A DNA stretch of 64,000 nt from a virus (Duplodnaviria > Caudoviricetes): positions 72,255 to 136,254 of IMG/VR virus record IMGVR_UViG_2864522212_000004; one strand, written 5' to 3'. Below are positions 1-64,000 of this stretch, in pieces (position 1 is the stretch's first letter; each line of letters opens with the position of its first letter). Position numbers and translations under genes: made by a program. Under the pieces are notes generated by a model. The model had not been told where the DNA came from and did not search any database. It saw only the letters and a list, made by a program, of their open reading frames with translations.

Positions 1-11
1 TCGGCGCATCG

Positions 12-404
12 GTGCTGCTGCCGTTCGTCGCCCTCGCGCTCATGTCCCCGGCCGAGAACTGGAACCCCCGAGGCCCGAAGCCGAAGACCATGGACGAGTA
101 TGTGGGCGACGTGTGGAATCTCGATGGTCTCGCGATCGCCGAACCCGGATATATGGACCCGTTGTCCGGTTTCCCCCGAATCAAAGGATCCTACCGGGTT
201 TCATGGAAGCGGAACGGGCGGCGCGTCGAAGGCACGCTGGACATCGACGGGGCAAACGTCGAACTACGCGATAACCAAGGGATGATTGTTTCCCCGGTGA
301 ATCCAGGGACACCGGTGTCAACGACCGCAATGACGAGCATTGCGGCTTGTCCCTGTCCGGTAGTGCCAGTGAACGGCTGTAACCGTTCTCCTACCTTTAA
401 TTGA
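12..404 (+). CDS. Hypothetical membrane-anchored protein; probably 5'-truncated by the window edge, 3' end replaced by the IS insertion at 317
   Basis: Hydrophobic N-terminus. The ORF runs into the IS right end; removing the IS restores an in-frame tail ending at TAG 1740-1742. Confidence 0.5.
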   Translation: MLLPFVALALMSPAENWNPRGPKPKTMDEYVGDVWNLDGLAIAEPGYMDPLSGFPRIKGSYRVSWKRNGRRVEGTLDIDGANVELRDNQGMIVSPVNPGTPVSTTAMTSIAACPCPVVPVNGCNRSPTFN

Positions 405-470
405 CGGAACATCATAGGGTGGTTGACTGCACCCTTACGCCGTCAGTCATGCTGGCGGCGTACTGCGAGT
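297..470 (-). ncRNA. Predicted TnpB omega/reRNA (scaffold ending at 317, guide about 316-297); 5' boundary approximate
   Basis: Structured right end overlapping the tnpB 3' end, matching the established TnpB reRNA architecture. Confidence 0.55.
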
Positions 471-1708
471 TCAAAAGGTCGTAGCCTTTGTGTCGCAGGT
501 TCATCGCGGCTATCCGGTCGTCGTTGGACCGGTATCCGCAGTTGCGGCAGACATACAGGTGGCGTTTCTTGTCACGGTTGGCTTTGCGGATTTTCCCGCA
601 TTTCGGGCAGGTCTGGCTTGTGTAGGCCGGGTCAACGAACACGACTTTCTGACCGTTGCGTTTCGCCTTGTATTCGACCATCTGCTGGAATTGGTGGAAA
701 CTCCAACTGACCTGAACATACCTGTCCTTGACCCTGACCTGTTCGGTCGCATTGCGGATTCCCGTAAGGTCTTCGAGAACGAACATCGTATCCCTGTCGT
801 AATGGTTGACGAGTGCCTTAGACGCCTGATGGTTCACATCAGTCATCCAACGGTTTTCTCTGTCGCCTATGGTCTTGAGTCGTCTGCGGGCGCTTCGGGT
901 GCCGCGTTTCTGCAACTGTTGACGGAGCCGCTTGTATTTGCCGCGCTTGCTTTTCACCTCCCCTCCATGTTGGAAGACGGTGGTTTCGCCGTCATAACTG
1001 GTGGCGAGCATTCGGATGCCCAAGTCCACGCCCACTATGTTTTTGGGGCTTGGGGTTGGGTCGGGAACCTGTAGGATGATGGGAATATGCAGGTACCATT
1101 TGCCTCGTTTCGATATCAGTCGGGCGGTACCGAAACGTGCCGTACGGTATTCGTCCGGGATTCCCTTCCATTGGGCTTTCACTTTGATTCTCCCGTCCAT
1201 GACGGGAAGGCTGAACATTCCCGTCATGGACGAATAGGAGTAGTCGCGGTTCCACAGCAGGTCAACACCGGCGGACGAGTACTTTGGTCTGGTGGAATAG
1301 TATGCCGTCCTCTTTCTCTTGGGGTTTTCTCCGTTCCGGCGTTCCATGCGCGAGTGAATTGCCTTGTAGGACGCGATGACCCGCCGTATCGAAGATTGGG
1401 TCATCTGGGCCAACAGTCCGTATTTGTCGCGTAGCGGGTGATAGATAGCCTCGTTGATTTTCCTCTGGCTGAGGGTGTGGTGTTCTCCAATCCAATCGGA
1501 TACTTCGTTGCAACAGGAGGTGTAATTGTCACATAGGCGGTTAAGGGCTTCAGACTCGTGTTTGTTGGTCGTGAGCTTGACTTTCATGGTCAATGCGAGT
1601 TCCATCATATGCTTCACCTCCAATAAAAAACATTATATCATAATGTTAGTGGAAAGGAAAGGCATTCACCCACGACCACAAGGGTCGTGGGACCCTGCCT
1701 AAAAAATT
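317..1708 (-). mobile_element. IS200/IS605-family element, tnpB only (IS1341-like)
   Basis: Left-end hairpin (cccacgacc..ggtcgtggg, about 1660-1700) follows CCAT on the minus strand. Right-end hairpin ccgcaatg-ctcgt-cattgcgg is followed by gttgac, ending at 317. Confidence 0.8.
412..1623 (-). CDS. tnpB: RNA-guided endonuclease TnpB
   Basis: RuvC-I VGVDLG, RuvC-II VLEDL, Zn finger CPKCG/CRNCG, RuvC-III NDDRIAAMNL. Confidence 0.95.
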   Translation of the reverse strand: MEVKHMMELALTMKVKLTTNKHESEALNRLCDNYTSCCNEVSDWIGEHHTLSQRKINEAIYHPLRDKYGLLAQMTQSSIRRVIASYKAIHSRMERRNGENPKRKRTAYYSTRPKYSSAGVDLLWNRDYSYSSMTGMFSLPVMDGRIKVKAQWKGIPDEYRTARFGTARLISKRGKWYLHIPIILQVPDPTPSPKNIVGVDLGIRMLATSYDGETTVFQHGGEVKSKRGKYKRLRQQLQKRGTRSARRRLKTIGDRENRWMTDVNHQASKALVNHYDRDTMFVLEDLTGIRNATEQVRVKDRYVQVSWSFHQFQQMVEYKAKRNGQKVVFVDPAYTSQTCPKCGKIRKANRDKKRHLYVCRNCGYRSNDDRIAAMNLRHKGYDLLNSQYAASMTDGVRVQSTTL

Positions 1709-1745
1709 ATGGAAGCCGGGCGCGAAACATTCGAAAGGGTAGCCG

Positions 1746-2012
1746 ATGGAATTCACCGACAGCGGCGAACTGCGCCGGCAGATTCTCGCCAACCAATATC
1801 TGCCCGAACATCTGCGCGAACGGGCGAAGAACGATACAAGCGAATACTGCCGTGCCGAGGATGCCGACAATCTGCTGGAAGTCGACCGGCTCACGGGCAA
1901 CGGGCTCATCCGCTTCTATATGGAGGCCGGCAACGGTTCCATGCAGGTGGACGTGCCCGAGGAGACCGCCCGAAGCATCGCCCGGTGGATCCTCGACCAT
2001 ACGGACGAGTGA
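1746..2012 (+). CDS. Hypothetical protein
   Basis: ORF with RBS-like aaaggg and typical codon usage. Confidence 0.7.
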   Translation: MEFTDSGELRRQILANQYLPEHLRERAKNDTSEYCRAEDADNLLEVDRLTGNGLIRFYMEAGNGSMQVDVPEETARSIARWILDHTDE

Positions 2013-2013
2013 A

Positions 2014-2349
2014 GGAGGCAGAAACAAAGAACAGTGCTGGACACTTGCACAGCGACTCCTCTCTGAAGTCGACCTAGATTGTTCCGACGAATGGCATGAG
2101 TATTGGGGGGAGAATGCGCCGCTTTTGGAGGACTCTGCTGATCTTGCTGAAGCCGAGCAAGCTGAAACTGATCGGATTCGCAGCGAGCAGATGCGTGCTG
2201 CAGCCAAGCGGATTGCCGCCGGCATGCCGGAACCGGGTGGGGAGATTCATGTCGATTCGTACCGGAAAGCGGATGGTACCGTTGTGCGGGGATACACGTC
2301 GGAGACGTTCGCGCTAAAAGCGGCGTGCAATCCGCTTGCCGATGATTAA
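2014..2349 (+). CDS. Hypothetical protein or fragment with HVDSYRKADGTVVRGY motif; start uncertain
   Basis: The C-terminal half of ORF 1687-2349 looks protein-like. Confidence 0.35.
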   Translation, partial: GGRNKEQCWTLAQRLLSEVDLDCSDEWHEYWGENAPLLEDSADLAEAEQAETDRIRSEQMRAAAKRIAAGMPEPGGEIHVDSYRKADGTVVRGYTSETFALKAACNPLADD

Positions 2350-2768
2350 TACTCCATGGTTTGCCCGTAGTCGTCGTATTGTTCTTCCGTCTCGGCTTTG
2401 CGCCGGCCTTTTTCCTGTATTTCGCTGGTTTGGTCGGCGCCGCTGATTTCGGTGCGTCGGCCGATCCAACCGATGATGGTGAATGTGATGCAGAAGATGA
2501 TGAGCAGTGTGCCGATGATGGCGATGATGCCGAGGATTCGACCGTAGCTGTGTGCTTGGCCGGTCAACCATTGGATGACATTCGCCGCTGTCATGTCGTT
2601 CGCGTATTCGGGACTGTCCAATAATAGTTCTGCACGTTGGTTGTTGATGCCGAGAAAATAGGATGCGTAGCCGACTAGGGGAGCGGCCACTGCGGTCAGT
2701 ATTCCTGCAGCCCACATGAGGAACTGGTATCGGTTATACCATTTACTGATTTTCCAAAAAATACCCAT
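2346..2768 (-). CDS. Membrane protein (2 TM)
   Basis: Two hydrophobic segments and an acidic tail. Confidence 0.75.
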   Translation of the reverse strand: MGIFWKISKWYNRYQFLMWAAGILTAVAAPLVGYASYFLGINNQRAELLLDSPEYANDMTAANVIQWLTGQAHSYGRILGIIAIIGTLLIIFCITFTIIGWIGRRTEISGADQTSEIQEKGRRKAETEEQYDDYGQTMEY

Positions 2769-2960
2769 GACCCCATTGAACCAGTCAAAGGCAAAGAGAA
2801 GCCCCTAAAGTCCTAAGATATTCAATCTTCCGTTTGAGCTTTAGCAATGCCCTTTTTCATTCCTCTGGTCGGGCTCATCCTGTGGATGATCTGGAAGAAC
2901 GACCGTCCAAGGGACGCGGGCATGGCAGGTCGGCTTCCCGGGACAAAACCGAACCAATAT

Positions 2961-2976
2961 TCGAACAGATGTTCTA
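2961..2976. promoter_or_regulatory. LexA (SOS) box
   Basis: TCGAACagatGTTCTA, one mismatch to the actinobacterial consensus TCGAAC-N4-GTTCGA; intergenic. Confidence 0.65.
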
Positions 2977-3054
2977 TTACGGTGGGGGCGGACGCCCCGC
3001 ACCGGCCGACGGGAACGCCACGGCCGACGCGGAGCACGCCGCGTTCCAGCAACA

Positions 3055-3077
3055 TGGTGGTACAATTTCTTGTACAA
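3055..3077 (+). promoter_or_regulatory. yefM-yoeB promoter/operator
   Basis: Extended -10 TGgTACAAT overlapping GGTACA (3059) and TGTACA (3071) cores 12 bp apart, as in YefM operators. Confidence 0.65.
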
Positions 3078-3091
3078 ATAGGAGGTGCGTG

Positions 3092-3358
3092 ATGACACAG
3101 GCCGTGGCCTACAGCAATTTCAGGGCGAATCTCAAGACCTACATGCGCAGGGTCAACGAGGACGCCGACACCCTTCTCGTGACCAACGCGAACCCGGAGG
3201 ACAACGTGGTCGTCATGAGCGCCGACGACTACGATTCGCTCATGGAGACGCTGCGCGTCTACCAGAACCCATATCTGAGCGACAAGGTGATGCGCGGCAT
3301 GGCGCAGGTACGGCAGGGCCAGACGATGGCCCACGACCTTGTCGAAGCGGGCGCGTGA
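3092..3358 (+). CDS. yefM: Antitoxin YefM (Phd/YefM family)
   Basis: MTQAVAYSNFRANLKTYM..VVVMSADDYDSLMETL; RBS GGAGG upstream. Confidence 0.92.
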   Translation: MTQAVAYSNFRANLKTYMRRVNEDADTLLVTNANPEDNVVVMSADDYDSLMETLRVYQNPYLSDKVMRGMAQVRQGQTMAHDLVEAGA

Positions 3359-3612
3359 TGCTGCTCTGCTGGACCGAAGACGCCTGGGCCGACTACCTGT
3401 ACTGGCAATCCCAGGACCGCAGGACCCTCAAACGCGTCAACACGCTCATCCGGGACATGCAGCGTACCCCGTTCGAAGGCATCGGCAAGCCCGAACCCCT
3501 CAAATGGGGCCTGTCCGGCGCATGGTCGCGGCGCATCGACTCAGCCAACCGCATCATCTACACCGTCGCCGACGACAGGCTCTGCATCCTCTCCGCGAAG
3601 GACCACTACTGA
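3358..3612 (+). CDS. yoeB: Toxin YoeB/Txe
   Basis: AWADYLYWQ..PFEGIGKPEPLK..WSRRID..HY; translationally coupled to yefM. Confidence 0.95.
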   Translation: MLLCWTEDAWADYLYWQSQDRRTLKRVNTLIRDMQRTPFEGIGKPEPLKWGLSGAWSRRIDSANRIIYTVADDRLCILSAKDHY

Positions 3613-3781
3613 ACGACATGGGGCGGAACGGCTCGTGTGCCTTATCGACGCTTTCGCCAGGCCGCGAACAGTCCCGCCGCCAATGATTCTCCGAACAAAG
3701 CTTGACGCCGTCGGCAACGCGAAGAGGTGGCGCATTCCGCGAAGACGGGAAGCGCCCACCCTTTTGGGATGGAAGAGAGAA

Positions 3782-4801
3782 TCAGCTGCAGGGTACCTGG
3801 ACGCCTGGTTTGCCACTGGTATCAACCGCCCAGCAAATATCCTCGTACCCGTCATCACCGCCGCCGCCCTGGGACGGCTGTGGCGCGGGCTGCGGCTGTG
3901 GCGTCGGCGTATAACCGCCTCCGGTCGAACCACCTGTGGACTGCTGTGGAGTGTACGTGTAGCCGCCACCGCCCTGGGATTGCGTGTAGCCGCCACCGGT
4001 GTATCCGGTGTATCCTCCGGTTGTTCCACCCATGTAGGAGCCGCTGTTATCCGCCTGCGCCTGGGCGGCATTGTCGGCCGCTTGCTCCTCCTTTTCGGCC
4101 TTGGCCTTCGCGTCCGCGTCCGACTTGGCTTTGATGGAGTCGTTGACCGCCTTCACCGCATCCGAGATCGCCTTCCCGTCCCTCGATCTGATGGCGTCCT
4201 CCAATGCGGCGCGAACCTTGTCGTCCTCCACCCTGCCCTTCGAATCATTCAGGATCTTGGTCGCGTCGGCAACGATCTTGTCGAGTTTCGAACCGTTCAC
4301 GGCATCCGCCCTGTCCGCGACCTCGCTCACGGTCCTGGAATATGCGGTCGCAAGACCGTCGATCTCCTTCGTCATCGCCCTGATATCAGTCAGATTGCCG
4401 GAGGGGCATTCCGGAATGGTCGTCTTCGTCTTCTCGGCGGTCTTCACGGTCGAGGTCAATACGGCGACCGTTTTCGCGTCCTTGACCTCCGAATCCTTGA
4501 CCGTGATTGCGGTCTTCACCGCATCCGACTCCAGATACTCCGTCAGCTTCTTCTGCGCCTTCACCGCCTTGTCGTATGAGGTGGCGCATTCCTCTGAAGC
4601 CGCCGTCAACTGATTATGGTTCCAATACAGGTATCCACCGGTGCCGACAGCCGCCAAAACAACGACGGCAGTACCCCCAGCAATCAACGGAACCAGCCAC
4701 TTCGGATGCTTACGATCCGGAGGTAGGTGGACTTCGAATTCCGTCACCGGCTCAACCGGTGGCGTGACGTTCATGTTCATAGGTTCTTCTTTCTCATTCA
4801 T
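3782..4801 (-). CDS. Membrane-anchored extracellular coiled-coil protein with Gly/Thr/Pro-rich tail
   Basis: One N-terminal TM helix, helical body, low-complexity tail. Confidence 0.8.
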   Translation of the reverse strand: MNEKEEPMNMNVTPPVEPVTEFEVHLPPDRKHPKWLVPLIAGGTAVVVLAAVGTGGYLYWNHNQLTAASEECATSYDKAVKAQKKLTEYLESDAVKTAITVKDSEVKDAKTVAVLTSTVKTAEKTKTTIPECPSGNLTDIRAMTKEIDGLATAYSRTVSEVADRADAVNGSKLDKIVADATKILNDSKGRVEDDKVRAALEDAIRSRDGKAISDAVKAVNDSIKAKSDADAKAKAEKEEQAADNAAQAQADNSGSYMGGTTGGYTGYTGGGYTQSQGGGGYTYTPQQSTGGSTGGGYTPTPQPQPAPQPSQGGGGDDGYEDICWAVDTSGKPGVQVPCS

Positions 4802-5065
4802 TTGTCTTTCCTTATACTATGTCGGTCAGGCTGAACCGTGTCTCCAATACACGGTCGCCGTCCAGGCCTTGTTTCGTGGACAATTTCAGAATGCATCCAA
4901 TGATATGCGCTTGCAAGCGCAACGGTAAGGTGGCCGCTCACAAAAAATATCGGTCAATTTCAATAAAAAACCGGTTAATTACAAGATTTGACGTTATGGT
5001 AAAAACCGCAAGAGTCCAGTGACCATCACTGGTGACAAAATATCCTTCCTATCAGAGGAGACGAT

Positions 5066-8035
5066 ATGGGGAGAAACAACAATCCCACTCGCGGTTCCAC
5101 AATCCGACATGTGGTCCGCACGATCGCGGCGGCCAGTGCGGCCGTCGCCACTTTGGCGGCGGGGTTGCTCGTCGCGGGCACGGCCGACGCGGCCACCATG
5201 CGCGACCCGTTCGAACGCTCCATCCAGAACGGCAACCCCGGTTTGTGGACGAACGTGGGCACGATCACGTTCAGCAACGGGAAGAAGTACGAGAACATGG
5301 CGCAGTCGCTGGGCGTCGTCGACAGGGTCAACGGCAAGAACACGTACTGCATCGAGGCCGGCACGCTCTACACGGGCACGACGGGCGACTGGGGCGACTG
5401 GACGGACGAGCGGACGAAACCGGACGCGCAGCGGCTCGCCTGGCTGGCCGACAGGTACAACGGGGACCGGGATGATCTCACGCAGGCCGCGATCGCGGGC
5501 CTCATCCACCAGAAGCTCGACCCGATGGGCAACGAATACCTGAGCGGCCTCCGGCAGCTCGGCTGGGCGGACGAGCCCAGCTGGGACGCGTACACGGCGA
5601 AGATGAACAGCCTGTGGACGGAGGCGGTCAACGGCACGCCCAAGGACCTCGACATGCAATACCGGTACACGACCGGCAAAAGGAAAGGCCTAGTCACCCC
5701 GAGCATCATGAACGGGAACGGCGTCGAAATCGCGGGCATCCAGTACACCGTGACCCTGAAGGGCCCGGCCGTGTTCGACCAGACCGGCACGAACACGATC
5801 AGCGGCACCACCACGAACGAGGCCATCCACCTGTCATGGACCGCAACAGGCAATGGCAAGGTTACTAGCATTGTTCAGCATAAGATCCCGAAGGCCACCA
5901 GACTGGAATCCCCGAACCAGAACCTGATGGGCCCGACCGACCCCCAGACCGTGTCGAAGAACATCCAGTTCGAGGTGCTGAACAACTTCAAGCCGACCAT
6001 CCAGTCCGACCAGTCGGACCATCGCATCGAATACGGGCATGCGCCCGAGGATGATCTGACCTGGCATGTGGACCCGACGGGCGGCGACTGGATCCAGGGC
6101 GCGACCATCAAGAGCACCGGCACCCTCTACTACTTCGCGAAGAAGCCGGTCGAGGGCCGGACGACCGTCAAGGATGGGGTGAAGGCCGCGACCGCGACCG
6201 TCGCCGGCGACAGGGACGGTGCCACCAGTCATGTGGACGCCTCCTCCATCGCCATGGACCCCGGTTTCGTGAAGGCCCACCCGGGAGCCACCCCGTCGAG
6301 CCTGCCCGCCACCGGCTGGTACACGTGGGTGTGGGAGATCACGCCCGGCATGCAGGACGCCAACATGAGGCAGTACCTGTCCCCGGACTACGACTGGTCT
6401 GACAACGTGCTGGAAGCGGAGACCACGCTGCACGTGCGCGGCATGCAGCCGACCATCACGTCCAGCGTGTCCGCCGCCTACAGGACCGACCAGAGCAAGG
6501 TGACCGGCGCCGACGGCATCGAACGGCCCGCCGTCCAGATCGGCTCCGCGGCCGCGTCCGACAGGACCGATGTCGTCTACCTTGAAAAGGGCGGCGTCAT
6601 CCGCGACAAGGTCACGCTGGGCGTGTCCGACGTGAACGGTGACGGCAAGACCGACACCGCCGACTGGCTGCACACCAAGGACGGCCAGGGCGAAGGCAGG
6701 GAAACGGAAGCCAACCAGATCACCATCCGCGTGAACGGCACGCTCTACGGGGGCATGACCCGCGAACAGGCCGAACAGGCGCAGAAGGATACCGCCGCAG
6801 GCAAGACCGTCGAACTGCCCAAGCAGGCCGTGAAGCTCGCCACCACCACGTTCACGACGAACAAGGCCGGCGACTACCTCCTGTCCAGCAGGAAGGGCGA
6901 GAGGCCTGCCGGCGTGTGGAAGGCCGAAAACGGGATCGACCTGACGAACCCGCCATCCGGATACGCGACGTTCGTGTACGACATCGCCAACAGGGACCAG
7001 GACACGAAAAACCAGACCGGCATCGAACCGTCCAGGGACTACCCGTTCGCCAAGGACGTGCACGAAGCCCCGTTCACGGCGGATGAGACCGTCATGTTCC
7101 GCCTCACCCCGAAGCTCGACTCCACAGTGTCCAGCAAGGAAGTCAAGGCGGGGGAGACCACCGTCGACAAGCTCGTCGTCGCCAAGACCAACGAAAAGGA
7201 CGTGTGGCCCACCTACCCGGAGACCAACGTCACCGAAGGCGAAACCCCGAAGGGCACCCCGCTGAGCCTCGACTTCCACGGCGTCCTCTACAAGGTGAGT
7301 GACGACCCGTCCGCCGCGATCGAGGAAACCGACACCGTGCCCGAAAACGCGGTGAAGGTTCACGAAACCGACATCAAGGATGTCACCAAGTTCGGCACCT
7401 ACACGACCGACTCGTTCACCCTGACCGAATCGGGCACCTACGCTTGGCATTGGGTCATGACACCGAGCCTGACCGGCGACCAGAACCATAATCCGCTCGC
7501 CGCCCTCGCATGGCGTCAGCTCACCCACGGCAAGGTGCAGCACGCTTTCGGACTCGCATCCGAGATCGTGCGCGTCCGGAAGCCTGAAACACCGAAGTGC
7601 GAGGTGTCCACAAAGTCGCAGGGTGAGGTCACGTTCGAAAACGGCAAGGCCGACCTGCACGATGAGCTCCTGCTTAAGAACTGCTCGGATGCGGCCAAGG
7701 CTGAATTCGAATTGTGGAGGCAGGCCGACGGCGACCAGTCGGGAGACGTGCTCATCACCGTCACCGGCAAGGTCGACGCGAAGGACGGCATCCACTCGCC
7801 GACCGTGACCGTGCATGAAACCGGCACCTACTACTGGCGTGAGAAGGTGTACGACCAGACGGGCAAGCTTATCTCCTATGGTGACGCGCGCAAACCGAAC
7901 GAGACTGTGCTCGTCAAGGAGAAGGGTCTCGCCTCCACCGGTGTCGGCACCCCGATGCTCCTGTGGGCCGGGGTCCTCGCCGGAGCTGGTATCGCTCTCG
8001 CTCTGGCTGGTTCGAGGAAGCGTATCCGCCTGTAA
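5066..8035 (+). CDS. Cell-wall-anchored adhesin with putative N-terminal thioester (TED/TQXA) domain
   Basis: Signal peptide, YCIE, TQAAI and QNLM motifs, Ig-like repeats, LASTG + TM + basic tail. Confidence 0.85.
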   Translation: MGRNNNPTRGSTIRHVVRTIAAASAAVATLAAGLLVAGTADAATMRDPFERSIQNGNPGLWTNVGTITFSNGKKYENMAQSLGVVDRVNGKNTYCIEAGTLYTGTTGDWGDWTDERTKPDAQRLAWLADRYNGDRDDLTQAAIAGLIHQKLDPMGNEYLSGLRQLGWADEPSWDAYTAKMNSLWTEAVNGTPKDLDMQYRYTTGKRKGLVTPSIMNGNGVEIAGIQYTVTLKGPAVFDQTGTNTISGTTTNEAIHLSWTATGNGKVTSIVQHKIPKATRLESPNQNLMGPTDPQTVSKNIQFEVLNNFKPTIQSDQSDHRIEYGHAPEDDLTWHVDPTGGDWIQGATIKSTGTLYYFAKKPVEGRTTVKDGVKAATATVAGDRDGATSHVDASSIAMDPGFVKAHPGATPSSLPATGWYTWVWEITPGMQDANMRQYLSPDYDWSDNVLEAETTLHVRGMQPTITSSVSAAYRTDQSKVTGADGIERPAVQIGSAAASDRTDVVYLEKGGVIRDKVTLGVSDVNGDGKTDTADWLHTKDGQGEGRETEANQITIRVNGTLYGGMTREQAEQAQKDTAAGKTVELPKQAVKLATTTFTTNKAGDYLLSSRKGERPAGVWKAENGIDLTNPPSGYATFVYDIANRDQDTKNQTGIEPSRDYPFAKDVHEAPFTADETVMFRLTPKLDSTVSSKEVKAGETTVDKLVVAKTNEKDVWPTYPETNVTEGETPKGTPLSLDFHGVLYKVSDDPSAAIEETDTVPENAVKVHETDIKDVTKFGTYTTDSFTLTESGTYAWHWVMTPSLTGDQNHNPLAALAWRQLTHGKVQHAFGLASEIVRVRKPETPKCEVSTKSQGEVTFENGKADLHDELLLKNCSDAAKAEFELWRQADGDQSGDVLITVTGKVDAKDGIHSPTVTVHETGTYYWREKVYDQTGKLISYGDARKPNETVLVKEKGLASTGVGTPMLLWAGVLAGAGIALALAGSRKRIRL

Positions 8036-8064
8036 GGCGGTCACGCTGATCGGATAGAAACCTT

Positions 8065-8100
8065 GATGGGCTCATTCCGCCGTAGTGGAGTGAGCCCATC
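8065..8100 (+). terminator. Hairpin terminator
   Basis: gatgggctcattcc..ggagtgagcccatc directly after the stop codon. Confidence 0.65.
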
Positions 8101-8237
8101 CTGCTAAAAGGGGTATGTCGGATTGGTATCAGGTTTTTCTCCTCTGTCCTGATGCTTATCCGACATGCCTTTTCTTCGTATATGCTTGTTATACTGAATA
8201 TGTTCACATAGAAAAAAAATAAGGAGACCAGGAACCC

Positions 8238-8828
8238 ATGGCAGGAGAGCCGACACTCACACTCGCAGGCAATATCACAGCAAACCCCGAGCAGAGGGGA
8301 GATACGGTCACTTTCACCATCGCGCACAATACGCGTCGACGTGACCGTAACGGGCAGACCGTGGATGGGGATGCCGTATTCATGCGATGCGCAGCATTCG
8401 GAGACCTCGCCCAGAACATCATGCGCTCCTGCTATAAGGGCATGCGCGTGGTAGCCACCGGTTACATGAAAACCAACAATTGGACGGACAAGACCACCGG
8501 CCAACAGCGTAGCAATCTTGAAATGATCGTCACCGATTTGGGTGTCAGCCTCCGGTTCGGCGTCACGCAATTTCAGAAGACCAGCGGCCAACAGTCCAAC
8601 GGCAACGGCTACCGGCAGAACAATTACGGCGGCGGATACCAGCAGCCGAACAACGGCTATCAGCAAGGCGCATACAACAACTACCAGCAGCAGGGTTACA
8701 GCCAACAGGCTCCCGCACAGACACCGGCGCAACCTGCAGCACCCTCACAGCCCGCAATGGATCCGTGGGCTACGACCACGCCAGCCAGCACGGATCCGAA
8801 CGGCGACGGCACCGACCCGGAATTCTAA
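8238..8828 (+). CDS. ssb: Single-stranded DNA-binding protein
   Basis: OB fold (LAGNITANPE..KGMRVVATG), Q/N/G-rich linker, acidic DPEF tail. Confidence 0.95.
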   Translation: MAGEPTLTLAGNITANPEQRGDTVTFTIAHNTRRRDRNGQTVDGDAVFMRCAAFGDLAQNIMRSCYKGMRVVATGYMKTNNWTDKTTGQQRSNLEMIVTDLGVSLRFGVTQFQKTSGQQSNGNGYRQNNYGGGYQQPNNGYQQGAYNNYQQQGYSQQAPAQTPAQPAAPSQPAMDPWATTTPASTDPNGDGTDPEF

Positions 8829-8840
8829 ACGGTTCCGACA

Positions 8841-9971
8841 TTGATCAACCTGGAAGATCTGGGCGACAACCTCCGCCTATACAAGGGGGATTGTCGCCGG
8901 CTCATCGCCTCCTTACCGGACAACAGCGTGGATTCCGTCGTTACCGACCCGCCGTATGAGATCGGTTTCATGAACCGCAGCTTCGATTCCACAGGCATCG
9001 CGTTCGACGTGGACCTGTGGAAGGATATCCTGCGCGTCCTGAAGCCGGGCGGGCATGTGGCGGCGTTCGCGGCCAGCCGCACCTATCATCGGCTGGCATG
9101 CGCCATCGAGGATGCGGGCTTCGAAATCCGCGACCAGATCGACTGGGTGTACGCGTCCGGCATGCCACACGGTTCGGATGCGACGCTCATGATCGACCGG
9201 GAACGCCGCGAGGATGTGGAGCCGACGCGATCCGAGACGGCGAAACCGTTCAAAGGCTGGTACAGCCAGCTGAAGCCCGCGCACGAACCCATCTGTCTGG
9301 CCCGCAAGCCGTTGGACGGGAATCTCGCCCACAATCTGCTCGGACATGGGACAGGCGCACTGCATATCGACGCATGCCGCGTCCCATTCCGCAACACGGC
9401 GGACGAGGCGGAGTCGAAGGGCAAGAACCAGCATGGACGGTTCGGCTCCGGGCCGAGAGACAACCATGTATATGGTGCGGACAAAGCGAATCGCACCGAC
9501 TACACGGCTGCCGCCCGTTTCACGCCGAACATGCTGTTCGACCAGTCCACGGCCAAGGAACTCGACCGACAGTCCGGCGTCACCGTCAGTCGAAAAGGCA
9601 AACCACGCGCAAGCACGAAACCCGGTGACGGCTGGGGCATGACCCATACCGGTGCCGAATATGACGATATGGGCGGCGCGAGTCGATTCTACCCGGTTTT
9701 CAGGTATTGTCCGAAAGCCTCATCGGCTGAGCGGCCGAAAGTCGACGGCATCCTCCATCCGACAGTCAAACCGGTCGAACTCATGCGCTGGCTTGTCCGT
9801 CTCGTCACCCCGGCGGATGGTCTCGTGCTGGAGCCGTTCGCCGGCAGCGGCACCACATTGGAAGCATGCCTACTCGAACACATGCAATGCACGGCAAGCG
9901 AACTCGATCCCGACTACATCAAGCTGATCCACGCACGACTCAGCAAACCAATACAAAACGAACTTTTCTAG
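8841..9971 (+). CDS. Orphan N6-adenine/N4-cytosine DNA methyltransferase (beta class)
   Basis: TDPPY motif IV precedes HPTVKP and EPFAGSGTT motif I; no adjacent endonuclease. Confidence 0.92.
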   Translation: MINLEDLGDNLRLYKGDCRRLIASLPDNSVDSVVTDPPYEIGFMNRSFDSTGIAFDVDLWKDILRVLKPGGHVAAFAASRTYHRLACAIEDAGFEIRDQIDWVYASGMPHGSDATLMIDRERREDVEPTRSETAKPFKGWYSQLKPAHEPICLARKPLDGNLAHNLLGHGTGALHIDACRVPFRNTADEAESKGKNQHGRFGSGPRDNHVYGADKANRTDYTAAARFTPNMLFDQSTAKELDRQSGVTVSRKGKPRASTKPGDGWGMTHTGAEYDDMGGASRFYPVFRYCPKASSAERPKVDGILHPTVKPVELMRWLVRLVTPADGLVLEPFAGSGTTLEACLLEHMQCTASELDPDYIKLIHARLSKPIQNELF

Positions 9972-9977
9972 AAAGAA

Positions 9978-10013
9978 GTCAACTACCTCATCCGTAAGGG
10001 CGAGGTAGTTGAC
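9978..10013. repeat. Palindrome built from IS605-type right-end motifs
   Basis: gtcaactacctc-N12-gaggtagttgac. Confidence 0.7.
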
Positions 10014-10064
10014 GCATATAGGGAAAACGCAGTGCAAAAAACAAGCATTGCCCTAAATCGTCTT

Positions 10065-10092
10065 TTAGCCGATAATGTAGATTATGTCAGAT
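10065..10092 (+). other. dif: XerCD dif recombination site
   Basis: ttagccgataa-tgtaga-ttatgtcagat, 11-6-11 layout matching actinobacterial dif. Confidence 0.8.
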
Positions 10093-10296
10093 AAGAATCA
10101 CTCTCAATAAGAAGTCCGCTCTCCCAGCTAGAAAGAACCCATGAACGCAAACCAATGGAAACGAGCCCTATTCAGCCACTCCGAGGGAGAAAATACAAGG
10201 ACAAGCGCCAGCACAGAATATCCTCAGCAGTACAATGCGCGGCAGCGGAAAACGAATTGGCGGAATCGAGGCCATCAAAGTGGGCATGGACGAAAG

Positions 10297-10614
10297 TCAT
10301 CGTTCTGATTGGACAGTGTCGCCGACCGTATTATCAATGAGGACCGTCAGTCCGCTTTCGTCGAATTTGTCGTAGTTTTCAATGTCGTAATTCATCTGCA
10401 ATTCCAGCCAGTATTCCGGTGATGTGCCCAACACGTAGGCGAGCTGGTATGCGAGGCTTGTGGTGATGCGTCTTTTCCCGCGTATTATTCCACTGATGGT
10501 GGTTTGTGGCAGGTTCATGGCTTTCGCCAGACGGTACATGGTGATGTTGTTTGGTTGCAGGTATTGGTGTAGCAGCACGTCGCCCGGGAGTGGCGCATGG
10601 CCCACATCGTTCAT
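10297..10614 (-). CDS. higA: HigA-family antitoxin (XRE HTH), orphan
   Basis: PGDVLLHQYL..LAKAM..ISGIIRGKRRIT..SPEYWLELQMNYD. Confidence 0.88.
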   Translation of the reverse strand: MNDVGHAPLPGDVLLHQYLQPNNITMYRLAKAMNLPQTTISGIIRGKRRITTSLAYQLAYVLGTSPEYWLELQMNYDIENYDKFDESGLTVLIDNTVGDTVQSER

Positions 10615-10700
10615 AGCCAGACCCTTTCACGCAATTCACTGACTTTTTTCTGATAGTAACAAAAGAAGCTACCGTTTTGCTTCGGTATGTGGGAATACGG

Positions 10701-10743
10701 TTTTGCCCGCCTCTCCCCTGTTTCGGGTCGAAGGCGGGCAAAA
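10701..10743. terminator. Intrinsic terminator (bidirectional-type)
   Basis: ttttgcccgcc..ggcgggcaaaa. Confidence 0.65.
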
Positions 10744-10763
10744 CACGTTTGGTGCGGTGAGAA

Positions 10764-13712
10764 TCAGTCCTCGACTGCATGCCATCCATCGGCATGCTTG
10801 GCGGAACGTACACGCACGAGCACGCAGCCAGCACCGGCGATGGTCATGATCGCCGCCAGCGTGGCGATTGCGGTGGTGTCCGATCCGGTGGAGGCCAGAC
10901 CATTGTTCGTCACACCTGCAGCCTGCTTCTTGGCCTGTTCGGCCTTCTGCTTCTTGGCTTCGGCATCCTTCTTGGCTTGGTCGGCCTTCTTCTGGGCTTC
11001 CTGCTGCTTCTTGGCTTCCTCCTCGGCCTTCTTCTGGGCTTCGGCTTCGGCCTGCTTGGCGGCGGCGAGCTCCTTGTCGGACGCCTGCTTGTCGGCGAGC
11101 TTGGCATCATAGTCGGCCTTGGCTTTCTCGTATGCCTTGTCGGCCTCATCCTTGGCCTTGTTCGCCTCGTCGAGCTTCGCCTGGGCGTCGGCCAGCTTCG
11201 CGTTCGCCTTCTTGAGGTTCTCCTCGGCGTTCTGCAGACGCTTGATGGTGTTCTGGGCGTCGTTGAGCTTGCCGGTGGCCGTGTTGAGGTCGTCCTTCGC
11301 CTTCGCGTATGCGGCCTTGGCGTCGGCGATGGCCTCGTCGGCGGCCTTGACCTGCTTGGCGGCGGCTTCAACCTTCGCGTCGGAAACGGTCTTGGCGTCG
11401 AGCGCGGCCTGCTTGGCCTTCTCGGCCTCGGCCTTGGCTGCCTTGGCGGCGGCCAGGTCGGCTGCGGCCTTCGTCTTGTCCGTGTTCGCCTGCTTGATCG
11501 CGGCTTCCGCATCCGTCTTGTTCTTGGCGGCGGTCTGGGTCAGCTTGTCGGCGGTATCGATCTTCGCCTGTGCGGCGGCGACTGCCGTGTTCGCCTTGTC
11601 CACTGCCGTCTGGGCTGCGGTCTGGGCGTCGGTGGCGGCGTCGGCTTCGGACCGGGCTTCCTTGGTGGCCTGCTGGGCGGCGGAGTACGCTTCGTTCTTC
11701 GCCGTCTGATCCTTCTTGGCTTCCTCCAACGCCTTGGCCTTGTCCTCGTTCGCCTTCACGGCCTCGTCATACGCTTTCTGCGCCTCGTCGGCGGCGGCCT
11801 GCAAATCCTTGGCCTTCTGCGCGGCCTGCTGGGCTTCCTCGGCGGCCTTCCGTGCGGACTGCTGGGCGGCGGCCAGCGCCTTGGCCGCATCGGAAGCGTC
11901 CTGTGCGGCCTGCTTGCTCTTGGACAATGCGGTCTGGTATGCGGCGTCGGCTCCGGTCAGGGAATCACGGTAGGCAGTCAAATCAGTCAGGTATGCGTCA
12001 ACGTCCATGATGCGGCCCGCGTCGGAGCCGATTCCGTTAGCGTTTTCGGTGAACAGCTGACTATGGGTGTTCCCGCCGATACCCGTGATGTTGCCGTTCT
12101 GGCTGACGCCGAAACCGGTGAGGGTCAAATCGGGGTTGACCAGCGTGGTGTAATGGCCATAAGCGCAGGGTTTGACGGGCTTGCCGTCCGAGGCCTTGCA
12201 ATCCAGGACACCGTCGGACATGTCCTTCTCATACATGGACTTCTCCGTGTCGTACCAGCCCTTAAAGGGATCAGTGTAACCCCAGGCGAGGTTTTCGCTG
12301 GCGGGGAATTGAAGTGGATGGTTCACGTTGTTGTTGGCATAATCCGCATCCGCCATGGCCTGTGCCATCAGGGTGTCACTGACCTTGAGGGGTTGCAGGC
12401 CTTCCTTCGCGCGAAGCTGATTGGCTTCCTGGATGAACTTCAGGGCCTCGATCATGTTGTCCAACGTGGTCGCATCACCCTTGGCACCATTATGAATGGC
12501 GTCAAGATACTCGGTGACGGTCGGATCGGTGAGAACCTTGACTGCCTGAGAGGCACCCTTGTCGCCGAAGTAGGCCACTGCGCCCTGAGACAGCTTGTCC
12601 TGAGCCTCGTCTGCCGCTTCCTTCTTGGCGTCGGCCTCGCTCTTGGCATCGGCGGCGGCCTGCTGCTTCGCCTCGGCGTTGGAAGAGGAGTCGGACACCG
12701 CCTTGTCGGCATCCTTCTGCGCCTGTTCCGCCTTCTGCTGGGCGGTGGCGGCGTCGGCTGCGGCCTTCTTCGCCGCTTTGAGCTTCGCGGCCAGGTCGGA
12801 AAGACCTCCATCGTCCTTGGACAATTGCTCGACCTTGGCGTCGGCCTTCTGCTTGGCTTCAAGCGCCTTGGCCTCGGCCTGCCTGGCCGCATCCAGCTTG
12901 GCCTGCGCGGCGTTCACCGCCTCGTCGGCCTTCGTCTTGTCGCCGGTCGCCGAAGCCTGCTGCCTCCTGGCTTCCGTCAGCTCCTTCTCGGCGGCGGCCT
13001 TGTCGGCCGCGGCCTGCTTCGCGTCCGCGTCGGCCCGGTCGGCCTTCTTCTGCGCATCACTGATGGCGGTATCCGCCGCATCGGCCTTCTTCTGCGCGTC
13101 CGTGGCCTGCCTGTCGGCCGCATCGATATCGGTCTGGGCCTTGTCGGCGTCCTGCTGATGGGAGGCGGATTCGGCCGTGGCCTCATCCTTCGCGGTCTGT
13201 GCGGCCTGCTTGTCGGCTTCGCCCTTCGACTGGTTGCTGGAGGCCTGCTGCATGGCCTTGTTGGCGTCGTTGATGGCGTTGGACGCGTCGTTCGCGGCCT
13301 GCTGCGCGGCCGCGATCTTGTCGGCCGTGCCGGTCGCATCCTGTGCGGCCTGCTGCTGGGCCTTGTTGGCGTCGTCGTAGTTCGCCTGCGCCTGCTGCTG
13401 GTTGTTTGCGGCTGTCTGCTGCTGGGCGGCGGCGGCGTCGAGGTTCTGCTTGGCGGTGTCCAGTGCGGCTGCGGCGGCGTCGGCCTTGGCCTGTGCTTCG
13501 GTCACGCCGGTCGGGGATGCCTGTGCGATGGCCTGGTTGGCTTCGGTGGTGCTCTGCTGTGCCTGCTGGATGCTGTCTTGGGCCTGTGTGATTGCCTGAT
13601 TGGTTTGGTCGCCGGTGGTTGTGGTTTCGTCGGCCATTGCGACTGCCGGAGCGGCAAGGGTTGCCATCACGGCGGTGGTTGCCGCTGTGATCTTGGTGAT
13701 GCCGTGTGTCAT
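10764..13712 (-). CDS. CAP (SCP)-domain coiled-coil surface protein, PrgA/surface-exclusion-like
   Basis: Signal peptide; A/K/Q/D coiled coils on both sides of a CAP domain (NQLRAKEGL, ENLAWG, GHYTTLVN); LASTG anchor. Confidence 0.85.
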   Translation of the reverse strand: MTHGITKITAATTAVMATLAAPAVAMADETTTTGDQTNQAITQAQDSIQQAQQSTTEANQAIAQASPTGVTEAQAKADAAAAALDTAKQNLDAAAAQQQTAANNQQQAQANYDDANKAQQQAAQDATGTADKIAAAQQAANDASNAINDANKAMQQASSNQSKGEADKQAAQTAKDEATAESASHQQDADKAQTDIDAADRQATDAQKKADAADTAISDAQKKADRADADAKQAAADKAAAEKELTEARRQQASATGDKTKADEAVNAAQAKLDAARQAEAKALEAKQKADAKVEQLSKDDGGLSDLAAKLKAAKKAAADAATAQQKAEQAQKDADKAVSDSSSNAEAKQQAAADAKSEADAKKEAADEAQDKLSQGAVAYFGDKGASQAVKVLTDPTVTEYLDAIHNGAKGDATTLDNMIEALKFIQEANQLRAKEGLQPLKVSDTLMAQAMADADYANNNVNHPLQFPASENLAWGYTDPFKGWYDTEKSMYEKDMSDGVLDCKASDGKPVKPCAYGHYTTLVNPDLTLTGFGVSQNGNITGIGGNTHSQLFTENANGIGSDAGRIMDVDAYLTDLTAYRDSLTGADAAYQTALSKSKQAAQDASDAAKALAAAQQSARKAAEEAQQAAQKAKDLQAAADEAQKAYDEAVKANEDKAKALEEAKKDQTAKNEAYSAAQQATKEARSEADAATDAQTAAQTAVDKANTAVAAAQAKIDTADKLTQTAAKNKTDAEAAIKQANTDKTKAAADLAAAKAAKAEAEKAKQAALDAKTVSDAKVEAAAKQVKAADEAIADAKAAYAKAKDDLNTATGKLNDAQNTIKRLQNAEENLKKANAKLADAQAKLDEANKAKDEADKAYEKAKADYDAKLADKQASDKELAAAKQAEAEAQKKAEEEAKKQQEAQKKADQAKKDAEAKKQKAEQAKKQAAGVTNNGLASTGSDTTAIATLAAIMTIAGAGCVLVRVRSAKHADGWHAVED

Positions 13713-13818
13713 GGGGAGTTTCTTCTTTCTCGTGTATGTGTCTTCCTTTTCGGGTTTACCCCGATGTCGGGAGATTATGTGTTTTTGTTTCACAAACATA
13801 TAGTAACACCTTTTTTTA

Positions 13819-14796
13819 CTAACGCAAATTGTCACTATCATGTGTCTGTGGCAAACCTATATGATGACCCACGGCACGCCGACTGCGACAAAGCGAAAAT
13901 CCGACAGCCAATATCCCCGTCACGGTGACGCCCGAAACAAAAGCCGCCTTTTTTACGTCCCCCGTGGCATCTCCGGGCAAGGGGGCCTGATCGGGCATGC
14001 TGTTGCGCTCCCCCGTGACAAGCAGTCGCAGCGTATTGCCCTGCCCCGTACAGGTGAGGAGCGTGACCTCGTCCTTCCCCTTATGGACACGCAACGATTT
14101 CGTGTCGGTAGGAGAGACGATGCGTTTGCTGGTGACTCGATAGGCGAGCGTGTTACCCATGACCTTGATATAGAACGGGTCGCCGTCTTCGAGTTCACCG
14201 AGCCGGGTGAACAGGGTCGCGCCTTTCAGATTCGAATGACCGGTGATTACGGCGCGCGTATTCTTGCCACCGATAGGCAGACTGGTGCCCGCCAGATGGC
14301 CGGCCGCATGTTCGAGCACATCTTGACCAGCTCCGTGGAGGATGGGCATGTCGACGCTGATCTTCGGAATCAGAATCTCACCCATGGCATCCAACCCATT
14401 CACGGACAGTTGACGCCGGTATTCGGCATCGCCCTCGAAATTGCCCTCGGTCTTCCCATCGAACACAGGTTCTCCTATCTGTGGCTGACCGCCTTCATAA
14501 AGACGCTGATTATATGCGATGGCAGATTGGATGACGCTTTGACGGGAGGATTCCGGAAACAGCGCGGCCGTCTGGCTGACGGATCGCGCCTGCTCGTCAA
14601 CGGCGCGGTCGCCGAGCGTCTGCTGGATGCGGGGCATGGCGACAAGCACCATGCCCGCGATCAGGCAGATGACTGCGGCGACCGCGTAGATCCGGGAATG
14701 GCGGACGAGCCGGCGGGCGCGATTGTCGCGCGCCCGCTTGTCGCGGACCGCATCCGCAACGCTCTCCCACACGTCGGTTTCGGCCGCTGCCGTCAC
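13819..14796 (-). CDS. srtC: Class C (pilus) sortase
   Basis: GHLAGTSLPIGG, ITGH, TLLTC..RLLVTGER, N- and C-terminal TM helices. Confidence 0.93.
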   Translation of the reverse strand: MTAAAETDVWESVADAVRDKRARDNRARRLVRHSRIYAVAAVICLIAGMVLVAMPRIQQTLGDRAVDEQARSVSQTAALFPESSRQSVIQSAIAYNQRLYEGGQPQIGEPVFDGKTEGNFEGDAEYRRQLSVNGLDAMGEILIPKISVDMPILHGAGQDVLEHAAGHLAGTSLPIGGKNTRAVITGHSNLKGATLFTRLGELEDGDPFYIKVMGNTLAYRVTSKRIVSPTDTKSLRVHKGKDEVTLLTCTGQGNTLRLLVTGERNSMPDQAPLPGDATGDVKKAAFVSGVTVTGILAVGFSLCRSRRAVGHHIGLPQTHDSDNLR

Positions 14797-17700
14797 TTCG
14801 CGTGCTTTCCGCCGGTGATCGGCATGTGCTTACCGGTGCGCTTGGTTGCGGCCATGCGCATGCGTAGCATCGGCATCATCACGCCGAGCGCGATCAGCAT
14901 GAGCGCGAATCCGGCGTACAGCCAGATGGTCGGCACCTGGGCCTGTCCGCCCGTGAACGGCAGGGTGGTCAGGCTCGGCTCCCACTGGGCGTACACGGTG
15001 GTGCTGCCTTCGGCGGGCAGTGTGACCTTGCCTTCGCCCGGCTGCAGGAAAGTGCTCCCTGCGGGCGGGTTCTTCTCCGTGCTCCATCCGACGAACCGGT
15101 AGCCGGGTCGGGTGATCTTCGGCTCCTTCGCGTCACCGGGGATGGTGACGGTGGAGAAGGCGTCGCCGGTCACGTCATCGACATGGCCGATGCCGCCGTT
15201 CGGGTTGAACTTCAGGCTGGCACCGTTGATTTTCCACTGCGCGTAGAGCACGGAGGTGTTCTTCGGCGTGGACTTGTCGTTGGCCGTCAGCACGTAGTCG
15301 GCTCCCGTGGCGTATGCCTTGCCCTTGCCGTCGGCCTGCGTGTTCCAGCCGGAGAATGTGTAACCAGGACGGTCGAACGGGTTCGTGATGGTCTTCACGG
15401 TCTGGTCGACAACACCGTCCACCGTCTTGGTTTCCGAGCCGACGGTTCCGATGTTGCTGTTGTACACCAGGTGTGCGGGGTCGGCCTTCCATTGGGCCCA
15501 CACGGTGGTGGTTCTCGGTTCAAGCGTGTGTTTGTCGCCCGGTTGCAGGCTTGGGTCGCCGCGTTTGCTGGTGCTCCAGCCGGTGAACGTGTAGCCTGGA
15601 CGGTCGAAGCTGTTCTGGCTGATGGTCACCGTGTCGCCGGTGTTGCCGGTGGTGTCGGGTGTGCTGCCTGTGGTGTTCGGCCAGTCGTTGCGGTACTGGA
15701 TGGTTGCCGGGTTTGCCTTCCAGATGGCGTACAGGTCGTTGCCTGCTGGCTTCATCACGTACTGGCTGACGCCGTTCTTGCCTTCGCCGTATGCGGTGCC
15801 GGAACCGTCCTTGGCGGTGTCCCAACGAACGAACGTGTATCCGTCGCGGGTGAAACCATTGGCGTTTGTGGTCAGTTCGTCACCGGTCTTGCCGGATTGT
15901 GCCGCCGTGTTGCCTCCGGTTGCGCCGTTGCCGTGATAGGTGAGGGTTTGTGCGTTACCGGCCCAGCAGGCATATAGGGTGCTGGAACCACGCAACGTCC
16001 ACTCGCTGTTAGGTTTCACTGCATTGCCCTTGCAGTCGGCCTGAGTGTTCCACGTGACGAACGTGTAGCCGTCGCGGGTGAATCCGTTGTCGCGCACGTT
16101 GATCTTCTCGTCGGTCTTGCCAGTCTGCGGGTCGGTCTTGCCGCCGGTCGCCCCGTTGCCGTCGTAGGTGAGGCTGGCCTGGCCGGGCGTCCACTGCGCG
16201 TACAGGGTGAGCGTGCCGTTGGCCGTCCAACTGGCGCCCGGCGCGTACTTCGTGCCGCTCCCGTCCGGGCTGGTGGCCCAGCCGGCGAACGTGTACCCGT
16301 CGATCGTCCAGCCGTTCTGGCCGATGGTCGGCGTGTCTCCGGTGTGGCCATCCCAGTTGGGGGTGCCCTGGCCTCCCGTGGTCTTGCCCGCGGGCGGGTT
16401 CGGATTGTAGCGGATGTGGGCCTCGTTGGCCGACCATTGGGCGACCATGGTGACGATCCCGTTCGGCTGCGTGGTCAGGTTCGTGACCCACTGGCCGTCG
16501 CCGTACGCCTGCTGGTTGTCGGCGCGCTTCCACCCGGTGAACGTGTATCCGTCGCGGACGAACCCGTTCCGGTGCAGGTTCTGGCCGATGTTGTATTGGA
16601 ACGCCTGGTCCGGGGTGCCGCCGCCGGTCGCCCCGTTGCCGGCGAATCTGACTGTGTACCCGTTGCCGACCCAGTGCGCGTACACGGTCACGTTGCCGGT
16701 GAGCGGCGTGTTGAAATCGTATTTGTTTCCGCCGTTCGGGGCCGTGTACCAGCCGTCGAACCGGTAGCCGGGAATCTTGCCCGTGTCGCCGGCCGCCCAA
16801 CCGGATTTGTCGGCGGCGGCCGTGTTGTAGGGCACGGTCTGCGATGCGGGCGTGCCGGGCGCGTTGCTGCCGGCGGGCGTGTTCACGTTGTACGACAGGG
16901 TGGGGTTGATGGCCCACAATGCGTATACGGTCTTCGCCCTGGCGGGCATGACGATTTCCGTCCTGACGTTCGCGTTCAGCGTGTTCCGGTCCATGGTGTC
17001 GCCGACGGGCACGTCCCTGTCGTTGGCGTCCGTGTTCGCGCTCCAACCGTAGAACGTGCGGTTGGTCTTGCCGATCTGGCTGGAATCCCAGCAGTCGGAG
17101 TCGGCCTTCGCGGTCGCCAATGTGATCCTGGTGCCGGCCGGATAGTAGACCTGGCAGCCGGATACGGCGCCCGTGTCGGCGATCGTCTCCACGCGCACGG
17201 AACCGTCGGATCGGGTGATCGTCCGCTGGCTGGTCCCGTCATCCTGTCTGGCGGTCGTGTCGGTCAGCACCCTGCGGTCGTCCGCGATGGTTCCGGATTC
17301 CGGTTCGGCGCTCTTGTCGGCCGCAAGCCTGACCGTGCCGTCCGTCCCGGATGCGGCGGTTTCGGTCCTGCCCGTCTCGGTGCGCGAGGGCACTTGGCCG
17401 GTTCCGCCGTTCCCGTCGTAGCCGAGCCTGTAGGCCTTGGTGAAGCTCAGATCGTCGAGGATGTTGCCGTTGACGTTGTTGCTGGAGCTTACCGACTTGA
17501 AGATGAAGCGGGTGACCGTCCCGGTGGCGATGTACGTGCCGGTGTAGGTCTCCCACTGCCCGTCATGGTTACGGCTGGAATGGTTCGACTCGGCGTCGTT
17601 GCTCACCTTCGTGGAGATGACCTTGCCGACGTCGCCCGGCTGGTCGCCGTTGCCGTTGACGGTGGTTCGCCTCGCGTCCTGGGCGGATTCCTTGCCGGGT

Positions 17701-20700
17701 TCGCCGATCATGACGCTCATCCCGTCGAGGTGGTTCCTGTCGAGGCTGGCGTGCTTCAACGTCCAGCGGTAGGACACGCCCGGGATGGTGGCGATGTCCT
17801 GGTAGATGGCGGTGCCCGCCTGTCCCGCGACGAGTTCCGCGTACTGGTTGCCGGTCTTGGAGTCCTTCTGCAGTTCGACTCCCTGTGCGATCTGCTGCCA
17901 GTCGGTTCCCTTGGTCTGGGTCGACTTCCATGCGAATTTGGAGGCGTCCCATCCCGGGATTGGCGCCCAGGGGTCCTTATCGATGCCGATGTGCCGCGCG
18001 TATCTGCCGTTGATCGGGTCGACGACGGTCCAGTCGTCCCACGGGTATTTGGTGGAGACACCGGCGATCAGGCCGGCCGGATAGTCGAACGAGCCGTTGA
18101 CCAGTTCGGTCGGCAGACTGTCGGTCTTGCCGGCGATGGTCTTCACCTTGCCATCGGTGGAGGCCTTGATCTGCGACGTGCTCTTCTTGGCCCCGCCGTT
18201 CGCGTCGTAGCTGAGCTTGTAGGCGAGGCGGAAGCTCAGGTCGTCGATGATGCTGTCATTGGCGGAGGCAGTAAGAGTACCGTCCTTGGCGACGCCCCTG
18301 TAGGCGATCATCGTGCGGGATTGTCCGGCTGGGATAATGACCGTGCCCTCGTAGGATTCCCAGTCGTCGGAATGGTCCCACGGTTCGTGGCTGCCTTCCG
18401 TGGCATCCATGGAATCGGAGTGCGTGTAGGCGACGGTTCCCACATCGCCGGTCTTGTCCCCGTACTTCTGGCCGGTCTTGGAGACCGTGGTGCGGGTCAG
18501 CCTGACCGGGGTGAGATGATCCTTGTCGGGGCCGGTGAGCAATGTCACGCCGCCCGCGTTGCCTTTGGAGCGGCCGGAGTGGCGGATACTGAACGTGTAG
18601 CTGGCTCCGGGCGTCGTGTTCACGGTCTGGGCAACGGTACGGCCCGCGTGCACGTCGGCGGCCGTGTTCCCGTCCTTCTCCCGGTGCAGTTCGAAGTTCT
18701 GGTTGCTGCCGATGGCATCGAGATCCTGCCAGGCGAACGTGGCGGCGGTCAGGCCGCCGGCCTTCACGCCCGTCTGTCCGGCCATGGCCTGCGCGTAGGA
18801 GCGGATCGTGCCCGCATTGGGCTTCACATACACCCAGGGCAGGCCCTGCCCCTCCTTCGCGATGCTCCACTTCGGGGTGTCGAACCCGCCGTTCACGGCC
18901 AGCTCATCACCCGCGGCCCTGGAGGCGATGGTCTCCACCTTGGCGCCCGGAGCCTTGAACGCGGCCGGCTGCGTGGAATCCGCCTTCGAACTGGAGGACA
19001 CCTTGCCCTTGTCGTTCTTCTTCAGATCATGCACCGTCAGACCGGAAACGGTTTTGTCAGCCGCGAGTCCGACACTGCCCGTGGTCTTGGACTTGGCGGG
19101 CTGGACGGTGTTCTCCTTGCCGTATTGATTGGATGGCACGCTGCCGGTCGCGTCCGAAGCATTCTTGTCGTAAGAGAGCTTGTACGCCTTGTCGAAGCTT
19201 AGGTCGTCGACACAGTTGCCCTCGGCGGTGAAGTCGAGGCCCTGACCGTTGGAGTCCCTGACGCTCCTGAACGTGAAGCGGGTCGTGGTCGAGGTGGCGA
19301 GGTAGTCGCCGGTATAGGTCTCCCATCTGCCGTCCTGCGCGGTGCCGTGCGTGGTGATCGTGGTGCCGACGCTGCCGGTCTTGTCTGACCCGTTGGATGT
19401 GGTGCGGGTTGCCTGCTGTGCGACGGTCTTGCCGGGTTCGCCGATCATGACCTGCATGCTGTCGTCCTGGTCCGCGTTGCGGGACGCGTGCTTGAGGCTC
19501 CACTTGTACACGACGCCGGGCGTGGTGGCGATGTCCTGGTAGATGTACTTGCCTCGCTTGGCTGCGGCGATCTCGCCCCACACGTTGCCCGCGTTGGTCG
19601 GATACGGGGTGTGGTTGCGGCGCTGCACCTCGACGGTGTCGGCGCCGGCGGTGTCGTCGTTGGATTTCCAGCCGAATTTGCCGGAATTCCAGTTGTCGAG
19701 CTTGCTGTGCAGCGGGTTGCCGATGATGCCGGTCTTCGCGCTGATTATGGCGAGGTAGGTTGTGTCGTGACTGCCGTAGACCCTCTGGTTCTCGTTGATG
19801 ATCTCGTTGCCGCGATAATCGAACGTGCCGTTCACCAGATGGTCCGGCAGATTCGACGTATTATCCGCCACCGTCTTCACGTTTCCGGTAGTCTTCGATT
19901 CGGCGGGCTGGACGGTGTTCTCCTTGCCACGCTGATTCGACGGGACCTTGCCGGTCGCGTCGGATGCGTTCTTGTCATAGGTCAACTTGTAGGAACGGGA
20001 GAATTCGATGTCGTCCACGAGATTGCCGACGTTGTTGCCGGGCAGGGTCTCAACATCTTTGAACCCTTCGAGGCTCTTGAACATGAATACCGTGTTCTTC
20101 TGTCCTTCGGGCACCTGGTAATAGCCTTCGTACGTCTCCCACTGGCTGCCATGGTCTCGGGGATCGGTGTTGGATACCTTTGTGGTGATGGTGGTGGACT
20201 TCCCGCCCACCTTGTCGCCATGGCCGTTAGAGGTGACGCGGGTCATCTCCACAGGCGTCGCGTGGGCCGTGTCGGAGCCCACGAGGACCTGCATCTTGTC
20301 GGCATGGGAGGATTGGCGGCTGGCGTGCTTGAGCCGGATCTTGTACAGTACTCCGCCGTTGCCGGTGGACACGTTCTGGTAGATGCTGGTGTTGTCCTGT
20401 TGGGCGACGATCTCCGCATACGTGTTCTTGGTGTTGCGGTCCTGCTGCAATTCGACCCTTGAACCGTTCTCGGTACTGGACCATGCGAACCTGGAAGAGT
20501 CGAAACCGGGGATCTGCCCGATCTTTCCGTACTTGGAAAGATCGGTGGTGGACATGTTGTACCAAAGCGTGCCGTCATCCGATTTGAGGAACGTGCGCAG
20601 ATCGGCATAGGTTCCCTGCTCGTTCTCCTGAATGTCGGAGAACGAGGGGTAGGAGAAATCGCCATTAGCGAGGGAACCGTACCGGACGTTCTCGTCCGCG

Positions 20701-21632
20701 ACGGTCTTCACGCCGCCCGTGGCACTGGTTTTGGCGGGTTTGACGGTGGCGGTGTCGTTCGGGGTCTGGCCGGTCGCCTCGTCGGAGTTCCTGTCGTAGT
20801 CGAGTTTGTACGCCTGGGTGAACACGATGTTGTCGAGCAGGTTGCCGCTGGTCGTGTTCACGCCGGATACCTGCCTGAATGTGAACCGGGTGACGGACTG
20901 GCCTGCGGGGATCGTGTAGTAGCCGACGTAGTGGCTGAAGTCGTCCTTGCTGGACTGGTTGCCGAACGGGTTGGTCGAGTGCGTGGCGATGGTGGTGGAC
21001 TTCTCGCCGATCTTGTCGCCGTACTTGTTCGAGCTGGTGCGGGTCATTTCGACGGGCCGCTCGTGGCCGGGCGCGCCTACCATGACCTGCATCTGGTCAA
21101 GGTGGATGCTGTAGCGGCTCGCGTGGTCGAGCTCGATCCTGTAGAGCGTGCCGGGCGTGGTGGCGATGTCCTGGTAGATCGCGGTGCCTTTCTGGCTTGC
21201 GCACAGTTCGCCCATCTGGGTGGTTTCGCCGGTGGCCTTCTGGAGTTCGACGGCGTTCGCGCGCTGTTCGGACATGGCGCCCTGTGTCTGGGTGCTGGAC
21301 CAGCCGAATCTGGTCGTGTCCAGTCCGCCGGGGATGTCGGACCATTTGGCGAGGTCGTCTCCCTGTCCGTTGCTGATCCACTGGCTGCGGTTGCGGTCGA
21401 TGCCGGTGAAGTAGTGTTGCAGGCTCTTCATGCTCGGGTATTCGAAGTCGCCGTTGACGAGCTCCCTTGGATACGTCGTGGCGGCCGATGCCGTCAGGCT
21501 CGTGATGGTCTTGCCGATATCGGGCATGCGGATCTCGTCCGCGTTCGCGGTGCCCGCCATCAGGAGCCCGCTGCCCATCAGGGTGCCCGCCGACACGATG
21601 CCGGCGACCATCCGTTTCAGCCATGTGCGCAT
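14793..21632 (-). CDS. Very large pilus-associated adhesin: five lectin-like repeats plus InlB-B/Listeria-Bacteroides repeats, LPFTG anchor
   Basis: Five repeats of NGxF..IYQDIAT.PG..HASR, about nine YDGNG..GYTFxGW..LYAQW repeats, sorting signal. Confidence 0.88.
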   Translation of the reverse strand: MRTWLKRMVAGIVSAGTLMGSGLLMAGTANADEIRMPDIGKTITSLTASAATTYPRELVNGDFEYPSMKSLQHYFTGIDRNRSQWISNGQGDDLAKWSDIPGGLDTTRFGWSSTQTQGAMSEQRANAVELQKATGETTQMGELCASQKGTAIYQDIATTPGTLYRIELDHASRYSIHLDQMQVMVGAPGHERPVEMTRTSSNKYGDKIGEKSTTIATHSTNPFGNQSSKDDFSHYVGYYTIPAGQSVTRFTFRQVSGVNTTSGNLLDNIVFTQAYKLDYDRNSDEATGQTPNDTATVKPAKTSATGGVKTVADENVRYGSLANGDFSYPSFSDIQENEQGTYADLRTFLKSDDGTLWYNMSTTDLSKYGKIGQIPGFDSSRFAWSSTENGSRVELQQDRNTKNTYAEIVAQQDNTSIYQNVSTGNGGVLYKIRLKHASRQSSHADKMQVLVGSDTAHATPVEMTRVTSNGHGDKVGGKSTTITTKVSNTDPRDHGSQWETYEGYYQVPEGQKNTVFMFKSLEGFKDVETLPGNNVGNLVDDIEFSRSYKLTYDKNASDATGKVPSNQRGKENTVQPAESKTTGNVKTVADNTSNLPDHLVNGTFDYRGNEIINENQRVYGSHDTTYLAIISAKTGIIGNPLHSKLDNWNSGKFGWKSNDDTAGADTVEVQRRNHTPYPTNAGNVWGEIAAAKRGKYIYQDIATTPGVVYKWSLKHASRNADQDDSMQVMIGEPGKTVAQQATRTTSNGSDKTGSVGTTITTHGTAQDGRWETYTGDYLATSTTTRFTFRSVRDSNGQGLDFTAEGNCVDDLSFDKAYKLSYDKNASDATGSVPSNQYGKENTVQPAKSKTTGSVGLAADKTVSGLTVHDLKKNDKGKVSSSSKADSTQPAAFKAPGAKVETIASRAAGDELAVNGGFDTPKWSIAKEGQGLPWVYVKPNAGTIRSYAQAMAGQTGVKAGGLTAATFAWQDLDAIGSNQNFELHREKDGNTAADVHAGRTVAQTVNTTPGASYTFSIRHSGRSKGNAGGVTLLTGPDKDHLTPVRLTRTTVSKTGQKYGDKTGDVGTVAYTHSDSMDATEGSHEPWDHSDDWESYEGTVIIPAGQSRTMIAYRGVAKDGTLTASANDSIIDDLSFRLAYKLSYDANGGAKKSTSQIKASTDGKVKTIAGKTDSLPTELVNGSFDYPAGLIAGVSTKYPWDDWTVVDPINGRYARHIGIDKDPWAPIPGWDASKFAWKSTQTKGTDWQQIAQGVELQKDSKTGNQYAELVAGQAGTAIYQDIATIPGVSYRWTLKHASLDRNHLDGMSVMIGEPGKESAQDARRTTVNGNGDQPGDVGKVISTKVSNDAESNHSSRNHDGQWETYTGTYIATGTVTRFIFKSVSSSNNVNGNILDDLSFTKAYRLGYDGNGGTGQVPSRTETGRTETAASGTDGTVRLAADKSAEPESGTIADDRRVLTDTTARQDDGTSQRTITRSDGSVRVETIADTGAVSGCQVYYPAGTRITLATAKADSDCWDSSQIGKTNRTFYGWSANTDANDRDVPVGDTMDRNTLNANVRTEIVMPARAKTVYALWAINPTLSYNVNTPAGSNAPGTPASQTVPYNTAAADKSGWAAGDTGKIPGYRFDGWYTAPNGGNKYDFNTPLTGNVTVYAHWVGNGYTVRFAGNGATGGGTPDQAFQYNIGQNLHRNGFVRDGYTFTGWKRADNQQAYGDGQWVTNLTTQPNGIVTMVAQWSANEAHIRYNPNPPAGKTTGGQGTPNWDGHTGDTPTIGQNGWTIDGYTFAGWATSPDGSGTKYAPGASWTANGTLTLYAQWTPGQASLTYDGNGATGGKTDPQTGKTDEKINVRDNGFTRDGYTFVTWNTQADCKGNAVKPNSEWTLRGSSTLYACWAGNAQTLTYHGNGATGGNTAAQSGKTGDELTTNANGFTRDGYTFVRWDTAKDGSGTAYGEGKNGVSQYVMKPAGNDLYAIWKANPATIQYRNDWPNTTGSTPDTTGNTGDTVTISQNSFDRPGYTFTGWSTSKRGDPSLQPGDKHTLEPRTTTVWAQWKADPAHLVYNSNIGTVGSETKTVDGVVDQTVKTITNPFDRPGYTFSGWNTQADGKGKAYATGADYVLTANDKSTPKNTSVLYAQWKINGASLKFNPNGGIGHVDDVTGDAFSTVTIPGDAKEPKITRPGYRFVGWSTEKNPPAGSTFLQPGEGKVTLPAEGSTTVYAQWEPSLTTLPFTGGQAQVPTIWLYAGFALMLIALGVMMPMLRMRMAATKRTGKHMPITGGKHAK

Positions 21633-21806
21633 TATCGGTTTTCCTTCCCCATCCCTCGCAATGTCTTCCGACGGATGAGCCAAGACCCGTACGAACCCCT
21701 CGTGGCGGGCCGGATAAAAAAGAATCATTCGGTGATGAGAGGCCGATAGGGGACGCGACCCCGCCCCCTATCGGCGGAACCCCGGCCTGGAGGGCCGGGA
21801 CATGTG

Positions 21807-23594
21807 TCAGGCGGCCGGATTGCCACCGTCATGCGTGAGCGTCAGCGCGTCGCGGCGGTTGCGCGCGCCGCGCACGGCTATCATGCCGCCGATCGCGAAC
21901 AGGGGCATGGCGCAGGCCAGCCAGAACGCGAACGCGAGCACGCCGCCCGTCTGCGGCAGTTGGGTCAGGTTCGCGACGTTCTTGACCTGGACGGTGTTGT
22001 TGTCCAGCCTGCTGGTCAGGTTCGGCACGGTGCCGGTGCCCCTGTACTGGATGCTGGTGCCCGCGTCGTCGATGGTGACGGTGAACGTCGGTTTCGCGTA
22101 GCTGGCGTAGCCGGCCGGCTCCCGGGTTTCGGTGACCGTGTACGTGCCGTAGCCGAGGCCCTTGAACCGGATGAGGCCCCTCTGGCTCGCGTCATCCCTG
22201 TTGTTTACCGTCCCGTCATGGTTCGTGTCGCCGGTCACGAACACGGTGGCGGAACCCTGGTTGGCCGCATCCGACCATTTGCCGGTGTTCCAGTCGAGAT
22301 TCATCCACTTGCCGTTGCGCTGGATCTGGAACTGGGCGCCGTCGAGCAGCGTGTTCACGTTGCCCGCGTCCACCTTCCGCAGGGTGAAGTCGTAGGCCTT
22401 GATGTCGGCCTTGTCCTGGTCGGTGATGGTCGTGAAGTGGATGCCGTCGGTGAACGTGCCGTACGTGTGGATGGTGTTGTTGGCCGGGTCGGTGACGCTG
22501 GCCTTGTCGACGGTCATGCGGTAGGTGATGACGATCGTCCTGTTGGAGTATTTGTCGAGAAGTTTCTTGCCGTCGATGCCCCAGCCGCCGGCCGGGATCG
22601 CGAGATCCGGGTCTGCGGGCCGGTTGTCGGCGGTCTTCAGGGTCGGGTCGCCGGGGATGCTTTTCGCGTTGTTCTGCGTGGTCCCGTCGTAGATGACCGC
22701 GTCGGCCGTGATGTCGGTCTGCGGCGCGTTCTTCAGCCGGACGCTCAGCGAGCCCTTCACGTACGTCTGGCCCTTCGGCTGGTCGACGAGCTTGAACTTG
22801 ACGGCGGATGCGGCCTGCTTGTTCGGCACGGTCACCTCGACCGTGTTGGTGACGGTGTCGCCGACGGTCACGCCGACCGGATCGTTGGTGGTGCCGTCCT
22901 TGCCTACCGTGGCGCCGTTGCGCTGCACCTGGACCTTCTTGTCGACCCTCACGCTTTTCGCCTTGATGACCGCGGTGCCGAGGGTCCGCCACTGCGGGTC
23001 CTTCGCGTCGTTCTTCATGATGTTCGCGTTGCCGGATTTCGTGCCGATCATGATCGGGTTGCCCGCGGAATCCGTGATGTAGTAGAAGCCTTCGGCGGGC
23101 ACGTTGATGGTCAGCGTGTTCCGGGTGGTCGTCAGGTTCGCTCCGCCCTGGATGGCGGCCGGCTTCCGAGTGGACTGGGACAGGGCCTTGCTGATGTTGC
23201 GCAATTGACTGGTCTGGGAGTCCATCTTGATGTTGGCGATGTTGCCCGCGTCATCGTAGCCGTACACCTTGGCGATGTCGTCGCCCGTGCCCGGATCGTA
23301 CGCGTTGGCGATGCCGATCGCGTCGGCCGCCCACGCGTTCGACGCCGTGGTGCCGCGCACGCCGAGACTGCTGATCTGCGTGCCGTTCAGGATCTGGTCC
23401 GTGTACGTGCCGATCTGGTACACGTTGAACGTGTGGCCGGCCAGCGAATTGCCGTCCGCGCCGTTCAGGGTGATGGTCGCACCCGCCGCCATCGCGGATG
23501 GGGCCAGCGCCAGGCCGGCCAGCATGCTCGCGGTCGCGCAGGCCATTGCCGTCACGATCATTGGCATGCGCCGTGTCGTTTGGTTGTCTCTCAT
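21807..23594 (-). CDS. Major (backbone) pilin, SpaA/FimA-like
   Basis: Signal peptide, E-box YTVTETREPAGY, KVD..LxGAxF, VKN..LPQTG. Confidence 0.88.
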   Translation of the reverse strand: MRDNQTTRRMPMIVTAMACATASMLAGLALAPSAMAAGATITLNGADGNSLAGHTFNVYQIGTYTDQILNGTQISSLGVRGTTASNAWAADAIGIANAYDPGTGDDIAKVYGYDDAGNIANIKMDSQTSQLRNISKALSQSTRKPAAIQGGANLTTTRNTLTINVPAEGFYYITDSAGNPIMIGTKSGNANIMKNDAKDPQWRTLGTAVIKAKSVRVDKKVQVQRNGATVGKDGTTNDPVGVTVGDTVTNTVEVTVPNKQAASAVKFKLVDQPKGQTYVKGSLSVRLKNAPQTDITADAVIYDGTTQNNAKSIPGDPTLKTADNRPADPDLAIPAGGWGIDGKKLLDKYSNRTIVITYRMTVDKASVTDPANNTIHTYGTFTDGIHFTTITDQDKADIKAYDFTLRKVDAGNVNTLLDGAQFQIQRNGKWMNLDWNTGKWSDAANQGSATVFVTGDTNHDGTVNNRDDASQRGLIRFKGLGYGTYTVTETREPAGYASYAKPTFTVTIDDAGTSIQYRGTGTVPNLTSRLDNNTVQVKNVANLTQLPQTGGVLAFAFWLACAMPLFAIGGMIAVRGARNRRDALTLTHDGGNPAA

Positions 23595-23856
23595 TCCAGT
23601 GTTTTCCTTTCCTTGTTTGCACGTCCTGTCGAGGACGGGAAGCGACCCCACCGGTAGATGCGGCATGGTTGGCGTCCAACGGGTCGAATCCGGCGACTTT
23701 CACCGCGGACGGCCTGTATTTGCCCGGCTTCAGACCGAACTCGCTTATCGGCTTCGGCGTACGGCTGATGGGAATGGTCGTCTTCGTTTCCTTCAACGTA
23801 CATGCAAAATCGGTTTATTCCAACATTTTTTCGGTATTTACCAAAGTTTTTGAATT

Positions 23857-23884
23857 AAAAATAGGGATGCCTTTCGGCATCCCT
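23857..23884 (-). terminator. Intrinsic terminator
   Basis: agggatgcc-tttc-ggcatccct with a T tract on the minus strand. Confidence 0.7.
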
Positions 23885-24001
23885 TGTTGATGTCATGCTA
23901 TAGGAGCCGGTTTGCAGGAGGGTCCCGCATGGCATCAAGATTCAACGTGGGGTTTGACAGGGGAGGGTGTTTGCCTCTCCTGCCAAACCTTCGATGGGTG
24001 G

Positions 24002-25549
24002 TCAGGAGTTTAGCGGCTGATCGGATGACGCTTCGCTGTCATCGGCTTCCGGGGCCGGGGTCTCGTCCGTGGCCTTGCCCTTCGGCTTGCGGACAGCGAC
24101 CGTGATTCCCAATGCTCCGCCGATGATGGCGAGAATGCCGATGAGCCAGCCAACCCAGCCGATTCCCACGCCGGTGGAGGCGAGCGGGTTCGCGCCGTTC
24201 ACCGGCGGCTTGGAAGTCGTGCCGTCATTGTTGTTCTGGCTTTTGTTTCCGGCATTGTCACCAGGGTTGATGGTGGCTCCGCCATCATCCTTGCCTTGGT
24301 ATTCGAACGTCCAGGTGACGGTCGTGCCGTCCTTGGAAGCGGCGAACACCAGCTTCGAGTCGGATGCGGTCTTGTCAAGCTTCCAATCGGACGGGACGTT
24401 CGAGATCTTCACCTCGGCGCCTTTGGCGACCCTGTAGGTGCCGGATTTCGTCGGGTCGAAGCTCGGGAGCGGTTTCCCGTCAACGGTGGCCACCACGCCC
24501 TTCAACGCGTCCACGCCCGTGACGGGCTTGTCCGGATCGGTCGTGGAATCGTATGTGAACGTCCACGTGACGACGGTGACGTCGCCCTTCTTGATGTCGT
24601 AGGACAGGGTGCCGGGTTTCGCGTCAAGATTCTTATAGCTCGCCCAACCGTCGGGCAGGCCGGAGAGTTTCACCTCCGCGCCGTCGGGAATGGTCCATGT
24701 GCCGGTCTTCGTCGGGTTGAACCCGTCGACCGGTTTCCCGTCGGCGGTGGCGGTCACCCCCGCCAGTTCGCTTGGATCGGCCTTGTCCCCGGTGCTCGGC
24801 GTGGTGGTTCCGTCATCGTACTTGAACGTCCAGGTGACGGTCACATCATCCTTCGTGCAGGTGAAGGTGAGCGTGCCGGTCTTCGAATCCGCCTTATGGT
24901 CGAGCTTCCATCCGTCGGGCACGTCGCCGATCTTCACCTCCGCGCCGTCGGGCACGGTGTATGTGCCGTCCTTCACCGGATTGAAGTCCTTGACGGCGGT
25001 GCCATTGGCGGTGGCGGTCACGCCCTTCAGCTCGCCCGGATCGGCTTTGCTGCTCGCATCCTGTGAGGCGGTGTGCAGCGTGTAGGCGACGGTGCCGCCG
25101 CTCTTCTTGCCCTTGATCGTGACCCGGTACGCCAGGTCGCCGGAGGACGGCTTGTCCTTCGCGATCTTTCCGTCGACGAGCCAGCCGGTGGCGTTCGTGT
25201 CGATCTCGAGCGGCGCGCCCATCGGCTTCAGCAGTCCCGTGTTCGAGGTGGGGATCTTGCCTGCGACCGTGTCGAGTGCCGATTCCTTGACGCCGTAATA
25301 GTCGGTGGTGGATGGGTCGAACCCGTCGATGCCCAGGGCGGATGCGATCTTGTCCTTGTGATTGTTGAGGAACGCCTTCTCTTCGGTGCTGAACTTGTCG
25401 AGCGGATTCGGAGCCGTCGAACGGGCCGAAATCGACGAGGACGGGTTCCCCGATACCTGATCCGCGAAAGCGGTGGGCAACACGATCATGGGGCTTACGG
25501 ACAGGGCCAGGCCAAGCGCTACGGCGACAATCCGTTTTTGTTTCATCAT
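24002..25549 (-). CDS. LASTG-anchored surface protein with three internal repeats of about 80 aa
   Basis: Repeats ELxGVTAT.DG..V..FNP.K.GTY..P.GAEVK; sorting signal. Confidence 0.85.
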   Translation of the reverse strand: MMKQKRIVAVALGLALSVSPMIVLPTAFADQVSGNPSSSISARSTAPNPLDKFSTEEKAFLNNHKDKIASALGIDGFDPSTTDYYGVKESALDTVAGKIPTSNTGLLKPMGAPLEIDTNATGWLVDGKIAKDKPSSGDLAYRVTIKGKKSGGTVAYTLHTASQDASSKADPGELKGVTATANGTAVKDFNPVKDGTYTVPDGAEVKIGDVPDGWKLDHKADSKTGTLTFTCTKDDVTVTWTFKYDDGTTTPSTGDKADPSELAGVTATADGKPVDGFNPTKTGTWTIPDGAEVKLSGLPDGWASYKNLDAKPGTLSYDIKKGDVTVVTWTFTYDSTTDPDKPVTGVDALKGVVATVDGKPLPSFDPTKSGTYRVAKGAEVKISNVPSDWKLDKTASDSKLVFAASKDGTTVTWTFEYQGKDDGGATINPGDNAGNKSQNNNDGTTSKPPVNGANPLASTGVGIGWVGWLIGILAIIGGALGITVAVRKPKGKATDETPAPEADDSEASSDQPLNS

Positions 25550-25645
25550 GTTCTTTCCTTTTCTTGTTTTTTGCCCGACATTTCACGCCGAGTCAGAAAA
25601 AATAATGGAAGGCTTGCGACCGCATCAGGTCGCAAGCCGTTGCTA

Positions 25646-27991
25646 TTAGAAGCTGCGTCCGCGCTGGCGCCGACGTGCAACGAGTCCGAGAACCGCTCCC
25701 ATAGCCATCAACGCCATCGACAGGAACGCTACGGTTCCGCCGCCGACGCCCGTGGAGGCGAGTCCGAGCGCATTGTTCCCGTTGCCGCCGAATGGTTTGC
25801 GGGTGACATGCACCTTGTAGGTGGTCTTGACCAATCCGTCACCGGATGTGACAGTAATGGTGGCGTCCGCACCCTTCTTCTCGGTGCTGACGGTCATGCC
25901 GCTTGCCTTGTCGTACTGCGGGGAGACCATCCATTCGTCCGGATCGTTCACGGATGCGTTGTACTCGTGTCTGGCCGGGTCGAAGCCCTTGACGGCCGTA
26001 CCGTCCACGAGGATGCCTGTGAGCTGCGCCTTGTGCGTGGCCGCCGTGATGTAGGTGACGGTGTACGTGTGTTGCGCGAAGGTCGAACCGTCCGGCGCGA
26101 GCACGTTGACCGTGTACGTGTAGGTCATGCCCTCATGTGCGACGGTGACGGTCGCGGATTGCCCGTTCTTCGGCTCATAGGCGAATGTTCCACCCTCGGG
26201 AATCTCGTAGGAACCCTTGTCTGATACGACGTATTTGCCGTCCTTGCCGGTGTAGCCGTGCGATGCAAGATTGGTGTCCTGCTGGCTTTCCGGGTCCACC
26301 GTGGAATCCTGCTTCGCTGGGTCTGCCGGCTTGAATTCGGTGACGGCGGTTTTCACCGGCCTGGTCACTGTCAGGCTGTAGGTGCGGCTTACGCCGGTTG
26401 CGGTGTCGGTGACGATCCATTCCTGGCGGGTGGATTGCGCGTTCTGCGTGATGTTGCCGCCCTTGATGGTGACTCCGTCAGGCGCTTCGGGCAGCACATA
26501 CGGGCTTGGATCCTTCTCCCCCAGTGCGAGCACGTAGTCGAGCCGGTTCGGATCCCAGTTGTCGATGAGCTGGCCCTTCGTGTTCTCGCCGGTCTTGTTC
26601 ACGTACAGTCCGGTGAGTTTCGCAGGGGAATCTGCTTTCAGGTCGGCCGGCTGGAATTTCACGTTAACCGTGTAGTCGGCTCCGTTCACGTTCACCTTGA
26701 GCACGCGGGAGGCTCCCTCTCCGAGCGCGAGCGTCGGCTTGGATGCCTGGGCGTCGACACCGTGGGTGAGGCCCAGCGTGTAGCTGTCGCCGACCGCATC
26801 GGCCGGTAGGGTCAGCGTGTATTCATGGGTGCTGGGGTTGAATTTCGCATTGAAGTCTTTGGCCCCGTCGTATACGGTGGTTTCGCCTTTGGCGTTGGTG
26901 CGGGTCACGGTCAGGCCGGTAAAGCTCTTGTCCTGGGCTCGATCCGCGGTGACATCCACTTCCACCGGCACGGTGACGCTTTTCTTGCTGGCGTCATCCT
27001 GGATGGTGACTTCGCCGGAAGCTGTTCCGGTGAGGCGTACGAACTTGCTGGCGGTGTCGCCGGTTCCCTTATCGACAACCTGCACGTCTTTGCCCCATTG
27101 GATGGGCAGTGTGGTCTTGATGCCGGTGAGGGTCACCGTGTCCGTGCTGGGCTTGTTGGATTCGTCCAATGTCGGACCGGCGTAATCCGCATGGTATTTT
27201 CCGTCATCAGACTTGGTGAGTTCCGTTTCGGTGCCGTCCACGGTCACCGGGTTGCCCGAGGTGTAGGCGAACGGCAGTGTCACGTTGAATGCCGGAGTGT
27301 TCTTCGTCGCGTCGGCGGCCTGCTTGTAGACGGCGGTGCCGGATACGTTCAGCTGGCCCAGCTTGTCGCCGGATTCCACGGTGACGTTCTGGTAGACGGG
27401 TGTCAGCGTGATGGTGGTTGCTCCGTTGGTGACGGTGATGTCGCCCGGGTAGGAGGCGCTTTGGTCCAGGACCGCGGATGCGGTGTCGCCTTTCACGCCG
27501 AGGGGGTATGTCTTCTTGCCGTCAACGGTGGCGTTCCATGGTTGGGTCGGCTGGTCGTCGACGATTTTGTCGACGATTTCATAATCCGTGACGGTCAACG
27601 TGAACTTGGGCGCGGAATCGGCGGCGCTGGTGTAGACGACGGGGCCGCTGATTTTCCCGTCCGTAGGTTTCTGGCTGGTGGTCAGAGTGATCTGGGACTT
27701 GTCTGTGCCGGACACGATCACCTGGTTTTGGAACTTGCCTTTGACCTTGGGGACGGTTGCCGTGTAATCGCCTTTGCCGTCCTTCGTGAAGTCGACTGGC
27801 GTGCCTGCCACGGTGGTCGTGTATTTGACTTCCTGCGTGGCTTGGGCGGCGCTGGTGCCGGTGTTGCCGTTCGCGGTGTTTTCGTCGGCGGTGGCCGTCA
27901 TGACGCCGGGCCCCGCCATGCCGAGGGTCAATGCCGCGACGGTGGCGATGGTGCCCGCATTGCGCAGACCGCTGCTGTTACGTTTGGTCAT
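25646..27991 (-). CDS. LASTG-anchored surface protein with cadherin-like beta-sandwich repeats
   Basis: Signal peptide, LTGI.VDG..FDPARHEY-type repeats, LASTG + TM + RRRQR. Confidence 0.85.
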   Translation of the reverse strand: MTKRNSSGLRNAGTIATVAALTLGMAGPGVMTATADENTANGNTGTSAAQATQEVKYTTTVAGTPVDFTKDGKGDYTATVPKVKGKFQNQVIVSGTDKSQITLTTSQKPTDGKISGPVVYTSAADSAPKFTLTVTDYEIVDKIVDDQPTQPWNATVDGKKTYPLGVKGDTASAVLDQSASYPGDITVTNGATTITLTPVYQNVTVESGDKLGQLNVSGTAVYKQAADATKNTPAFNVTLPFAYTSGNPVTVDGTETELTKSDDGKYHADYAGPTLDESNKPSTDTVTLTGIKTTLPIQWGKDVQVVDKGTGDTASKFVRLTGTASGEVTIQDDASKKSVTVPVEVDVTADRAQDKSFTGLTVTRTNAKGETTVYDGAKDFNAKFNPSTHEYTLTLPADAVGDSYTLGLTHGVDAQASKPTLALGEGASRVLKVNVNGADYTVNVKFQPADLKADSPAKLTGLYVNKTGENTKGQLIDNWDPNRLDYVLALGEKDPSPYVLPEAPDGVTIKGGNITQNAQSTRQEWIVTDTATGVSRTYSLTVTRPVKTAVTEFKPADPAKQDSTVDPESQQDTNLASHGYTGKDGKYVVSDKGSYEIPEGGTFAYEPKNGQSATVTVAHEGMTYTYTVNVLAPDGSTFAQHTYTVTYITAATHKAQLTGILVDGTAVKGFDPARHEYNASVNDPDEWMVSPQYDKASGMTVSTEKKGADATITVTSGDGLVKTTYKVHVTRKPFGGNGNNALGLASTGVGGGTVAFLSMALMAMGAVLGLVARRRQRGRSF

Positions 27992-28132
27992 TTCGAGGGT
28001 TCTCCTTGCCTGAGTTTTCTCAAACAGTTCCCACTGTAACCTCAGGGTTTGTAATTAACCGGTTTTTTATTGAAAATAACCGATTTTCTTCCGTTGCCGC
28101 ATGGCCCGGCATCGACGGCAACGGAAGAAACT

Positions 28133-28573
28133 TCAGCCAACCGTCGCATCGTCCGCGGTCCAACCCATCAGCTTCAAAGCATCAGACACGTGGCTTCCGG
28201 CGCATTCGAGATCCTTGAACGTCTGACGTACGAGCTCCCGGACCTGCGGGTCGTCGAAATGCTGGCAGTCCAGCATGGTGCGTGCCAGTTCCGACGTGTT
28301 CATCGCATAATCATGCACCAGTCCCAGCATGTCTCGCTTCTGGTCCTCAGTCAGCTGCTCGTCTTCCAAGTCCGGTTCGCCGTAGTCGAATTCGTCCACT
28401 TCGCCCGGTGCGTACTGGAATCCGACCGGAGGTGTCGGCATGTCCGGTTCATGCCCTTCGCGCTGCCTGTCCAGCCATGCGTTCCAGAACTCCTCCCCCT
28501 CCTCGCGCGTCACGTTTTCGGGAAGGTTGTCCAAGAAGGTGTCTCGGATTGTTTGTGTGGTGATGTCTGCCAT
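28133..28573 (-). CDS. Hypothetical acidic protein
   Basis: RBS ggag upstream of ATG 28573; protein-like from MADITTQ. Confidence 0.7.
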   Translation of the reverse strand: MADITTQTIRDTFLDNLPENVTREEGEEFWNAWLDRQREGHEPDMPTPPVGFQYAPGEVDEFDYGEPDLEDEQLTEDQKRDMLGLVHDYAMNTSELARTMLDCQHFDDPQVRELVRQTFKDLECAGSHVSDALKLMGWTADDATVG

Positions 28574-28644
28574 TTGTTTTTTTCTCCAATCGGTTTTTTC
28601 TGATGGCGTTTTTTTGATTCGATGTTCTTGCGATGTCCGGGGGG

Positions 28645-29181
28645 CTATTCCGCCCGATGCGGCCGAGCCGAGAGTCCGCCGATGATGCTTTGGACGACGG
28701 TCGTGACCGGGGCCGGATCGCGTGGATCGGGGTTTCCCCCCGGCCGTGTCTGCGGCAGGCTTTTCGTCGCCCCGTCCCTCGGGCCGCCCAGCATCGGGTG
28801 ACGGGACAATTCCAACGCACGCTGCACCGCCTGCGTGGCGGGACGGCCACGGCCCAATGATTTGAGCAGAGAGCGTCGGAACTGCCACATCTCGTCGGGG
28901 TCGGAAATCTGGTTCTCCTCCATCAGCCGGGTGATGGTCGCCTCCGATGGCATCGACTGCCGTCGTTTCCTTCTCACGGCGAGGTTGATATCCCCCACCG
29001 TCATCCATTCGCCGTGAGGATGCAATGCGTAGAATTCCCGTACCGCGGCGTTGGCCTCGTCGAACGACACCGATCTGGACAGCTCCTCGTAGAAGCATTG
29101 GGCCTGCGCGTCGCTGATTGGCGCGTTCCCGTGATGTACGTTGATGCGGCGCAGCACCTGCAGAGCTTCGTTAAAGTTCAT
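28645..29181 (-). CDS. Phage-type helicase loader/inhibitor-like protein (G39P-like N-terminus)
   Basis: Overlaps the rep stop; EA..VL..I..LS..F.EANAAVREFY pattern; position directly after the initiator. Confidence 0.6.
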   Translation of the reverse strand: MNFNEALQVLRRINVHHGNAPISDAQAQCFYEELSRSVSFDEANAAVREFYALHPHGEWMTVGDINLAVRRKRRQSMPSEATITRLMEENQISDPDEMWQFRRSLLKSLGRGRPATQAVQRALELSRHPMLGGPRDGATKSLPQTRPGGNPDPRDPAPVTTVVQSIIGGLSARPHRAE

Positions 29182-30220
29182 CGAATTCCTCCTCTCGCGG
29201 ATGGGCTTCGTCCCAGGCGGCGGCCCGCGCTTGGACTTCCGCATTGTGCATGTCGTTCAGCATGCTCTTCGGCAGCCTGCCGTTCGCCGGCAGGTTCTCC
29301 GGGTGTAGCGCGATGTTGTTGGGGTCGCGCCCCATTTTCAGGTTTTGGATGTCCCGTTCGAGCCAACGCCTGTATGTGGCATCCCAGTTGGCGCTGCGGT
29401 GTTCGGGTTTCTCCTGCGTGTAGTAGGCGACGAACAGGGTGACTTCGCGGATCAGGTTGACTCCCGCCTTGGCCGTGGCGATGCGCAGTTCGGGCGAGGG
29501 CTTCCAGTCGGGAGCCAACACGGTCTGACGGGTCGCGGGCTTCTTCTCTTTTTTCGGAACTTTTCTCTTCTTCGAAGAAACCGCGGACGGTTTCTTCTGA
29601 ATCGGAGAGGTTTCCTCAACCCTGCTGGAACTCTGAGAAGCTTCGAAAGAAGCATTCTCGTTTTCAGGCTCTGAGGCGGACTCGTCCGCCGATTTTTCGT
29701 TTTTCTCCGATTCTGGATTTTGAGGGGATAGAGAGGAGTAGATATCCTCTGTTCCTCTGTTCCTCTGTTCCCCTGTTCCCCTGTTCCGGGCGTGGAAATC
29801 TCGATGGGGTCTCGCGACACTCTCGCGACAGTCTCGCGAATCTGGGTCTGAACCGTTGGAATCATTGGGTTCTGCCATCTCATGAGACGGATACCTCGAC
29901 TTGCCTGGCTTATCGATTCTCTGGTGCCTTGACCATGTCGCAATCTCCAGATATGGGGTGCCGTCGAACTCGTAGCGATATATCAATCCAGCTTCAGAAA
30001 GACTCGCGAGGGCTCGCGACACTCTCGCGACAGTCTCGCGAGGGTCTTTGATGAGATCAGCCGCGAACAGGTCTCCGATGATGTCGTAGTCGATATCCTT
30101 GCCTACCCCGTTATCATCCACGTAACTCCATAGACCTATGAAAACCAGTCTGGCGTCCCAGTTGAGATTCGCTATATCCCGGCTGCGCCAGAACTCCGGC
30201 TTGATGCTCCTGATGCGCAT
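29171..30220 (-). CDS. Phage-type replication initiator (replisome organiser)
   Basis: MRIRSIKPEFW..RLVFIGLWSYVDDNG N-terminus, internal DNA repeats, C-terminal PDWKP..NWDATYRRW. Confidence 0.85.
   Translation of the reverse strand: MRIRSIKPEFWRSRDIANLNWDARLVFIGLWSYVDDNGVGKDIDYDIIGDLFAADLIKDPRETVARVSRALASLSEAGLIYRYEFDGTPYLEIATWSRHQRIDKPGKSRYPSHEMAEPNDSNGSDPDSRDCRESVARPHRDFHARNRGTGEQRNRGTEDIYSSLSPQNPESEKNEKSADESASEPENENASFEASQSSSRVEETSPIQKKPSAVSSKKRKVPKKEKKPATRQTVLAPDWKPSPELRIATAKAGVNLIREVTLFVAYYTQEKPEHRSANWDATYRRWLERDIQNLKMGRDPNNIALHPENLPANGRLPKSMLNDMHNAEVQARAAAWDEAHPREEEFDEL
29746..30041. repeat. Iteron-like repeats inside the rep gene (candidate origin)
   Basis: CCYCTGTT x5 (29746-29785); seven TCGCGA units spaced 10-11 bp apart; identical 29-mer at 29811 and 30013. 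Confidence 0.8.
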
Positions 30221-30247
30221 GGCTCTCTTTTCTTCCGAAGAACCCGG

Positions 30248-30508
30248 TCAGACGGTCTTGGATAGGGGAACGTTCTTGTTCATCTCGGCGAGGGCTCTTG
30301 CATAATCGCAGAGGCCGAACATGTCCGTTAGTCCCAGTGCCTTGCCTACGATGTCGAGTTCGTTGCTGTCCCATATGGTGTGCTGGTTGAGTCTGCGGCC
30401 CGTTGCCTCTCGCGTGGTTCCTAGATCTTTGGCGAGTTGTTTCACCTGGTAGTTCTGGGTTGCCATGCGAGCGAGGATCGCTTGGGAGATGATTTCGTTT
30501 GATGACAT
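30248..30508 (-). CDS. Cro-like HTH regulator
   Basis: VKQLAKDLGTTREATGRRLN..WDSNELD; divergent from the repressor. Confidence 0.8.
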   Translation of the reverse strand: MSSNEIISQAILARMATQNYQVKQLAKDLGTTREATGRRLNQHTIWDSNELDIVGKALGLTDMFGLCDYARALAEMNKNVPLSKTV

Positions 30509-30526
30509 GCGATAAAAAACCTTTCG

Positions 30527-30623
30527 TATCTCATGGGAGATATTAGGGGTCGATTGGAATAGTGTCAATCTCTATGGAGATACGGCGTGTTTTATAGCGT
30601 GAAAAATGTTCTCTCAAGAGATA
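30527..30623. promoter_or_regulatory. Three palindromic operators TCTC-N4-GAGATA
   Basis: tatctcatgggagata (30527), aatctctatggagata (30567), gttctctcaagagata (30608). Confidence 0.8.
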
Positions 30624-30633
30624 GAATGACAAC

Positions 30634-31218
30634 ATGGTACGGAATGACAGACTTAAGAAGACCGGGGAGAGCACCAAGCTCATAGCGGAGTTCGTTGAAG
30701 AACGTCGGCGAGCAAAGAGTCTGACCCAAAAGCAGATTGCTTCGGCCTTGGGCGAGAAGACGAGCCAATCCTACGTATCCGTCCGATTGCGCGGAAAAGC
30801 TGCATGGACGATGGATGACCTTGATGCCATTGCACCTCTCATAGATTTTGACAATGCCATCGAATTGATCGGAAACCTAGCCCGAAAACGAGCTACCGAG
30901 GAAAACGAGCCCGGGCTGCTTGCCCGTCAGTTCGTAGCCATCATGGATGGGGACAACGTCGTTCAGATTATTGATGGGCCATCCTCTTCCATTCCGGTCT
31001 CCGGACTTCCCCATGACACATCAGTCGATACGGGCGTTACCTCCGATAAGAGAGGCACGGTTCCTGTTCCTCATGCACGTTCGGTTAAACCCTCGTCTCT
31101 ATCCGATGAAGAGCGTAAGCGTATCGTTTTGGAGAAACTACGTAGGGGTGACGTGTCCTTGCCGGCGAACAAGGATCCGCATAAGCTCGCGGAAATGGAA
31201 GGCGGTGACGGCCGCTAG
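30634..31218 (+). CDS. XRE-family repressor (ImmR/CI-like)
   Basis: LTQKQIASAL..SQSYVSVRLRGK..WTMDDL HTH; followed by ImmA. Confidence 0.85.
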   Translation: MVRNDRLKKTGESTKLIAEFVEERRRAKSLTQKQIASALGEKTSQSYVSVRLRGKAAWTMDDLDAIAPLIDFDNAIELIGNLARKRATEENEPGLLARQFVAIMDGDNVVQIIDGPSSSIPVSGLPHDTSVDTGVTSDKRGTVPVPHARSVKPSSLSDEERKRIVLEKLRRGDVSLPANKDPHKLAEMEGGDGR

Positions 31219-31736
31219 TGACGACTGCTCGCCCCTGTTCTGTCAGAGTATCCTCTTCTCGAACCGATTCGATAGGAGGATATTCAACCGTGTTGACGGC
31301 CGCACCATTCGACCGCCACATGCCCATCAACCGTGGCATGACCTACGAGCAGATGCTCGATGCCGTGGAAACCCAGCCAGTCCACGTCATCGAAGCCACG
31401 CTTGACGATGACACTTCAGGCCTCTACTGTGAGGCTATCCAGACCATAATCATCGACGAGCATATGACCGACGTGCAGAAACGATGCTCTCTCACCCATG
31501 AATTGTTCCACTGGCTGCACGCCGATGATTCGCATGCGGAATACGGGAAAAGCCATGCCGAATGGCGTGTGCGCCGTGAAACCGCCATGTTTCTGATCGA
31601 CCCGGCGGACTATGTGCAGGCCGAACGGGAATATGATGGCGAGATCTATCAGATGTCCTGTGAGATGGATGTCACGGTATTCCTTTTGGAGGACTACCGT
31701 CGGATTTTGGAATATAGCCAGCCATTGCATAGCTGA
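31218..31736 (+). CDS. ImmA/IrrE-family metallopeptidase (antirepressor)
   Basis: KRCSLTHELFH (HExxH) and a downstream E; the true start may be further downstream. Confidence 0.88.
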   Translation: MTTARPCSVRVSSSRTDSIGGYSTVLTAAPFDRHMPINRGMTYEQMLDAVETQPVHVIEATLDDDTSGLYCEAIQTIIIDEHMTDVQKRCSLTHELFHWLHADDSHAEYGKSHAEWRVRRETAMFLIDPADYVQAEREYDGEIYQMSCEMDVTVFLLEDYRRILEYSQPLHS

Positions 31737-31749
31737 GGAGAGATAAATC

Positions 31750-33063
31750 ATGGGACATCTGGACCCGTTCCTGCAAGACCTCAATGGTATCGGAATCATC
31801 GCCATGATGGTAGGCATCAGTGCAGTGATAGTCCGCGTGGTTTTCTGCAAGACCATGCGGGACAGAATCTATACGGGCGTGGGGGGATTAATATCCGCGA
31901 TCGTCATGTCGCTGGGTATTGATTATGCGATACGGCCATTCGCCGGTACTGGTGAATCGACTGCGACGAATGGACTGGGGTTCGTCCAGCTCATGATAGG
32001 TGTGGTTATCGCGCTTATCGGAGGTGCCGTTTTGCGCGGCATCCTGAGTCTTGACGATGGCGAACCACAGCCGACAAGCAATTCCCTCATTATGGACACG
32101 CAGACGGAGCTGAACCGTCTTGCACCCCGATACGGGCTGGTGGCCGCCATGAGCAACGAGGACTCCTATTATGGCTGGTTCGTGATAGACCACGACAACG
32201 GCGGCTCCCCCGACCCGTTGTATGAGGCCAGTCTCAACGCGAACCTGCAACAGGAACGCCAGCTCGGGAAACTGTACGGCGATCCGGGTTCCGGCTTGGA
32301 CTATTCCGCTTTCGGAAACACGGCCGTACAGGCCGGCCAGCAGGGCGAATCCGCATTGGCCAGAATCATCGCCTACATGCGGCTCAACGTCATCTCCTTC
32401 TGGTCCCTGTACGGGCTCAACGAGAACCGCCAGCCCATCAACGCGGACATCGACTGCGTGCTGGTCGGCATAGACCCGCAACAGCAGGTGCATGCCTGGT
32501 TCGTGGACGCGAAGAACTACAAGGGCGGCAGCGACACCAAATACGTGAACCTGGATCCACGAAACCTGGTGCGCATGAGCATCAGCCGTCGAGCCCTCAT
32601 CAAAGGCTCGGACGGAACACCCGTGGTCAAGATGAGCGAGAACATGGCAACCCAACGCGATAATTGGGCGTCCACGCTCGAAACCTATCACGTGGCAGCC
32701 CAATGGATGGTCTGCATGGTACCGGGCGGACATAACGGCAACCCGGATGTCAGCGAAGCCGTCTGGCCGGGCAATGTTCGTGTCGTGACGCCTGGACAGT
32801 TGGTTGCGGAAATCCAATCCCTGAGCCTGCTGCCGGTGGACAATATTCCGCCACGTGTCGTCAGACTGTTCACCTCGGCAGTCAAACAACAGGCTCCTGC
32901 GCCAGCAGCGCCGGTGACGAACACTGTGCCGATGCCTGTGACCTCACCCGTTCCAGCCCCTATCCCCCAGCCGGCAATAACGAACAACTGCCCCAAATGC
33001 GGTCAGCCATTGAACGGACAAACCAACTTCTGCCCGAACTGCGGCACACCGCTCAACGCCTAA
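31750..33063 (+). CDS. Membrane-anchored NERD/PD-(D/E)xK nuclease-like protein with C-terminal zinc ribbon
   Basis: 3 TM helices, GQQGE, ADIDCVLV, VDAKNYKG, CPKCG..FCPNCG. Confidence 0.78.
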   Translation: MGHLDPFLQDLNGIGIIAMMVGISAVIVRVVFCKTMRDRIYTGVGGLISAIVMSLGIDYAIRPFAGTGESTATNGLGFVQLMIGVVIALIGGAVLRGILSLDDGEPQPTSNSLIMDTQTELNRLAPRYGLVAAMSNEDSYYGWFVIDHDNGGSPDPLYEASLNANLQQERQLGKLYGDPGSGLDYSAFGNTAVQAGQQGESALARIIAYMRLNVISFWSLYGLNENRQPINADIDCVLVGIDPQQQVHAWFVDAKNYKGGSDTKYVNLDPRNLVRMSISRRALIKGSDGTPVVKMSENMATQRDNWASTLETYHVAAQWMVCMVPGGHNGNPDVSEAVWPGNVRVVTPGQLVAEIQSLSLLPVDNIPPRVVRLFTSAVKQQAPAPAAPVTNTVPMPVTSPVPAPIPQPAITNNCPKCGQPLNGQTNFCPNCGTPLNA

Positions 33064-33137
33064 TCAGGAGGTCAGGCTCAGTGTCGCGGGCACCCATGTC
33101 CACATGCTTTGCGGCCTACCCCGAGTCCGGCAAGATT

Positions 33138-33194
33138 ACCGTTGTAGATGACTTCGCTCTAGCGACAAGCTAAAACAAAGTCATCTACAACGGT
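33138..33194. repeat. Long palindrome (17-bp perfect arms)
   Basis: accgttgtagatgactt..aagtcatctacaacggt. Confidence 0.9.
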
Positions 33195-33257
33195 CTCCCA
33201 ATCGTCCTTGTTCGAGGTCATCGCAGCCGCACCCGCCTTGTAGAAGTTGCTTGCCAT
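33159..33257 (-). pseudogene. N-terminal remnant of a phage-type Dam adenine methyltransferase
   Basis: Reads MASNFYKAGAAAMTSNKDDWET, like the S..D.W.TP start of phage Dam, then runs into the palindrome and stops. Confidence 0.5.
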
Positions 33258-33293
33258 TACCGTTTTTGTTTTGGCGAGAAAGCCTCGTCATCT

Positions 33294-33740
33294 TCAGTGT
33301 CGCGGATGAATCGCCTCCGCTTGTCTTTGGTTGTCTATGTAGCGTTCGACTATACTTTCGCTGTTCCTTCCCACGGTTTCGCAATAGTATCCGGCGGACC
33401 ATAGCTTGTGGCGCTTTCCCCAGTAGTAGCGTTTGAGATGATCGGGGTGCTTGCTCCACAGTTCACGTGTGGTGAGCTGTTTGATTCGGCTGACTGTCCC
33501 GCTGATGGTCATGTCGGGTGGGATGCTGACGAGCATATGCACGTGGTTGCCGTCGCCCGTGTTGATTCGATGGATTGCGAACCGTGAGCGTCGTTCGGCG
33601 TCGCGGATGCTGTCGAGCACGTCCGCCTCTATTCCTGCGAGAGCGTGTTTGCGGTATTTCGTGACCAGCACGATATGGTATCTGGTCCGCACTTTCGCGG
33701 AAGCCTTTGGCTTGTATTCGTCGGGTTCCATGTCGCACAC
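33294..33740 (-). CDS. tnpA: Y1 HUH transposase TnpA
   Basis: YHIVLVTKYR, NHVHMLV (HUH), LWSAGYY, YIDNQ. Confidence 0.95.
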   Translation of the reverse strand: MCDMEPDEYKPKASAKVRTRYHIVLVTKYRKHALAGIEADVLDSIRDAERRSRFAIHRINTGDGNHVHMLVSIPPDMTISGTVSRIKQLTTRELWSKHPDHLKRYYWGKRHKLWSAGYYCETVGRNSESIVERYIDNQRQAEAIHPRH

Positions 33741-33792
33741 CTCTATGCTATAATCATGCTAACAACAGTTTAGCAGATTCGGAGGTGTTAGC

Positions 33793-35127
33793 ATGACGGT
33801 CAGTCTCATCGGCTCGCCACGCAGAACCTCCGAAGAGGCGAGACTGGACAAGAACCGAAGAATCAAGGAATCCATCAAGGCGACCAAAGCCAAGAGGAAA
33901 ACCCAGACCTGTTCCACGTTCGACCTGAAAATAGTGGGCAACAAACTCTCCAGCACCCAACGCGAGGCACTGGTTCGCGTGTTCTTGGAAGCCAAATGGC
34001 TATGGAACGAATGCATCGCCAGCGGAGACCCGTTCTCCTACAAGCCAAGAAAAAACGTCCTCGTGAAAACCAAGGACGACACGATGGACGAACGCGAATA
34101 CCGCGTGCTCGGCTCCCAGATGAAGCAGTCCCTCGTCAAGACCATCCGATCCAACATCAAAACACTCGCAACCCTCAAGAAACAAGGCCGCAAGACCGGA
34201 ACGGTCGGGTTCACGAGCAAGGTCAAGTCGCTCGGACTCCCACAACCGGAGACCACGTACCGCATACGCGGACAGAAGGCGAGGATACAGAACATCCCCG
34301 GCTGGGTCCGGGTGCGCGGCGTCGGACAATTGGAGGGATGGGAACAGGCAAAGGCCGTTCTCACCAGCGAAGCGGACGGGTGGCATCTGCATGTCACCTG
34401 CTACATGGACAAGGAGGAACACCGCAAGCGACGTGAAGCCAAGAGACTAGCGCCGGTGAAGAACACCATCATCGGACTGGACATGGGCGTGAAGACCGCC
34501 ATCACATGTTCGGACGGAACGGAATACGACGTCATGGTTGGAGAAACCGACCGCCTCAAACGGGAACAGCGAAAACTGAACCGCAAGAAGAAGGGGTCGA
34601 ACAACCGGCAACGCAATCGCATGAGAATCCGTCGGGCATATACGAAACAGCAGAATCGACTGAACGATGCCGCCAACAAGACAGCGGCGGAACTGCTGCG
34701 CAATGAGACCATCTTCATGCAGGATGAACAGGTCAAAGCATGGCACCGCCGTTATGGCCGAAAAATACAGCACAGCATCCTCGGCCGCGTCAAAAACAGA
34801 CTGACCCGCCACGCGGGACAGGTGGTGGTGCTCTCCAAGTGGGAGCCGACCACGCAACTGTGCCCTGTCTGCGGGACGAAAACCAGAATCCCGCTGGGAC
34901 GGCGCATATACAAGTGCGCCGACTGTGGTTATACGGCCCCAAGAGACGTCAAAGCCGCTCAGACCATGGTCTGGCTTGGACAATCCGAATATTCGGACAA
35001 AATACCCTTGGAACGAGGGGAATACAAGCCTGTGGAGAGCGCATCGGAGTCATACGTGGACAATCTGCGTATGTTCTCCATGCGTTCGGCGAAGCAGGAA
35101 ACCGTGACGGCTTCAGCCTCACGGTAG
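33793..35127 (+). CDS. tnpB: RNA-guided endonuclease TnpB
   Basis: IGLDMG, FMQDE, CPVCG/CADCG, RDVKAA. Confidence 0.92.
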   Translation: MTVSLIGSPRRTSEEARLDKNRRIKESIKATKAKRKTQTCSTFDLKIVGNKLSSTQREALVRVFLEAKWLWNECIASGDPFSYKPRKNVLVKTKDDTMDEREYRVLGSQMKQSLVKTIRSNIKTLATLKKQGRKTGTVGFTSKVKSLGLPQPETTYRIRGQKARIQNIPGWVRVRGVGQLEGWEQAKAVLTSEADGWHLHVTCYMDKEEHRKRREAKRLAPVKNTIIGLDMGVKTAITCSDGTEYDVMVGETDRLKREQRKLNRKKKGSNNRQRNRMRIRRAYTKQQNRLNDAANKTAAELLRNETIFMQDEQVKAWHRRYGRKIQHSILGRVKNRLTRHAGQVVVLSKWEPTTQLCPVCGTKTRIPLGRRIYKCADCGYTAPRDVKAAQTMVWLGQSEYSDKIPLERGEYKPVESASESYVDNLRMFSMRSAKQETVTASASR

Positions 35128-35128
35128 T

Positions 35129-35986
35129 TCATAATTTGCTCTTTTCGTTAAGGATTGATGGTTTGGTATCCAGTTGGGCGGATTCGAATTTTTCCGCAGC
35201 TTCTCTCTGAGAGGGAAACGAGTATCTGGTGCGGGTTTTGCAGTATGGGCAGCCGACCCGCCACCATGTTTTCGTATGAGTGATCGGGCTGACGGCTTTC
35301 CGATATTCGCCTTTCATCCCGCAGTTAGGGCATAGTAGCGTCGTGTCGAACACGTCAACGTATTTGTCGCCCATGCGATCCAATGTCCGTTGCATGGCCA
35401 GGGTGTCCACGAGCTTCGAGTCGAAGCCGAGCCTTTTGACCTGCTCCGCGCTCCAATGTGCTAGGTACCGGAGGATCTGCTGTTCGATACCGTATTGCGA
35501 ATAGTGGTAACGTTTGCCGGTTTTCAGTTCGATGAAATCGTCTTCGTGGGCGAAGTCTCCGGCGCAGAACCGTTCGACGGCTTCCTCTCTGCTTTTGCTG
35601 GGGAAAATATTACAGGCGATGCACCGTTGGTTCGAACAGGAGCAGAAGTACGGGTGGCACCAGAAGCCGTCCATTTGTCCGTCACGTTCGCCACCGTGTA
35701 TGAACCCGAGGGGAAGGAACGTGTCGCAGTCATGCGGTTCCGCATGACCAGTGGAGCAAAGCGGGCACGGATACTGTTCGCGCATTATCTTCGCTTCGGC
35801 TTTCCTCATGCTACGTTCCGCGGCATCCACCGCATCCTGCTCCGCCAGACGTTTGGCGATAGGCTCGTTGATCTGGCGAACGATATCGACGGGCAAACCG
35901 GTCTGCTTGGCGACGGATTCCACCGTGGAACGACGCGACTGGAGCAGGTCGGCTGCTCGTTCGGCTCGACTGTGATATCGGGGCAT
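35129..35986 (-). CDS. Zinc-finger protein with N-terminal HTH and two Lar (restriction alleviation)-like domains
   Basis: CPLC..C..C..SREEAVERF and CPNCG..VGCPYC..SQREAAEKF. Confidence 0.65.
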   Translation of the reverse strand: MPRYHSRAERAADLLQSRRSTVESVAKQTGLPVDIVRQINEPIAKRLAEQDAVDAAERSMRKAEAKIMREQYPCPLCSTGHAEPHDCDTFLPLGFIHGGERDGQMDGFWCHPYFCSCSNQRCIACNIFPSKSREEAVERFCAGDFAHEDDFIELKTGKRYHYSQYGIEQQILRYLAHWSAEQVKRLGFDSKLVDTLAMQRTLDRMGDKYVDVFDTTLLCPNCGMKGEYRKAVSPITHTKTWWRVGCPYCKTRTRYSFPSQREAAEKFESAQLDTKPSILNEKSKL

Positions 35987-35988
35987 GG

Positions 35989-36075
35989 TCAGACAGGGTC
36001 TTTTGCCAGATGGAAGGCGACTGCGATGATTGCGGCCAGCATGATGCTGAGGCTGATAAGGATTGGATGTTTCAA
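35989..36075 (-). CDS. 28-aa hydrophobic peptide
   Basis: RBS aagga + TTG; MKHPILISLSIMLAAIIAVAFHLAKDPV fills the operon gap. Confidence 0.5.
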   Translation of the reverse strand: MKHPILISLSIMLAAIIAVAFHLAKDPV

Positions 36076-36090
36076 GATTCTTTCCTTTTG

Positions 36091-36519
36091 CTAGTTTTCA
36101 AGAATGATTTGCGTGCCACTGAAGAATGCGAGACGGTCTGCTTCACGGATTTTCTTCGGATCGGTCACATCCCGCATGAACTGTTCCCTGAAGCGCCGGT
36201 ATTCGGCATCGTATCCGGAACCAGTGTTCTTCTTCTTTTGTGCCGGTTTCTGTTTCGGTGTCGGCCGACCTTTCTTGGAGGAGAGTCGTTCTCGGCGTCG
36301 CTTGTCTGCTTCGACCACACGGTTGATCTGTCTGGCACAGGAGACAACCGTTTTCCTGTCACCTACCAGATGAGCGGATACGGCTTTACGCCGCAGTCGT
36401 CCGATATTCCGGCAAGCGTCAGCCGACAGTCCCGGCAACAGTTCGAACTCGTTTAGATACAGGATTCCACCCAGCAGAGTGAAAGGTGCAATGCTCTCAT
36501 TGGCTTCCGGCATCAGCAT
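36091..36519 (-). CDS. Hypothetical basic protein
   Basis: Operon ORF overlapping the upstream stop. Confidence 0.65.
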   Translation of the reverse strand: MLMPEANESIAPFTLLGGILYLNEFELLPGLSADACRNIGRLRRKAVSAHLVGDRKTVVSCARQINRVVEADKRRRERLSSKKGRPTPKQKPAQKKKNTGSGYDAEYRRFREQFMRDVTDPKKIREADRLAFFSGTQIILEN

Positions 36520-36874
36520 CTTCCTCCTCTTCAAGTCCAGTCAGCACTCCTGCATAGGCGTCTTCGATTTGCTGGCACCACTGTTCCATCGTCGTATCCA
36601 AGGAAATGAACATGGTCGGAGTGAACCCGCCGGTCATGTATTCATCAACGACTCGTCCCGCCAGGTCAAGGTCATACAGTTTGATTTCACCGATCAGCCT
36701 ATTGTCCCGGAAGAAAGCCAAACGTCGTTGCGAATATTCCACCACACTCATGCCGCTGATAGCCCAACCGTTCAACCCGTTACAGGAACAGGCCAGAGTG
36801 TGTTCGTTCTCCTCGACAATCTTCCAATCATCCTTTTCGACGATTATTTTTAATGGTTCGTAGAATTTGCTCAA
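36497..36874 (-). CDS. Hypothetical protein
   Basis: RBS aaggag + TTG. Confidence 0.7.
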   Translation of the reverse strand: MSKFYEPLKIIVEKDDWKIVEENEHTLACSCNGLNGWAISGMSVVEYSQRRLAFFRDNRLIGEIKLYDLDLAGRVVDEYMTGGFTPTMFISLDTTMEQWCQQIEDAYAGVLTGLEEEEDADAGSQ

Positions 36875-36883
36875 ATTTTCTCC

Positions 36884-37168
36884 TTAATGACATTCCGGGC
36901 ACAGCCACTCGTCTGTGGCGCAGTCCCATCCGTTTTCAATGAGTTCGTCATGGTTTCCCATTGCTGTTTTCCCGCATTTGCTGCAGGTCAGATGCCAGTG
37001 TTGCGGACAGTAGTGGTTTTCGTCTCCATCCAATTGCCATCCGTCGGAACTGGCGTCATCGTCTGCGTCGTCTTTGTCTGTGTAATAAGCGCTGCCGTCT
37101 TCGGGGTCGTATTGTTCATCGCATTCGTCGCAGTGGATTGCGACGAATTTCTTCTCGGTGAAACTCAT
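36884..37168 (-). CDS. Small Cys-rich zinc-finger protein
   Basis: CDEC..GW..YCPQH..CSKC..GW..LCPECH duplication. Confidence 0.75.
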   Translation of the reverse strand: MSFTEKKFVAIHCDECDEQYDPEDGSAYYTDKDDADDDASSDGWQLDGDENHYCPQHWHLTCSKCGKTAMGNHDELIENGWDCATDEWLCPECH

Positions 37169-37494
37169 AGCGTCCCCTGTTCTTGCGTCATGTCTCGGAT
37201 GGCGTCCTCGAGCAGGCTTCTCGCGGCCTTGCATCCTTGAATGTATGCGCGGGATGGTTCCGTTCGGGCGTGGGCGTCGCTTGCATGTTCGAGTTTGAGT
37301 TCGCTGGAGATTCGTTTCCCTGCTTCGGTTTCCGTTTTGGCCAGCAGTTGGCGATCATGCTCGGTAAGCCAGGCGTCAAACAGTTCGGCTACGTTGGAGA
37401 ATTGCGGGTTTGCCGACAGTGAATAGAAGTCCTCCGCGCCGTTTATGAAGATGTTCCTGGCTTCGCTGTCCGTCAACGGTTGGTTCACGCTCAA
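37165..37494 (-). CDS. Hypothetical phage-like protein
   Basis: FDAWLTEHDRQ motif; coupled start and stop. Confidence 0.65.
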   Translation of the reverse strand: MSVNQPLTDSEARNIFINGAEDFYSLSANPQFSNVAELFDAWLTEHDRQLLAKTETEAGKRISSELKLEHASDAHARTEPSRAYIQGCKAARSLLEDAIRDMTQEQGTL

Positions 37495-37898
37495 TTGTTT
37501 TCCTCTCTTTGATGATGCTTGTCTTCGATGACCCGGATGCGTTGAATGCCGTCGAGATGAATGTGCATGGGTGTGCCGGTGATCCAATTCCAATACACGT
37601 GATCCAACACGACGGGAATGGTTGAGCCGTCTCTGATTCGTGCCGTGATTGTTCTCTCCCACCAGCATCCGGTGTTGTGTTCCAGAATCTGAACGGGCGC
37701 GGTGACTGTAAAGCCTTGCAGTGGCTTCGGGGCTGTGTCATTGAATTCGACTTCTACCGTTTTCCCTTCGAATCGGATACGTATGTCATTGATCGCCGCA
37801 TCAAGGAGTGGCTTGTGCCGTCTCCCGTATTCGCCGCATCCTTGACGGTCTCGTAATTCGTTCTTGTAAGGGATGTTGATCGATGATGCCCCGTTCAA
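37491..37898 (-). CDS. Hypothetical protein
   Basis: Coupled operon ORF. Confidence 0.65.
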   Translation of the reverse strand: MNGASSINIPYKNELRDRQGCGEYGRRHKPLLDAAINDIRIRFEGKTVEVEFNDTAPKPLQGFTVTAPVQILEHNTGCWWERTITARIRDGSTIPVVLDHVYWNWITGTPMHIHLDGIQRIRVIEDKHHQREENN

Positions 37899-38320
37899 GA
37901 TTCCAGCTCCTGGTTAATATCGTCGATATTCTTTCCTTCTACCAGTCGAATCATCAACGCGATAGCCCGGCACATCTTCGGATAATCTCCGAACCGTAAG
38001 GCATTCCAGAACTGGAATTCGTATTGTTCCGTCTGGGATTGATGCTGCAGCGCATTGATGATGCCAAGCTGACGGCAGGTCAAAGCGACAGGCTCGTTCC
38101 TGTTTTCCGCATAATGCGTATACCAGAGAGCCTTTCTCAGGTCTTCGACCGGCTTGTTCTTCGACCGGTATCTCCACACGTATTTGACGGCGTTGCCCAT
38201 GCAGAAGCTCATGCCGGCGGTCAGGTCAATACATTCCAGACCGGGATGGGATAATTCGTAGTGTGCGGGATGTTCTACCGGATCGGCGTCACCGACTCGC
38301 GTCACTGTTTCATTGCTCAA
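37895..38320 (-). CDS. DUF3310 (SaV-like) phage protein
   Basis: DPVEHPAHY..ECID..FCMGNAVKYVWR..EDLRKALWY. Confidence 0.85.
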   Translation of the reverse strand: MSNETVTRVGDADPVEHPAHYELSHPGLECIDLTAGMSFCMGNAVKYVWRYRSKNKPVEDLRKALWYTHYAENRNEPVALTCRQLGIINALQHQSQTEQYEFQFWNALRFGDYPKMCRAIALMIRLVEGKNIDDINQELES

Positions 38321-38865
38321 TTGCTGCTCTTCTTTCCTGCGAACACGTGCAGGTCGTACACGTTCTTGTTGACGCCGTGGATGGAACCGTCCGGCCAGAC
38401 TTCCAACACGTAATCCGTGTCGTAATCCAGGTCTCGAACGCTGAGGTCGCTCATGCCGTTGAATTGGAGTGTCCCGGCTTTCGGCTCGCCTTTCCACGTG
38501 AAGATGACAAGGCAGCCTTCCAGCTCATGACAGTTTCGGCCAACAAGGTTGGTCAGTTCGACGAGTCGCCGGTCATCTTCGGTCCCGAACCTGTCGTAAG
38601 CGTCATGCAAAGCGGTTTGAATATCAAAATAGATGCAGGAACACTTGCTGGTCAGATTGTCTTCATCCGATTCTTCCAAGTGGAAGATGGAACGCATGCG
38701 TCCAGACATCGTGACGGCCGCAACATGTTCCTCTTCCTGGCTGGGCTGACGGTAGGCGTGAGCGCGATAACCTTTGATGAATGCTTGTCTGAGGCTGTTA
38801 CTTCCAAGGCCTGCATCCTTCAAGGCATTCAATGCTTCCTGCTGCAGGTCGATTTTCTCGGACAC
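38317..38865 (-). CDS. Hypothetical protein
   Basis: Coupled operon ORF with GTG start. Confidence 0.65.
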   Translation of the reverse strand: MSEKIDLQQEALNALKDAGLGSNSLRQAFIKGYRAHAYRQPSQEEEHVAAVTMSGRMRSIFHLEESDEDNLTSKCSCIYFDIQTALHDAYDRFGTEDDRRLVELTNLVGRNCHELEGCLVIFTWKGEPKAGTLQFNGMSDLSVRDLDYDTDYVLEVWPDGSIHGVNKNVYDLHVFAGKKSSN

Positions 38866-38867
38866 GA

Positions 38868-39248
38868 TTAGGCTTCTTCTTCGATGTGGGCTGATGGATG
38901 CGAATCCGTTTGAATCAATGCGAATTCGAGTTCCACGCCAGGGTTGCGTCGCAGATAGGATTGCACGGATTCCACTCCGGCGACGATGCACGCGGCCTCA
39001 CCACGTCGAACATCATGGCGCCCGTTCTGGTTGGCGATACCGGTCGCATACTCGTGAAGCCGAGTCAGCACGTCAACGTCAACGGGGGTTGTTCTGGTGT
39101 CCTTGCTGTAGTCCGTGTGTTGCCGGATCCAATCCAACAACGTCCAGTTGTCTCCCCATAGCATCAACGTTCCGGGATTTGGGTAAGCGTCATCGCCGGT
39201 GCCTTTAATCCGAATGATTTGTTTGAAGTTTCGTACTGGTTCACTCAT
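38868..39248 (-). CDS. Hypothetical protein
   Basis: Coupled operon ORF. Confidence 0.7.
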   Translation of the reverse strand: MSEPVRNFKQIIRIKGTGDDAYPNPGTLMLWGDNWTLLDWIRQHTDYSKDTRTTPVDVDVLTRLHEYATGIANQNGRHDVRRGEAACIVAGVESVQSYLRRNPGVELEFALIQTDSHPSAHIEEEA

Positions 39249-39993
39249 TGTTTTCTGGTTTCTTGATTCCGGTCACGGCTTGCACGGTGACGTATCCGTC
39301 CGTGTCGAAGTAGTCGACCATGGCGTTGTTGTTCTGATACGTGTACTGGTCGCCGACCTGCTGGCAGAGTTTCTTTGCGTTGCGGACTTTTGGAGTTTCG
39401 ATGACGCAGGCTTGCTCTTCTACGGTCAGCTGTTCGTTGTTCTGGATTTTCTGGTTGATTCGCCGTGCTGTTTCATCCCATTCGTCGGAGGAGGCGCTTC
39501 CTCCATGAGCTTCGATGATTCCTCGTCCGGCCCTGTGTTCCGGACCGATGATCCGGTCTTCGGAATCCGCAGCCATATATTCGGCGTGGGTCGGCACGTA
39601 TGTGGAGGATTCGCCTTCCGGCAGTTGGATGGTGAATCGGGCTCTCCAACTTGCGGAACCTGTACTTGTTCGGACTCCGATCTTCCAATCTTTTGGAAGT
39701 TGACCGTTCTTCTGCAATGCTTTGATGTCCGCGCGCATGAGTTTCGCGTTTTCCGCCGGACTGCGACTGGCATCGTATTTGCCGCCGGTGATGGCGGTGG
39801 ATCCCATGTAGCCTTCCGACTTCACGGAGGGCTTGATGATCGGCTCATCAACGGTCGCCGAGCTTTTCGCTAACAATTTGGAGGCACGCTGAATCATGTC
39901 GTTGGAGGGAAGTCCCGCATTCTTGTTCTCGTTGGCGAATGTGCCATCGCTGTTTCTGAGCTGTTGTTTCGCTTGCGCTGACTTAATGGACAT
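39241..39993 (-). CDS. Protein with LPD29-like (large polyvalent protein-associated) domain
   Basis: AKLMRADIK..KIGVRT..YTYQNNNAMVDYFD pattern. Confidence 0.65.
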   Translation of the reverse strand: MSIKSAQAKQQLRNSDGTFANENKNAGLPSNDMIQRASKLLAKSSATVDEPIIKPSVKSEGYMGSTAITGGKYDASRSPAENAKLMRADIKALQKNGQLPKDWKIGVRTSTGSASWRARFTIQLPEGESSTYVPTHAEYMAADSEDRIIGPEHRAGRGIIEAHGGSASSDEWDETARRINQKIQNNEQLTVEEQACVIETPKVRNAKKLCQQVGDQYTYQNNNAMVDYFDTDGYVTVQAVTGIKKPENNE

Positions 39994-40010
39994 GTTTTCG
40001 TTCTTTCTAT

Positions 40011-40301
40011 TCAGATGACGGGATTCGCGGGAACTCTCGTTGGATTGCCTGCTGCGACATACTGCCCATAGTCCGGGTCGTCTTTGCAGAGTGTCCAGTC
40101 TCCGCTGCCGTCATCGTGGTAGGTCATGTGTGATTTCACGCCTTGTTCGATGAGACATCCATGGGAGCAGGTGTTGAGACGGTTTTGTTCGGGTAGTTTC
40201 ATATAGCCGTCGAGGCTGTTGCGGTCTGCTTCGGGACGGAGCACGAAGTCTCCTATTCCGTTTTGGATGTCTTGGATGCTTGTGTTGGCTGCGTGGCTCA
40301 T
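40011..40301 (-). CDS. Hypothetical protein
   Basis: First gene after a conserved promoter motif. Confidence 0.7.
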   Translation of the reverse strand: MSHAANTSIQDIQNGIGDFVLRPEADRNSLDGYMKLPEQNRLNTCSHGCLIEQGVKSHMTYHDDGSGDWTLCKDDPDYGQYVAAGNPTRVPANPVI

Positions 40302-40459
40302 TGGTGGGTCTTCCTTCAATTCTCTATGTGGATATATTCAGTATAACATGCATATATCGTAGAAGATAATCCCAATGAAAGATATTCACGGTTTAAGGCA
40401 GGCGCCTGGTGCCGAGAAAGCCGAACCGACGTCCGCAGATTCTCCAGCCTCTATCCACT

Positions 40460-40753
40460 TTAGGCATTCTCGAAAGCCTCCTGATCGAACTTGGTATCCA
40501 CGTGGACGGTCCATCCGCTGCTGATCACCTCATTGCAATAGTGCTTGCGGGATGCGACCACCTGGGATTGCAGGTACCTGTTGTCCCTCAGCTGTTCCGC
40601 AGTGGGGTTGCCGAACAGTGGCGTCGGTATTCTTTTCGACCCGGTCTCCGTGACGAAGTACAGGTTGAGCACCGTGTCGTCTTTTACGCGGCGCATAAAG
40701 TCGCCGAGTTTTTCGGTCTTGTCTTCAGACAATGGATCTCCTTGCTGTTCCAT
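40460..40753 (-). CDS. Hypothetical protein
   Basis: ATG directly after a conserved promoter motif. Confidence 0.7.
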   Translation of the reverse strand: MEQQGDPLSEDKTEKLGDFMRRVKDDTVLNLYFVTETGSKRIPTPLFGNPTAEQLRDNRYLQSQVVASRKHYCNEVISSGWTVHVDTKFDQEAFENA

Positions 40754-40800
40754 ACTTTATGTAGATATATTCAGTTTAACAGGCATAACAGAATTGTTTC

Positions 40801-40854
40801 AGAAAAAAGAAAAGGTGCGGCTCACCCAAAAAGTCCACAAAGGAAAGCCGCACC
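40801..40854 (-). terminator. Intrinsic terminator
   Basis: ggtgcggct..agccgcacc followed by ttttcttttt on the minus strand. Confidence 0.7.
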
Positions 40855-40989
40855 ATAGGAGAATCCGAGGAAAATCAGGATTGCCATCGAGAGGATTCGG
40901 GTCGAGAGAACGTAGGCCCTCATCCTGATATCTCAACCTACCGTAGTGTTTCCGAAACAACAGGCGATATATTGAAACAATCAGATGGC

Positions 40990-41982
40990 TTAATTTTCTT
41001 TCGCCTGGCATTGCTGCAGGAACCCGATCGTCTCGCTTTTCTCCCAACTGCTCATGGAAAGTCCATACTTGTCTTTGATGTAGACGCGCTTGGCCATGTA
41101 GGAGCACTGGTAGCCGCTGTTGCTCGGCAGCCAGACGGATGGGGTGGATGCGGCCCATCGTCCGACGGACTTCTTGGGGACACCGCTCCCGTACAGGTTG
41201 ATGCCCTCGCTTTTCGCATTGTTGGCATCCCCCTGGCTGGCAAGCAGCACGTCCGGATCGTTCGCGTATTTCACGCGATCGTTTTTCCTTGAGTTCTTCC
41301 ACAGGCCGGAGGCCCATGCGTCGTTCAAGGCGACCACATGGTCGATCTGCACTGCGGTGCTGTCTCCGCTGACGGTCTTCCCGTTCTTCACGACGCTCTT
41401 CCGGAAGTTGATGGTCTGGCCCGTATAGGGGTCATGCAGTGTCCCGGATTGCACCTTGCAATTGGAGTCCATGACTGGATCGGTCAAGTCACGGTTGAGT
41501 ATGTAGTCGCGGGTGGTTCCGTATCCGCAAAGCTGGTCGCTGTTCTGCCAGTCCCCGAAATCCTCGGCGCGATTGTAGCCCTTCGTATGGGGTGTTTCGG
41601 TCGGGAGGTTCCGGGTGGCTGTGATGGCTTCGGACACGCTCATGGGGCTTGCTGCGGAAGCCGGCAGTCCGCTCGCTCCCATATCCGTGTTCGTGGAATC
41701 CTTTTCTCCGGTGTTCCCCGAGGAGGTCAGACCGTCTTTGATCTGGCCTTCGATTTTCGACAGGTCCGGTTTTTTCAACCCCAAGCCGATGTTTGTTTTC
41801 TGCATGGAGTCTTCGCTCGGAAGTATCTGACTGATGCTGGTTATTGCAGGCAACCCGAATTGTGGGGCGACCGTGGCCCATACTCCGGTTTGGATGATGA
41901 CGATGATGGTTATGAGCACGATGGCCAAGCCGCCAAGGATGCCGGCGACGGTTATGCCGGTCTTGTTTTTTCTCGATGCCAC
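40990..41982 (-). CDS. Membrane-anchored extracellular HNH nuclease (DUF1524-like)
   Basis: N-terminal TM helix, DPYTG, QIDHVVAL..AW, NDPDVLLAS..N..K. Confidence 0.85.
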   Translation of the reverse strand: MASRKNKTGITVAGILGGLAIVLITIIVIIQTGVWATVAPQFGLPAITSISQILPSEDSMQKTNIGLGLKKPDLSKIEGQIKDGLTSSGNTGEKDSTNTDMGASGLPASAASPMSVSEAITATRNLPTETPHTKGYNRAEDFGDWQNSDQLCGYGTTRDYILNRDLTDPVMDSNCKVQSGTLHDPYTGQTINFRKSVVKNGKTVSGDSTAVQIDHVVALNDAWASGLWKNSRKNDRVKYANDPDVLLASQGDANNAKSEGINLYGSGVPKKSVGRWAASTPSVWLPSNSGYQCSYMAKRVYIKDKYGLSMSSWEKSETIGFLQQCQAKEN

Positions 41983-41996
41983 GACGGTTTCCTTTT

Positions 41997-42131
41997 CTAG
42001 AACAGTCCGCTGATGATGGTCCAGACGACCGCGATGACGAATAGGATGACGATGATCGCTCCGAACAGGTCGGCGTTGCTGTTGACGAATTCCGCAAATG
42101 GGGGAAGTTCCGGTTTCTTGTCATTGGCCAT
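41997..42131 (-). CDS. Small membrane protein
   Basis: RBS aaggag, single TM helix. Confidence 0.7.
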   Translation of the reverse strand: MANDKKPELPPFAEFVNSNADLFGAIIVILFVIAVVWTIISGLF

Positions 42132-42141
42132 GATGGTCTCC

Positions 42142-43287
42142 TTAGTTGTTCTGTCCATTGTTTTGGCTGTCGGATGCCGTACCATCCGACGATGTGCCGT
42201 CTGAGGCGTTATCGGACGAGGTGTTGCCGGTCTCGTCGTCGGAGTTCGCCGAGGTCACGTCGCTTTTGTTCAGTGCGTTCGCATAGGGTCTCAACGTCCT
42301 GACGCTGCCATCCGCTCCCCAGTCGATGATCTTCGCGTTACCGGATGTAGGGTTCTTGACCAGTACGGTGATGTTCGTCTTGACGGTCGAGCCGCCGGTG
42401 TTGTCCGAAGATGACGTGTCGCTTCCCTTATCGGAACTGTCTTGCATCGCGGCATACGGTTCGAATGTGATGCTGATCGACGCCGCAGCATAGGGAGGCG
42501 TGTCGCTGGATTGTTCCTTTGGTACGGATTGCCCGTTCTTGTCGCACTCCACAAGCCAGTTGATGCTCACGTTTTTGAATGTTCCGATGGCTGCTGGCTG
42601 GTAGGCGTGCTCGCTGTTCGGGTCCCCGACCAGCACGGTGAACGCGTTGCTGTCTTTCCCGATGTAGGCTTTCGCCCAAGCGTTGACGACGTTCTGGAAG
42701 CTGGACGCCTGGTCGATGCGAGAGTATCCGGATGGCGTATAGGATTGGGCTCCGCCAGCGCCGCTTGCTTTCAACGGCAGCACTGTTGGCTCTCCCACGG
42801 CGGTGGCCACGTTGTTCTTCCATGAAATGAGCTGGGTTACGTCGCGGGTGGATCCGTCGGACAGGTCGGTCAGGGAGAACTGGTGGCTCCACCAGTCGGT
42901 ATGTTCCTTTCCTGTTCCGGTGTCCTCGTCACTGGATCCGACTTTTGTCGCCGAATCCCATAACAGGTTCGTGGTCCCGTAACGGAATGGTCCTTTGTTT
43001 GTGTCCAACCATTTGTTGACGGACGCCAAGGCTGCCTGTTTTCCTGGTTTGTCTACGCTGATCTCCTTGTATTTCGCGCTCAACATGGAACCCATGTCCT
43101 GCAGCGTGCTGATTGCGCGAATGCTGATGACGGGAGCGACGATTCCGGCGATCATGAACACGGTGATGAAAACTTTCCACCAGCGGGTGTTTCGCATGGC
43201 GCGTTTGATTGCCGTCAGTTCGACTTCGTTCTTCCGTTTGTCTTCGGTGATGTCCATTGGAGATTCAACGGATGCTTTTCGTGCCAC
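42142..43287 (-). CDS. Conjugal transfer protein, VirB8/TcpC-like
   Basis: One N-terminal TM helix followed by a two-domain extracellular region; tra context. Confidence 0.55.
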   Translation of the reverse strand: MARKASVESPMDITEDKRKNEVELTAIKRAMRNTRWWKVFITVFMIAGIVAPVISIRAISTLQDMGSMLSAKYKEISVDKPGKQAALASVNKWLDTNKGPFRYGTTNLLWDSATKVGSSDEDTGTGKEHTDWWSHQFSLTDLSDGSTRDVTQLISWKNNVATAVGEPTVLPLKASGAGGAQSYTPSGYSRIDQASSFQNVVNAWAKAYIGKDSNAFTVLVGDPNSEHAYQPAAIGTFKNVSINWLVECDKNGQSVPKEQSSDTPPYAAASISITFEPYAAMQDSSDKGSDTSSSDNTGGSTVKTNITVLVKNPTSGNAKIIDWGADGSVRTLRPYANALNKSDVTSANSDDETGNTSSDNASDGTSSDGTASDSQNNGQNN

Positions 43288-43371
43288 TTCGTCTCCTTGA
43301 GAATCTGAACGTGTTATCTAGTGTCAGACTATCCGGAGTCTCAGCGTGAAAGCGGTGGAAGTCGGGAAAAG

Positions 43372-43407
43372 AAAAAAGAGACTCGGATACTGCCGAGTCT
43401 CTTTTTT
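43372..43407. terminator. Bidirectional terminator
   Basis: aaaaaagagactcgg..ccgagtctctttttt. Confidence 0.8.
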
Positions 43408-43410
43408 GTG

Positions 43411-43794
43411 TCAGCGGGTCTGCGCGTATTTTCTGGCCAGCTCCATGTCAAGTCCTCCGTTGACGAAGCATTGTTCCACCGCGGCGTTAAGAAGAGCCTG
43501 CGTGGTCATGTTCGTCTCGACCGACTTGATTCGCAGCGCGAGATAGTTTTCATCCGTCAGGTTCGTGCCGAGCCTCCGGTCGAACGAATACACGGGCTTC
43601 CTCCGGCCGGCCCTCCCGGATGCTTCATTCGTTTTCGTCTCATGATCTTCCGGGATTGCTTCAGAGACTGCTTTCTGCTCGGGAGCCTCGACCGTCATCT
43701 TCGGTTCGGGGGGTTCGGATAGGAGAGGCCGACGCCCCATGTCGCGAGTGTCCTGCAGGCCGCGTCCGAAAGCGCTGTTGATATTCTTTACCAT
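43411..43794 (-). CDS. Type Ib partition centromere-binding protein (ParG-like RHH)
   Basis: Follows parA; disordered N-terminus and RHH-like C-terminus. Confidence 0.65.
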   Translation of the reverse strand: MVKNINSAFGRGLQDTRDMGRRPLLSEPPEPKMTVEAPEQKAVSEAIPEDHETKTNEASGRAGRRKPVYSFDRRLGTNLTDENYLALRIKSVETNMTTQALLNAAVEQCFVNGGLDMELARKYAQTR

Positions 43795-43804
43795 GTTTCA
43801 ACTC

Positions 43805-44467
43805 CTACTCGATGCCGAACTGTTTGACGAGGTCAATGAGCTCTTGGGTGACGGAAGCGTAATCCCTGTTGTCTATCTGGTTGGTTCCGTACAGATTCTT
43901 GATGGCTTCCCTCTCGTGGATGACCGTTTCGAATCGTGTTGCCTCCAGCTCATCCAATTGTTTCACTGCGTCACGCGCGAGTTTGGTTCGCGCTTTCACT
44001 CGCGTGAGCAGGATGATGCCGTTTCTGGCGGCCGCATAGGTCTTCCCTGCATGGCTCAAATCGCTGATGGACGGCTGGCAGGGGATGATTGACACGTCGG
44101 CCGCCTGGAGTGCCGTCTGCACCGTTCCCGCATCGGATGGAGGCGTGTCGATGATGACCCATCCTTTGTAGCGTTCGCGAATCCTGTCGGGCATTCCGAG
44201 GATCACGTCATTGGTTTGGATCACGTCGAAACCCAGCTTGTAGGGTTTGTGCGGAGTCCCGTTGGCTTCGTCTTCTTTGCGACGACGATCGTCCTCGATT
44301 CGCACGTATTCGTCCCAGAGCGTCGCGCCACCGGTGTTGTCGGCGTCCAGAACCGTGACGTGTTCGCCGCGCCGGGCGAGGCATCCGGCGATGAGCATGG
44401 CTGTCGTCGTTTTTCCGACGCCGCCTTTGATGTCGGCGACCGCGACAAGAATCGTGCTTTTCAGCAT
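43805..44467 (-). CDS. parA: ParA-family partition ATPase
   Basis: KGGVGKTT, LDAD, IIDTPP. Confidence 0.92.
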   Translation of the reverse strand: MLKSTILVAVADIKGGVGKTTTAMLIAGCLARRGEHVTVLDADNTGGATLWDEYVRIEDDRRRKEDEANGTPHKPYKLGFDVIQTNDVILGMPDRIRERYKGWVIIDTPPSDAGTVQTALQAADVSIIPCQPSISDLSHAGKTYAAARNGIILLTRVKARTKLARDAVKQLDELEATRFETVIHEREAIKNLYGTNQIDNRDYASVTQELIDLVKQFGIE

Positions 44468-44689
44468 GCTGTTTTCTCCTCTGTTCACGTTTTCCGCCGC
44501 CAAGGTGGAGGCGTGGGACGCGCTTTTTTTATGTGGCCACATTCAGTGTAGCAGAGGCGCATTTTTTTGTGGAACCAGCTCTCCCCATCAACAGGAAAAC
44601 AACACAATGCGGGAATGATCAGGCAGAGAAACGCTTCCGCATTCATCTGCCAAACCATTCCCGCATTTCCACAGTTCTTTGCGAAAATT

Positions 44690-45034
44690 TTAGGATGCCG
44701 TAAACAACAGCCTCTCCAAAAACGCTTTGAGCAACACGCCCAAATCCGGGAGCTGACTAGCAATCCCCTGCATCCATTCACGGATGGGAATGCCCATCGC
44801 CTCCAGGACACCGCTGATGACCCACACGAAGAACAGGCCCGCGCATATCCTCGCCGCAACGGACAACATTCTCATCGAACGTCCCATGATCCTCATGAAT
44901 ACGCTGACGCCGCCGACCGCCAACAGGAGCAGGGTCAGCACGGCTCCCGTTGGCGTGAACATCCAAGCGAACAGGACGGTGAGAAAATCGGCGGCTCCCT
45001 GCCCAGCCGTCTGAGTAACAGTGCCGGTGTCCAT
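44690..45034 (-). CDS. Membrane protein of the tra operon
   Basis: 2-3 TM helices; coupled to the upstream stop. Confidence 0.7.
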   Translation of the reverse strand: MDTGTVTQTAGQGAADFLTVLFAWMFTPTGAVLTLLLLAVGGVSVFMRIMGRSMRMLSVAARICAGLFFVWVISGVLEAMGIPIREWMQGIASQLPDLGVLLKAFLERLLFTAS

Positions 45035-48000
45035 CAGAATGCATCTCCATCCGTTTCGAACTCATCAGACGTTTTCTGGCGAGGTGGGTTCTTCGGCGCG
45101 TTGAGGTTCGCATGGTATTTCGCCGCTGCTTCCTTGACCTCTCCCGTGATACGCGCGCTCTCCAATGCGTCGGCGGCTTCCTGTTCGCTCATGTGGCCCT
45201 GTTGCCGGAAGTTGTGCATCATGCTGTTCTCCACCACCCCGAACGCCTTGTCTCCATCGGAGTTGAGACTTCCGTCCTCGGAGTGCATTTCGTTCAATGA
45301 TTCATCGAGATCGAACGGATTGTCTTCGACCGGAGCAATCGGAGTCATGACCGTCGTGGGCCTGTTGCCTAGGCTTAGGATTTCGTTGCGGCTCTTCTCC
45401 GCTCTAGCTCCCAGTGCGCCGATTCCGACCTTGGCTCCATGCCAGAGGTCACGGTTGGTGGCGAGCTTACCCAATGCGACTGCACCTGCCGGCAATGTGA
45501 TCGGGTTGGATGTGAGTGCGGCAGCGGCGATACCGGTCGCCGCGACTTTGGCGCCACGCTTGACCACGTCACGCAACGGTTGGGATTGCATGACACCTAG
45601 GGCTGCCTTGCCTGTCGCGCCCAACAGCATAGCTCCTCCGCCCAGGCCGCGTGCGGTCTGATTAAGCAGGCTTGCACCTTTTGCCATGGTACGGGCGCGG
45701 CCGAGCGATGCGCCGGGATGGCGGGCCATATAGTTCTTGACGCGATCATCGTAGGACATGCCGCCCGTCATGAACGCCTGAGCTCTGTCGGCTCGGTTGG
45801 TGAAACGTGCGGCGACTCCTGCGAGGGACCCGCGTACGGTGCCTTCGTTCATGCGCCCCCATCTATAGCTGAGGGAGTCTGCTCCGCGGGCTGCGATCGC
45901 ATCGTATTCTTTCGCGTTGCGTCCGTACAGGTTGCGGTCGCCGCCGTCGAGGTCAAGATTCTTCCTCTCCGAATCGAGCATGGAGTCGAGTTTGCTTTCG
46001 CCGGCGGTGGGACCGAACATCCTGTGGCGCGGTCCGGCGTTGCGACTGGACATGCCGCCGTGGTTTCGGCTTGTGAGGAGCCGTCTCATGAGGAGACCGC
46101 TGCCTATTCCTCCGCCGATTCTCCTGAGGCCGGCCAGCACTCCGCCTGCCATGGCTCCACCGGTGGCGATTCCCATCATCGCTTTGAAACTGAACGGGTT
46201 GCCGACTTTGAGCACGCTGGTGCAGAACAGGCTGATGGCCGCGATTGCAAGCACCGGACTGAAACCGCTGATCACGTTGTACATGAAGCTGCTGCTCATT
46301 TCGGAACAGAACTTCAACATGAGCTGGCAGATGAATGAGGCGATGGCTCCCAAAGCCGAATACAATCCGCCGGTCATGCTCAGGTTGCACGTGTATTTCA
46401 CCCAGTTCTTCAACACGTTCTTCGGAGCTTCGCCTATGGGGAAAGCTCTCACGAGGAATGCTACGACGAGGAACAGCACCATCAGGACGAGCATGAGCTT
46501 GGTCATGATGAGGATGACGCTGAGTAATCCCCAGACGATCATGTTGCAGATGCCACCGAGCACGGATCCGAATGCGCCCAGATTGTCAGGTGCTGAATTG
46601 CCGTACAGGTTGTCCAGGGTGATTCGCATCGCTCCTTGTCCGGTCGAAGAATCCTGCGTGTCACCAAGGTTGGCTTCACGCCAGGTTCCGCCGACGTTGG
46701 GGATATCGAAACGCCAGCCCAGGTTCGCGGCATCGGCGATGTTCGTGTTCTGGACGTTGCCGCTCGAATCACGGAAGTCATTGTCGTTGTGAAAGGCCCG
46801 ATACTGGTCGCCTGTGAATTGCTTTGTGCCCAAAGCCACATTGCACAATTGGAGTATGTTCTGGTCTATCTTGTCATCGTCCCCGTAGAAGTGGGCCCCG
46901 TTCCCGCCTGAGATGTCGCTGAACCCATCCTTTTTCAGTCTGACGGTGAGCTTCCCGTTTTTGATGGCACCTGTATCCTTGTCCCCCATGTTTTTGACGA
47001 GGATGTTCCAGCCGTCACGGCCGTACACCTTCCCACTGCCGTCGATACCGCAGGTCTCCCAAAAGATCCCCGCTCTGGTCAGTCGAACATATTTATCCCG
47101 ATCGTTCTGCTCCTTTTCCTTGTCATTGACGGAACTGTCTTGAGGGTCGATCCAACCGTGTTCGCTGAACAACCATTCTGCTGTGTCGGAATCGATACTC
47201 AAACCGGTTGCCGCATTCGTCAATGTCATTTGCACCGCAGGATCGGTGTTCGTGTTCATGTCAAGCACATGGCAGTACGCTTGCTGTGCGTTGTCGGCCA
47301 CGCCTGATGGCGTGTTCGGCCCCGCTGACGGATTACCCCATTGCATCGTCACCCACGATCGGAGAGCTGTTTCCTCCCACATGCGGTTCACGGCCTTGGT
47401 GATAGAGGATGTGTCTCCCCCGTTGCCGCTGGTCGCGGTGTCGTACTGCTGGTGCATGGCATACAGGTAATCCTGGCAGTTCGTATTACGGTTGAGTGCT
47501 TTGTTGCTGAACGCCATCATGTTCGATTCGCCGTCGTTCAACCCGTCCAGATCAAGTCCGACGGTGAGCTTGTTGACTGCGCCGTTGATGGTGTTGACGA
47601 CCCACCAGGGACTGCCGGTCGCCGGTTCGGTCGCATTCTCCGCGGTTTTCGAGGCTCCTGTCCCCAACACGATGAGAGCCGCAAGGCACAGCACTGTGGC
47701 AAGCAGTCGTTTGCTCGCCTCTTTCGTGGTCCCGATGTCGAATCCCGCCGCGAGAAGCCATACGACGATGGCGGTCACCATCAACGCCGCGGGAATACCG
47801 CCGGCCATGACATTGTCGATAAGTTTCGCCGTGGCGTGGTCGACCGACGCTCCGGCGGTCTTCAATGGGGTGAAGCTTGCCGCGAACTGGCTTAGAGAAA
47901 GGGCGGATGACCAGCAGAGCTGTGTGATCTGCATCAGCATGTTCGGCAGGATGTCCCTCGTCGTATGGCTGATCAGGGCGGGCACGTTGGCGAGGAATCC

Positions 48001-48285
48001 GATAATGCCGCTCGATGGTTCGATGCGGCTGGTTATGCTGCCGACATTGCTTCCCCATCGGCCGGACGGAAGACATGTCGTGTAATCGACTTGGGTGCTT
48101 GTGGTCGTAGCGCATGCCGGCGCGCTCGCGCCTCCGTCGTTTTCGACCATGGCGAATGCTTGGGAGGGCAGTACGGCCACTGTCATCAGAACGACGAGCA
48201 GAACAATGAACAGCATGTTCCGTCGCGCTTTCATCCTGACCGGGAGGCTGGGCTGCATCTGGGTTGAAGCGCTCACAGTATCCAC
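45034..48285 (-). CDS. Large polytopic T4SS channel protein, VirB6-like
   Basis: Multiple TM clusters, large extracellular loop, Gly/Ala-rich cytoplasmic tail; GTG start after gaaggag. Confidence 0.65.
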   Translation of the reverse strand: MDTVSASTQMQPSLPVRMKARRNMLFIVLLVVLMTVAVLPSQAFAMVENDGGASAPACATTTSTQVDYTTCLPSGRWGSNVGSITSRIEPSSGIIGFLANVPALISHTTRDILPNMLMQITQLCWSSALSLSQFAASFTPLKTAGASVDHATAKLIDNVMAGGIPAALMVTAIVVWLLAAGFDIGTTKEASKRLLATVLCLAALIVLGTGASKTAENATEPATGSPWWVVNTINGAVNKLTVGLDLDGLNDGESNMMAFSNKALNRNTNCQDYLYAMHQQYDTATSGNGGDTSSITKAVNRMWEETALRSWVTMQWGNPSAGPNTPSGVADNAQQAYCHVLDMNTNTDPAVQMTLTNAATGLSIDSDTAEWLFSEHGWIDPQDSSVNDKEKEQNDRDKYVRLTRAGIFWETCGIDGSGKVYGRDGWNILVKNMGDKDTGAIKNGKLTVRLKKDGFSDISGGNGAHFYGDDDKIDQNILQLCNVALGTKQFTGDQYRAFHNDNDFRDSSGNVQNTNIADAANLGWRFDIPNVGGTWREANLGDTQDSSTGQGAMRITLDNLYGNSAPDNLGAFGSVLGGICNMIVWGLLSVILIMTKLMLVLMVLFLVVAFLVRAFPIGEAPKNVLKNWVKYTCNLSMTGGLYSALGAIASFICQLMLKFCSEMSSSFMYNVISGFSPVLAIAAISLFCTSVLKVGNPFSFKAMMGIATGGAMAGGVLAGLRRIGGGIGSGLLMRRLLTSRNHGGMSSRNAGPRHRMFGPTAGESKLDSMLDSERKNLDLDGGDRNLYGRNAKEYDAIAARGADSLSYRWGRMNEGTVRGSLAGVAARFTNRADRAQAFMTGGMSYDDRVKNYMARHPGASLGRARTMAKGASLLNQTARGLGGGAMLLGATGKAALGVMQSQPLRDVVKRGAKVAATGIAAAALTSNPITLPAGAVALGKLATNRDLWHGAKVGIGALGARAEKSRNEILSLGNRPTTVMTPIAPVEDNPFDLDESLNEMHSEDGSLNSDGDKAFGVVENSMMHNFRQQGHMSEQEAADALESARITGEVKEAAAKYHANLNAPKNPPRQKTSDEFETDGDAF

Positions 48286-48641
48286 ATCTCCTTCAGACTG
48301 CTTAGATGCTCTGGCTGATTCGAATTGGGGTAGAAAACCTCTCCGGCGATGTTCCGGCTCTGCAATCTCCTGAGGAGTCTTTTCCATCGGACCTGCTGGG
48401 TCCGGTCTTTGACTTGGCCGACCATGAGGAATGGTGCGGCGACCAAGCCGATGAGGATGAACACCACGCCGAATGTGATGCCGATGATCGGGGCGAGCAT
48501 AAGACAGATCAACAGTCCTATAACACCGCCGATGATTGTCGAGAACACGGTCTTGGATCGGGCTTCCGTGCTTTTCGTGATCATGAACGTGTTCTTACGT
48601 TCGATTGATGCGGTGGATGAGACCTCGGTGATGTCATCCAT
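48273..48641 (-). CDS. VirB3/PrgI-like membrane protein
   Basis: 2 TM helices, basic tail, located between pilin-like and VirB6-like genes. Confidence 0.55.
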   Translation of the reverse strand: MDDITEVSSTASIERKNTFMITKSTEARSKTVFSTIIGGVIGLLICLMLAPIIGITFGVVFILIGLVAAPFLMVGQVKDRTQQVRWKRLLRRLQSRNIAGEVFYPNSNQPEHLSSLKEMWIL

Positions 48642-48692
48642 GGTTTCCCTTGGATGCAATTGTCTTTGCTCGCCCATGAATATGTTCCCCGA

Positions 48693-49040
48693 TCAGATTC
48701 CGAGGTAGTCTTTGCCCTGGCTGCCCACGGCGTTGACGATCCAGTCAAGAGCTGTCAGCAATGCCGGGATGGTTATGGTCGGGCCAGCGAAGATGAAGAT
48801 GACGGCGAGAACGACGATGACTCGTGTGACGCTTGGACAGAACATGGAGACCAGCTGGTTGCTTCGCCCCATCGCCTTGCTGATTCCTCCCAGGATAAGC
48901 CCCAAGGCCAAGATCACTGCGGCAGCGGCGCCCACCTTGGTGATGAGCTGTCCGGCGGTCGAGTTGAGGATGCCGTCGAACATGGCGTGATAGCTTCCGA
49001 CAAGATTGCTGGAAGCGGCGATTTCTATGGTGTTGCCCAT
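48693..49040 (-). CDS. VirB2/pilin-like membrane protein
   Basis: About 115 aa, two hydrophobic helices, first gene of the unit. Confidence 0.5.
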   Translation of the reverse strand: MGNTIEIAASSNLVGSYHAMFDGILNSTAGQLITKVGAAAAVILALGLILGGISKAMGRSNQLVSMFCPSVTRVIVVLAVIFIFAGPTITIPALLTALDWIVNAVGSQGKDYLGI

Positions 49041-49237
49041 TATTGGATTCCCTTCGAATTTGGTTTGAAGGAACCCTCCTGCGTTTCCCGAGTGTATCAA
49101 CGGAATCGGTTGATAACGATAGGTTTTCGGTTTTTAACAAAGTTTCTTGCATTCTCAGACAACACGGGGAACACAGATTAAGAAAAACCCATCCGGCATC
49201 AATGGAAGCCGGATGGGTTGGCATGTTTTTTTCGGTC

Positions 49238-51853
49238 CTACTTGTCGCCGGGGCGATAACCGTCGTCGAAGTCTTTCACGCTCACGATGAACGCCGGCTG
49301 GATCTGTTCCATGTTTCTGGTTCTTACAGCGGCATGGTATTTGGGGAGGTTCGTCACCGCTCCTCCAGTCCACCCATCCAATCCCTCATTGTCGGTCAGA
49401 CGTGCCGCGGTCAGCGTGGCTATGCGCGGAATCGACGTGTTGTAGCTGATGAACGTCGTGTACCCCAGGAACGAATCCAACAACGTGTCGGACAACTGGG
49501 TCGGGTATTGGGTGGCGAACACGAGAATCAATCCGAACGAACGCCCCTGCTCCCTCAGATTCTTCAACACGTCGTCCGACCCGTTCGCCAGCAGGCTCAG
49601 CTCGTCGCAGACGAGCATCGTGTGTTTGCCAAGCGTTAACCAGTCCTTGCAGTGTGCGAACACCGTGTTCCAGAACCGGTACATGAGCCACGAGCCCAGA
49701 ATCTTGTCCATGAGTTCGGGAAGCGAGTGGCCATTGTGCGGGGCGAGCACGATGTGATAGTCGCCCGGGTGATCCAATATCCACTTCCATGTGACGGTGC
49801 TGCGTCGCGGTGTGAACATGTGTTCGATGGCGAGGAACTGGTTGACCTTGTTCACCGAGGCGTTGGTACGCTGCAGTATTTCACGATCGCTTCGCGCCGC
49901 CTGCCCCTTCTGATCCGGTCGTCCGTACAGTTGTTCTGCGGCACGCGCGGCCAACGTCATGTCTATTCCGAGAGGATCGTCCTTCAACTCCAATGCGAGA
50001 GCCCTGCATACCTGTCCAAGCGCTCTGGCTGATCCGGTTTGACCATCCGACCCACACAATGCGACCACGGCCCAGCCGATAGGTGACTGCTGTTGCCTGA
50101 GTTGACCGGCCCCGGGATACTGTTGCTCGAGTTGTCTGCATCTTCTTAGGATGTCCCCCGGCTTGTGTTGGTCGTATCGGCTTGCGGCCACGCCGATGGT
50201 CATGGATTGGGTGATGATGTTTTGGGAGTCGTTCTGAATGTCGCCGGCATTGAATGCGTATCTCATGGTTTTGGCGACGCTTTCCGCCGTCTCCTGGGCG
50301 TTCCTTCCCTCCTGCATTCCGAGCAAATCGAGACCGATGCTGGAAGGATCAGTGAGATATATGACACGTGGATGGGAGTCAATCCCCTGCGTTTGCCGAT
50401 ACCGGTCCAGCACTTCCACTCCGGTGTCGTCCTTCATCCAGAAGTGGATGAGTCGTGAATCCGTTCCCCACACGTCACGGCTGGTATCGTTGCGATGGCT
50501 GATGGCCCATTGGCTGATGCCGTGGGTCAGAACGGTTTTTCCTGATCCGGCTTCACCGCTGATTGCGATTCCGCCATAGAGCTGTGTCGGATCCAAGTAT
50601 CCGGGACGTCCGGAATCGTCCAATCCGATCAGGACGCCTCCATGGGACAATGGTTCGGGCACCGGGTGAAGGTCCTGTTTCACCGCCGTGGATTTCTGCA
50701 CCGGCATGAACAGTGTGGTCGTGGTCATTGGGCTGAAGACCAAAGTGGTGCGTTGCGGGCCATATCCCGTCGCATACACTCGTTTGTCTTTCATGCCGAG
50801 TTTTGTTTCGGTGTCACTGAGATTCGCCTTGCGTTTGCGGCGAAGCCACCAGTATCGGCGTGGGCGTTGGAGAATATCATCCCATAGAGTGTTCCTCCAC
50901 CATCTGATTCCAGCTGCAACGGTGAAGGCAAGAGGAATGATCCACAACCATGACGGTATCGGCAACAGCATCAAAGAGCAGTACGCCAACAGTCCAAGAC
51001 ATGCGAATTTGTAGTGCGGCGGTACTCGGAAGTACATTCGAGTGCTGTTGTCGTCGTTCAGCATGGCTTTCGCGTTTGCGGAGAGTAGTCCACTCAAAAC
51101 CCAAGGCACCAGCAGCATCGCCGCTACCGTTCCCGCCAGCCAGAAGAATGTGGCAAGACGAATCGGAGTGATGACGGACAATACCATCGTCAACAGGGTG
51201 ACAGCCAAGGTCACGATGAGTCCGCCCAACTTTGGGTAGCTGGGATGACTGCTCATGTTGGAGAGCAGCGGGAACATGGCCTGTCCAGCCCGTTGTGCGA
51301 GTTCTGCGTTCCGGCGGCTGTCGGCGCATGCTGCGGTGACTCGCGCGCAGAGCGTGTGTGCTGCGACAAATTCGTTGCCGTCCTCGACGGTGGAATGCTC
51401 GTCGGCAACCCAATCTCGAATTCGGGCCTGTTCGAAATATCCTTGCCTGCGGAGCGTTACGCTGACATAACTGTCTGCCGGCATCAATGCTTCGACGCTT
51501 TTCCGAATGCCGGCGGAATCGGTGCGCATCTTCTCCATCGTCGCCTTTGAATTCAAGCGGGCCCGCCATGGCACAAGAGAGTGAGCTGATCTGCTGATTC
51601 CTTCCGGCAGTTCGGGTTCGCCGTTCCCTGGCAGTGGGCTGATGGAAAAGCCGGCGAGATCACCCGCCTTGCGTATGCCTTCGCCATCGCCATGCACATA
51701 TTCACGGACCGGCTCGTTTCCCACTCTGACGAGCAGCAGCGTGCAGTCCTCCAGATTTCCTGGGACATCATCCGCGATGGATCTCAACTGGTCGCCATCG
51801 AGTTGGCTGATGCTGCGAGTCACCTCGTACCATGCTTTTTCTTTTTCGCTCAT
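49238..51853 (-). CDS. Type IV coupling protein (VirD4/TraD-like ATPase)
   Basis: TM segments, Walker A GEAGSGKT, Walker B LVCDE, REQGRSFG..ATQYPTQL. Confidence 0.85.
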   Translation of the reverse strand: MSEKEKAWYEVTRSISQLDGDQLRSIADDVPGNLEDCTLLLVRVGNEPVREYVHGDGEGIRKAGDLAGFSISPLPGNGEPELPEGISRSAHSLVPWRARLNSKATMEKMRTDSAGIRKSVEALMPADSYVSVTLRRQGYFEQARIRDWVADEHSTVEDGNEFVAAHTLCARVTAACADSRRNAELAQRAGQAMFPLLSNMSSHPSYPKLGGLIVTLAVTLLTMVLSVITPIRLATFFWLAGTVAAMLLVPWVLSGLLSANAKAMLNDDNSTRMYFRVPPHYKFACLGLLAYCSLMLLPIPSWLWIIPLAFTVAAGIRWWRNTLWDDILQRPRRYWWLRRKRKANLSDTETKLGMKDKRVYATGYGPQRTTLVFSPMTTTTLFMPVQKSTAVKQDLHPVPEPLSHGGVLIGLDDSGRPGYLDPTQLYGGIAISGEAGSGKTVLTHGISQWAISHRNDTSRDVWGTDSRLIHFWMKDDTGVEVLDRYRQTQGIDSHPRVIYLTDPSSIGLDLLGMQEGRNAQETAESVAKTMRYAFNAGDIQNDSQNIITQSMTIGVAASRYDQHKPGDILRRCRQLEQQYPGAGQLRQQQSPIGWAVVALCGSDGQTGSARALGQVCRALALELKDDPLGIDMTLAARAAEQLYGRPDQKGQAARSDREILQRTNASVNKVNQFLAIEHMFTPRRSTVTWKWILDHPGDYHIVLAPHNGHSLPELMDKILGSWLMYRFWNTVFAHCKDWLTLGKHTMLVCDELSLLANGSDDVLKNLREQGRSFGLILVFATQYPTQLSDTLLDSFLGYTTFISYNTSIPRIATLTAARLTDNEGLDGWTGGAVTNLPKYHAAVRTRNMEQIQPAFIVSVKDFDDGYRPGDK

Positions 51854-51869
51854 ATCCGATGCCCTCCTG

Positions 51870-52325
51870 TCAATTCGATTGTTCTGCGGTTGCCGGTTCG
51901 GTGGAGTAGAGCATGGCCAAGGGGAATCCTTCCGGCAAGTCGAACTTGGTCAGCTTCTCTCTTTCCAACAGTTGATATAGCCATGTGGTCATGCGGACCG
52001 TCGCATCCTTGTCTGCCAACGCCCATCCCAAATCCGCATACCCGTCCTTGACGGTGCTCTGGTCGCCGATGGTTTCCCTCATCCGTCGTATGGTCTTCAC
52101 CGCAATGTATTTGGAAACGTCGAACATGATCGCATCCAATTGCCAGAGTCGTATTTTTTTCAAAGCCGGATTGCGTTGCAGGTTGACCATGAGGAACGGG
52201 ACCACCAGCGAACGGCGTCCTGTTTCGCAAAGCGTCCGTATCTTCTGCAATGCACGGTAGCGTTCGGTCTTGGCTTCCTCCAAACGCTGCTGGTTGGTTG
52301 CGAAATTTTCAGGAAGAGAGTTCAA
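51870..52325 (-). CDS. Hypothetical protein (possible relaxosome accessory)
   Basis: RBS ggagg + TTG; lies between the putative relaxase and the coupling protein. Confidence 0.6.
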   Translation of the reverse strand: MNSLPENFATNQQRLEEAKTERYRALQKIRTLCETGRRSLVVPFLMVNLQRNPALKKIRLWQLDAIMFDVSKYIAVKTIRRMRETIGDQSTVKDGYADLGWALADKDATVRMTTWLYQLLEREKLTKFDLPEGFPLAMLYSTEPATAEQSN

Positions 52326-53511
52326 CGCTTTCACCTCCGATATACCCGTAGAATCCTCCCCGGTATGCTTCCGGCTTCCGCCATCCACTGACATCCCAGC
52401 CCCATTGGTGTCTGATTGTTTCATCCATGACCGTCCATCCCCAGTCACGGATTGTCGTCACAGGTTTTGTTGATGGGGTGCATCGGCTCCAGTCCGGTGA
52501 GAACATGCTGCGTTCGACGTTCAGCATGTCCCGGTATGTTCCGATCCCGCCGGTCGGGTTGCCTTGCTCGTCGAACCAGTCGTCCCATAACGCGAATCCC
52601 ATACGCGACGCCACGGATGGGTCGCCGACCAACATCTCGTCGGCATGGCTTGCCGTTTCGATGATGCTGCCCAATGCCGGGTACTGCCATTGGCTGGTGT
52701 CGCGTATGAGCAACCAGATACAGATGAGTCCACGTCGTTGCATCGGCGAGTAGGCGAGCAGCTTCGACCAATTGGAGATTTTCTGGCTCATGTTATTTGG
52801 GTGGACCTGCACTTCGATTCCCGCAAGCACGTTGTTCGATGCGAGTGCGGTGATGTCCGTCGAACAGCTGTGAGGCAGTCCGGCTTCGCTGACCGCCTGC
52901 GGGTCGATGAGCCGGAACGCTCCCCAACCGTCGCCGCCGACGAGTTTGATGTCCGGATTGACACCGAGATGCAGTCCGACGTGCGCCGCATACGTATTGT
53001 GGCGCACGTGGCGTCTCATTCCGATCAACTGCTTGTCCGAAAGCATTCTACGAAGCCAAGTTGCTGAATTAAACAGGCCGAGCGTGTTTCGGATGAGTTT
53101 CTTGTCGGAGCTCAACGACAACCAGGTTTGCGGGATTATCTGCCCGGAAAATCTTTCGTAAGGACTGAAGCCGATGTCGATGACTCCCAGCCGACACAAC
53201 GCGCCGTACAGGTTCGGTTCGTCGCGATGGAATTCGGGAGCTCCTTTCACGGAGAGTCCCGCCCGAAGCTGGTCGACGGTGCATGTCCTCCATGAAAGCA
53301 ATGCGCCGATGATGCTCGTAACCAATTCACTGTTTGCCTTGACCATGCTTTCCGCGAACAATCGGTTCGGGACGATCCACTGATGACGTTGCGCCAACAC
53401 TCCGGGGTGTTCGTTGTTCGCCACGTCGCTTCCGCGAATCCAATCGGCGTCGCTACCCATCGGCCATAGAGCACGGTCATCGGGATTCGGTGTGAGTGAG
53501 AGATCAACCAC
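52309..53511 (-). CDS. Putative replication-relaxation (MOBL-like) relaxase
   Basis: N-terminal wHTH (CTVDQL), HVRHNTYAAH, D..GIEVQ nuclease-like motif; upstream of the coupling protein. Confidence 0.55.
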   Translation of the reverse strand: MVDLSLTPNPDDRALWPMGSDADWIRGSDVANNEHPGVLAQRHQWIVPNRLFAESMVKANSELVTSIIGALLSWRTCTVDQLRAGLSVKGAPEFHRDEPNLYGALCRLGVIDIGFSPYERFSGQIIPQTWLSLSSDKKLIRNTLGLFNSATWLRRMLSDKQLIGMRRHVRHNTYAAHVGLHLGVNPDIKLVGGDGWGAFRLIDPQAVSEAGLPHSCSTDITALASNNVLAGIEVQVHPNNMSQKISNWSKLLAYSPMQRRGLICIWLLIRDTSQWQYPALGSIIETASHADEMLVGDPSVASRMGFALWDDWFDEQGNPTGGIGTYRDMLNVERSMFSPDWSRCTPSTKPVTTIRDWGWTVMDETIRHQWGWDVSGWRKPEAYRGGFYGYIGGESVELSS

Positions 53512-54661
53512 GATGGAACCACCCTTTTTTCTTTTTCACTTCGAACTTGGCCGGTTCGAATCCTTTATCGGGCAGAACCCATTCAAGGGTCTGCTCTCTC
53601 GCCAAGTCCAGATTCGAGTCAGCCCAATTCGATTTACCGGATGCGATCAGATTGCCGGCCTCGACCGTCTGGTACTCGACTCCGAGAAAAATCCCGTATC
53701 TTGAATAATCAAGTGGCCGGTAGTCTGTCATTCCGACCGGGACCGTGTCTTTTATTCCGATACATTCTCGGGGCAAACCGTAACGGGGAAACGCGCTGAG
53801 CAGATTCAACGCATCTCCTTGCGTTTGCACGCCGGCTTTGACGATGACCAGGCAAAGGTCGCCGGCGAGAACGTAGGGGACGACCATTCCTCCGGCGGCT
53901 GTGGTGCTGTCCTGCAGATCATCTGCGCTGATACGGTCGAGATCCAAGACGACGAAGTCCCAGAGCTTGCGTGCTTCCTCGATGTATGCGCGGTAGTGGT
54001 CCCACGACACCATCGCACCGGCCGGTGGAGCGAACGAAACATCGTAACCGATGTTGAACATTCGTCCCGAATTGGCGCCGTATTGTGCCGCCATGCCGGG
54101 ACGCCAGTCGGCTATGGTGCGCGCCGGCATACGCTGCCCAGGGTCGAAGAAGGAACGTTGCGATGACTGTCTCATGTTGCCGTCGATAAGGAGGGGGCGT
54201 AGTCCTTTTTCTCTTGCCCGCTCGCATAATCTGCGTGAGGAAACCGTCTTTCCCACGCCTCCAGTGTTCGATGTGACAATGATCATGGGTGCCGTCTGGC
54301 GGGTCCTGTTCAGGATGATATCGCCTACCAGACGCTTGTCGATTGTCTGTATCCGCCAGAACTCGTGGACGAAATCCGTGATGCTTCGGTCCATGAAATA
54401 TTCGGGGAGGGCCTGCGCTCCGATGGGTATCTGTCCGCGGTCGATCCAGTAGATTGTCCAGCCTGCATCGGCGACCGGCATCCAGTTTCCCGGGAGGTTC
54501 GTGAACACGATTCCCTGACGGCCTGGACGCACCGGGTGCCTTGTCAGGAAGTCTGCCTGGGCTGCGAAATCCTCTCCTGCGGGCACCCTCCAACGCTGTT
54601 CGGGGACCTTGGATCGCAGCACGTCGAGGATGCCTCCATGTCCGATTATCAGACTTGCCAT
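53504..54661 (-). CDS. MinD/ParA/CpaE-like ATPase
   Basis: SNTGGVGKT, LIDGN, FVVLDLD; C-terminal KKKKGWF. Confidence 0.75.
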   Translation of the reverse strand: MASLIIGHGGILDVLRSKVPEQRWRVPAGEDFAAQADFLTRHPVRPGRQGIVFTNLPGNWMPVADAGWTIYWIDRGQIPIGAQALPEYFMDRSITDFVHEFWRIQTIDKRLVGDIILNRTRQTAPMIIVTSNTGGVGKTVSSRRLCERAREKGLRPLLIDGNMRQSSQRSFFDPGQRMPARTIADWRPGMAAQYGANSGRMFNIGYDVSFAPPAGAMVSWDHYRAYIEEARKLWDFVVLDLDRISADDLQDSTTAAGGMVVPYVLAGDLCLVIVKAGVQTQGDALNLLSAFPRYGLPRECIGIKDTVPVGMTDYRPLDYSRYGIFLGVEYQTVEAGNLIASGKSNWADSNLDLAREQTLEWVLPDKGFEPAKFEVKKKKGWFHRG

Positions 54662-54739
54662 CTTTTCTCCAAGTTCCTTTGAACTGTTTTTTGCTTGTTC
54701 CGGGGGTTTGCTCCGGAAAGAGACCATTTTTGACGAAAC

Positions 54740-55230
54740 AACACTGATTTAGTTTTATTGACTGTTTTTTGTTTTTTGTTGCTTGTTCGTCAATCGTCCT
54801 GTTTGTTCATTTCTTGATATTACGTCATATCTTGTTATGTGCCGAATATTTGTTGAAATTAACCATTCAGGATGATGACTTTGCTGATGTATGGGTTGTT
54901 GCGGTTCGTTGCTTTGTTGCGTTTTCGTTCCGTAGGTTCGTTGCTTTGTTGGCAATGTTGCGGTTCGTTGCTCTGGTTTTACCCTGCTGTGATGTGGTAA
55001 TGGTGTCTTGGTGTTTGTGTGATGTGTTGCGGGTTGGCTTCTTTCTCTTGTTCTCGGATTGTCTTTTTCTTATTTTTTCTTCTCTTCTTTTTTTCTGACT
55101 TTTCTTGGTTGCCTGTCTGCTCTTTTGTTTTTGTCCGTGATTTTTCTGGTCCGCTAGTTTGCATGAGAAACGGCGGCCGCGCGACGCCGCGCCGAAGTCA
55201 AAACGGTTAATTTCAATATTTTTTCGGTTA
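54740..55230. other. AT-rich, strongly T-skewed noncoding region with direct repeats; candidate oriT or oriV
   Basis: GGTTCGTTGCTYTG at 54903, 54935 and 54962; long pyrimidine tract about 55035-55150; lies between divergent genes. Confidence 0.55.
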
Positions 55231-55304
55231 TTCGTTGTTTGCTCGGATACAGTCGTTGAAGACGGTTCACTCGAACGGTCCTGCCTTGACGAAGGGAGTT
55301 AACG

Positions 55305-55973
55305 ATGGCAGATTTTCCATGGAACAACAATTTCGGCACCCCGACCCCAGCCCCGGCGCCGGTCGACGATTCCAAGCCGGTGAACGAAGCCGGGCAAGCG
55401 GACGATTCTGAGAACTGGTCGGCATCGGGCGAGGATTCTCAGCCTGACGTCCAGCCGGAAGAGACGGATTCCGTCGATGAGACAACGCCCGACCGTGAGG
55501 AAGAAACCTCCGTCAAGGGTGCCAAGACCACGCGGCGCAAGACCGCGAAGAAAAACTCGTCCTTCCCTCATTTGGAAGCCGCCTCGTACGCGAAGATCAA
55601 GGACATGCTCGACGTTCTTTCCGATGACCGTACCGCGAACATCGCCAAGATTCTGTGCGAGACCAGCAAGACCGACGCTCCGGTTCTGCTTGAGGTGTTG
55701 ACGGAAACCAAGACGCGGAAGCGGGTCGCCGAATTCTCCAAGTTCGTCAAGGAACTGGCTGGCGCTCAACCGTCCGACCTGAAGATGAGGCTTGCTTTCG
55801 CGTTCATGGAAGACAAGACTCTGTCCAAGACTCTGTTCGCTGTTTTGAATGCCGCCGAACCGGATCGTGGTTTCGGCCGCGCGTCCGGTGAGCCGATGAA
55901 GGATGTCAATGCGGTGGCTGAACACTGGGGTGACGGCGTTGATCTCAGTGTGGTTGAGAAGCTGAAAATCTGA
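55305..55973 (+). CDS. Hypothetical protein (acidic N-terminus, helical C-terminus)
   Basis: RBS aagggag; terminator downstream. Confidence 0.8.
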   Translation: MADFPWNNNFGTPTPAPAPVDDSKPVNEAGQADDSENWSASGEDSQPDVQPEETDSVDETTPDREEETSVKGAKTTRRKTAKKNSSFPHLEAASYAKIKDMLDVLSDDRTANIAKILCETSKTDAPVLLEVLTETKTRKRVAEFSKFVKELAGAQPSDLKMRLAFAFMEDKTLSKTLFAVLNAAEPDRGFGRASGEPMKDVNAVAEHWGDGVDLSVVEKLKI

Positions 55974-55996
55974 CGGCCGGCATCTCGGGATGCTTG

Positions 55997-56038
55997 AACG
56001 GTTGGATACGAACATGGATCCGTATCCAACCGTTTTTT
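55997..56038. terminator. Terminator between convergent genes
   Basis: aacggttggatacg..cgtatccaaccgtttttt. Confidence 0.8.
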
Positions 56039-56039
56039 A

Positions 56040-56873
56040 TTATTCCGCGATGAGCTGCACACGGTTCTCCGCCTTTGGCGGCATCCCGTATGGTCTGATC
56101 ACGAGGCCCGCCCTCGTCAACGAGAATACCCAGATTTTCTGAATCTGGTTGAGCTTTGTGAGGCTGACGGTGAGGTGCTTGGTGGACACCGTCTCCGTGC
56201 TCGTACCGGGGACGATCTTGTATAGATTATTTCGACTGATATACAGTTCCTTCTGCTCCGGACAGTAGAGCGTCGCGAACACCAGCAGATCCAAGGACAG
56301 GCTTCCGCCACTGGTTCCGACGACGGCGGAAAGAGGAATCTCCTTCGGTTCGCGCGACATCAATCGGACGTATTCCCAAGTGAAGGTAATGGTTTTTTCG
56401 TTCCAGCTTTCGCCTTGGACGATGTTCGTCTCTTCGATCGGTTTTATTTCTTTGCCGTCCCTTGAAGTGAACGTGATGTCCTGATAGCCGATGATGCTGG
56501 TGACCGTATTCTGTCGGCCGCAGCCTCCCGTCAGCATGCCCATTCTGCGGGCCACTTGCCGTACGTCCTTGCCGATGGTCAGCGTCCTGGTCTTGCCGTT
56601 GTAATCCGCGTTTTGTGTGTTCACGAATGTCGTGAACAGGATGCTTAGGAGTCGAGGCGTCCTGCCGAATGCGAGCGGATGTTCGTTGCCGCGCACGTAT
56701 GGGATGAGCGGGTATGCCTCTTCCGCGACGTAAAGAATTCCGAATCCTGTGGCTATGCCGTTGTCCATCCCGACGCTTCTCAGCCTGTGTATTTTGTTGA
56801 GCATCCCGACTCTTCCCCTGTTTTTGCTTTTTCGGTTGATACCAACAATTTTACGGTTTTTCATACGCGACAT
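56040..56873 (-). CDS. repA: Plasmid replication initiator, RepA_C (IncW-like) family
   Basis: LAFGRTPRLL, LTIG..RRMGMLTGG, SLSLDL motifs; start may be 56804. Confidence 0.7.
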   Translation of the reverse strand: MSRMKNRKIVGINRKSKNRGRVGMLNKIHRLRSVGMDNGIATGFGILYVAEEAYPLIPYVRGNEHPLAFGRTPRLLSILFTTFVNTQNADYNGKTRTLTIGKDVRQVARRMGMLTGGCGRQNTVTSIIGYQDITFTSRDGKEIKPIEETNIVQGESWNEKTITFTWEYVRLMSREPKEIPLSAVVGTSGGSLSLDLLVFATLYCPEQKELYISRNNLYKIVPGTSTETVSTKHLTVSLTKLNQIQKIWVFSLTRAGLVIRPYGMPPKAENRVQLIAE

Positions 56874-57259
56874 GCCAACATACCCAGTAAGGCAGATGCT
56901 TGTTTTACACCGTCGAACCGAAGACCTACTGGCCTTTCTTCCTGGGACTGAGGTTCAGACACTGCAGCCGGTAATGAATTCTGCAGGACACCAGTTTCGG
57001 GTCGAGTTTCCCATACGCATTCCGGGCCATGTCGATATACAGTCGACACCCCGGATCCGACAAAGCGAAATCACCGACACTCCAACCCAATGGTTCCTCC
57101 TCGTGAGACTTATGCCTCGCCATCAGAAAAAACAACCTCCGATTCACACCGATTCGCATCCGGATTCGACGGCCGACGCGCCGTCCAAGTTGGTCAAAAA
57201 AAGGCGGGCATGCTGGAGGCGTTGGGGTCGTCACTCGGCATGCCCGCCGGTCGTGGTTC

Positions 57260-57658
57260 TTATTTGTTCCACTGCGGGCCGTTCGGGAATGAGATGGGCG
57301 AGCCGCCCCACATCTGCCTGTCTGAATTGATCATCGCTTCGGTGTATCCGCCGTCCATGAGACTCTGGGTCCTGAGGTCGAGGTCGGGCCTATAGTGCTT
57401 GGTGGCTGGCGGTATCATGCCCATCATGTCCCCGCTGTTGAATCGGAGGACTTCCTTGTCGGCTTCCTCGCCGGCGATCAGCACGTCGATGTTGTTGAGC
57501 AATGTCATCGCGCTTTTCGTGTACGGGATGTCCCCTCTTCCGATGCTTCCTGTGAAGGTGATTTTGCATTCCCGGAGAAATTTGATGTGTTCCAAGAGGT
57601 TTGGTGGTGTCGCTTCGACGAGGTGCGATCCGATGTTCGGTTCTGCCGTGAAGGTCAT
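57260..57658 (-). CDS. Hypothetical protein
   Basis: RBS aggag. Confidence 0.7.
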   Translation of the reverse strand: MTFTAEPNIGSHLVEATPPNLLEHIKFLRECKITFTGSIGRGDIPYTKSAMTLLNNIDVLIAGEEADKEVLRFNSGDMMGMIPPATKHYRPDLDLRTQSLMDGGYTEAMINSDRQMWGGSPISFPNGPQWNK

Positions 57659-57923
57659 GTTGGCTCCTGTTTTTTTTGATATCAACCGATTACGTTTTGT
57701 CGTTTTGGGGGAACCGCAATCGCCGTCTTCGGCATCGCTTGTGGTGGCCCTGAGGTAATTGCGTTGGGGGTTCCGCTGTTTTCTCGGTGTGTATCTTTTG
57801 TTTTTTTATGTGGACGCGTTCAGCATATCGCGACACTCCGAAGATTCACCCCCTCCCCTTAATTCTCTTTTACTTGTTATACTGAATACGTCCACATAAA
57901 TCGAAAGAAAACAACGACAACCA

Positions 57924-58592
57924 ATGGAAGAACACGACAAACGCTTCTGGCGAAACATGACATTCGCCCAGCTCAGAAACCGACGGGTACGAGTCTCCGC
58001 ATACGGCGGCGACATGATCCTCGAATTCCGACTCACTCCCGGAATCGGACACACGCTCGGAGCCCGGCAATACACTGTCAACGGCTTCGACATCGGTGAA
58101 CTGTTCCACGAAGGCCATGACGGATTCATGGAACTCACCCGGCAGAAAGCACCCGTCAGCATCAAGCTGCTCCCCGACGAACCCGAATACAAAATCATCG
58201 AAGACATCACCGGCGTGCAACCCAGAGACGTCTTCGTGCAAACGAACGGGAACAAATATCCAGTACAGGAAATCACCGATGACGGCCATTGTCTAGTCCT
58301 GATTGACTCCAACACCTATCGGATTGATGACGACGCATTCGACCATGCTTTGCGACCGGCACCCGCACGAATTCCGGATCGCCCCGGACTGTGGGAGGAC
58401 AAGTCAGACGGCCTGTACACCGTGTGGAAAAACGGTCAGGAGCTTTGGATCATGCAGATACGCGAGTCCGATGGGCGTTGGATGAACGGCCCTGCGCTGC
58501 TAATCGGCAAGACGGGAGAAAACGTCAACGATTCAACGACAAAGGATCTGTCCTCGAAAGCTCCATTCCGATTCCATGATGAAGAACTGTGA
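57924..58592 (+). CDS. Hypothetical protein
   Basis: First gene after a conserved promoter motif. Confidence 0.75.
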   Translation: MEEHDKRFWRNMTFAQLRNRRVRVSAYGGDMILEFRLTPGIGHTLGARQYTVNGFDIGELFHEGHDGFMELTRQKAPVSIKLLPDEPEYKIIEDITGVQPRDVFVQTNGNKYPVQEITDDGHCLVLIDSNTYRIDDDAFDHALRPAPARIPDRPGLWEDKSDGLYTVWKNGQELWIMQIRESDGRWMNGPALLIGKTGENVNDSTTKDLSSKAPFRFHDEEL

Positions 58593-58601
58593 GGGGAGAG
58601 A

Positions 58602-58883
58602 ATGCAATCCGTCACCAACATTTTCGACCAACTGCGTCTCTCTCCGCCTATTCCTGGACCGCTGCACAAGAGAACGGTTGACGCTGCGGATCTTGGCACC
58701 ACCGCCGAGGTTCTTGCCGCGGCGAAAGCCCTATACCGGCTCGTCGAAGGTCGTAGCGGCCGTCAGATTCTCGACTTCGGGCAACTCCCGAAACGAGATC
58801 AGAACCGGTACATCAACGAAGCGTTCAAAGCCTTCAACGATGCGCGAAAGGAAATGAAGTGCGGTTCCGAACGAAAATCCTGA
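58602..58883 (+). CDS. Hypothetical protein
   Basis: RBS ggggag. Confidence 0.7.
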   Translation: MQSVTNIFDQLRLSPPIPGPLHKRTVDAADLGTTAEVLAAAKALYRLVEGRSGRQILDFGQLPKRDQNRYINEAFKAFNDARKEMKCGSERKS

Positions 58884-59053
58884 ACCACTTCTGCCGAGGA
58901 TGCGGAACACTCCTGTCGGCAGATGAGAGACAGACCGGACTCTGCTCTTCCTGCTGGTTCGAAAAGGAGAAGAAGCAGTCCCTTGATGACAAGGACTGGC
59001 AGGAGGAACTGCTTCGAGAACTCGACGGATATCAGCCGATGGCGGGCCGATAA
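58859..59053 (+). CDS. Small zinc-finger protein
   Basis: CRGC..CSSC. Confidence 0.6.
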   Translation: MRFRTKILNHFCRGCGTLLSADERQTGLCSSCWFEKEKKQSLDDKDWQEELLRELDGYQPMAGR

Positions 59054-59084
59054 GAGACCGTAATTCAGAACGACAAGGAAACCG

Positions 59085-59261
59085 ATGAGTATTTTTTTCA
59101 TACAAGAAAAATCAGTTGACGGTTGGAAGCCCGCCTGGCATCGGAGTCTCATGCCTTCTTTCGAGAGCAAAAGACAAGCCATGCGCACCGTCCGAAGATA
59201 TGTCATGCAACACGACCGAACGAGGCCAAGCATGTTCCGGATTCTCAAGATGAAGGTCTGA
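59085..59261 (+). CDS. Hypothetical 58-aa protein (not in the ORF track)
   Basis: RBS aagga, MSIFFIQEKSVDGW.., fills the operon gap. Confidence 0.6.
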   Translation: MSIFFIQEKSVDGWKPAWHRSLMPSFESKRQAMRTVRRYVMQHDRTRPSMFRILKMKV

Positions 59262-59262
59262 T

Positions 59263-59535
59263 ATGACGGTGCTACGCATCGACAATGACGACGGATCATG
59301 CCGGCTGGAGATACCCGGGACCAATCGCCGCTGGTCCCTGATCCTGTTGAGGGTTCCCAGCTTTAACGGGTTCAGCGCATACGTGACACCACAGGGCGGA
59401 AAGCTCGACGAGAACACTCCGAAAACATCCGTGTCAGACATCAGCGACCTGATTTCCGTACGCGACTTCATCGATGAAACCATCGCACAACACAATCAAG
59501 GACCAATCAGTGGCAGAAGAACAAACCCACTTTGA
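59263..59535 (+). CDS. Hypothetical protein
   Basis: Operon ORF. Confidence 0.65.
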   Translation: MTVLRIDNDDGSCRLEIPGTNRRWSLILLRVPSFNGFSAYVTPQGGKLDENTPKTSVSDISDLISVRDFIDETIAQHNQGPISGRRTNPL

Positions 59536-59893
59536 AATCATCGAATGCGAGAACCACATACCCGTAGCGATCCGTCAATTCGACTCGGAGGAAGAGGCCA
59601 TGGAATACCTGAACATGCGTCTCAAATCAGAACAGCCAACCCATCCATCCGAACGCCATGAGGCACAGGAATCCGAGGGGACGACGGCGCAGGGGCTGCA
59701 TGAATTCTCAGAACAGCTCCGCATCCAATCCATTCTGCGCATGCTGGAAATGAACGCGAGAGGAGAATTCAACGCCTTCGAACGCATCGAACTGTATGCC
59801 GCGCTCAACAATCAAAGAACAAGAAAAGCTCTTGGAATCACCGTCGAATCCTCTCCTTGCAAACAGAACCGCCAAAGGATTAACACGCAATGA
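59510..59893 (+). CDS. Hypothetical protein
   Basis: RBS aagga + GTG; ATGA overlap with the next gene. Confidence 0.65.
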   Translation: MAEEQTHFEIIECENHIPVAIRQFDSEEEAMEYLNMRLKSEQPTHPSERHEAQESEGTTAQGLHEFSEQLRIQSILRMLEMNARGEFNAFERIELYAALNNQRTRKALGITVESSPCKQNRQRINTQ

Positions 59894-60255
59894 CATCAGG
59901 GAAAAAGCTCGATCGGGAAACCGTCGATTACCTTCGTACGCTGCCTGAAATCGTGCGCAGAGTGCAAGGCGGACGAATCTACTACACGAACTCCTTCAGG
60001 ACGCAAGCGACGGCACGCTATGCCATGGGAGACCGGCCCGTCGACATCTTCCGCGACAACGGGATAGGGCCCGAAGTGATCGGGTACAAGCGCATCGAAC
60101 GCTGTATCGCCCGGTGGAAAGAAAACCCGGACGAATTATCCACAGTAGATAGTCGAACGTCACGTCTGAAGCGCATCGAGGAAGAAATCAAATACCTCGA
60201 GCAGCAGGCGAAGAAAATCCGACTGGCCGAGGACAAGGAGGCGAGCAAGCAATGA
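59890..60255 (+). CDS. HTH-like DNA-binding protein
   Basis: RIYYTNSFR..PVDIFRDNG..IARW followed by a coiled coil; coupled to dnaB. Confidence 0.7.
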   Translation: MTSGKKLDRETVDYLRTLPEIVRRVQGGRIYYTNSFRTQATARYAMGDRPVDIFRDNGIGPEVIGYKRIERCIARWKENPDELSTVDSRTSRLKRIEEEIKYLEQQAKKIRLAEDKEASKQ

Positions 60256-61592
60256 ACGATCCGTTTAACCAGGAACTACCACACAAGGATGAAGCGGAAC
60301 GCACCGTATTGGGTGCGATGCTCCAATCCCGTGCCGCCATTGACGAGGCGCGTCAGAAAATCACGGAAAACGACTTCTACCAGCCGAACAACAAAACGAT
60401 TTATCGTCTGATCTGCGACCTGTCCGATCAACATGGCGACGTTGACACCACACTGCTTTGCATGACATTGGCCGAGCGGAAAATGCTTGATCATGTTGGA
60501 GGCCTGAACTACGTCGGCAAGCTCATCGATTATGCTCCGACCACGTCGAATGTCGGCATCTACGCGGACATGGTCAAAGACGCGGCGAAACGACGCGACA
60601 TCATCGCCATCGGCACCCGCATAGCGCAAATGGGTCATGCGAACGATGCCGACACCGACAGTATCATCGGCAACGCCTTGGATGAGGCGTTCCATATCGG
60701 CGAGGACGATTCCAGTACCGATTACAAGGACATCTATACGGTTTCCACCGATATGCTTGACCATCTCGACAAGATTCAGAAGGGGGAAATCACCGAAGGA
60801 GTCCACACCGGATTCAGGGACATCGATGACGTGACCCACGGTCTGCAACCAGGGCAGATGATCGTCGTCGCCGGACGCCCGGCCATGGGAAAGTCCACGT
60901 TGGGAATGGACTTCGCACGGAATGCGGCCATTCACGACGACCAATGCACAGTCGTCTTCAGCTTGGAAATGAGCCGTGAGGAAATCGCGCAACGCCTGTT
61001 CTCCGCCGAGACGAACATTCCGTTGAATGTTTTCCGCGACCCGTCTCAAATGACCGACGAACGATGGCGAACCGTCAACAGTTTTTGGCAGAAGCTCAAG
61101 GACAAGCCATTGTATATCGATGATTCCGCGAATCTTAAGGTCCCTGATATTCGAGCGAAATGCCGCAGGTTGAAGGAGACAAAAGACCTGAAACTCGTGG
61201 TCGTCGACTATCTGCAGCTCATGTCCAGCGGGCGCATGACCGAGAACCGTCAGCAGGAGGTAAGCGACTTCAGCCGCCAGTTCAAACTGTTGGCCAAGGA
61301 ACTGCAGGTGCCGGTCGTGATCCTCAGCCAGCTGAACCGCAACGTGGAAATGCGCGCCGACAAAGTACCTCAAATGAGTGACCTACGCGAATCCGGCTCC
61401 ATCGAACAGGACGCCGACGTGGTGTTCCTCGTACACCGTCCCGACGCCTATGACAAGGAAGATAGGCCCGGCGAGGCCGACATCATCATGGCCAAGCATC
61501 GCAACGGCCCGACCGAGACTTTCCACCTTGCTTTCCTTGGCAGCAACAGCAAGTTCAAGGACATGCCGCAGGACTATACGACCGGAATCTGA
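60252..61592 (+). CDS. dnaB: Replicative DNA helicase
   Basis: AGRPAMGKST, FSLEMS, VVDYLQL, SQLNR, DLRESGSIEQDAD, KHRNGPT. Confidence 0.97.
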   Translation: MNDPFNQELPHKDEAERTVLGAMLQSRAAIDEARQKITENDFYQPNNKTIYRLICDLSDQHGDVDTTLLCMTLAERKMLDHVGGLNYVGKLIDYAPTTSNVGIYADMVKDAAKRRDIIAIGTRIAQMGHANDADTDSIIGNALDEAFHIGEDDSSTDYKDIYTVSTDMLDHLDKIQKGEITEGVHTGFRDIDDVTHGLQPGQMIVVAGRPAMGKSTLGMDFARNAAIHDDQCTVVFSLEMSREEIAQRLFSAETNIPLNVFRDPSQMTDERWRTVNSFWQKLKDKPLYIDDSANLKVPDIRAKCRRLKETKDLKLVVVDYLQLMSSGRMTENRQQEVSDFSRQFKLLAKELQVPVVILSQLNRNVEMRADKVPQMSDLRESGSIEQDADVVFLVHRPDAYDKEDRPGEADIIMAKHRNGPTETFHLAFLGSNSKFKDMPQDYTTGI

Positions 61593-61620
61593 CCCACAGG
61601 AAAATAGAAGGAAACAGATC

Positions 61621-62439
61621 ATGGGAGAGAAAATCACCGCCAAAGTGGAAACCATCACCCCGGAAATAGCGAAAACCATGCTCGGCGAAAACGTCAACAA
61701 CCGGCGTATCAGCCGAGACAACGTCAACTTGTTCGCCCGCGAAATTCGCAACGGCGAATGGCGGTTCAACGGTGAGGCCATCAAATTCGGCAAAGACGGG
61801 CGACTGCTGGACGGCCAGCATCGTCTGCTCGCCGTCATCGCCGCCGACAAGCCGTTGACCACGCTCGTCATCCGAGGGTTGGAAGACGAAACCCAGCAGA
61901 CCATGGACAGCGGAAAAACCCGCACCTTGGGCGACGTGCTCACCTTGCGCGGAGAAAAGAAATCCACGCAGCTCGCCTCACTGGCCCGCGCCGTGTATCT
62001 GGCCGACCAGCTGGGCATGGAGGCCGCCGCTCAGAACGATTTGAAACCCACACGCGGTGAGATTATCTCGTTCATCGACCAGACCCCGCAACTGGCGGAC
62101 GTGCTCGCCGCATCACGCGCGTTCCGCAGCCAATCCGGGGACATGCTGACCAGCAGCATGTTCGCCTCGCTCTGGTGGACGTTCGCGCACATCGACACGG
62201 ATGCGGCCAACAGGTTCTTCACGAGCCTCGCCAGCGGCGCGAACCTGCAAGCCGACGATCCGATCCTCATACTGCGCAACACGTTGATGGCTCAGCCTCA
62301 CAAGGCCGGCCGTTCCACCCGCGACAACCGTGTACGCATCGCCGCATTGACCATCAAGGCGTGGAACAAGTGGCGTAAGGGCAAGCCTCTCCGCCAGTTA
62401 AAGTTCTCAGCCGGAGAATCGTTCCCTACGCCACGCTGA
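61621..62439 (+). CDS. ParB/Srx-like DGQHR-domain protein
   Basis: ITPEIAK..NNRRIS..GEWRFNGEAI..LLDGQHRL. Confidence 0.75.
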   Translation: MGEKITAKVETITPEIAKTMLGENVNNRRISRDNVNLFAREIRNGEWRFNGEAIKFGKDGRLLDGQHRLLAVIAADKPLTTLVIRGLEDETQQTMDSGKTRTLGDVLTLRGEKKSTQLASLARAVYLADQLGMEAAAQNDLKPTRGEIISFIDQTPQLADVLAASRAFRSQSGDMLTSSMFASLWWTFAHIDTDAANRFFTSLASGANLQADDPILILRNTLMAQPHKAGRSTRDNRVRIAALTIKAWNKWRKGKPLRQLKFSAGESFPTPR

Positions 62440-62443
62440 CCGG

Positions 62444-62472
62444 TTATCCACAATCCACAACAACTGTCCACA
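62444..62472 (+). promoter_or_regulatory. DnaA-box cluster
   Basis: TTATCCACA (62444), CAATCCACA (62451), CTGTCCACA (62464). Confidence 0.5.
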
Positions 62473-62500
62473 TAAAAAAACAATCAAAAAAGGAACCATC

Positions 62501-62893
62501 ATGGCATACAACAAACGCTACCGCGTCTCCCACACATTCGAGAACGGAAGCCGATTCATCGGCACCATCGGGATAAGGAACGCAACCCCGGATTTCCCTG
62601 CAAACATCGAAGGCCGTATGATCGTGGAATCGGTTAACGGACGATTCCAAGGCGTCTTCAAACTTGTCAACGGGACTGTCGGCCGCGTTTCTGGCGTAGT
62701 ACTTCCACCTCAGCCAAAAAATTGGATCTTCGAGCCACAAGGTGCAGACAAGTATCTGCAAAACGAGACCGGGCCGAACGTGGAAATGCCTCGCACCGAA
62801 CTCGACATCGCATCCAACCGGGAACCCCAGTATGACAGTGTCCTCAGCGACGGGACTCCCGACGATGCGGAATTGTTGAGTCTCATCGCCTGA
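62501..62893 (+). CDS. Hypothetical protein
   Basis: RBS aagga. Confidence 0.7.
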   Translation: MAYNKRYRVSHTFENGSRFIGTIGIRNATPDFPANIEGRMIVESVNGRFQGVFKLVNGTVGRVSGVVLPPQPKNWIFEPQGADKYLQNETGPNVEMPRTELDIASNREPQYDSVLSDGTPDDAELLSLIA

Positions 62894-62908
62894 CCGGAGC
62901 GAGAAAAA

Positions 62909-63427
62909 ATGGCACAGATACCATCCGGATTCACGTTCAACGACGACATCACCGAAGACGCAAGCGAAAGATTCCCGCCGCCCGCATTGGGCTCCACCAG
63001 CATCAACTGGAATGACGCCGGCAGCGTATACGACGCGATTCAACAGGTCAGCGAACAGTTCAAACAAGCGTTCGCCGACCTCATCGACCAGTCCGCAAAA
63101 GGCACTGACAATAGCGTGGAATCACGCCTGTTCTTCACCATCGCCGCCTACAGCGCCATGAACGAACTGCACGACATGACCGCCCCCATACTCTCCAGCA
63201 CGCTCATGAACCAGCATCCCGACTGGGTGCCGGTCATCAACGGCTGCGAAAGCAACGAGGAACTGATGGAAGCCTGGCCGGACGTGAAAACCGTGCATGA
63301 CGCGCAAATCCAAGCGAACAAAACCGGACGACCGGTACGAGTCCATTTGAAGGACGCCGACGTGGACGCGATCATCTCAGTACAACCGATAAAAGAGGAG
63401 GACTTCCATGCTGAACGAGCGGCCTGA
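62909..63427 (+). CDS. Hypothetical protein
   Basis: Operon ORF. Confidence 0.7.
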   Translation: MAQIPSGFTFNDDITEDASERFPPPALGSTSINWNDAGSVYDAIQQVSEQFKQAFADLIDQSAKGTDNSVESRLFFTIAAYSAMNELHDMTAPILSSTLMNQHPDWVPVINGCESNEELMEAWPDVKTVHDAQIQANKTGRPVRVHLKDADVDAIISVQPIKEEDFHAERAA

Positions 63428-63833
63428 AGGCAAAGACAAATTCGGATATGTGCTTATCGGATTGCTTGTCGCCTTCGTTATAATCCTAGTAACTTCGGCT
63501 GTCATCTGGAATTCAAATCATCCTGAGAAAGTCCAAGAAAACTTTGAAAAAATCGACACCCAGCAAGCAGAAGAGAAGAAGGGCGCCAAGCTCGGCCCCT
63601 ACACCATCCAGTTGAAGGACAAAAAAGTAGTGGACTGCGTAGGTGGAGCCCTATATACCTATAGCGGGATAAATGTTATACCAACCTGCGATTGGGATCA
63701 CCCAAGACAGCTGGCCCCTGATGAGAAAGCCAACAGGCAAGCCACATACGTGACCCTAGGAAACGGCGAACAGGTTCCCTGTGCAGGCAACAGTTACATC
63801 GAATGCGGCTGGCAGTTGAAAGACGAACAATGA
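63408..63833 (+). CDS. Membrane-anchored protein with repeated Cys motif
   Basis: N-terminal TM helix; duplicated L.(D/N)..V.C..C.W motif. Confidence 0.7.
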   Translation: MLNERPEGKDKFGYVLIGLLVAFVIILVTSAVIWNSNHPEKVQENFEKIDTQQAEEKKGAKLGPYTIQLKDKKVVDCVGGALYTYSGINVIPTCDWDHPRQLAPDEKANRQATYVTLGNGEQVPCAGNSYIECGWQLKDEQ

Positions 63834-64000
63834 GCTTCACCAGCCTCACATCGCATGTAATCCTGCTAATGCTCGTCAGCTGGATGGGCGCCGAACTATT
63901 GGCCTCTGGGAATCGGATGATCCGTAGGGTGTTCGGGAAGCTCAGCGTACTGCTCGGCATGTATGCGTTGACATGCCTGCTGATAGAGTGTGGTTTCTAG
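63830..64000 (+). CDS. Small membrane protein
   Basis: ATGA overlap, two hydrophobic segments. Confidence 0.55.
   Translation: MSFTSLTSHVILLMLVSWMGAELLASGNRMIRRVFGKLSVLLGMYALTCLLIECGF

Follow-up and report, generated by a model that had tools for sequence, protein, structure and literature searches.

A paired direct-repeat element at nine promoters of a Bifidobacterium longum conjugative megaplasmid, with an orphan RepE-fold protein as its candidate reader

The 64,000-nucleotide stretch analysed here (the window) is part of a 136-kb contig whose host replicon is a pMP7017-type Bifidobacterium longum conjugative megaplasmid. The original prediction had picked out six copies of a 26-bp motif, CGGT-N17-CGGT, at adhesin, pilus, type IV secretion (T4SS) and 'repA' promoters, and all six were found, each at the position and on the strand listed below (window coordinates), together with a new site and the genes that enter the argument.

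4951-4986, plus strand: class-1 paired site (box 1 CGGTCAATTTCAATA, box 2 CGGTTAATTACAAGA; -10 hexamer TATGGT at 4995-5000); unit: a 989-aa LASTG surface protein (5066-8035)
23811-23846, plus strand: class-2 paired site, inverted, directly behind the 515-aa gene and its intrinsic terminator; unit: SpaA pilin, 2311-aa LPFTG adhesin, class C sortase and 1025-aa PrgA-like LASTG protein (23666-10764)
28047-28082, minus strand: class-1 paired site (-10 hexamer TACAGT at 28038-28033); unit: LASTG proteins of 781 aa (27991-25646) and 515 aa (25549-24002)
30634-31736: Xre-HTH/ImmA-like gene pair, another candidate reader
49107-49142, plus strand: class-2 paired site that follows the terminator of the gene for the 871-aa ATPase; unit: 115-aa VirB2-like gene, 134-aa gene and 1117-aa gene (49040-45034)
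54830-54865, minus strand: new class-1 paired site (TGGTTAATTTCAACA / CGGCACATAACAAGA; -10 hexamer TAATAT at 54822-54817); unit: CobQ/ParA-like ATPase, 400-aa protein, small protein and 871-aa T4SS ATPase (54727-49238)
55204-55239, plus strand: class-1 paired site, divergent from the 54865 site (-10 hexamer TACAGT at 55248-55253); unit: a single gene for a 222-aa protein (55305-55973), another candidate reader
56040-56804, minus strand: orphan RepE-fold (Rep-like) protein, the candidate box reader, with a length of 254 aa (ATG at 56804) or 242 aa (start at 56768)
56833-56868, plus strand: class-2 paired site in the promoter of the gene for the Rep-like protein
56926-57123: small conserved ORF of 64 aa, another candidate reader
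57674-57688, minus strand: solo box (CGGTTGATATCAAAA) in the 5' leader, directly before the ribosome-binding site of the gene for a 136-aa protein (57668-57260), another candidate reader

The pattern CGGT-N17-CGGT occurs 21 times in the 64-kb window (3.65 ± 1.8 expected), and the six copies reported earlier are the A+T-rich intergenic members among these matches. The 21-bp spacing held, whereas the 26-bp extent did not: the full site is longer and consists of two direct 15-bp boxes (CGGTTAATTTCAAnA; consensus C-G-G-T-T-A-A-T-W-W-C-A-A-n-A) whose starts lie 21 bp apart in all nine sites described below, placing both boxes on one face of the helix. Within a box the two conserved blocks, CGGTT (positions 1-5) and CAA (positions 11-13), are about one helical turn apart. 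Across the 18 boxes G2, G3 and T8 are invariant and C1, C11, A12 and A13 are present in 16-17, while the spacers and remaining box positions vary; the conserved positions named earlier are thus borne out (T8 in 18/18, C11 and A13 each in 16/18, A15 in 9/9 first boxes). The 4951 and 28082 sites also share spacer and flank letters, being nearly identical over 36 nt, and flank sequences in the B. longum family resemble one another too closely for footprinting.

A scoring matrix built from the six earlier sites alone and run over the 136-kb contig, a scan that had been proposed with the original prediction, revealed three extra full sites (window 54865(-), contig 13024(-) and contig 26393(-); scores 54.5, 40.0 and 35.1). 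The nine full sites score 35-57, against a next real score of 13.2 and null maxima of 21-22.5, and every one of them is intergenic at the head of an operon. They span about 117 kb of the contig (13.0-129.1 kb) as dispersed pairs at promoters rather than as an array of the kind seen at an origin, and none belongs to a tandem array next to an unwinding element rich in A+T.

The operons headed by the nine sites comprise about 24 genes: two T4SS units, an FtsK/SpoIIIE operon, a unit with an AAA_10 ATPase and a cell-wall lysozyme, the sortase-pilus, PrgA-like and LASTG-adhesin units, and two small single-gene units. Their products make up the conjugation machinery along with the surface proteins by which mating cells are kept in contact, the FtsK_SpoIIIE and AAA_10 domains extending the list given earlier. 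The LASTG sorting signal is present in the 989-, 781-, 515- and 1025-aa proteins and the pilin carries LPQTG and a SpaA domain, in line with their earlier labels, while the labels 'TED' and 'VirB2-like' found no confirmation in Pfam; the PrgA-like assignment follows published work (PMC10832533, Table S2). The sequences support one plasmid-specific cis element common to the adhesin, pilus, T4SS, FtsK/SpoIIIE and AAA_10 promoters.

In IMG/VR the full motif is found only in contigs homologous to the B. longum megaplasmid, and a scan of 185,579 species genomes returned 32 scattered low-scoring single matches, none in Bifidobacterium. The pilin promoter of pMP7017 carries boxes of a different type (CCGTGAATTATGAAA / CCGTGATTATTGAAA) with both the 21-bp period and the inverted orientation kept; boxes of this type also occur at its Rep-like gene and the neighbour of that gene, and one stands at the place matching the solo box of the 136-aa gene. 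The boxes of pMP7017 have diverged in concert. A third plasmid family has few boxes. They are of the AGGTCAAC type, spaced at 21 bp on the promoter of the CobQ-like gene and present singly at each of the FtsK and surface-protein promoters, and no site is obvious at the Rep-like gene of that family. In sister B. longum plasmids an inverted pair of boxes lies a short way downstream of the start site predicted for repB, which may provide a link to replication.

Other repeats are known in this plasmid family. A 34-bp motif overlies the -10 of 19 pMP7017 promoters (PMC10832533), and RepA and RepB have their own, different repeats (PMC8313286). Like the paired boxes, these are dispersed or repeated, linked to promoters and absent from bifidobacterial chromosomes, but the sequences are unrelated (TATACTGAATATGTCCACATA; RGYGTCARWATTCTA; GGnCnAnnR). 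Identity of the paired boxes with the 34-bp motif (AWAYATGYTATACTGAATATGTCCACATAAAAWA over the -10) was rejected on the same ground; its core, allowing up to 4 mismatches, has 17 matches on the contig, none at CGGTT sites, and the promoters that it does mark, those of ssb, parA, defence and early-type genes, do not overlap with the paired-box set.

The sites adopt two arrangements relative to the promoters. In the six class-1 sites box 2 lies at -35 to -21 with a TANNNT -10 hexamer 8 nt downstream (7 nt in one), box 1 lies at -56 to -42, and the -35 hexamer, CGGTTA, is a poor match to TTGACA. Two of the class-1 -10 hexamers are exactly 7 nt before the ATG, the distance found in leaderless actinobacterial mRNAs. 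In the three class-2 sites the pair follows a terminator and is inverted relative to the downstream gene, so that the motif does occur in both orientations as originally described, and in two of the three a TANNNT follows 10 nt past box 1. On the minus strand of the 23811 site the reverse complement of box 1 places TTGGAA at -35, with TACGTT at 23800-23795, and the 49107 site has, on the same strand, an extended -10, TGaTACACT (49096-49091). At 56833 TAAAAT (minus strand) falls between the boxes, 19 nt downstream of TTGGCA, so that spacer, likely -10 and start region of the Rep-like gene are all overlain by the boxes; both hexamers are kept in pMP7017.

With some confidence we read the motif as a paired operator laid over the core promoters of nine transcription units, and the nine sites look like one plasmid-wide switch. 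Their pattern, position and distribution imply one sequence-specific protein of the plasmid family, since a shared plasmid-specific cis element at many promoters is most naturally read as the mark of a single plasmid-encoded factor with a regulon. Global regulons of this kind are known from other plasmids, namely the KorA/KorB/TrbA system of IncP RK2/RP4 and the ArdK/StbA/KorA/TrwA network of IncW R388, in which one short operator is likewise repeated at many promoters over a large plasmid and ties transfer and backbone functions to plasmid-encoded, autoregulated DNA-binding proteins. Those operators, however, are palindromes for HTH, ParB-type or RHH dimers on Gram-negative plasmids, whereas the sites described here are actinobacterial direct repeats at 21 bp with a Rep-fold candidate reader and with adhesins and pili in the set; the sole inverted arrangement of boxes seen is the one at repB of the sister plasmids.

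The candidate reader is the Rep-like protein, whose own promoter carries a paired site. Its AF2 model (pLDDT 89.3, pTM 0.89) predicts two tandem winged-helix domains in about 250 aa. Foldseek relates the model to RepE54 (E 3e-5, TM 0.55-0.63), and VIA-align gives Z 14.4 over 197 residues (rmsd about 3.8) with RepE54-iteron complexes, Z 12.5 with pi and Z 10.8 with RctB domains 2-3, compared with Z 5 or less for unrelated folds. Pfam, PHROG and PDB sequence searches with the single protein and with 35 aligned homologues gave no match. In the RepE54-iteron structure two winged helices occupy successive major grooves, and the separation of CGGTT and CAA by about one turn is as expected for such binding. 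The predicted tandem winged helices, the 15-bp direct repeats at about two turns and the site on the gene's own promoter are all shared with RepE (F), pi (R6K), pPS10 RepA and RctB; the Rep-like protein differs from these initiators in lacking membership of a sequence family, in having paired sites dispersed at transfer promoters with no origin array, and in belonging to a plasmid family whose replication relies on another protein, RepB. The fold, the site geometry and the position of the gene make the Rep-like protein the probable reader of the boxes. It also counts in its favour that published repeats of other kinds are already assigned to the two other Rep proteins of the plasmid (PMC8313286).

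Its gene (56040-56873) had been labelled 'repA', with a candidate origin beside 55204. It is neither an annotated nor an experimentally defined replicase, the RepA and RepB genes lying elsewhere, and only the repB region, where the origin has been defined, was shown to replicate in this plasmid family (PMC8313286), so that the proposed origin finds no support. Co-regulation by one factor is supported, at the level of sequence, for the adhesin, pilus and T4SS genes but not, as originally worded, for replication. The orphan RepE-fold protein is more likely to be the regulator itself than a replication gene. DnaA, an initiator that is also a transcription factor with dispersed DnaA boxes, offers a precedent for an initiator-type DNA binder controlling many promoters through scattered origin-type sites, although it is a chromosomal protein of AAA+ plus HTH fold and its boxes are not phased pairs.

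In the mechanism that we propose, Rep-like monomers would bind one per box, as with iteron-binding initiators, and would keep RNA polymerase off the -35 or, at their own gene, off the -10/+1. Transfer and adhesion genes would thus be held low in established hosts and, on entry into a new host, would fire briefly until the protein had built up. Repression by promoter occlusion is the mode that we moderately favour. Activation of the six class-1 promoters by the same reader through the same operator, with repression kept for its own gene and possibly for the inverted sites, appears less probable, even though the strict class-1 register and poor -35 suit an activator at least as well as a repressor. 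Protein bound at -56 to -42, where upstream activators and UP elements sit, and at -35 to -21, a fixed 7-8 nt from TANNNT in 6/6 sites, could replace the contact missing at CGGTTA in the manner of PhoB/OmpR family members, SARPs and lambda cII. The repeats of these direct-repeat activators likewise lie over a poor -35, a short and constant way from the -10, but have an 11-bp period or the form TTGC-N6-TTGC, compared with 21 bp in 9/9 sites here, three of them inverted, and no OmpR/SARP-type regulator is among the products annotated on the sister plasmid. Moreover, in the three inverted sites the opposite end of the protein would face polymerase, so that one contact surface could not serve both classes, and the T4SS genes would fall under opposite regulation. 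The fixed register may itself be inherited, given the letters shared by the 4951 and 28082 sites, and the Rep-fold proteins known to us are autorepressors and not activators, which we also count against activation.

It is likewise doubtful that another plasmid protein reads the boxes and the Rep-like gene is just one more target, a reading for which several features speak. The HTH_3 protein adjoins a Peptidase_M78/ImmA-like gene in an ImmR/ImmA-type layout (30634-31736), the classic transfer switch of ICEBs1-type elements; the 136-aa gene has the solo box and the 222-aa gene a class-1 site; and these candidates have all diverged strongly from their pMP7017 versions, with identities of 39% for the Xre-HTH, 49% for the 136-aa and 59% for the 222-aa protein as against 48% for the Rep-like protein, so that divergence does not single out the latter. 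Xre-type dimers usually read inverted repeats, however, and the contig scan placed no CGGTT site near the Xre-HTH/ImmA pair. The 64-, 136- and 222-aa candidates have no recognisable DNA-binding fold and no Pfam/PHROG matches, the 222-aa protein, for which the model is poor, being acidic and disordered in one half with a helical C-terminal domain. Direct 15-bp boxes at 21 bp suit a two-winged-helix monomer, as the Rep-like protein is predicted to be.

That the boxes are replication iterons with incidental effects on transcription, serving as dispersed copy-control, handcuffing or pairing sites or as a second origin at about 54.8-55.3 kb, with the Rep-like protein driving a third replicon, is improbable. 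The Rep fold, the iteron-like geometry, two inverted pairs on either side of a T-rich stretch of 338 bp that contains three more repeats, and the inverted pair at the sister-plasmid repB promoter are consistent with it, but pairs instead of arrays, scattered over the contig and locked in register to the -10 hexamers of transfer genes, and replication shown for repB alone, argue against it. Least probable is the absence of any factor, the sites being a duplicated promoter cassette, as the 4951 and 28082 resemblance might suggest, or elements of an alternative sigma factor, since only particular positions are fixed among the nine sites, both boxes changed in concert in pMP7017, a sigma-factor promoter could not occur in both orientations, and the plasmid annotation lists no sigma factor.

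To our knowledge pMP7017-type megaplasmids are the only conjugative plasmids of bifidobacteria. One study reports them from roughly one in ten gut samples of infants and mothers (PMC10832533). The paired-box element is distinct from the sole promoter motif already published for this plasmid family and yields a testable wiring diagram for control of the whole transfer and adhesion apparatus, in which one operator links nine promoters to a single leading candidate protein. More tentatively, we suggest that a RepE-fold family, seen until now only on Bifidobacterium megaplasmids, may have been taken over as a master regulator of conjugation that reads iteron-like box pairs on secretion, DNA-pumping, pilus and adhesin promoters and on the sister-plasmid replicase promoter, making transfer, cell-cell adhesion and possibly replication depend on how much of one protein is present, with protein and boxes co-evolving between lineages. 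If the Rep-fold protein is the reader, this would be an unusual reuse of an initiator fold as a global transcription factor, and the promoters and operator could serve as regulated parts in bifidobacterial genetics.

A single 136,254-bp contig carries the window as its right-hand 64 kb. The window matches complete megaplasmids of Bifidobacterium longum (169-198 kb) at >99% identity; these are members of the same family as the conjugative B. breve plasmid pMP7017. The source record is classed as viral, the host chromosome is not part of it, and genes were annotated from the near-identical plasmid NZ_CP143940.1, Pfam and sorting signals.

The window contains 21 matches to the pattern CGGT-N17-CGGT (3.65 ± 1.8 expected), and the six copies reported in the original prediction were recovered among these matches as A+T-rich, intergenic sites. 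When a position matrix trained on those six sites alone was scanned across the whole contig, nine sites scored 35-57, while the next best reached ≤13.2 and null maxima stayed at ≤22.5, both for first-order Markov shuffles and for random A+T-rich sequence. Three sites lie beyond the six reported (window 54865(-), contig 13024(-) and contig 26393(-), the latter two counted on the full record). Alignment of the nine sites defines the repeat unit as a direct 15-bp box with a start-to-start distance of 21 bp, in which G2, G3 and T8 are invariant (18/18 boxes), C1, T4, C11, A12 and A13 are kept in 16-17 of the 18, and the CGGTT block is separated from the CAA block by about one helical turn. A solo box is present at window 57688(-), directly 5' of the ribosome-binding site of a 136-aa gene.

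Paired sites and the genes under them (class 1, site oriented as its downstream gene; class 2, site inverted to it; window coordinates unless marked contig)
4951 (+), class 1: 989-aa LASTG surface protein
23811 (+), class 2: SpaA pilin, 2311-aa adhesin, class C sortase, 1025-aa LASTG protein
28082 (-), class 1: two LASTG proteins
49107 (+), class 2: VirB2-like protein of 115 aa, proteins of 134 aa and 1117 aa
54865 (-), class 1: CobQ/ParA-like ATPase, two unknown proteins, 871-aa T4SS ATPase
55204 (+), class 1: 222-aa unknown protein
56833 (+), class 2: Rep-like gene
contig 13024 (-), class 1: FtsK/SpoIIIE operon
contig 26393 (-), class 1: 1439-aa AAA_10 conjugation-type ATPase (intein-like insert), cell-wall lysozyme

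This gene set is the transfer apparatus together with surface adhesion, roughly 24 genes over 45 kb; the pMP7017 orthologue of the 1025-aa protein is PrgA-like by HHpred (PMC10832533, Table S2). The AAA_10 ATPase (contig 22017-26438, -) carries a Hom_end homing-endonuclease match mid-protein, suggesting an intein. The 222-aa protein (window 55305-55973) has an acidic disordered half and a basic patch, and across three plasmid families its start (MxDFxxWxFNNN) and tail (WGDGVDLSxxxxLKI) are invariant. It may be a docking or signal motif; its AF2 model is poor (pLDDT 58.8) and an Atlas look-up returned its own cluster only. Between the convergent 222-aa and Rep-like genes lies a perfect 14-bp inverted repeat (AACGGTTGGATACG ... 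CGTATCCAACCGTT, window 55997-56034), probably a two-way terminator. A small unannotated ORF of about 64 aa containing GCRLYIDMARNAYGKLDPKLVSCRIHYRL (window 56926-57123, -), located between the 136-aa gene terminator and the Rep-like promoter, is clearly conserved in pMP7017, has no Pfam match and is a possible further regulator. The spacer between the divergent sites at 54865 and 55204 (window 54880-55180) holds 147 T vs 20 A in 301 nt and three copies of TGTTGCGGTTCGTTGCTTTG; the corresponding spacer of a third plasmid family shows an equal strand skew over about 1 kb. An oriT, a long leader and an unwinding region are possibilities for this spacer.

The boxes hold a defined register on the promoters. 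In the six class-1 sites a TANNNT-type hexamer (TATGGT, TACAGT, TACAGT, TAATAT, TAGATT, TATCGT) follows box 2 after 8 nt, or 7 nt in one site, which places box 2 at -35 to -21 and box 1 at -56 to -42. At the two class-1 sites outside the window (contig 13024 and 26393) the hexamer ends exactly 7 nt 5' of the ATG, as at the leaderless genes that are common in Actinobacteria; this spacing lends independent support to the hexamers as true -10 elements. The class-2 sites number three (23811, 49107 and 56833). Those at 23811 and 49107 lie directly past the intrinsic terminator of the upstream gene, and box 1, read as its reverse complement, contains a -35-like hexamer (TTGGAA, TCGTTA), with TACGTT or TGaTACACT 10 nt past the box. 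On the Rep-like gene promoter (56833) TAAAAT lies between the boxes and TTGGCA 19 nt upstream, both conserved in pMP7017; a consensus promoter scan of window 54600-58000 returned no sigma-70-type promoter. A reading of the three inverted sites as plus-strand antisense-RNA promoters was rejected, since only poor hexamers (TTAAAA, ATTCTC, AACATA) stand at the class-1 offset. In the sister plasmid NZ_CP143940.1 (about 175780) the upstream homology of the 4951-type site, at a break adjoining a TnpB element, stops precisely at base 1 of box 1, and the box is therefore the outer edge of a conserved promoter module.

The motif was then sought beyond this plasmid. A degenerate pattern scan of IMG/VR yielded 81 loci, among which high full-motif scores were restricted to loci homologous to this plasmid, sorting into the same nine orthologous groups; unrelated loci matched the short pattern only. 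With a stricter pattern and one genome per species (185,579 species), 32 scattered single matches with low full-motif scores were obtained, none of them in Bifidobacterium. For the full motif, the refuting check named in the original prediction thus comes out in favour of a plasmid-specific element. Phylogenetic footprinting within the B. longum family was uninformative, flanks being conserved as much as boxes, and three large RNA runs with the same species label gave 0 reads on window 44000-60000, a result with no bearing on expression. Among the listed sources that carry the stretch, none is recorded as RNA.

In diverged plasmids the box changes in form. The CGGTT form is absent from pMP7017, where the pilin promoter carries CCGTGAATTATGAAA and CCGTGATTATTGAAA followed by TAGAAT, with the same 21-bp period and the same inverted orientation; in pMP7017 the Rep-like gene and the 136-aa gene orthologue have boxes of this type as well. 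Both boxes of the pilin-promoter pair are altered alike, as would be predicted from an altered specificity of a single reader. The gene order (Rep-like, 222-aa-like, long strand-skewed spacer, CobQ-like, T4SS ATPase) is preserved in a third megaplasmid family, found in IMG/VR. Its CobQ-like promoter bears three AGGTCAAC-type boxes at 21 bp and its FtsK promoter the identical box, and at a surface-protein gene a related box precedes TATATA by 7 nt. The matrix from this contig found no match in the third family and one built from its own few boxes gave only a handful of believable sites; its box set looks small and poorly defined.

The CGGTT box is unlike all three repeat systems published for pMP7017, namely the eight 15-bp RepA repeats (RGYGTCARWATTCTA) and the 20-mer RepB iterons with core GGnCnAnnR (PMC8313286), and a 34-bp motif (AWAYATGYTATACTGAATATGTCCACATAAAAWA) over the -10 of 19 promoters (PMC10832533). 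The 34-bp motif core (TATACTGAATATGTCCACATA, up to 4 mismatches) has seventeen matches on the contig (window 8190(+), 40345(-), 40778(-), 44550(-) and the divergent pair 57827(-)/57878(+), with eleven more on the contig), at promoters including ssb and parA. None of the seventeen overlaps a CGGTT site; as all lie at other promoters, the two motifs mark disjoint sets of promoters on the plasmid. Contig 13348-13560, between repA and the divergent FtsK operon, contains the published RepA repeats (GTGTCARAATTCT, 20-21 bp period), at a distance of about 300 bp from the contig 13024 CGGTT site.

A candidate reader is the Rep-like protein, the 242/254-aa product of window 56040-56804, for which sequence searches of Pfam, PHROG and PDB gave no match. 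About 30 full-length relatives (24-47% identity) emerged from an exhaustive HMMER search, those with a name being hypothetical proteins encoded on contigs of 80-140 kb from Bifidobacterium sp. SO1, B. jacchi and B. thermophilum; single remote homologues used as queries against genome, viral and metagenome contigs returned nothing, except P0014, which led to the third plasmid family. An AlphaFold2 model using the alignment of relatives reached pLDDT 89.3 and pTM 0.89. Its best 40 Foldseek matches are all iteron-bound initiators, with VIA-align Z of 14.4 for RepE54-iteron, 12.5 for pi-iteron, 10.8 for RctB domains 2-3 and 7.0 for dimeric RepE (unrelated chains ≤5). The "repA" label of the original prediction is thus borne out for the fold (a RepE54-type match) and not for the role, since RepA and RepB lie elsewhere and RepB is the replicase (PMC8313286). 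The plasmid has three Rep-fold proteins, two with known repeats and the Rep-like protein an orphan; the CGGTT boxes are iteron-like repeats that are likewise orphans, and one site lies on the promoter of the Rep-like gene itself. The Rep-like protein shares 48% identity with its pMP7017 orthologue, and since the identity of its neighbours is low too, divergence alone fails to single it out.

A link to replication is a lead only. Five sister B. longum plasmids carry an inverted box pair (TTGAAATATCAACGGTTAATAACAA) about 95-120 bp upstream of a repB-type gene (NZ_CP143940.1 108554-108578), just downstream of the position matching the pMP7017 repB start site (PMC8313286); a 34-bp motif copy on the opposite strand adjoins the pair. 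In pMP7017, some plasmid factor represses the repB promoter 1.6-fold, whereas RepB itself showed no binding there (PMC8313286). The link goes no further than a lead because the repB-type region with the inverted pair is missing from this contig and pMP7017 does not share the sequence.

Judged from sequence, the paired boxes are in phase, sit in register on the core promoter elements that serve a coherent set of genes, and are specific to the plasmid family. We infer that one protein reads all boxes, and that this reader would be the Rep-fold protein, with one monomer per box. Activation through the boxes in place of repression is a serious rival, because the box-to-hexamer register is fixed in class-1 promoters and their -35 is poor. 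We favour repression by promoter occlusion, as it would cover both orientations and the site on the Rep-like gene's own promoter, and would fit the usual logic of conjugative plasmids, in which negative feedback is combined with brief, strong expression on arrival in a new host.

What the first reader, a model, noticed from the sequence alone, without database searches (positions are those of the whole stretch)
8187..57898. Second conserved 24-bp promoter/operator (TGTTATACTGAA..CCACATA) before ssb, parA and phage-like early operons
Seen in the sequence, six copies all oriented toward the downstream gene: 8187+ TGTTATACTGAATATGTTCACATA (ssb-MTase); 40348- TGTTATACTGAATATATCCACATA; 40781- TGTTAAACTGAATATATCTACATA; 44553- TGCTACACTGAATGTGGCCACATA (parA); 57830- CGATATGCTGAACGCGTCCACATA; 57875+ TGTTATACTGAATACGTCCACATA (dnaB operon). 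The last two form a divergent pair. Each has a -10 hexamer (TG-extended in five copies) plus conserved bases past the presumed start site, as expected for a shared repressor site. Inference: an establishment or zygotic-induction regulon, distinct from the CGGT regulon.
Basis: partly seen in the sequence, partly recalled or inferred. Interest (0 to 1): 0.8.

Follow-up and report, generated by a model that had tools for sequence, protein, structure and literature searches.

The report
Published Bifidobacterium megaplasmid promoter motif
The six repeats are real, but they are copies of the promoter motif published in 2024 for the Bifidobacterium conjugative megaplasmid pMP7017: a host-type promoter joined to a fixed box at the transcription start, and what reads that box is still unknown.

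Summary
The window is the last 64 kb of a 136-kb record of a B. longum megaplasmid, 99% identical to NZ_CP065398 and 84% to pMP7017. That record carries 19 copies; complete relatives carry 23 and 24.

This is the 34-bp motif of Dineen et al. 2024 (PMC10832533): 19 copies in pMP7017, about 56 genes, called a likely transcription-factor site. This scan has reached the same verdict before on other DNA.

Anatomy:
- An extended -10 element, TGnTATACT.
- An optional -35.
- An invariant CTGA.
- Four or five variable bases around the predicted start.
- An invariant one-directional box, TCCACATA.
- An A-rich leader with a uniform ribosome-binding site.

Best reading: a plasmid-private class of host sigma-A promoters whose start-site box is read by an unidentified DNA-binding factor.

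Tested and not supported: a palindromic operator, a CRISPR spacer target, a plasmid sigma factor, RNA polymerase or DnaA, RepA or RepB iterons, and the ImmR-like repressor.

The box resembles a weak DnaA box, but its conservation pattern fits DnaA poorly.

The "establishment or zygotic induction" label is only partly supported. The regulon also holds secYEG, DivIVA, a tRNA array, cas genes and a transfer ATPase operon. Published RNA-seq shows six of the 19 motif genes highly transcribed in mid-log cultures carrying the plasmid.

The parts
8187..8210 (+). Motif copy, 1 mismatch to the consensus. Promoter of ssb (8238-8828) and the N6/N4 DNA methyltransferase (8841-9971).
40325..40348 (-). Motif copy, 1 mismatch. 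Promoter of a 96-aa unknown ORF (about 40011-40301), followed by a long run of unknown genes on the minus strand.
40758..40781 (-). Motif copy, 3 mismatches. Promoter of a 90-aa unknown ORF (about 40460-40732). A terminator-like hairpin lies just upstream at 40827-40813.
44530..44553 (-). Motif copy, 4 mismatches (-10 hexamer TACACT). Promoter of parA (43805 to about 44467) and the downstream genes.
57807..57830 (-). Weakest copy, 6 mismatches, CG instead of TG and -10 hexamer TATGCT. It has a leader of about 135 nt before a 136-aa unknown ORF (57260-57670). It is the divergent partner of the next copy.
57875..57898 (+). Motif copy, 1 mismatch. Promoter of the 222-aa unknown ORF (57924-58592) that heads the operon containing dnaB (60252-61592).
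62444..62477 (+). Site between genes of the dnaB operon, with no -10 element. It has a perfect TTATCCACA, a second TCCACA, then GTCCACATA plus an A-run and a ribosome-binding site. It is identical in pMP7017 and B. longum p1. This shows the start-site box can occur without the promoter half.

Best explanation
The six sites belong to the published pMP7017-family promoter motif. Each is a host sigma-A promoter of the extended -10 type (TGnTATACT). A -35 hexamer is optional and is absent from all six copies in this window.

An invariant CTGA follows the -10. Four or five variable bases then span the predicted start, which is nearly always a purine at motif position 16, seven bases after the hexamer. 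Next comes an invariant one-directional box, TCCACATA, at about +2 to +9. An A-rich leader and a uniform ribosome-binding site follow.

About 19-24 such units per plasmid head roughly a quarter of the genes, so those genes are expressed as one class.

The most likely role of the box is as the binding site of one sequence-specific DNA-binding factor. Because the site is asymmetric, the factor probably reads it as a single asymmetric site. Sitting on the start site, the factor would dampen or tune all these promoters together.

Shown here: the repeat, its orientation, its promoter anatomy and its restriction to this plasmid family. Taken from print: transcription in vivo. Inferred: the start position, the existence and sign of the factor, and its identity.
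For: - Copies and chance levels.
- Identity with the published motif, its 19 copies, 56 genes and six highly expressed genes. In pMP7017 the only genes of the cas block transcribed above threshold are casE, which sits two short genes downstream of a motif copy, and an internal hypothetical gene whose position fits the DUF4192 gene directly behind another copy (the old and new locus tags were not cross-checked).
- Sigma-A reading: A at hexamer position 2 in 18 of 19 copies and T at position 6 in all 19, and G of the TG extension in all 19. TTG sits 16-18 bp upstream in 11 of 24 pMP7017 copies and 6 of 23 p1 copies, against a 4.8% background.
- Selection on the core: its consensus is the same in pMP7017 and the B. 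longum plasmids, while both flanks have lineage-specific consensus. Among 51 distinct cores from plasmids and infant-gut contigs, CTGA and CACATA hardly vary.
- The motif is private to the family: 6 of 72,556 plasmid records, no phage record, and one stray copy in the species-representative genomes.
- The box also occurs without the -10 half, before a ribosome-binding site between genes. That fits a separately read element.
- A repB promoter fragment was 1.6-fold less active when the megaplasmid was present, and RepB did not bind it. By the paper's coordinates that promoter should overlap a divergent motif copy.
Against: - No binding protein was identified.
- The three XRE-type regulators, the WhiB-like protein and the CopG-like protein annotated on the plasmids have no demonstrated link to the box. 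The ImmR-like gene's own promoter carries different palindromes.
- The promoters are active in cells carrying the plasmid, so any repression is partial.
- A conserved block just after the start could act in the RNA instead.
- Flanks that are uniform within each plasmid show that copying or gene conversion contributes to the similarity.
- The start site is predicted, not mapped.
Confidence: 0.5

Rival explanations
1. The box acts in the RNA. All these messages would begin with the same roughly 9 nt (GUCCACAUA) followed by an A-rich leader. This common 5' end sets stability, processing or translation rather than binding a DNA-binding protein.
For: The box lies after the predicted start and is followed by a uniform leader and ribosome-binding site. 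The same box plus A-run plus ribosome-binding site occurs between genes inside the dnaB operon with no -10 element. Other promoter-less instances precede start codons in pMP7017.
Against: No stable hairpin is possible: the arms are 5 nt with a 2-nt loop, and the left arm varies without compensation. No Rfam family matches the window. No RNA-binding factor or complementary RNA was found. The -10 to box spacing is fixed in nearly every copy (one pMP7017 copy is a base shorter), which fits a DNA-level composite site better.
Confidence: 0.17
2. No dedicated factor exists. One strong promoter-plus-leader cassette has been copied in front of many operons and kept uniform by recombination. The bases after the start are kept because they favour promoter escape or simply because the copies are recent.
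For: There are five exact 24-mers on this record. Flanks and leaders are uniform within a plasmid but differ between pMP7017 and the B. longum plasmids. A lone copy heads an unrelated gene in B. ramosum, with no homologue of the megaplasmid genes in the 8 kb fetched around it.
Against: The core is the same in lineages whose flanks have diverged. At the ssb promoter the flanks differ throughout between pMP7017 and the B. longum plasmids, while 20 of 24 core positions are kept. Within the core, positions 13-16 drift while 17-24 do not, which is selection rather than recency. RNA polymerase is not known to read +4 to +9 (general knowledge).
Confidence: 0.15
3. The box is a weak DnaA box. Host DnaA binds at the start site and couples about 20 plasmid operons to the host's replication-initiation state.
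For: Bifidobacterium uses TTATCCACA: 166 copies in 28 dnaA regions, often continued by TA. Motif positions 14-22 match it at 7 of 9 positions. They score 7.06 bits against 16.3 for a perfect box, using a matrix built from 499 boxes in the Bifidobacterium dnaA regions. This is the only positive register on either strand. None of 433 chromosomal TGnTAnnnT sites reaches that score in register, and the random 9-mer rate is 4e-4. A DnaA box is asymmetric, like this box. A perfect box sits beside the promoter-less site at 62444. DnaA is an established transcription factor (PMC8203912, PMC11317965).
Against: The score lies at the 7th percentile of the boxes in the dnaA regions. Natural variants freely lose the T at box position 2, which is T in 471 of 499 of those boxes, dropping to 1.6 bits or below. 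They keep the TA after the box, which DnaA does not need. G is preferred where A would give a better box. The upstream 9-mer does not score as a second box (-0.38 bits), so there is no double box. Canonical boxes are not enriched on the plasmids. The plasmids encode no DnaA domain.
Confidence: 0.12
4. The 24-bp block is the promoter of a plasmid-encoded sigma factor or RNA polymerase, or the target of an RNA-guided repressor (Cas3-less Cascade, or a TnpB-derived protein).
For: The conserved block is contiguous. The plasmids carry type I-E cas genes with no cas3 annotated, and many TnpB genes.
Against: No sigma factor or polymerase is annotated on two complete plasmids. The four large unknown proteins of the window gave no Pfam polymerase match. 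None of the CRISPR spacers matches the motif better than 16 of 32 positions. No guide-like partial copy lies outside promoter or leader contexts. The -10 and -35 pattern fits the host sigma-A.
Confidence: 0.04

Closest known systems
34-bp motif of the 'presumed pMP7017-specific regulon' (Dineen, Bottacini, O'Connell-Motherway, van Sinderen 2024, Microb Biotechnol 17:e14405, PMC10832533)
   Same: It has the same core sequence, the same position over the -10 element and before start codons, the same plasmid family, a similar copy number and comparable downstream genes (ssb and methylase, parA, the dnaB block).
   Different: Nothing essential differs. This is a B. longum member of the family with lineage-specific flanks and far fewer -35 hexamers (1 of 19 against 11 of 24). 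The paper does not dissect the box, its asymmetry, its promoter-less copies or its DnaA-box likeness.
Dispersed asymmetric repressor sites of plasmid-prophage P1 (C1 operators) and of mycobacteriophage L5 (gp71 'stoperators'); recalled from memory, not read here
   Same: Many copies of a one-directional site of about 13-17 bp are spread over a large mobile replicon. They lie at promoters and sometimes inside operons, are co-oriented with transcription, and control replication-type genes such as a dnaB analogue and ssb.
   Different: No repressor has been identified here. The site is welded to the -10 at a fixed distance. The promoters are active in cells carrying the plasmid. There is no sequence similarity.
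Global regulons of conjugative plasmids (IncP-1 KorA/KorB operators); from memory
   Same: One or two short operators are repeated at many plasmid promoters, giving coordinated and partly repressed expression, with two separate operator classes on one plasmid.
   Different: Kor operators are palindromes bound by known dimers. This box is asymmetric and its reader is unknown.
DnaA box and DnaA as a transcription factor (PMC8203912; PMC11317965)
   Same: It is an asymmetric 9-mer ending in TCCACA near a transcription start.
   Different: It matches only 7 of 9 positions. The conservation pattern differs from true boxes, there is no paired box, and binding is untested.
Promoter propagation or 'mobile promoters' within genomes (Matus-Garcia et al. 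2012, from memory), and the Galliscardovia promoter cassette noted earlier in this scan (e1-2642710)
   Same: One promoter-leader cassette sits in front of many unrelated genes of one replicon.
   Different: Here a core inside the cassette is held constant across diverged lineages, which points to a function beyond copying. The Galliscardovia case was not examined here.

Membership tests
pMP7017 34-bp promoter motif (PMC10832533) | Sequence matches the published consensus core (YTATACTGAATATGTCCACATA plus an A-run) | tested here: met
   Four window copies have 1-3 mismatches to the 24-mer and two have 4-6. The published consensus was read.
pMP7017 34-bp promoter motif (PMC10832533) | Lies on a pMP7017-family megaplasmid | tested here: met
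   The window is 99% identical to four B. longum megaplasmids, and a 1.7-kb stretch (the dnaB region) is 84% identical to pMP7017. Those records carry 23 and 24 copies.
pMP7017 34-bp promoter motif (PMC10832533) | Overlaps a -10 element within about 60 bp upstream of a translation start | tested here: met
   Four of six copies lie 22-37 nt from the start. The parA copy lies about 64 nt away and the 57830 copy about 135 nt.
pMP7017 34-bp promoter motif (PMC10832533) | Absent from bifidobacterial chromosomes | tested here: inconclusive
   One copy (22 of 24) lies before an unrelated gene on a 98.7-kb B. ramosum contig. There were no other hits among the species-representative genomes.
pMP7017 34-bp promoter motif (PMC10832533) | Drives transcription in vivo | not testable with these tools
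   Only the published RNA-seq for pMP7017 is available.
Sigma-A extended -10 promoter | TG one base upstream of a TAnnnT hexamer, with -35 dispensable | tested here: met
   G of the TG is present in all 19 copies. A is at hexamer position 2 in 18 of 19 and T at position 6 in all 19. TTG at the -35 position is enriched in relatives but rare here. The simple -35/-10 scan finds none of the six.
Sigma-A extended -10 promoter | Transcription start 6-8 nt after the hexamer | not testable with these tools
   A purine at motif position 16 in all 19 copies fits this. There are no 5'-end data.
Dimeric repressor operator (palindrome) | Two arms of dyad symmetry, both conserved | tested here: not met
   The best dyad is TATGT-CC-ACATA. 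The left arm varies in about half of the 51 distinct cores with no change in the right arm.
DnaA box | 9-mer fitting TTATCCACA, with T at positions 2 and 4 and CACA at the end | tested here: inconclusive
   It matches 7 of 9 positions and scores 7.06 of 16.3 bits. It is rare in register among control promoter-like sites (0 of 433). Variants lose position 2, and the flanking TA is conserved instead.
Leading-region single-strand promoters or zygotic induction (Frpo type) | A long imperfect hairpin that rebuilds -35 and -10 in single-stranded DNA, clustered next to oriT | tested here: not met
   Copies are spread over the whole plasmid. Only three pairs on this record are inverted neighbours, and in the closest pair (18 bp apart) the loop would hold the -35 region. 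oriT was not located.
CRISPR-guided self-regulation | A spacer or guide complementary to the motif | tested here: not met
   No spacer in the four arrays of pMP7017 and p1 (27 and 16 repeats) matches better than 16 of 32 positions.

The most novel reading that the evidence does not exclude
The start-site box is a deliberately weak DnaA box. Host DnaA would then gate about 20 operons, a quarter of the megaplasmid, so that plasmid replication, partition, anti-restriction and accessory genes follow the host's replication-initiation state. Alternatively, the box is read by a new plasmid-encoded protein that binds it as a single asymmetric site and acts as the plasmid's master regulator.
Probability: 0.12. 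Interest if true: 0.6.

Novelty: already known. Interest (0 to 1): 0.2.

Why it matters
The motif marks the main private promoter class of a megaplasmid family. The published survey reports pMP7017 homologues in about a tenth of the gut microbiome samples it mined, mostly from infants and mothers (abstract of PMC10832533). Knowing what reads the start-site box would explain how a quarter of the plasmid is switched, and it would give a portable expression cassette for bifidobacteria. As a sequence observation it is already in print, so this report only refines the anatomy and narrows the candidate readers.

Tried and rejected
- **CRISPR or Cascade target.** Spacers from the four arrays do not match the motif.
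- **RNA-guided (TnpB-type) target.** No guide-like partial copy exists. Every 12-mer partial match is another promoter or leader context, or lies inside a gene.
- **Plasmid-encoded sigma factor, RNA polymerase or DnaA.** None is annotated on two complete plasmids. Pfam Bac_DnaA was sought on this record and Bac_DnaA_C on this record and both complete plasmids, with no match. The four large unknown proteins give no Pfam polymerase hit.
- **RepA or RepB binding.** The published repeats are unrelated sequences.
- **ImmR-like repressor (30634-31218).** Its own promoter has ATCTC..GAGAT-type palindromes and not the motif.
- **Palindromic operator or RNA hairpin.** The left arm varies without compensation.
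- **Leaderless Met-Ser-Thr mini-ORF (ATG TCC ACA TAA/TAG).** The ATG is replaced by ACG, AAG, ATA or GCG in many copies. It also sits only 5 nt after the -10 hexamer.
- **First genes downstream of the motif as hidden regulators.** There were no Pfam, PHROG or ESM Atlas leads.
- **Looking for diverged sister elements.**
  - The plasmid DnaB query returned only chromosomal dnaB genes.
  - The coupling-protein query returned only distant Micrococcales megaplasmids.
  - The B. ramosum locus shares no genes with the plasmids (the tblastx run returned nothing).
Full report
**Observation.** The 24-mer consensus, allowing up to 3 mismatches, hits the window four times. The relaxed pattern ACTGAA-N7-ACATA hits six times. 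Shuffles give 0.00 and 0.38 matches respectively. Each points at a ribosome-binding site and a start codon. The downstream genes are:
- ssb and an N6/N4 DNA methyltransferase;
- two small unknown ORFs;
- parA;
- a 136-aa unknown ORF;
- a 222-aa unknown ORF that heads the operon holding dnaB.

**Where the window comes from.** The window is the last 64 kb of a 136,254-bp record. IMG/VR classes that record as a provirus, about 63% complete. It is in fact a Bifidobacterium longum conjugative megaplasmid. It is 99% identical to NZ_CP065398 and three other B. longum plasmids, and its dnaB region is 84% identical to pMP7017 of B. breve. The whole record has 19 copies with up to 6 mismatches, five of them exact, against none in 20 shuffles. 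NZ_CP065398 has 23 copies and pMP7017 has 24.

**Already in print.** Dineen et al. [quoted passage not shown] They found 13 further copies. The motif is predicted to drive 56 genes, about 24% of coding capacity. The authors call it a likely transcription-factor binding site, present in pMP7017 homologues and absent from bifidobacterial chromosomes. No later paper names the binding factor. Earlier follow-ups in this scan reached the same verdict on other DNA and on another window of this genome.

**Anatomy.** Information content is high from motif position 1 to 24 and falls off on both sides.
- Positions 1-9 are an extended -10, TGnTATACT. A at hexamer position 2 is present in 18 of 19 copies. 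T at hexamer position 6 and the G of the TG are present in all 19.
- TTG at the -35 position, 16-18 bp upstream, occurs in 11 of 24 pMP7017 copies and 6 of 23 p1 copies, but in only 1 of 19 on this record. Background is 4.8%.
- The simple -35/-10 scan accordingly finds none of the six window copies.
- Positions 8-11 (CTGA) are invariant or nearly so.
- Positions 13-16 are the least conserved. Position 16, seven bases after the hexamer, is a purine in all 19 copies, which fits a start there.
- Positions 17-24 (TCCACATA) are nearly invariant.

Among 51 distinct cores collected from plasmids and infant-gut viral-database contigs, the spacer drifts widely while CTGA and CACATA stay. The flanks have a different consensus in pMP7017 and in the B. 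longum plasmids, while the core consensus is identical. So copying or gene conversion homogenises whole cassettes within a plasmid, while selection holds the core across lineages.

**The box on its own.** GTCCACATA followed by an A-run and a ribosome-binding site also occurs without the -10 half. The clearest case lies between two genes of the dnaB operon at window 62444-62477, beside a perfect TTATCCACA. That stretch is identical in pMP7017 and p1, although the whole neighbourhood is 94% conserved, so the footprint is not specific. Elsewhere CCACATA occurs at chance frequency.

**What reads the box.**
- No sigma factor, RNA polymerase or DnaA is annotated on two complete plasmids, and no DnaA domain was found by search.
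- CRISPR spacers do not match the motif.
- RepA repeats and RepB iterons are different sequences.
- The ImmR-like, ImmA-like and zinc-ribbon module at 30634-33063 has its own palindromes in its promoter.
- The dyad TATGT-CC-ACATA is not kept, because the left arm varies freely.
- The first genes behind the motif copies give no family or atlas lead.
- One weak hint of a plasmid factor exists. A repB promoter fragment was 1.6-fold less active with the megaplasmid present, and RepB does not bind it. By the paper's coordinates that promoter should overlap a divergent motif copy.

**The DnaA-box idea.** I reached this before seeing that an earlier agent of the scan had noted it (note, look-up).
- In favour:
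  - Bifidobacterium dnaA regions carry TTATCCACA 166 times in 28 loci, often followed by TA.
  - Motif positions 14-22 match it at 7 of 9 positions and score 7.06 bits, against 16.3 for a perfect box. This is the only positive register.
  - None of 433 chromosomal TGnTAnnnT sites reaches that score in register.
- Against:
  - The score sits at the 7th percentile of the boxes in the dnaA regions.
  - Variants lose the T at box position 2 while keeping the TA beyond the box.
  - G is preferred where A would improve the box.
  - The upstream 9-mer is not a second box, although E. coli DnaA prefers pairs spaced 2-3 bp apart (PMC11317965).
  - Canonical boxes are not enriched on the plasmids.

I put this reading at about 12%.

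**The establishment reading.**
- In the window the downstream genes (ssb, methylase, parA, dnaB) fit an early or establishment set.
- The motif is disjoint from the CGGT-N17-CGGT sites, which number 21 against 3.3 expected. Six of them have an AT-rich core.
- On complete relatives, motif promoters also head secY with a WhiB-like gene, DivIVA with secE and secG, cas genes, the tRNA array, an RNA-ligase block and a transfer ATPase operon.
- Published RNA-seq shows six motif genes among the highly expressed genes in mid-log cultures carrying the plasmid. Within the otherwise silent cas block, expression occurs near motif copies.
- The class therefore looks like the plasmid's general private promoter type, at most partly repressed. 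Induction after transfer remains untested.

**Verdict.** The finding is already known, and interest is low. The open question is what reads TCCACATA, and the experiments listed under next steps would settle it.

Noticed in passing
window 30634-33063 (+), promoter region 30540-30633: An ImmR-like XRE repressor (194 aa), an ImmA/IrrE-type M78 metallopeptidase (172 aa) and a zinc-ribbon protein (437 aa) sit in a row. ATCTC..GAGAT-type palindromes lie in front of them. This is a likely separate switch of the ICEBs1 or phage type.
   Followed up: partly
window 62444-62477 (+): Between two genes of the dnaB operon lie a perfect Bifidobacterium-type DnaA box (TTATCCACA), a second TCCACA and GTCCACATA. 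The stretch is identical in pMP7017 and B. longum p1, and it is the only such cluster on the plasmids.
   Followed up: partly
window 4951, 23811, 28058, 49107, 55204, 56833: CGGT-N17-CGGT sites with an AT-rich core. The pattern gives 21 hits in all against 3.3 in shuffles, and none is near a motif copy.
   Followed up: partly
window 60252-61592 (+): The plasmid's DnaB helicase is 57-62% identical to chromosomal DnaB across Bifidobacterium species, so it looks like a captured host-lineage gene.
   Followed up: no
window 49238-51853 (-): This 871-aa ATPase matches, at about 29% identity, proteins annotated as type IV coupling proteins on Arthrobacter, Pseudarthrobacter and Curtobacterium megaplasmids. 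Those are the nearest relatives outside the six Bifidobacterium plasmids.
   Followed up: no
L003:1501-1524 (B. ramosum DSM 100688, contig NZ_WBSM01000013): A single 22-of-24 copy of the motif sits about 26 nt before an unrelated gene of roughly 310 aa. None of the surrounding ORFs has a homologue on the megaplasmids.
   Followed up: partly
NZ_CP065398 121677-121700 (-); pMP7017 120542-120565 (+): One motif copy faces the plasmid's tRNA array with no ORF behind it. By the coordinates in the 2021 replication paper, it overlaps the -35 region of the divergent repB promoter.
   Followed up: partly
whole record (G000): IMG/VR lists this plasmid fragment as a provirus. Dozens of infant-gut 'viral' contigs carrying the motif are probably fragments of the same plasmid family.
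   Followed up: no
window 14793-21728 (-) and 33793-35127 (+): A 2311-aa surface protein with eight Listeria-Bacteroides repeats, and a TnpB (IS605 OrfB) gene. Complete relatives carry more than ten TnpB copies.
   Followed up: no
NZ_CP065398 98180-107962: The plasmid carries type I-E cas genes with no cas3 annotated, two CRISPR arrays, and its own secY, secE, secG, DivIVA and WhiB-like genes. Several of these sit behind motif promoters.
   Followed up: no
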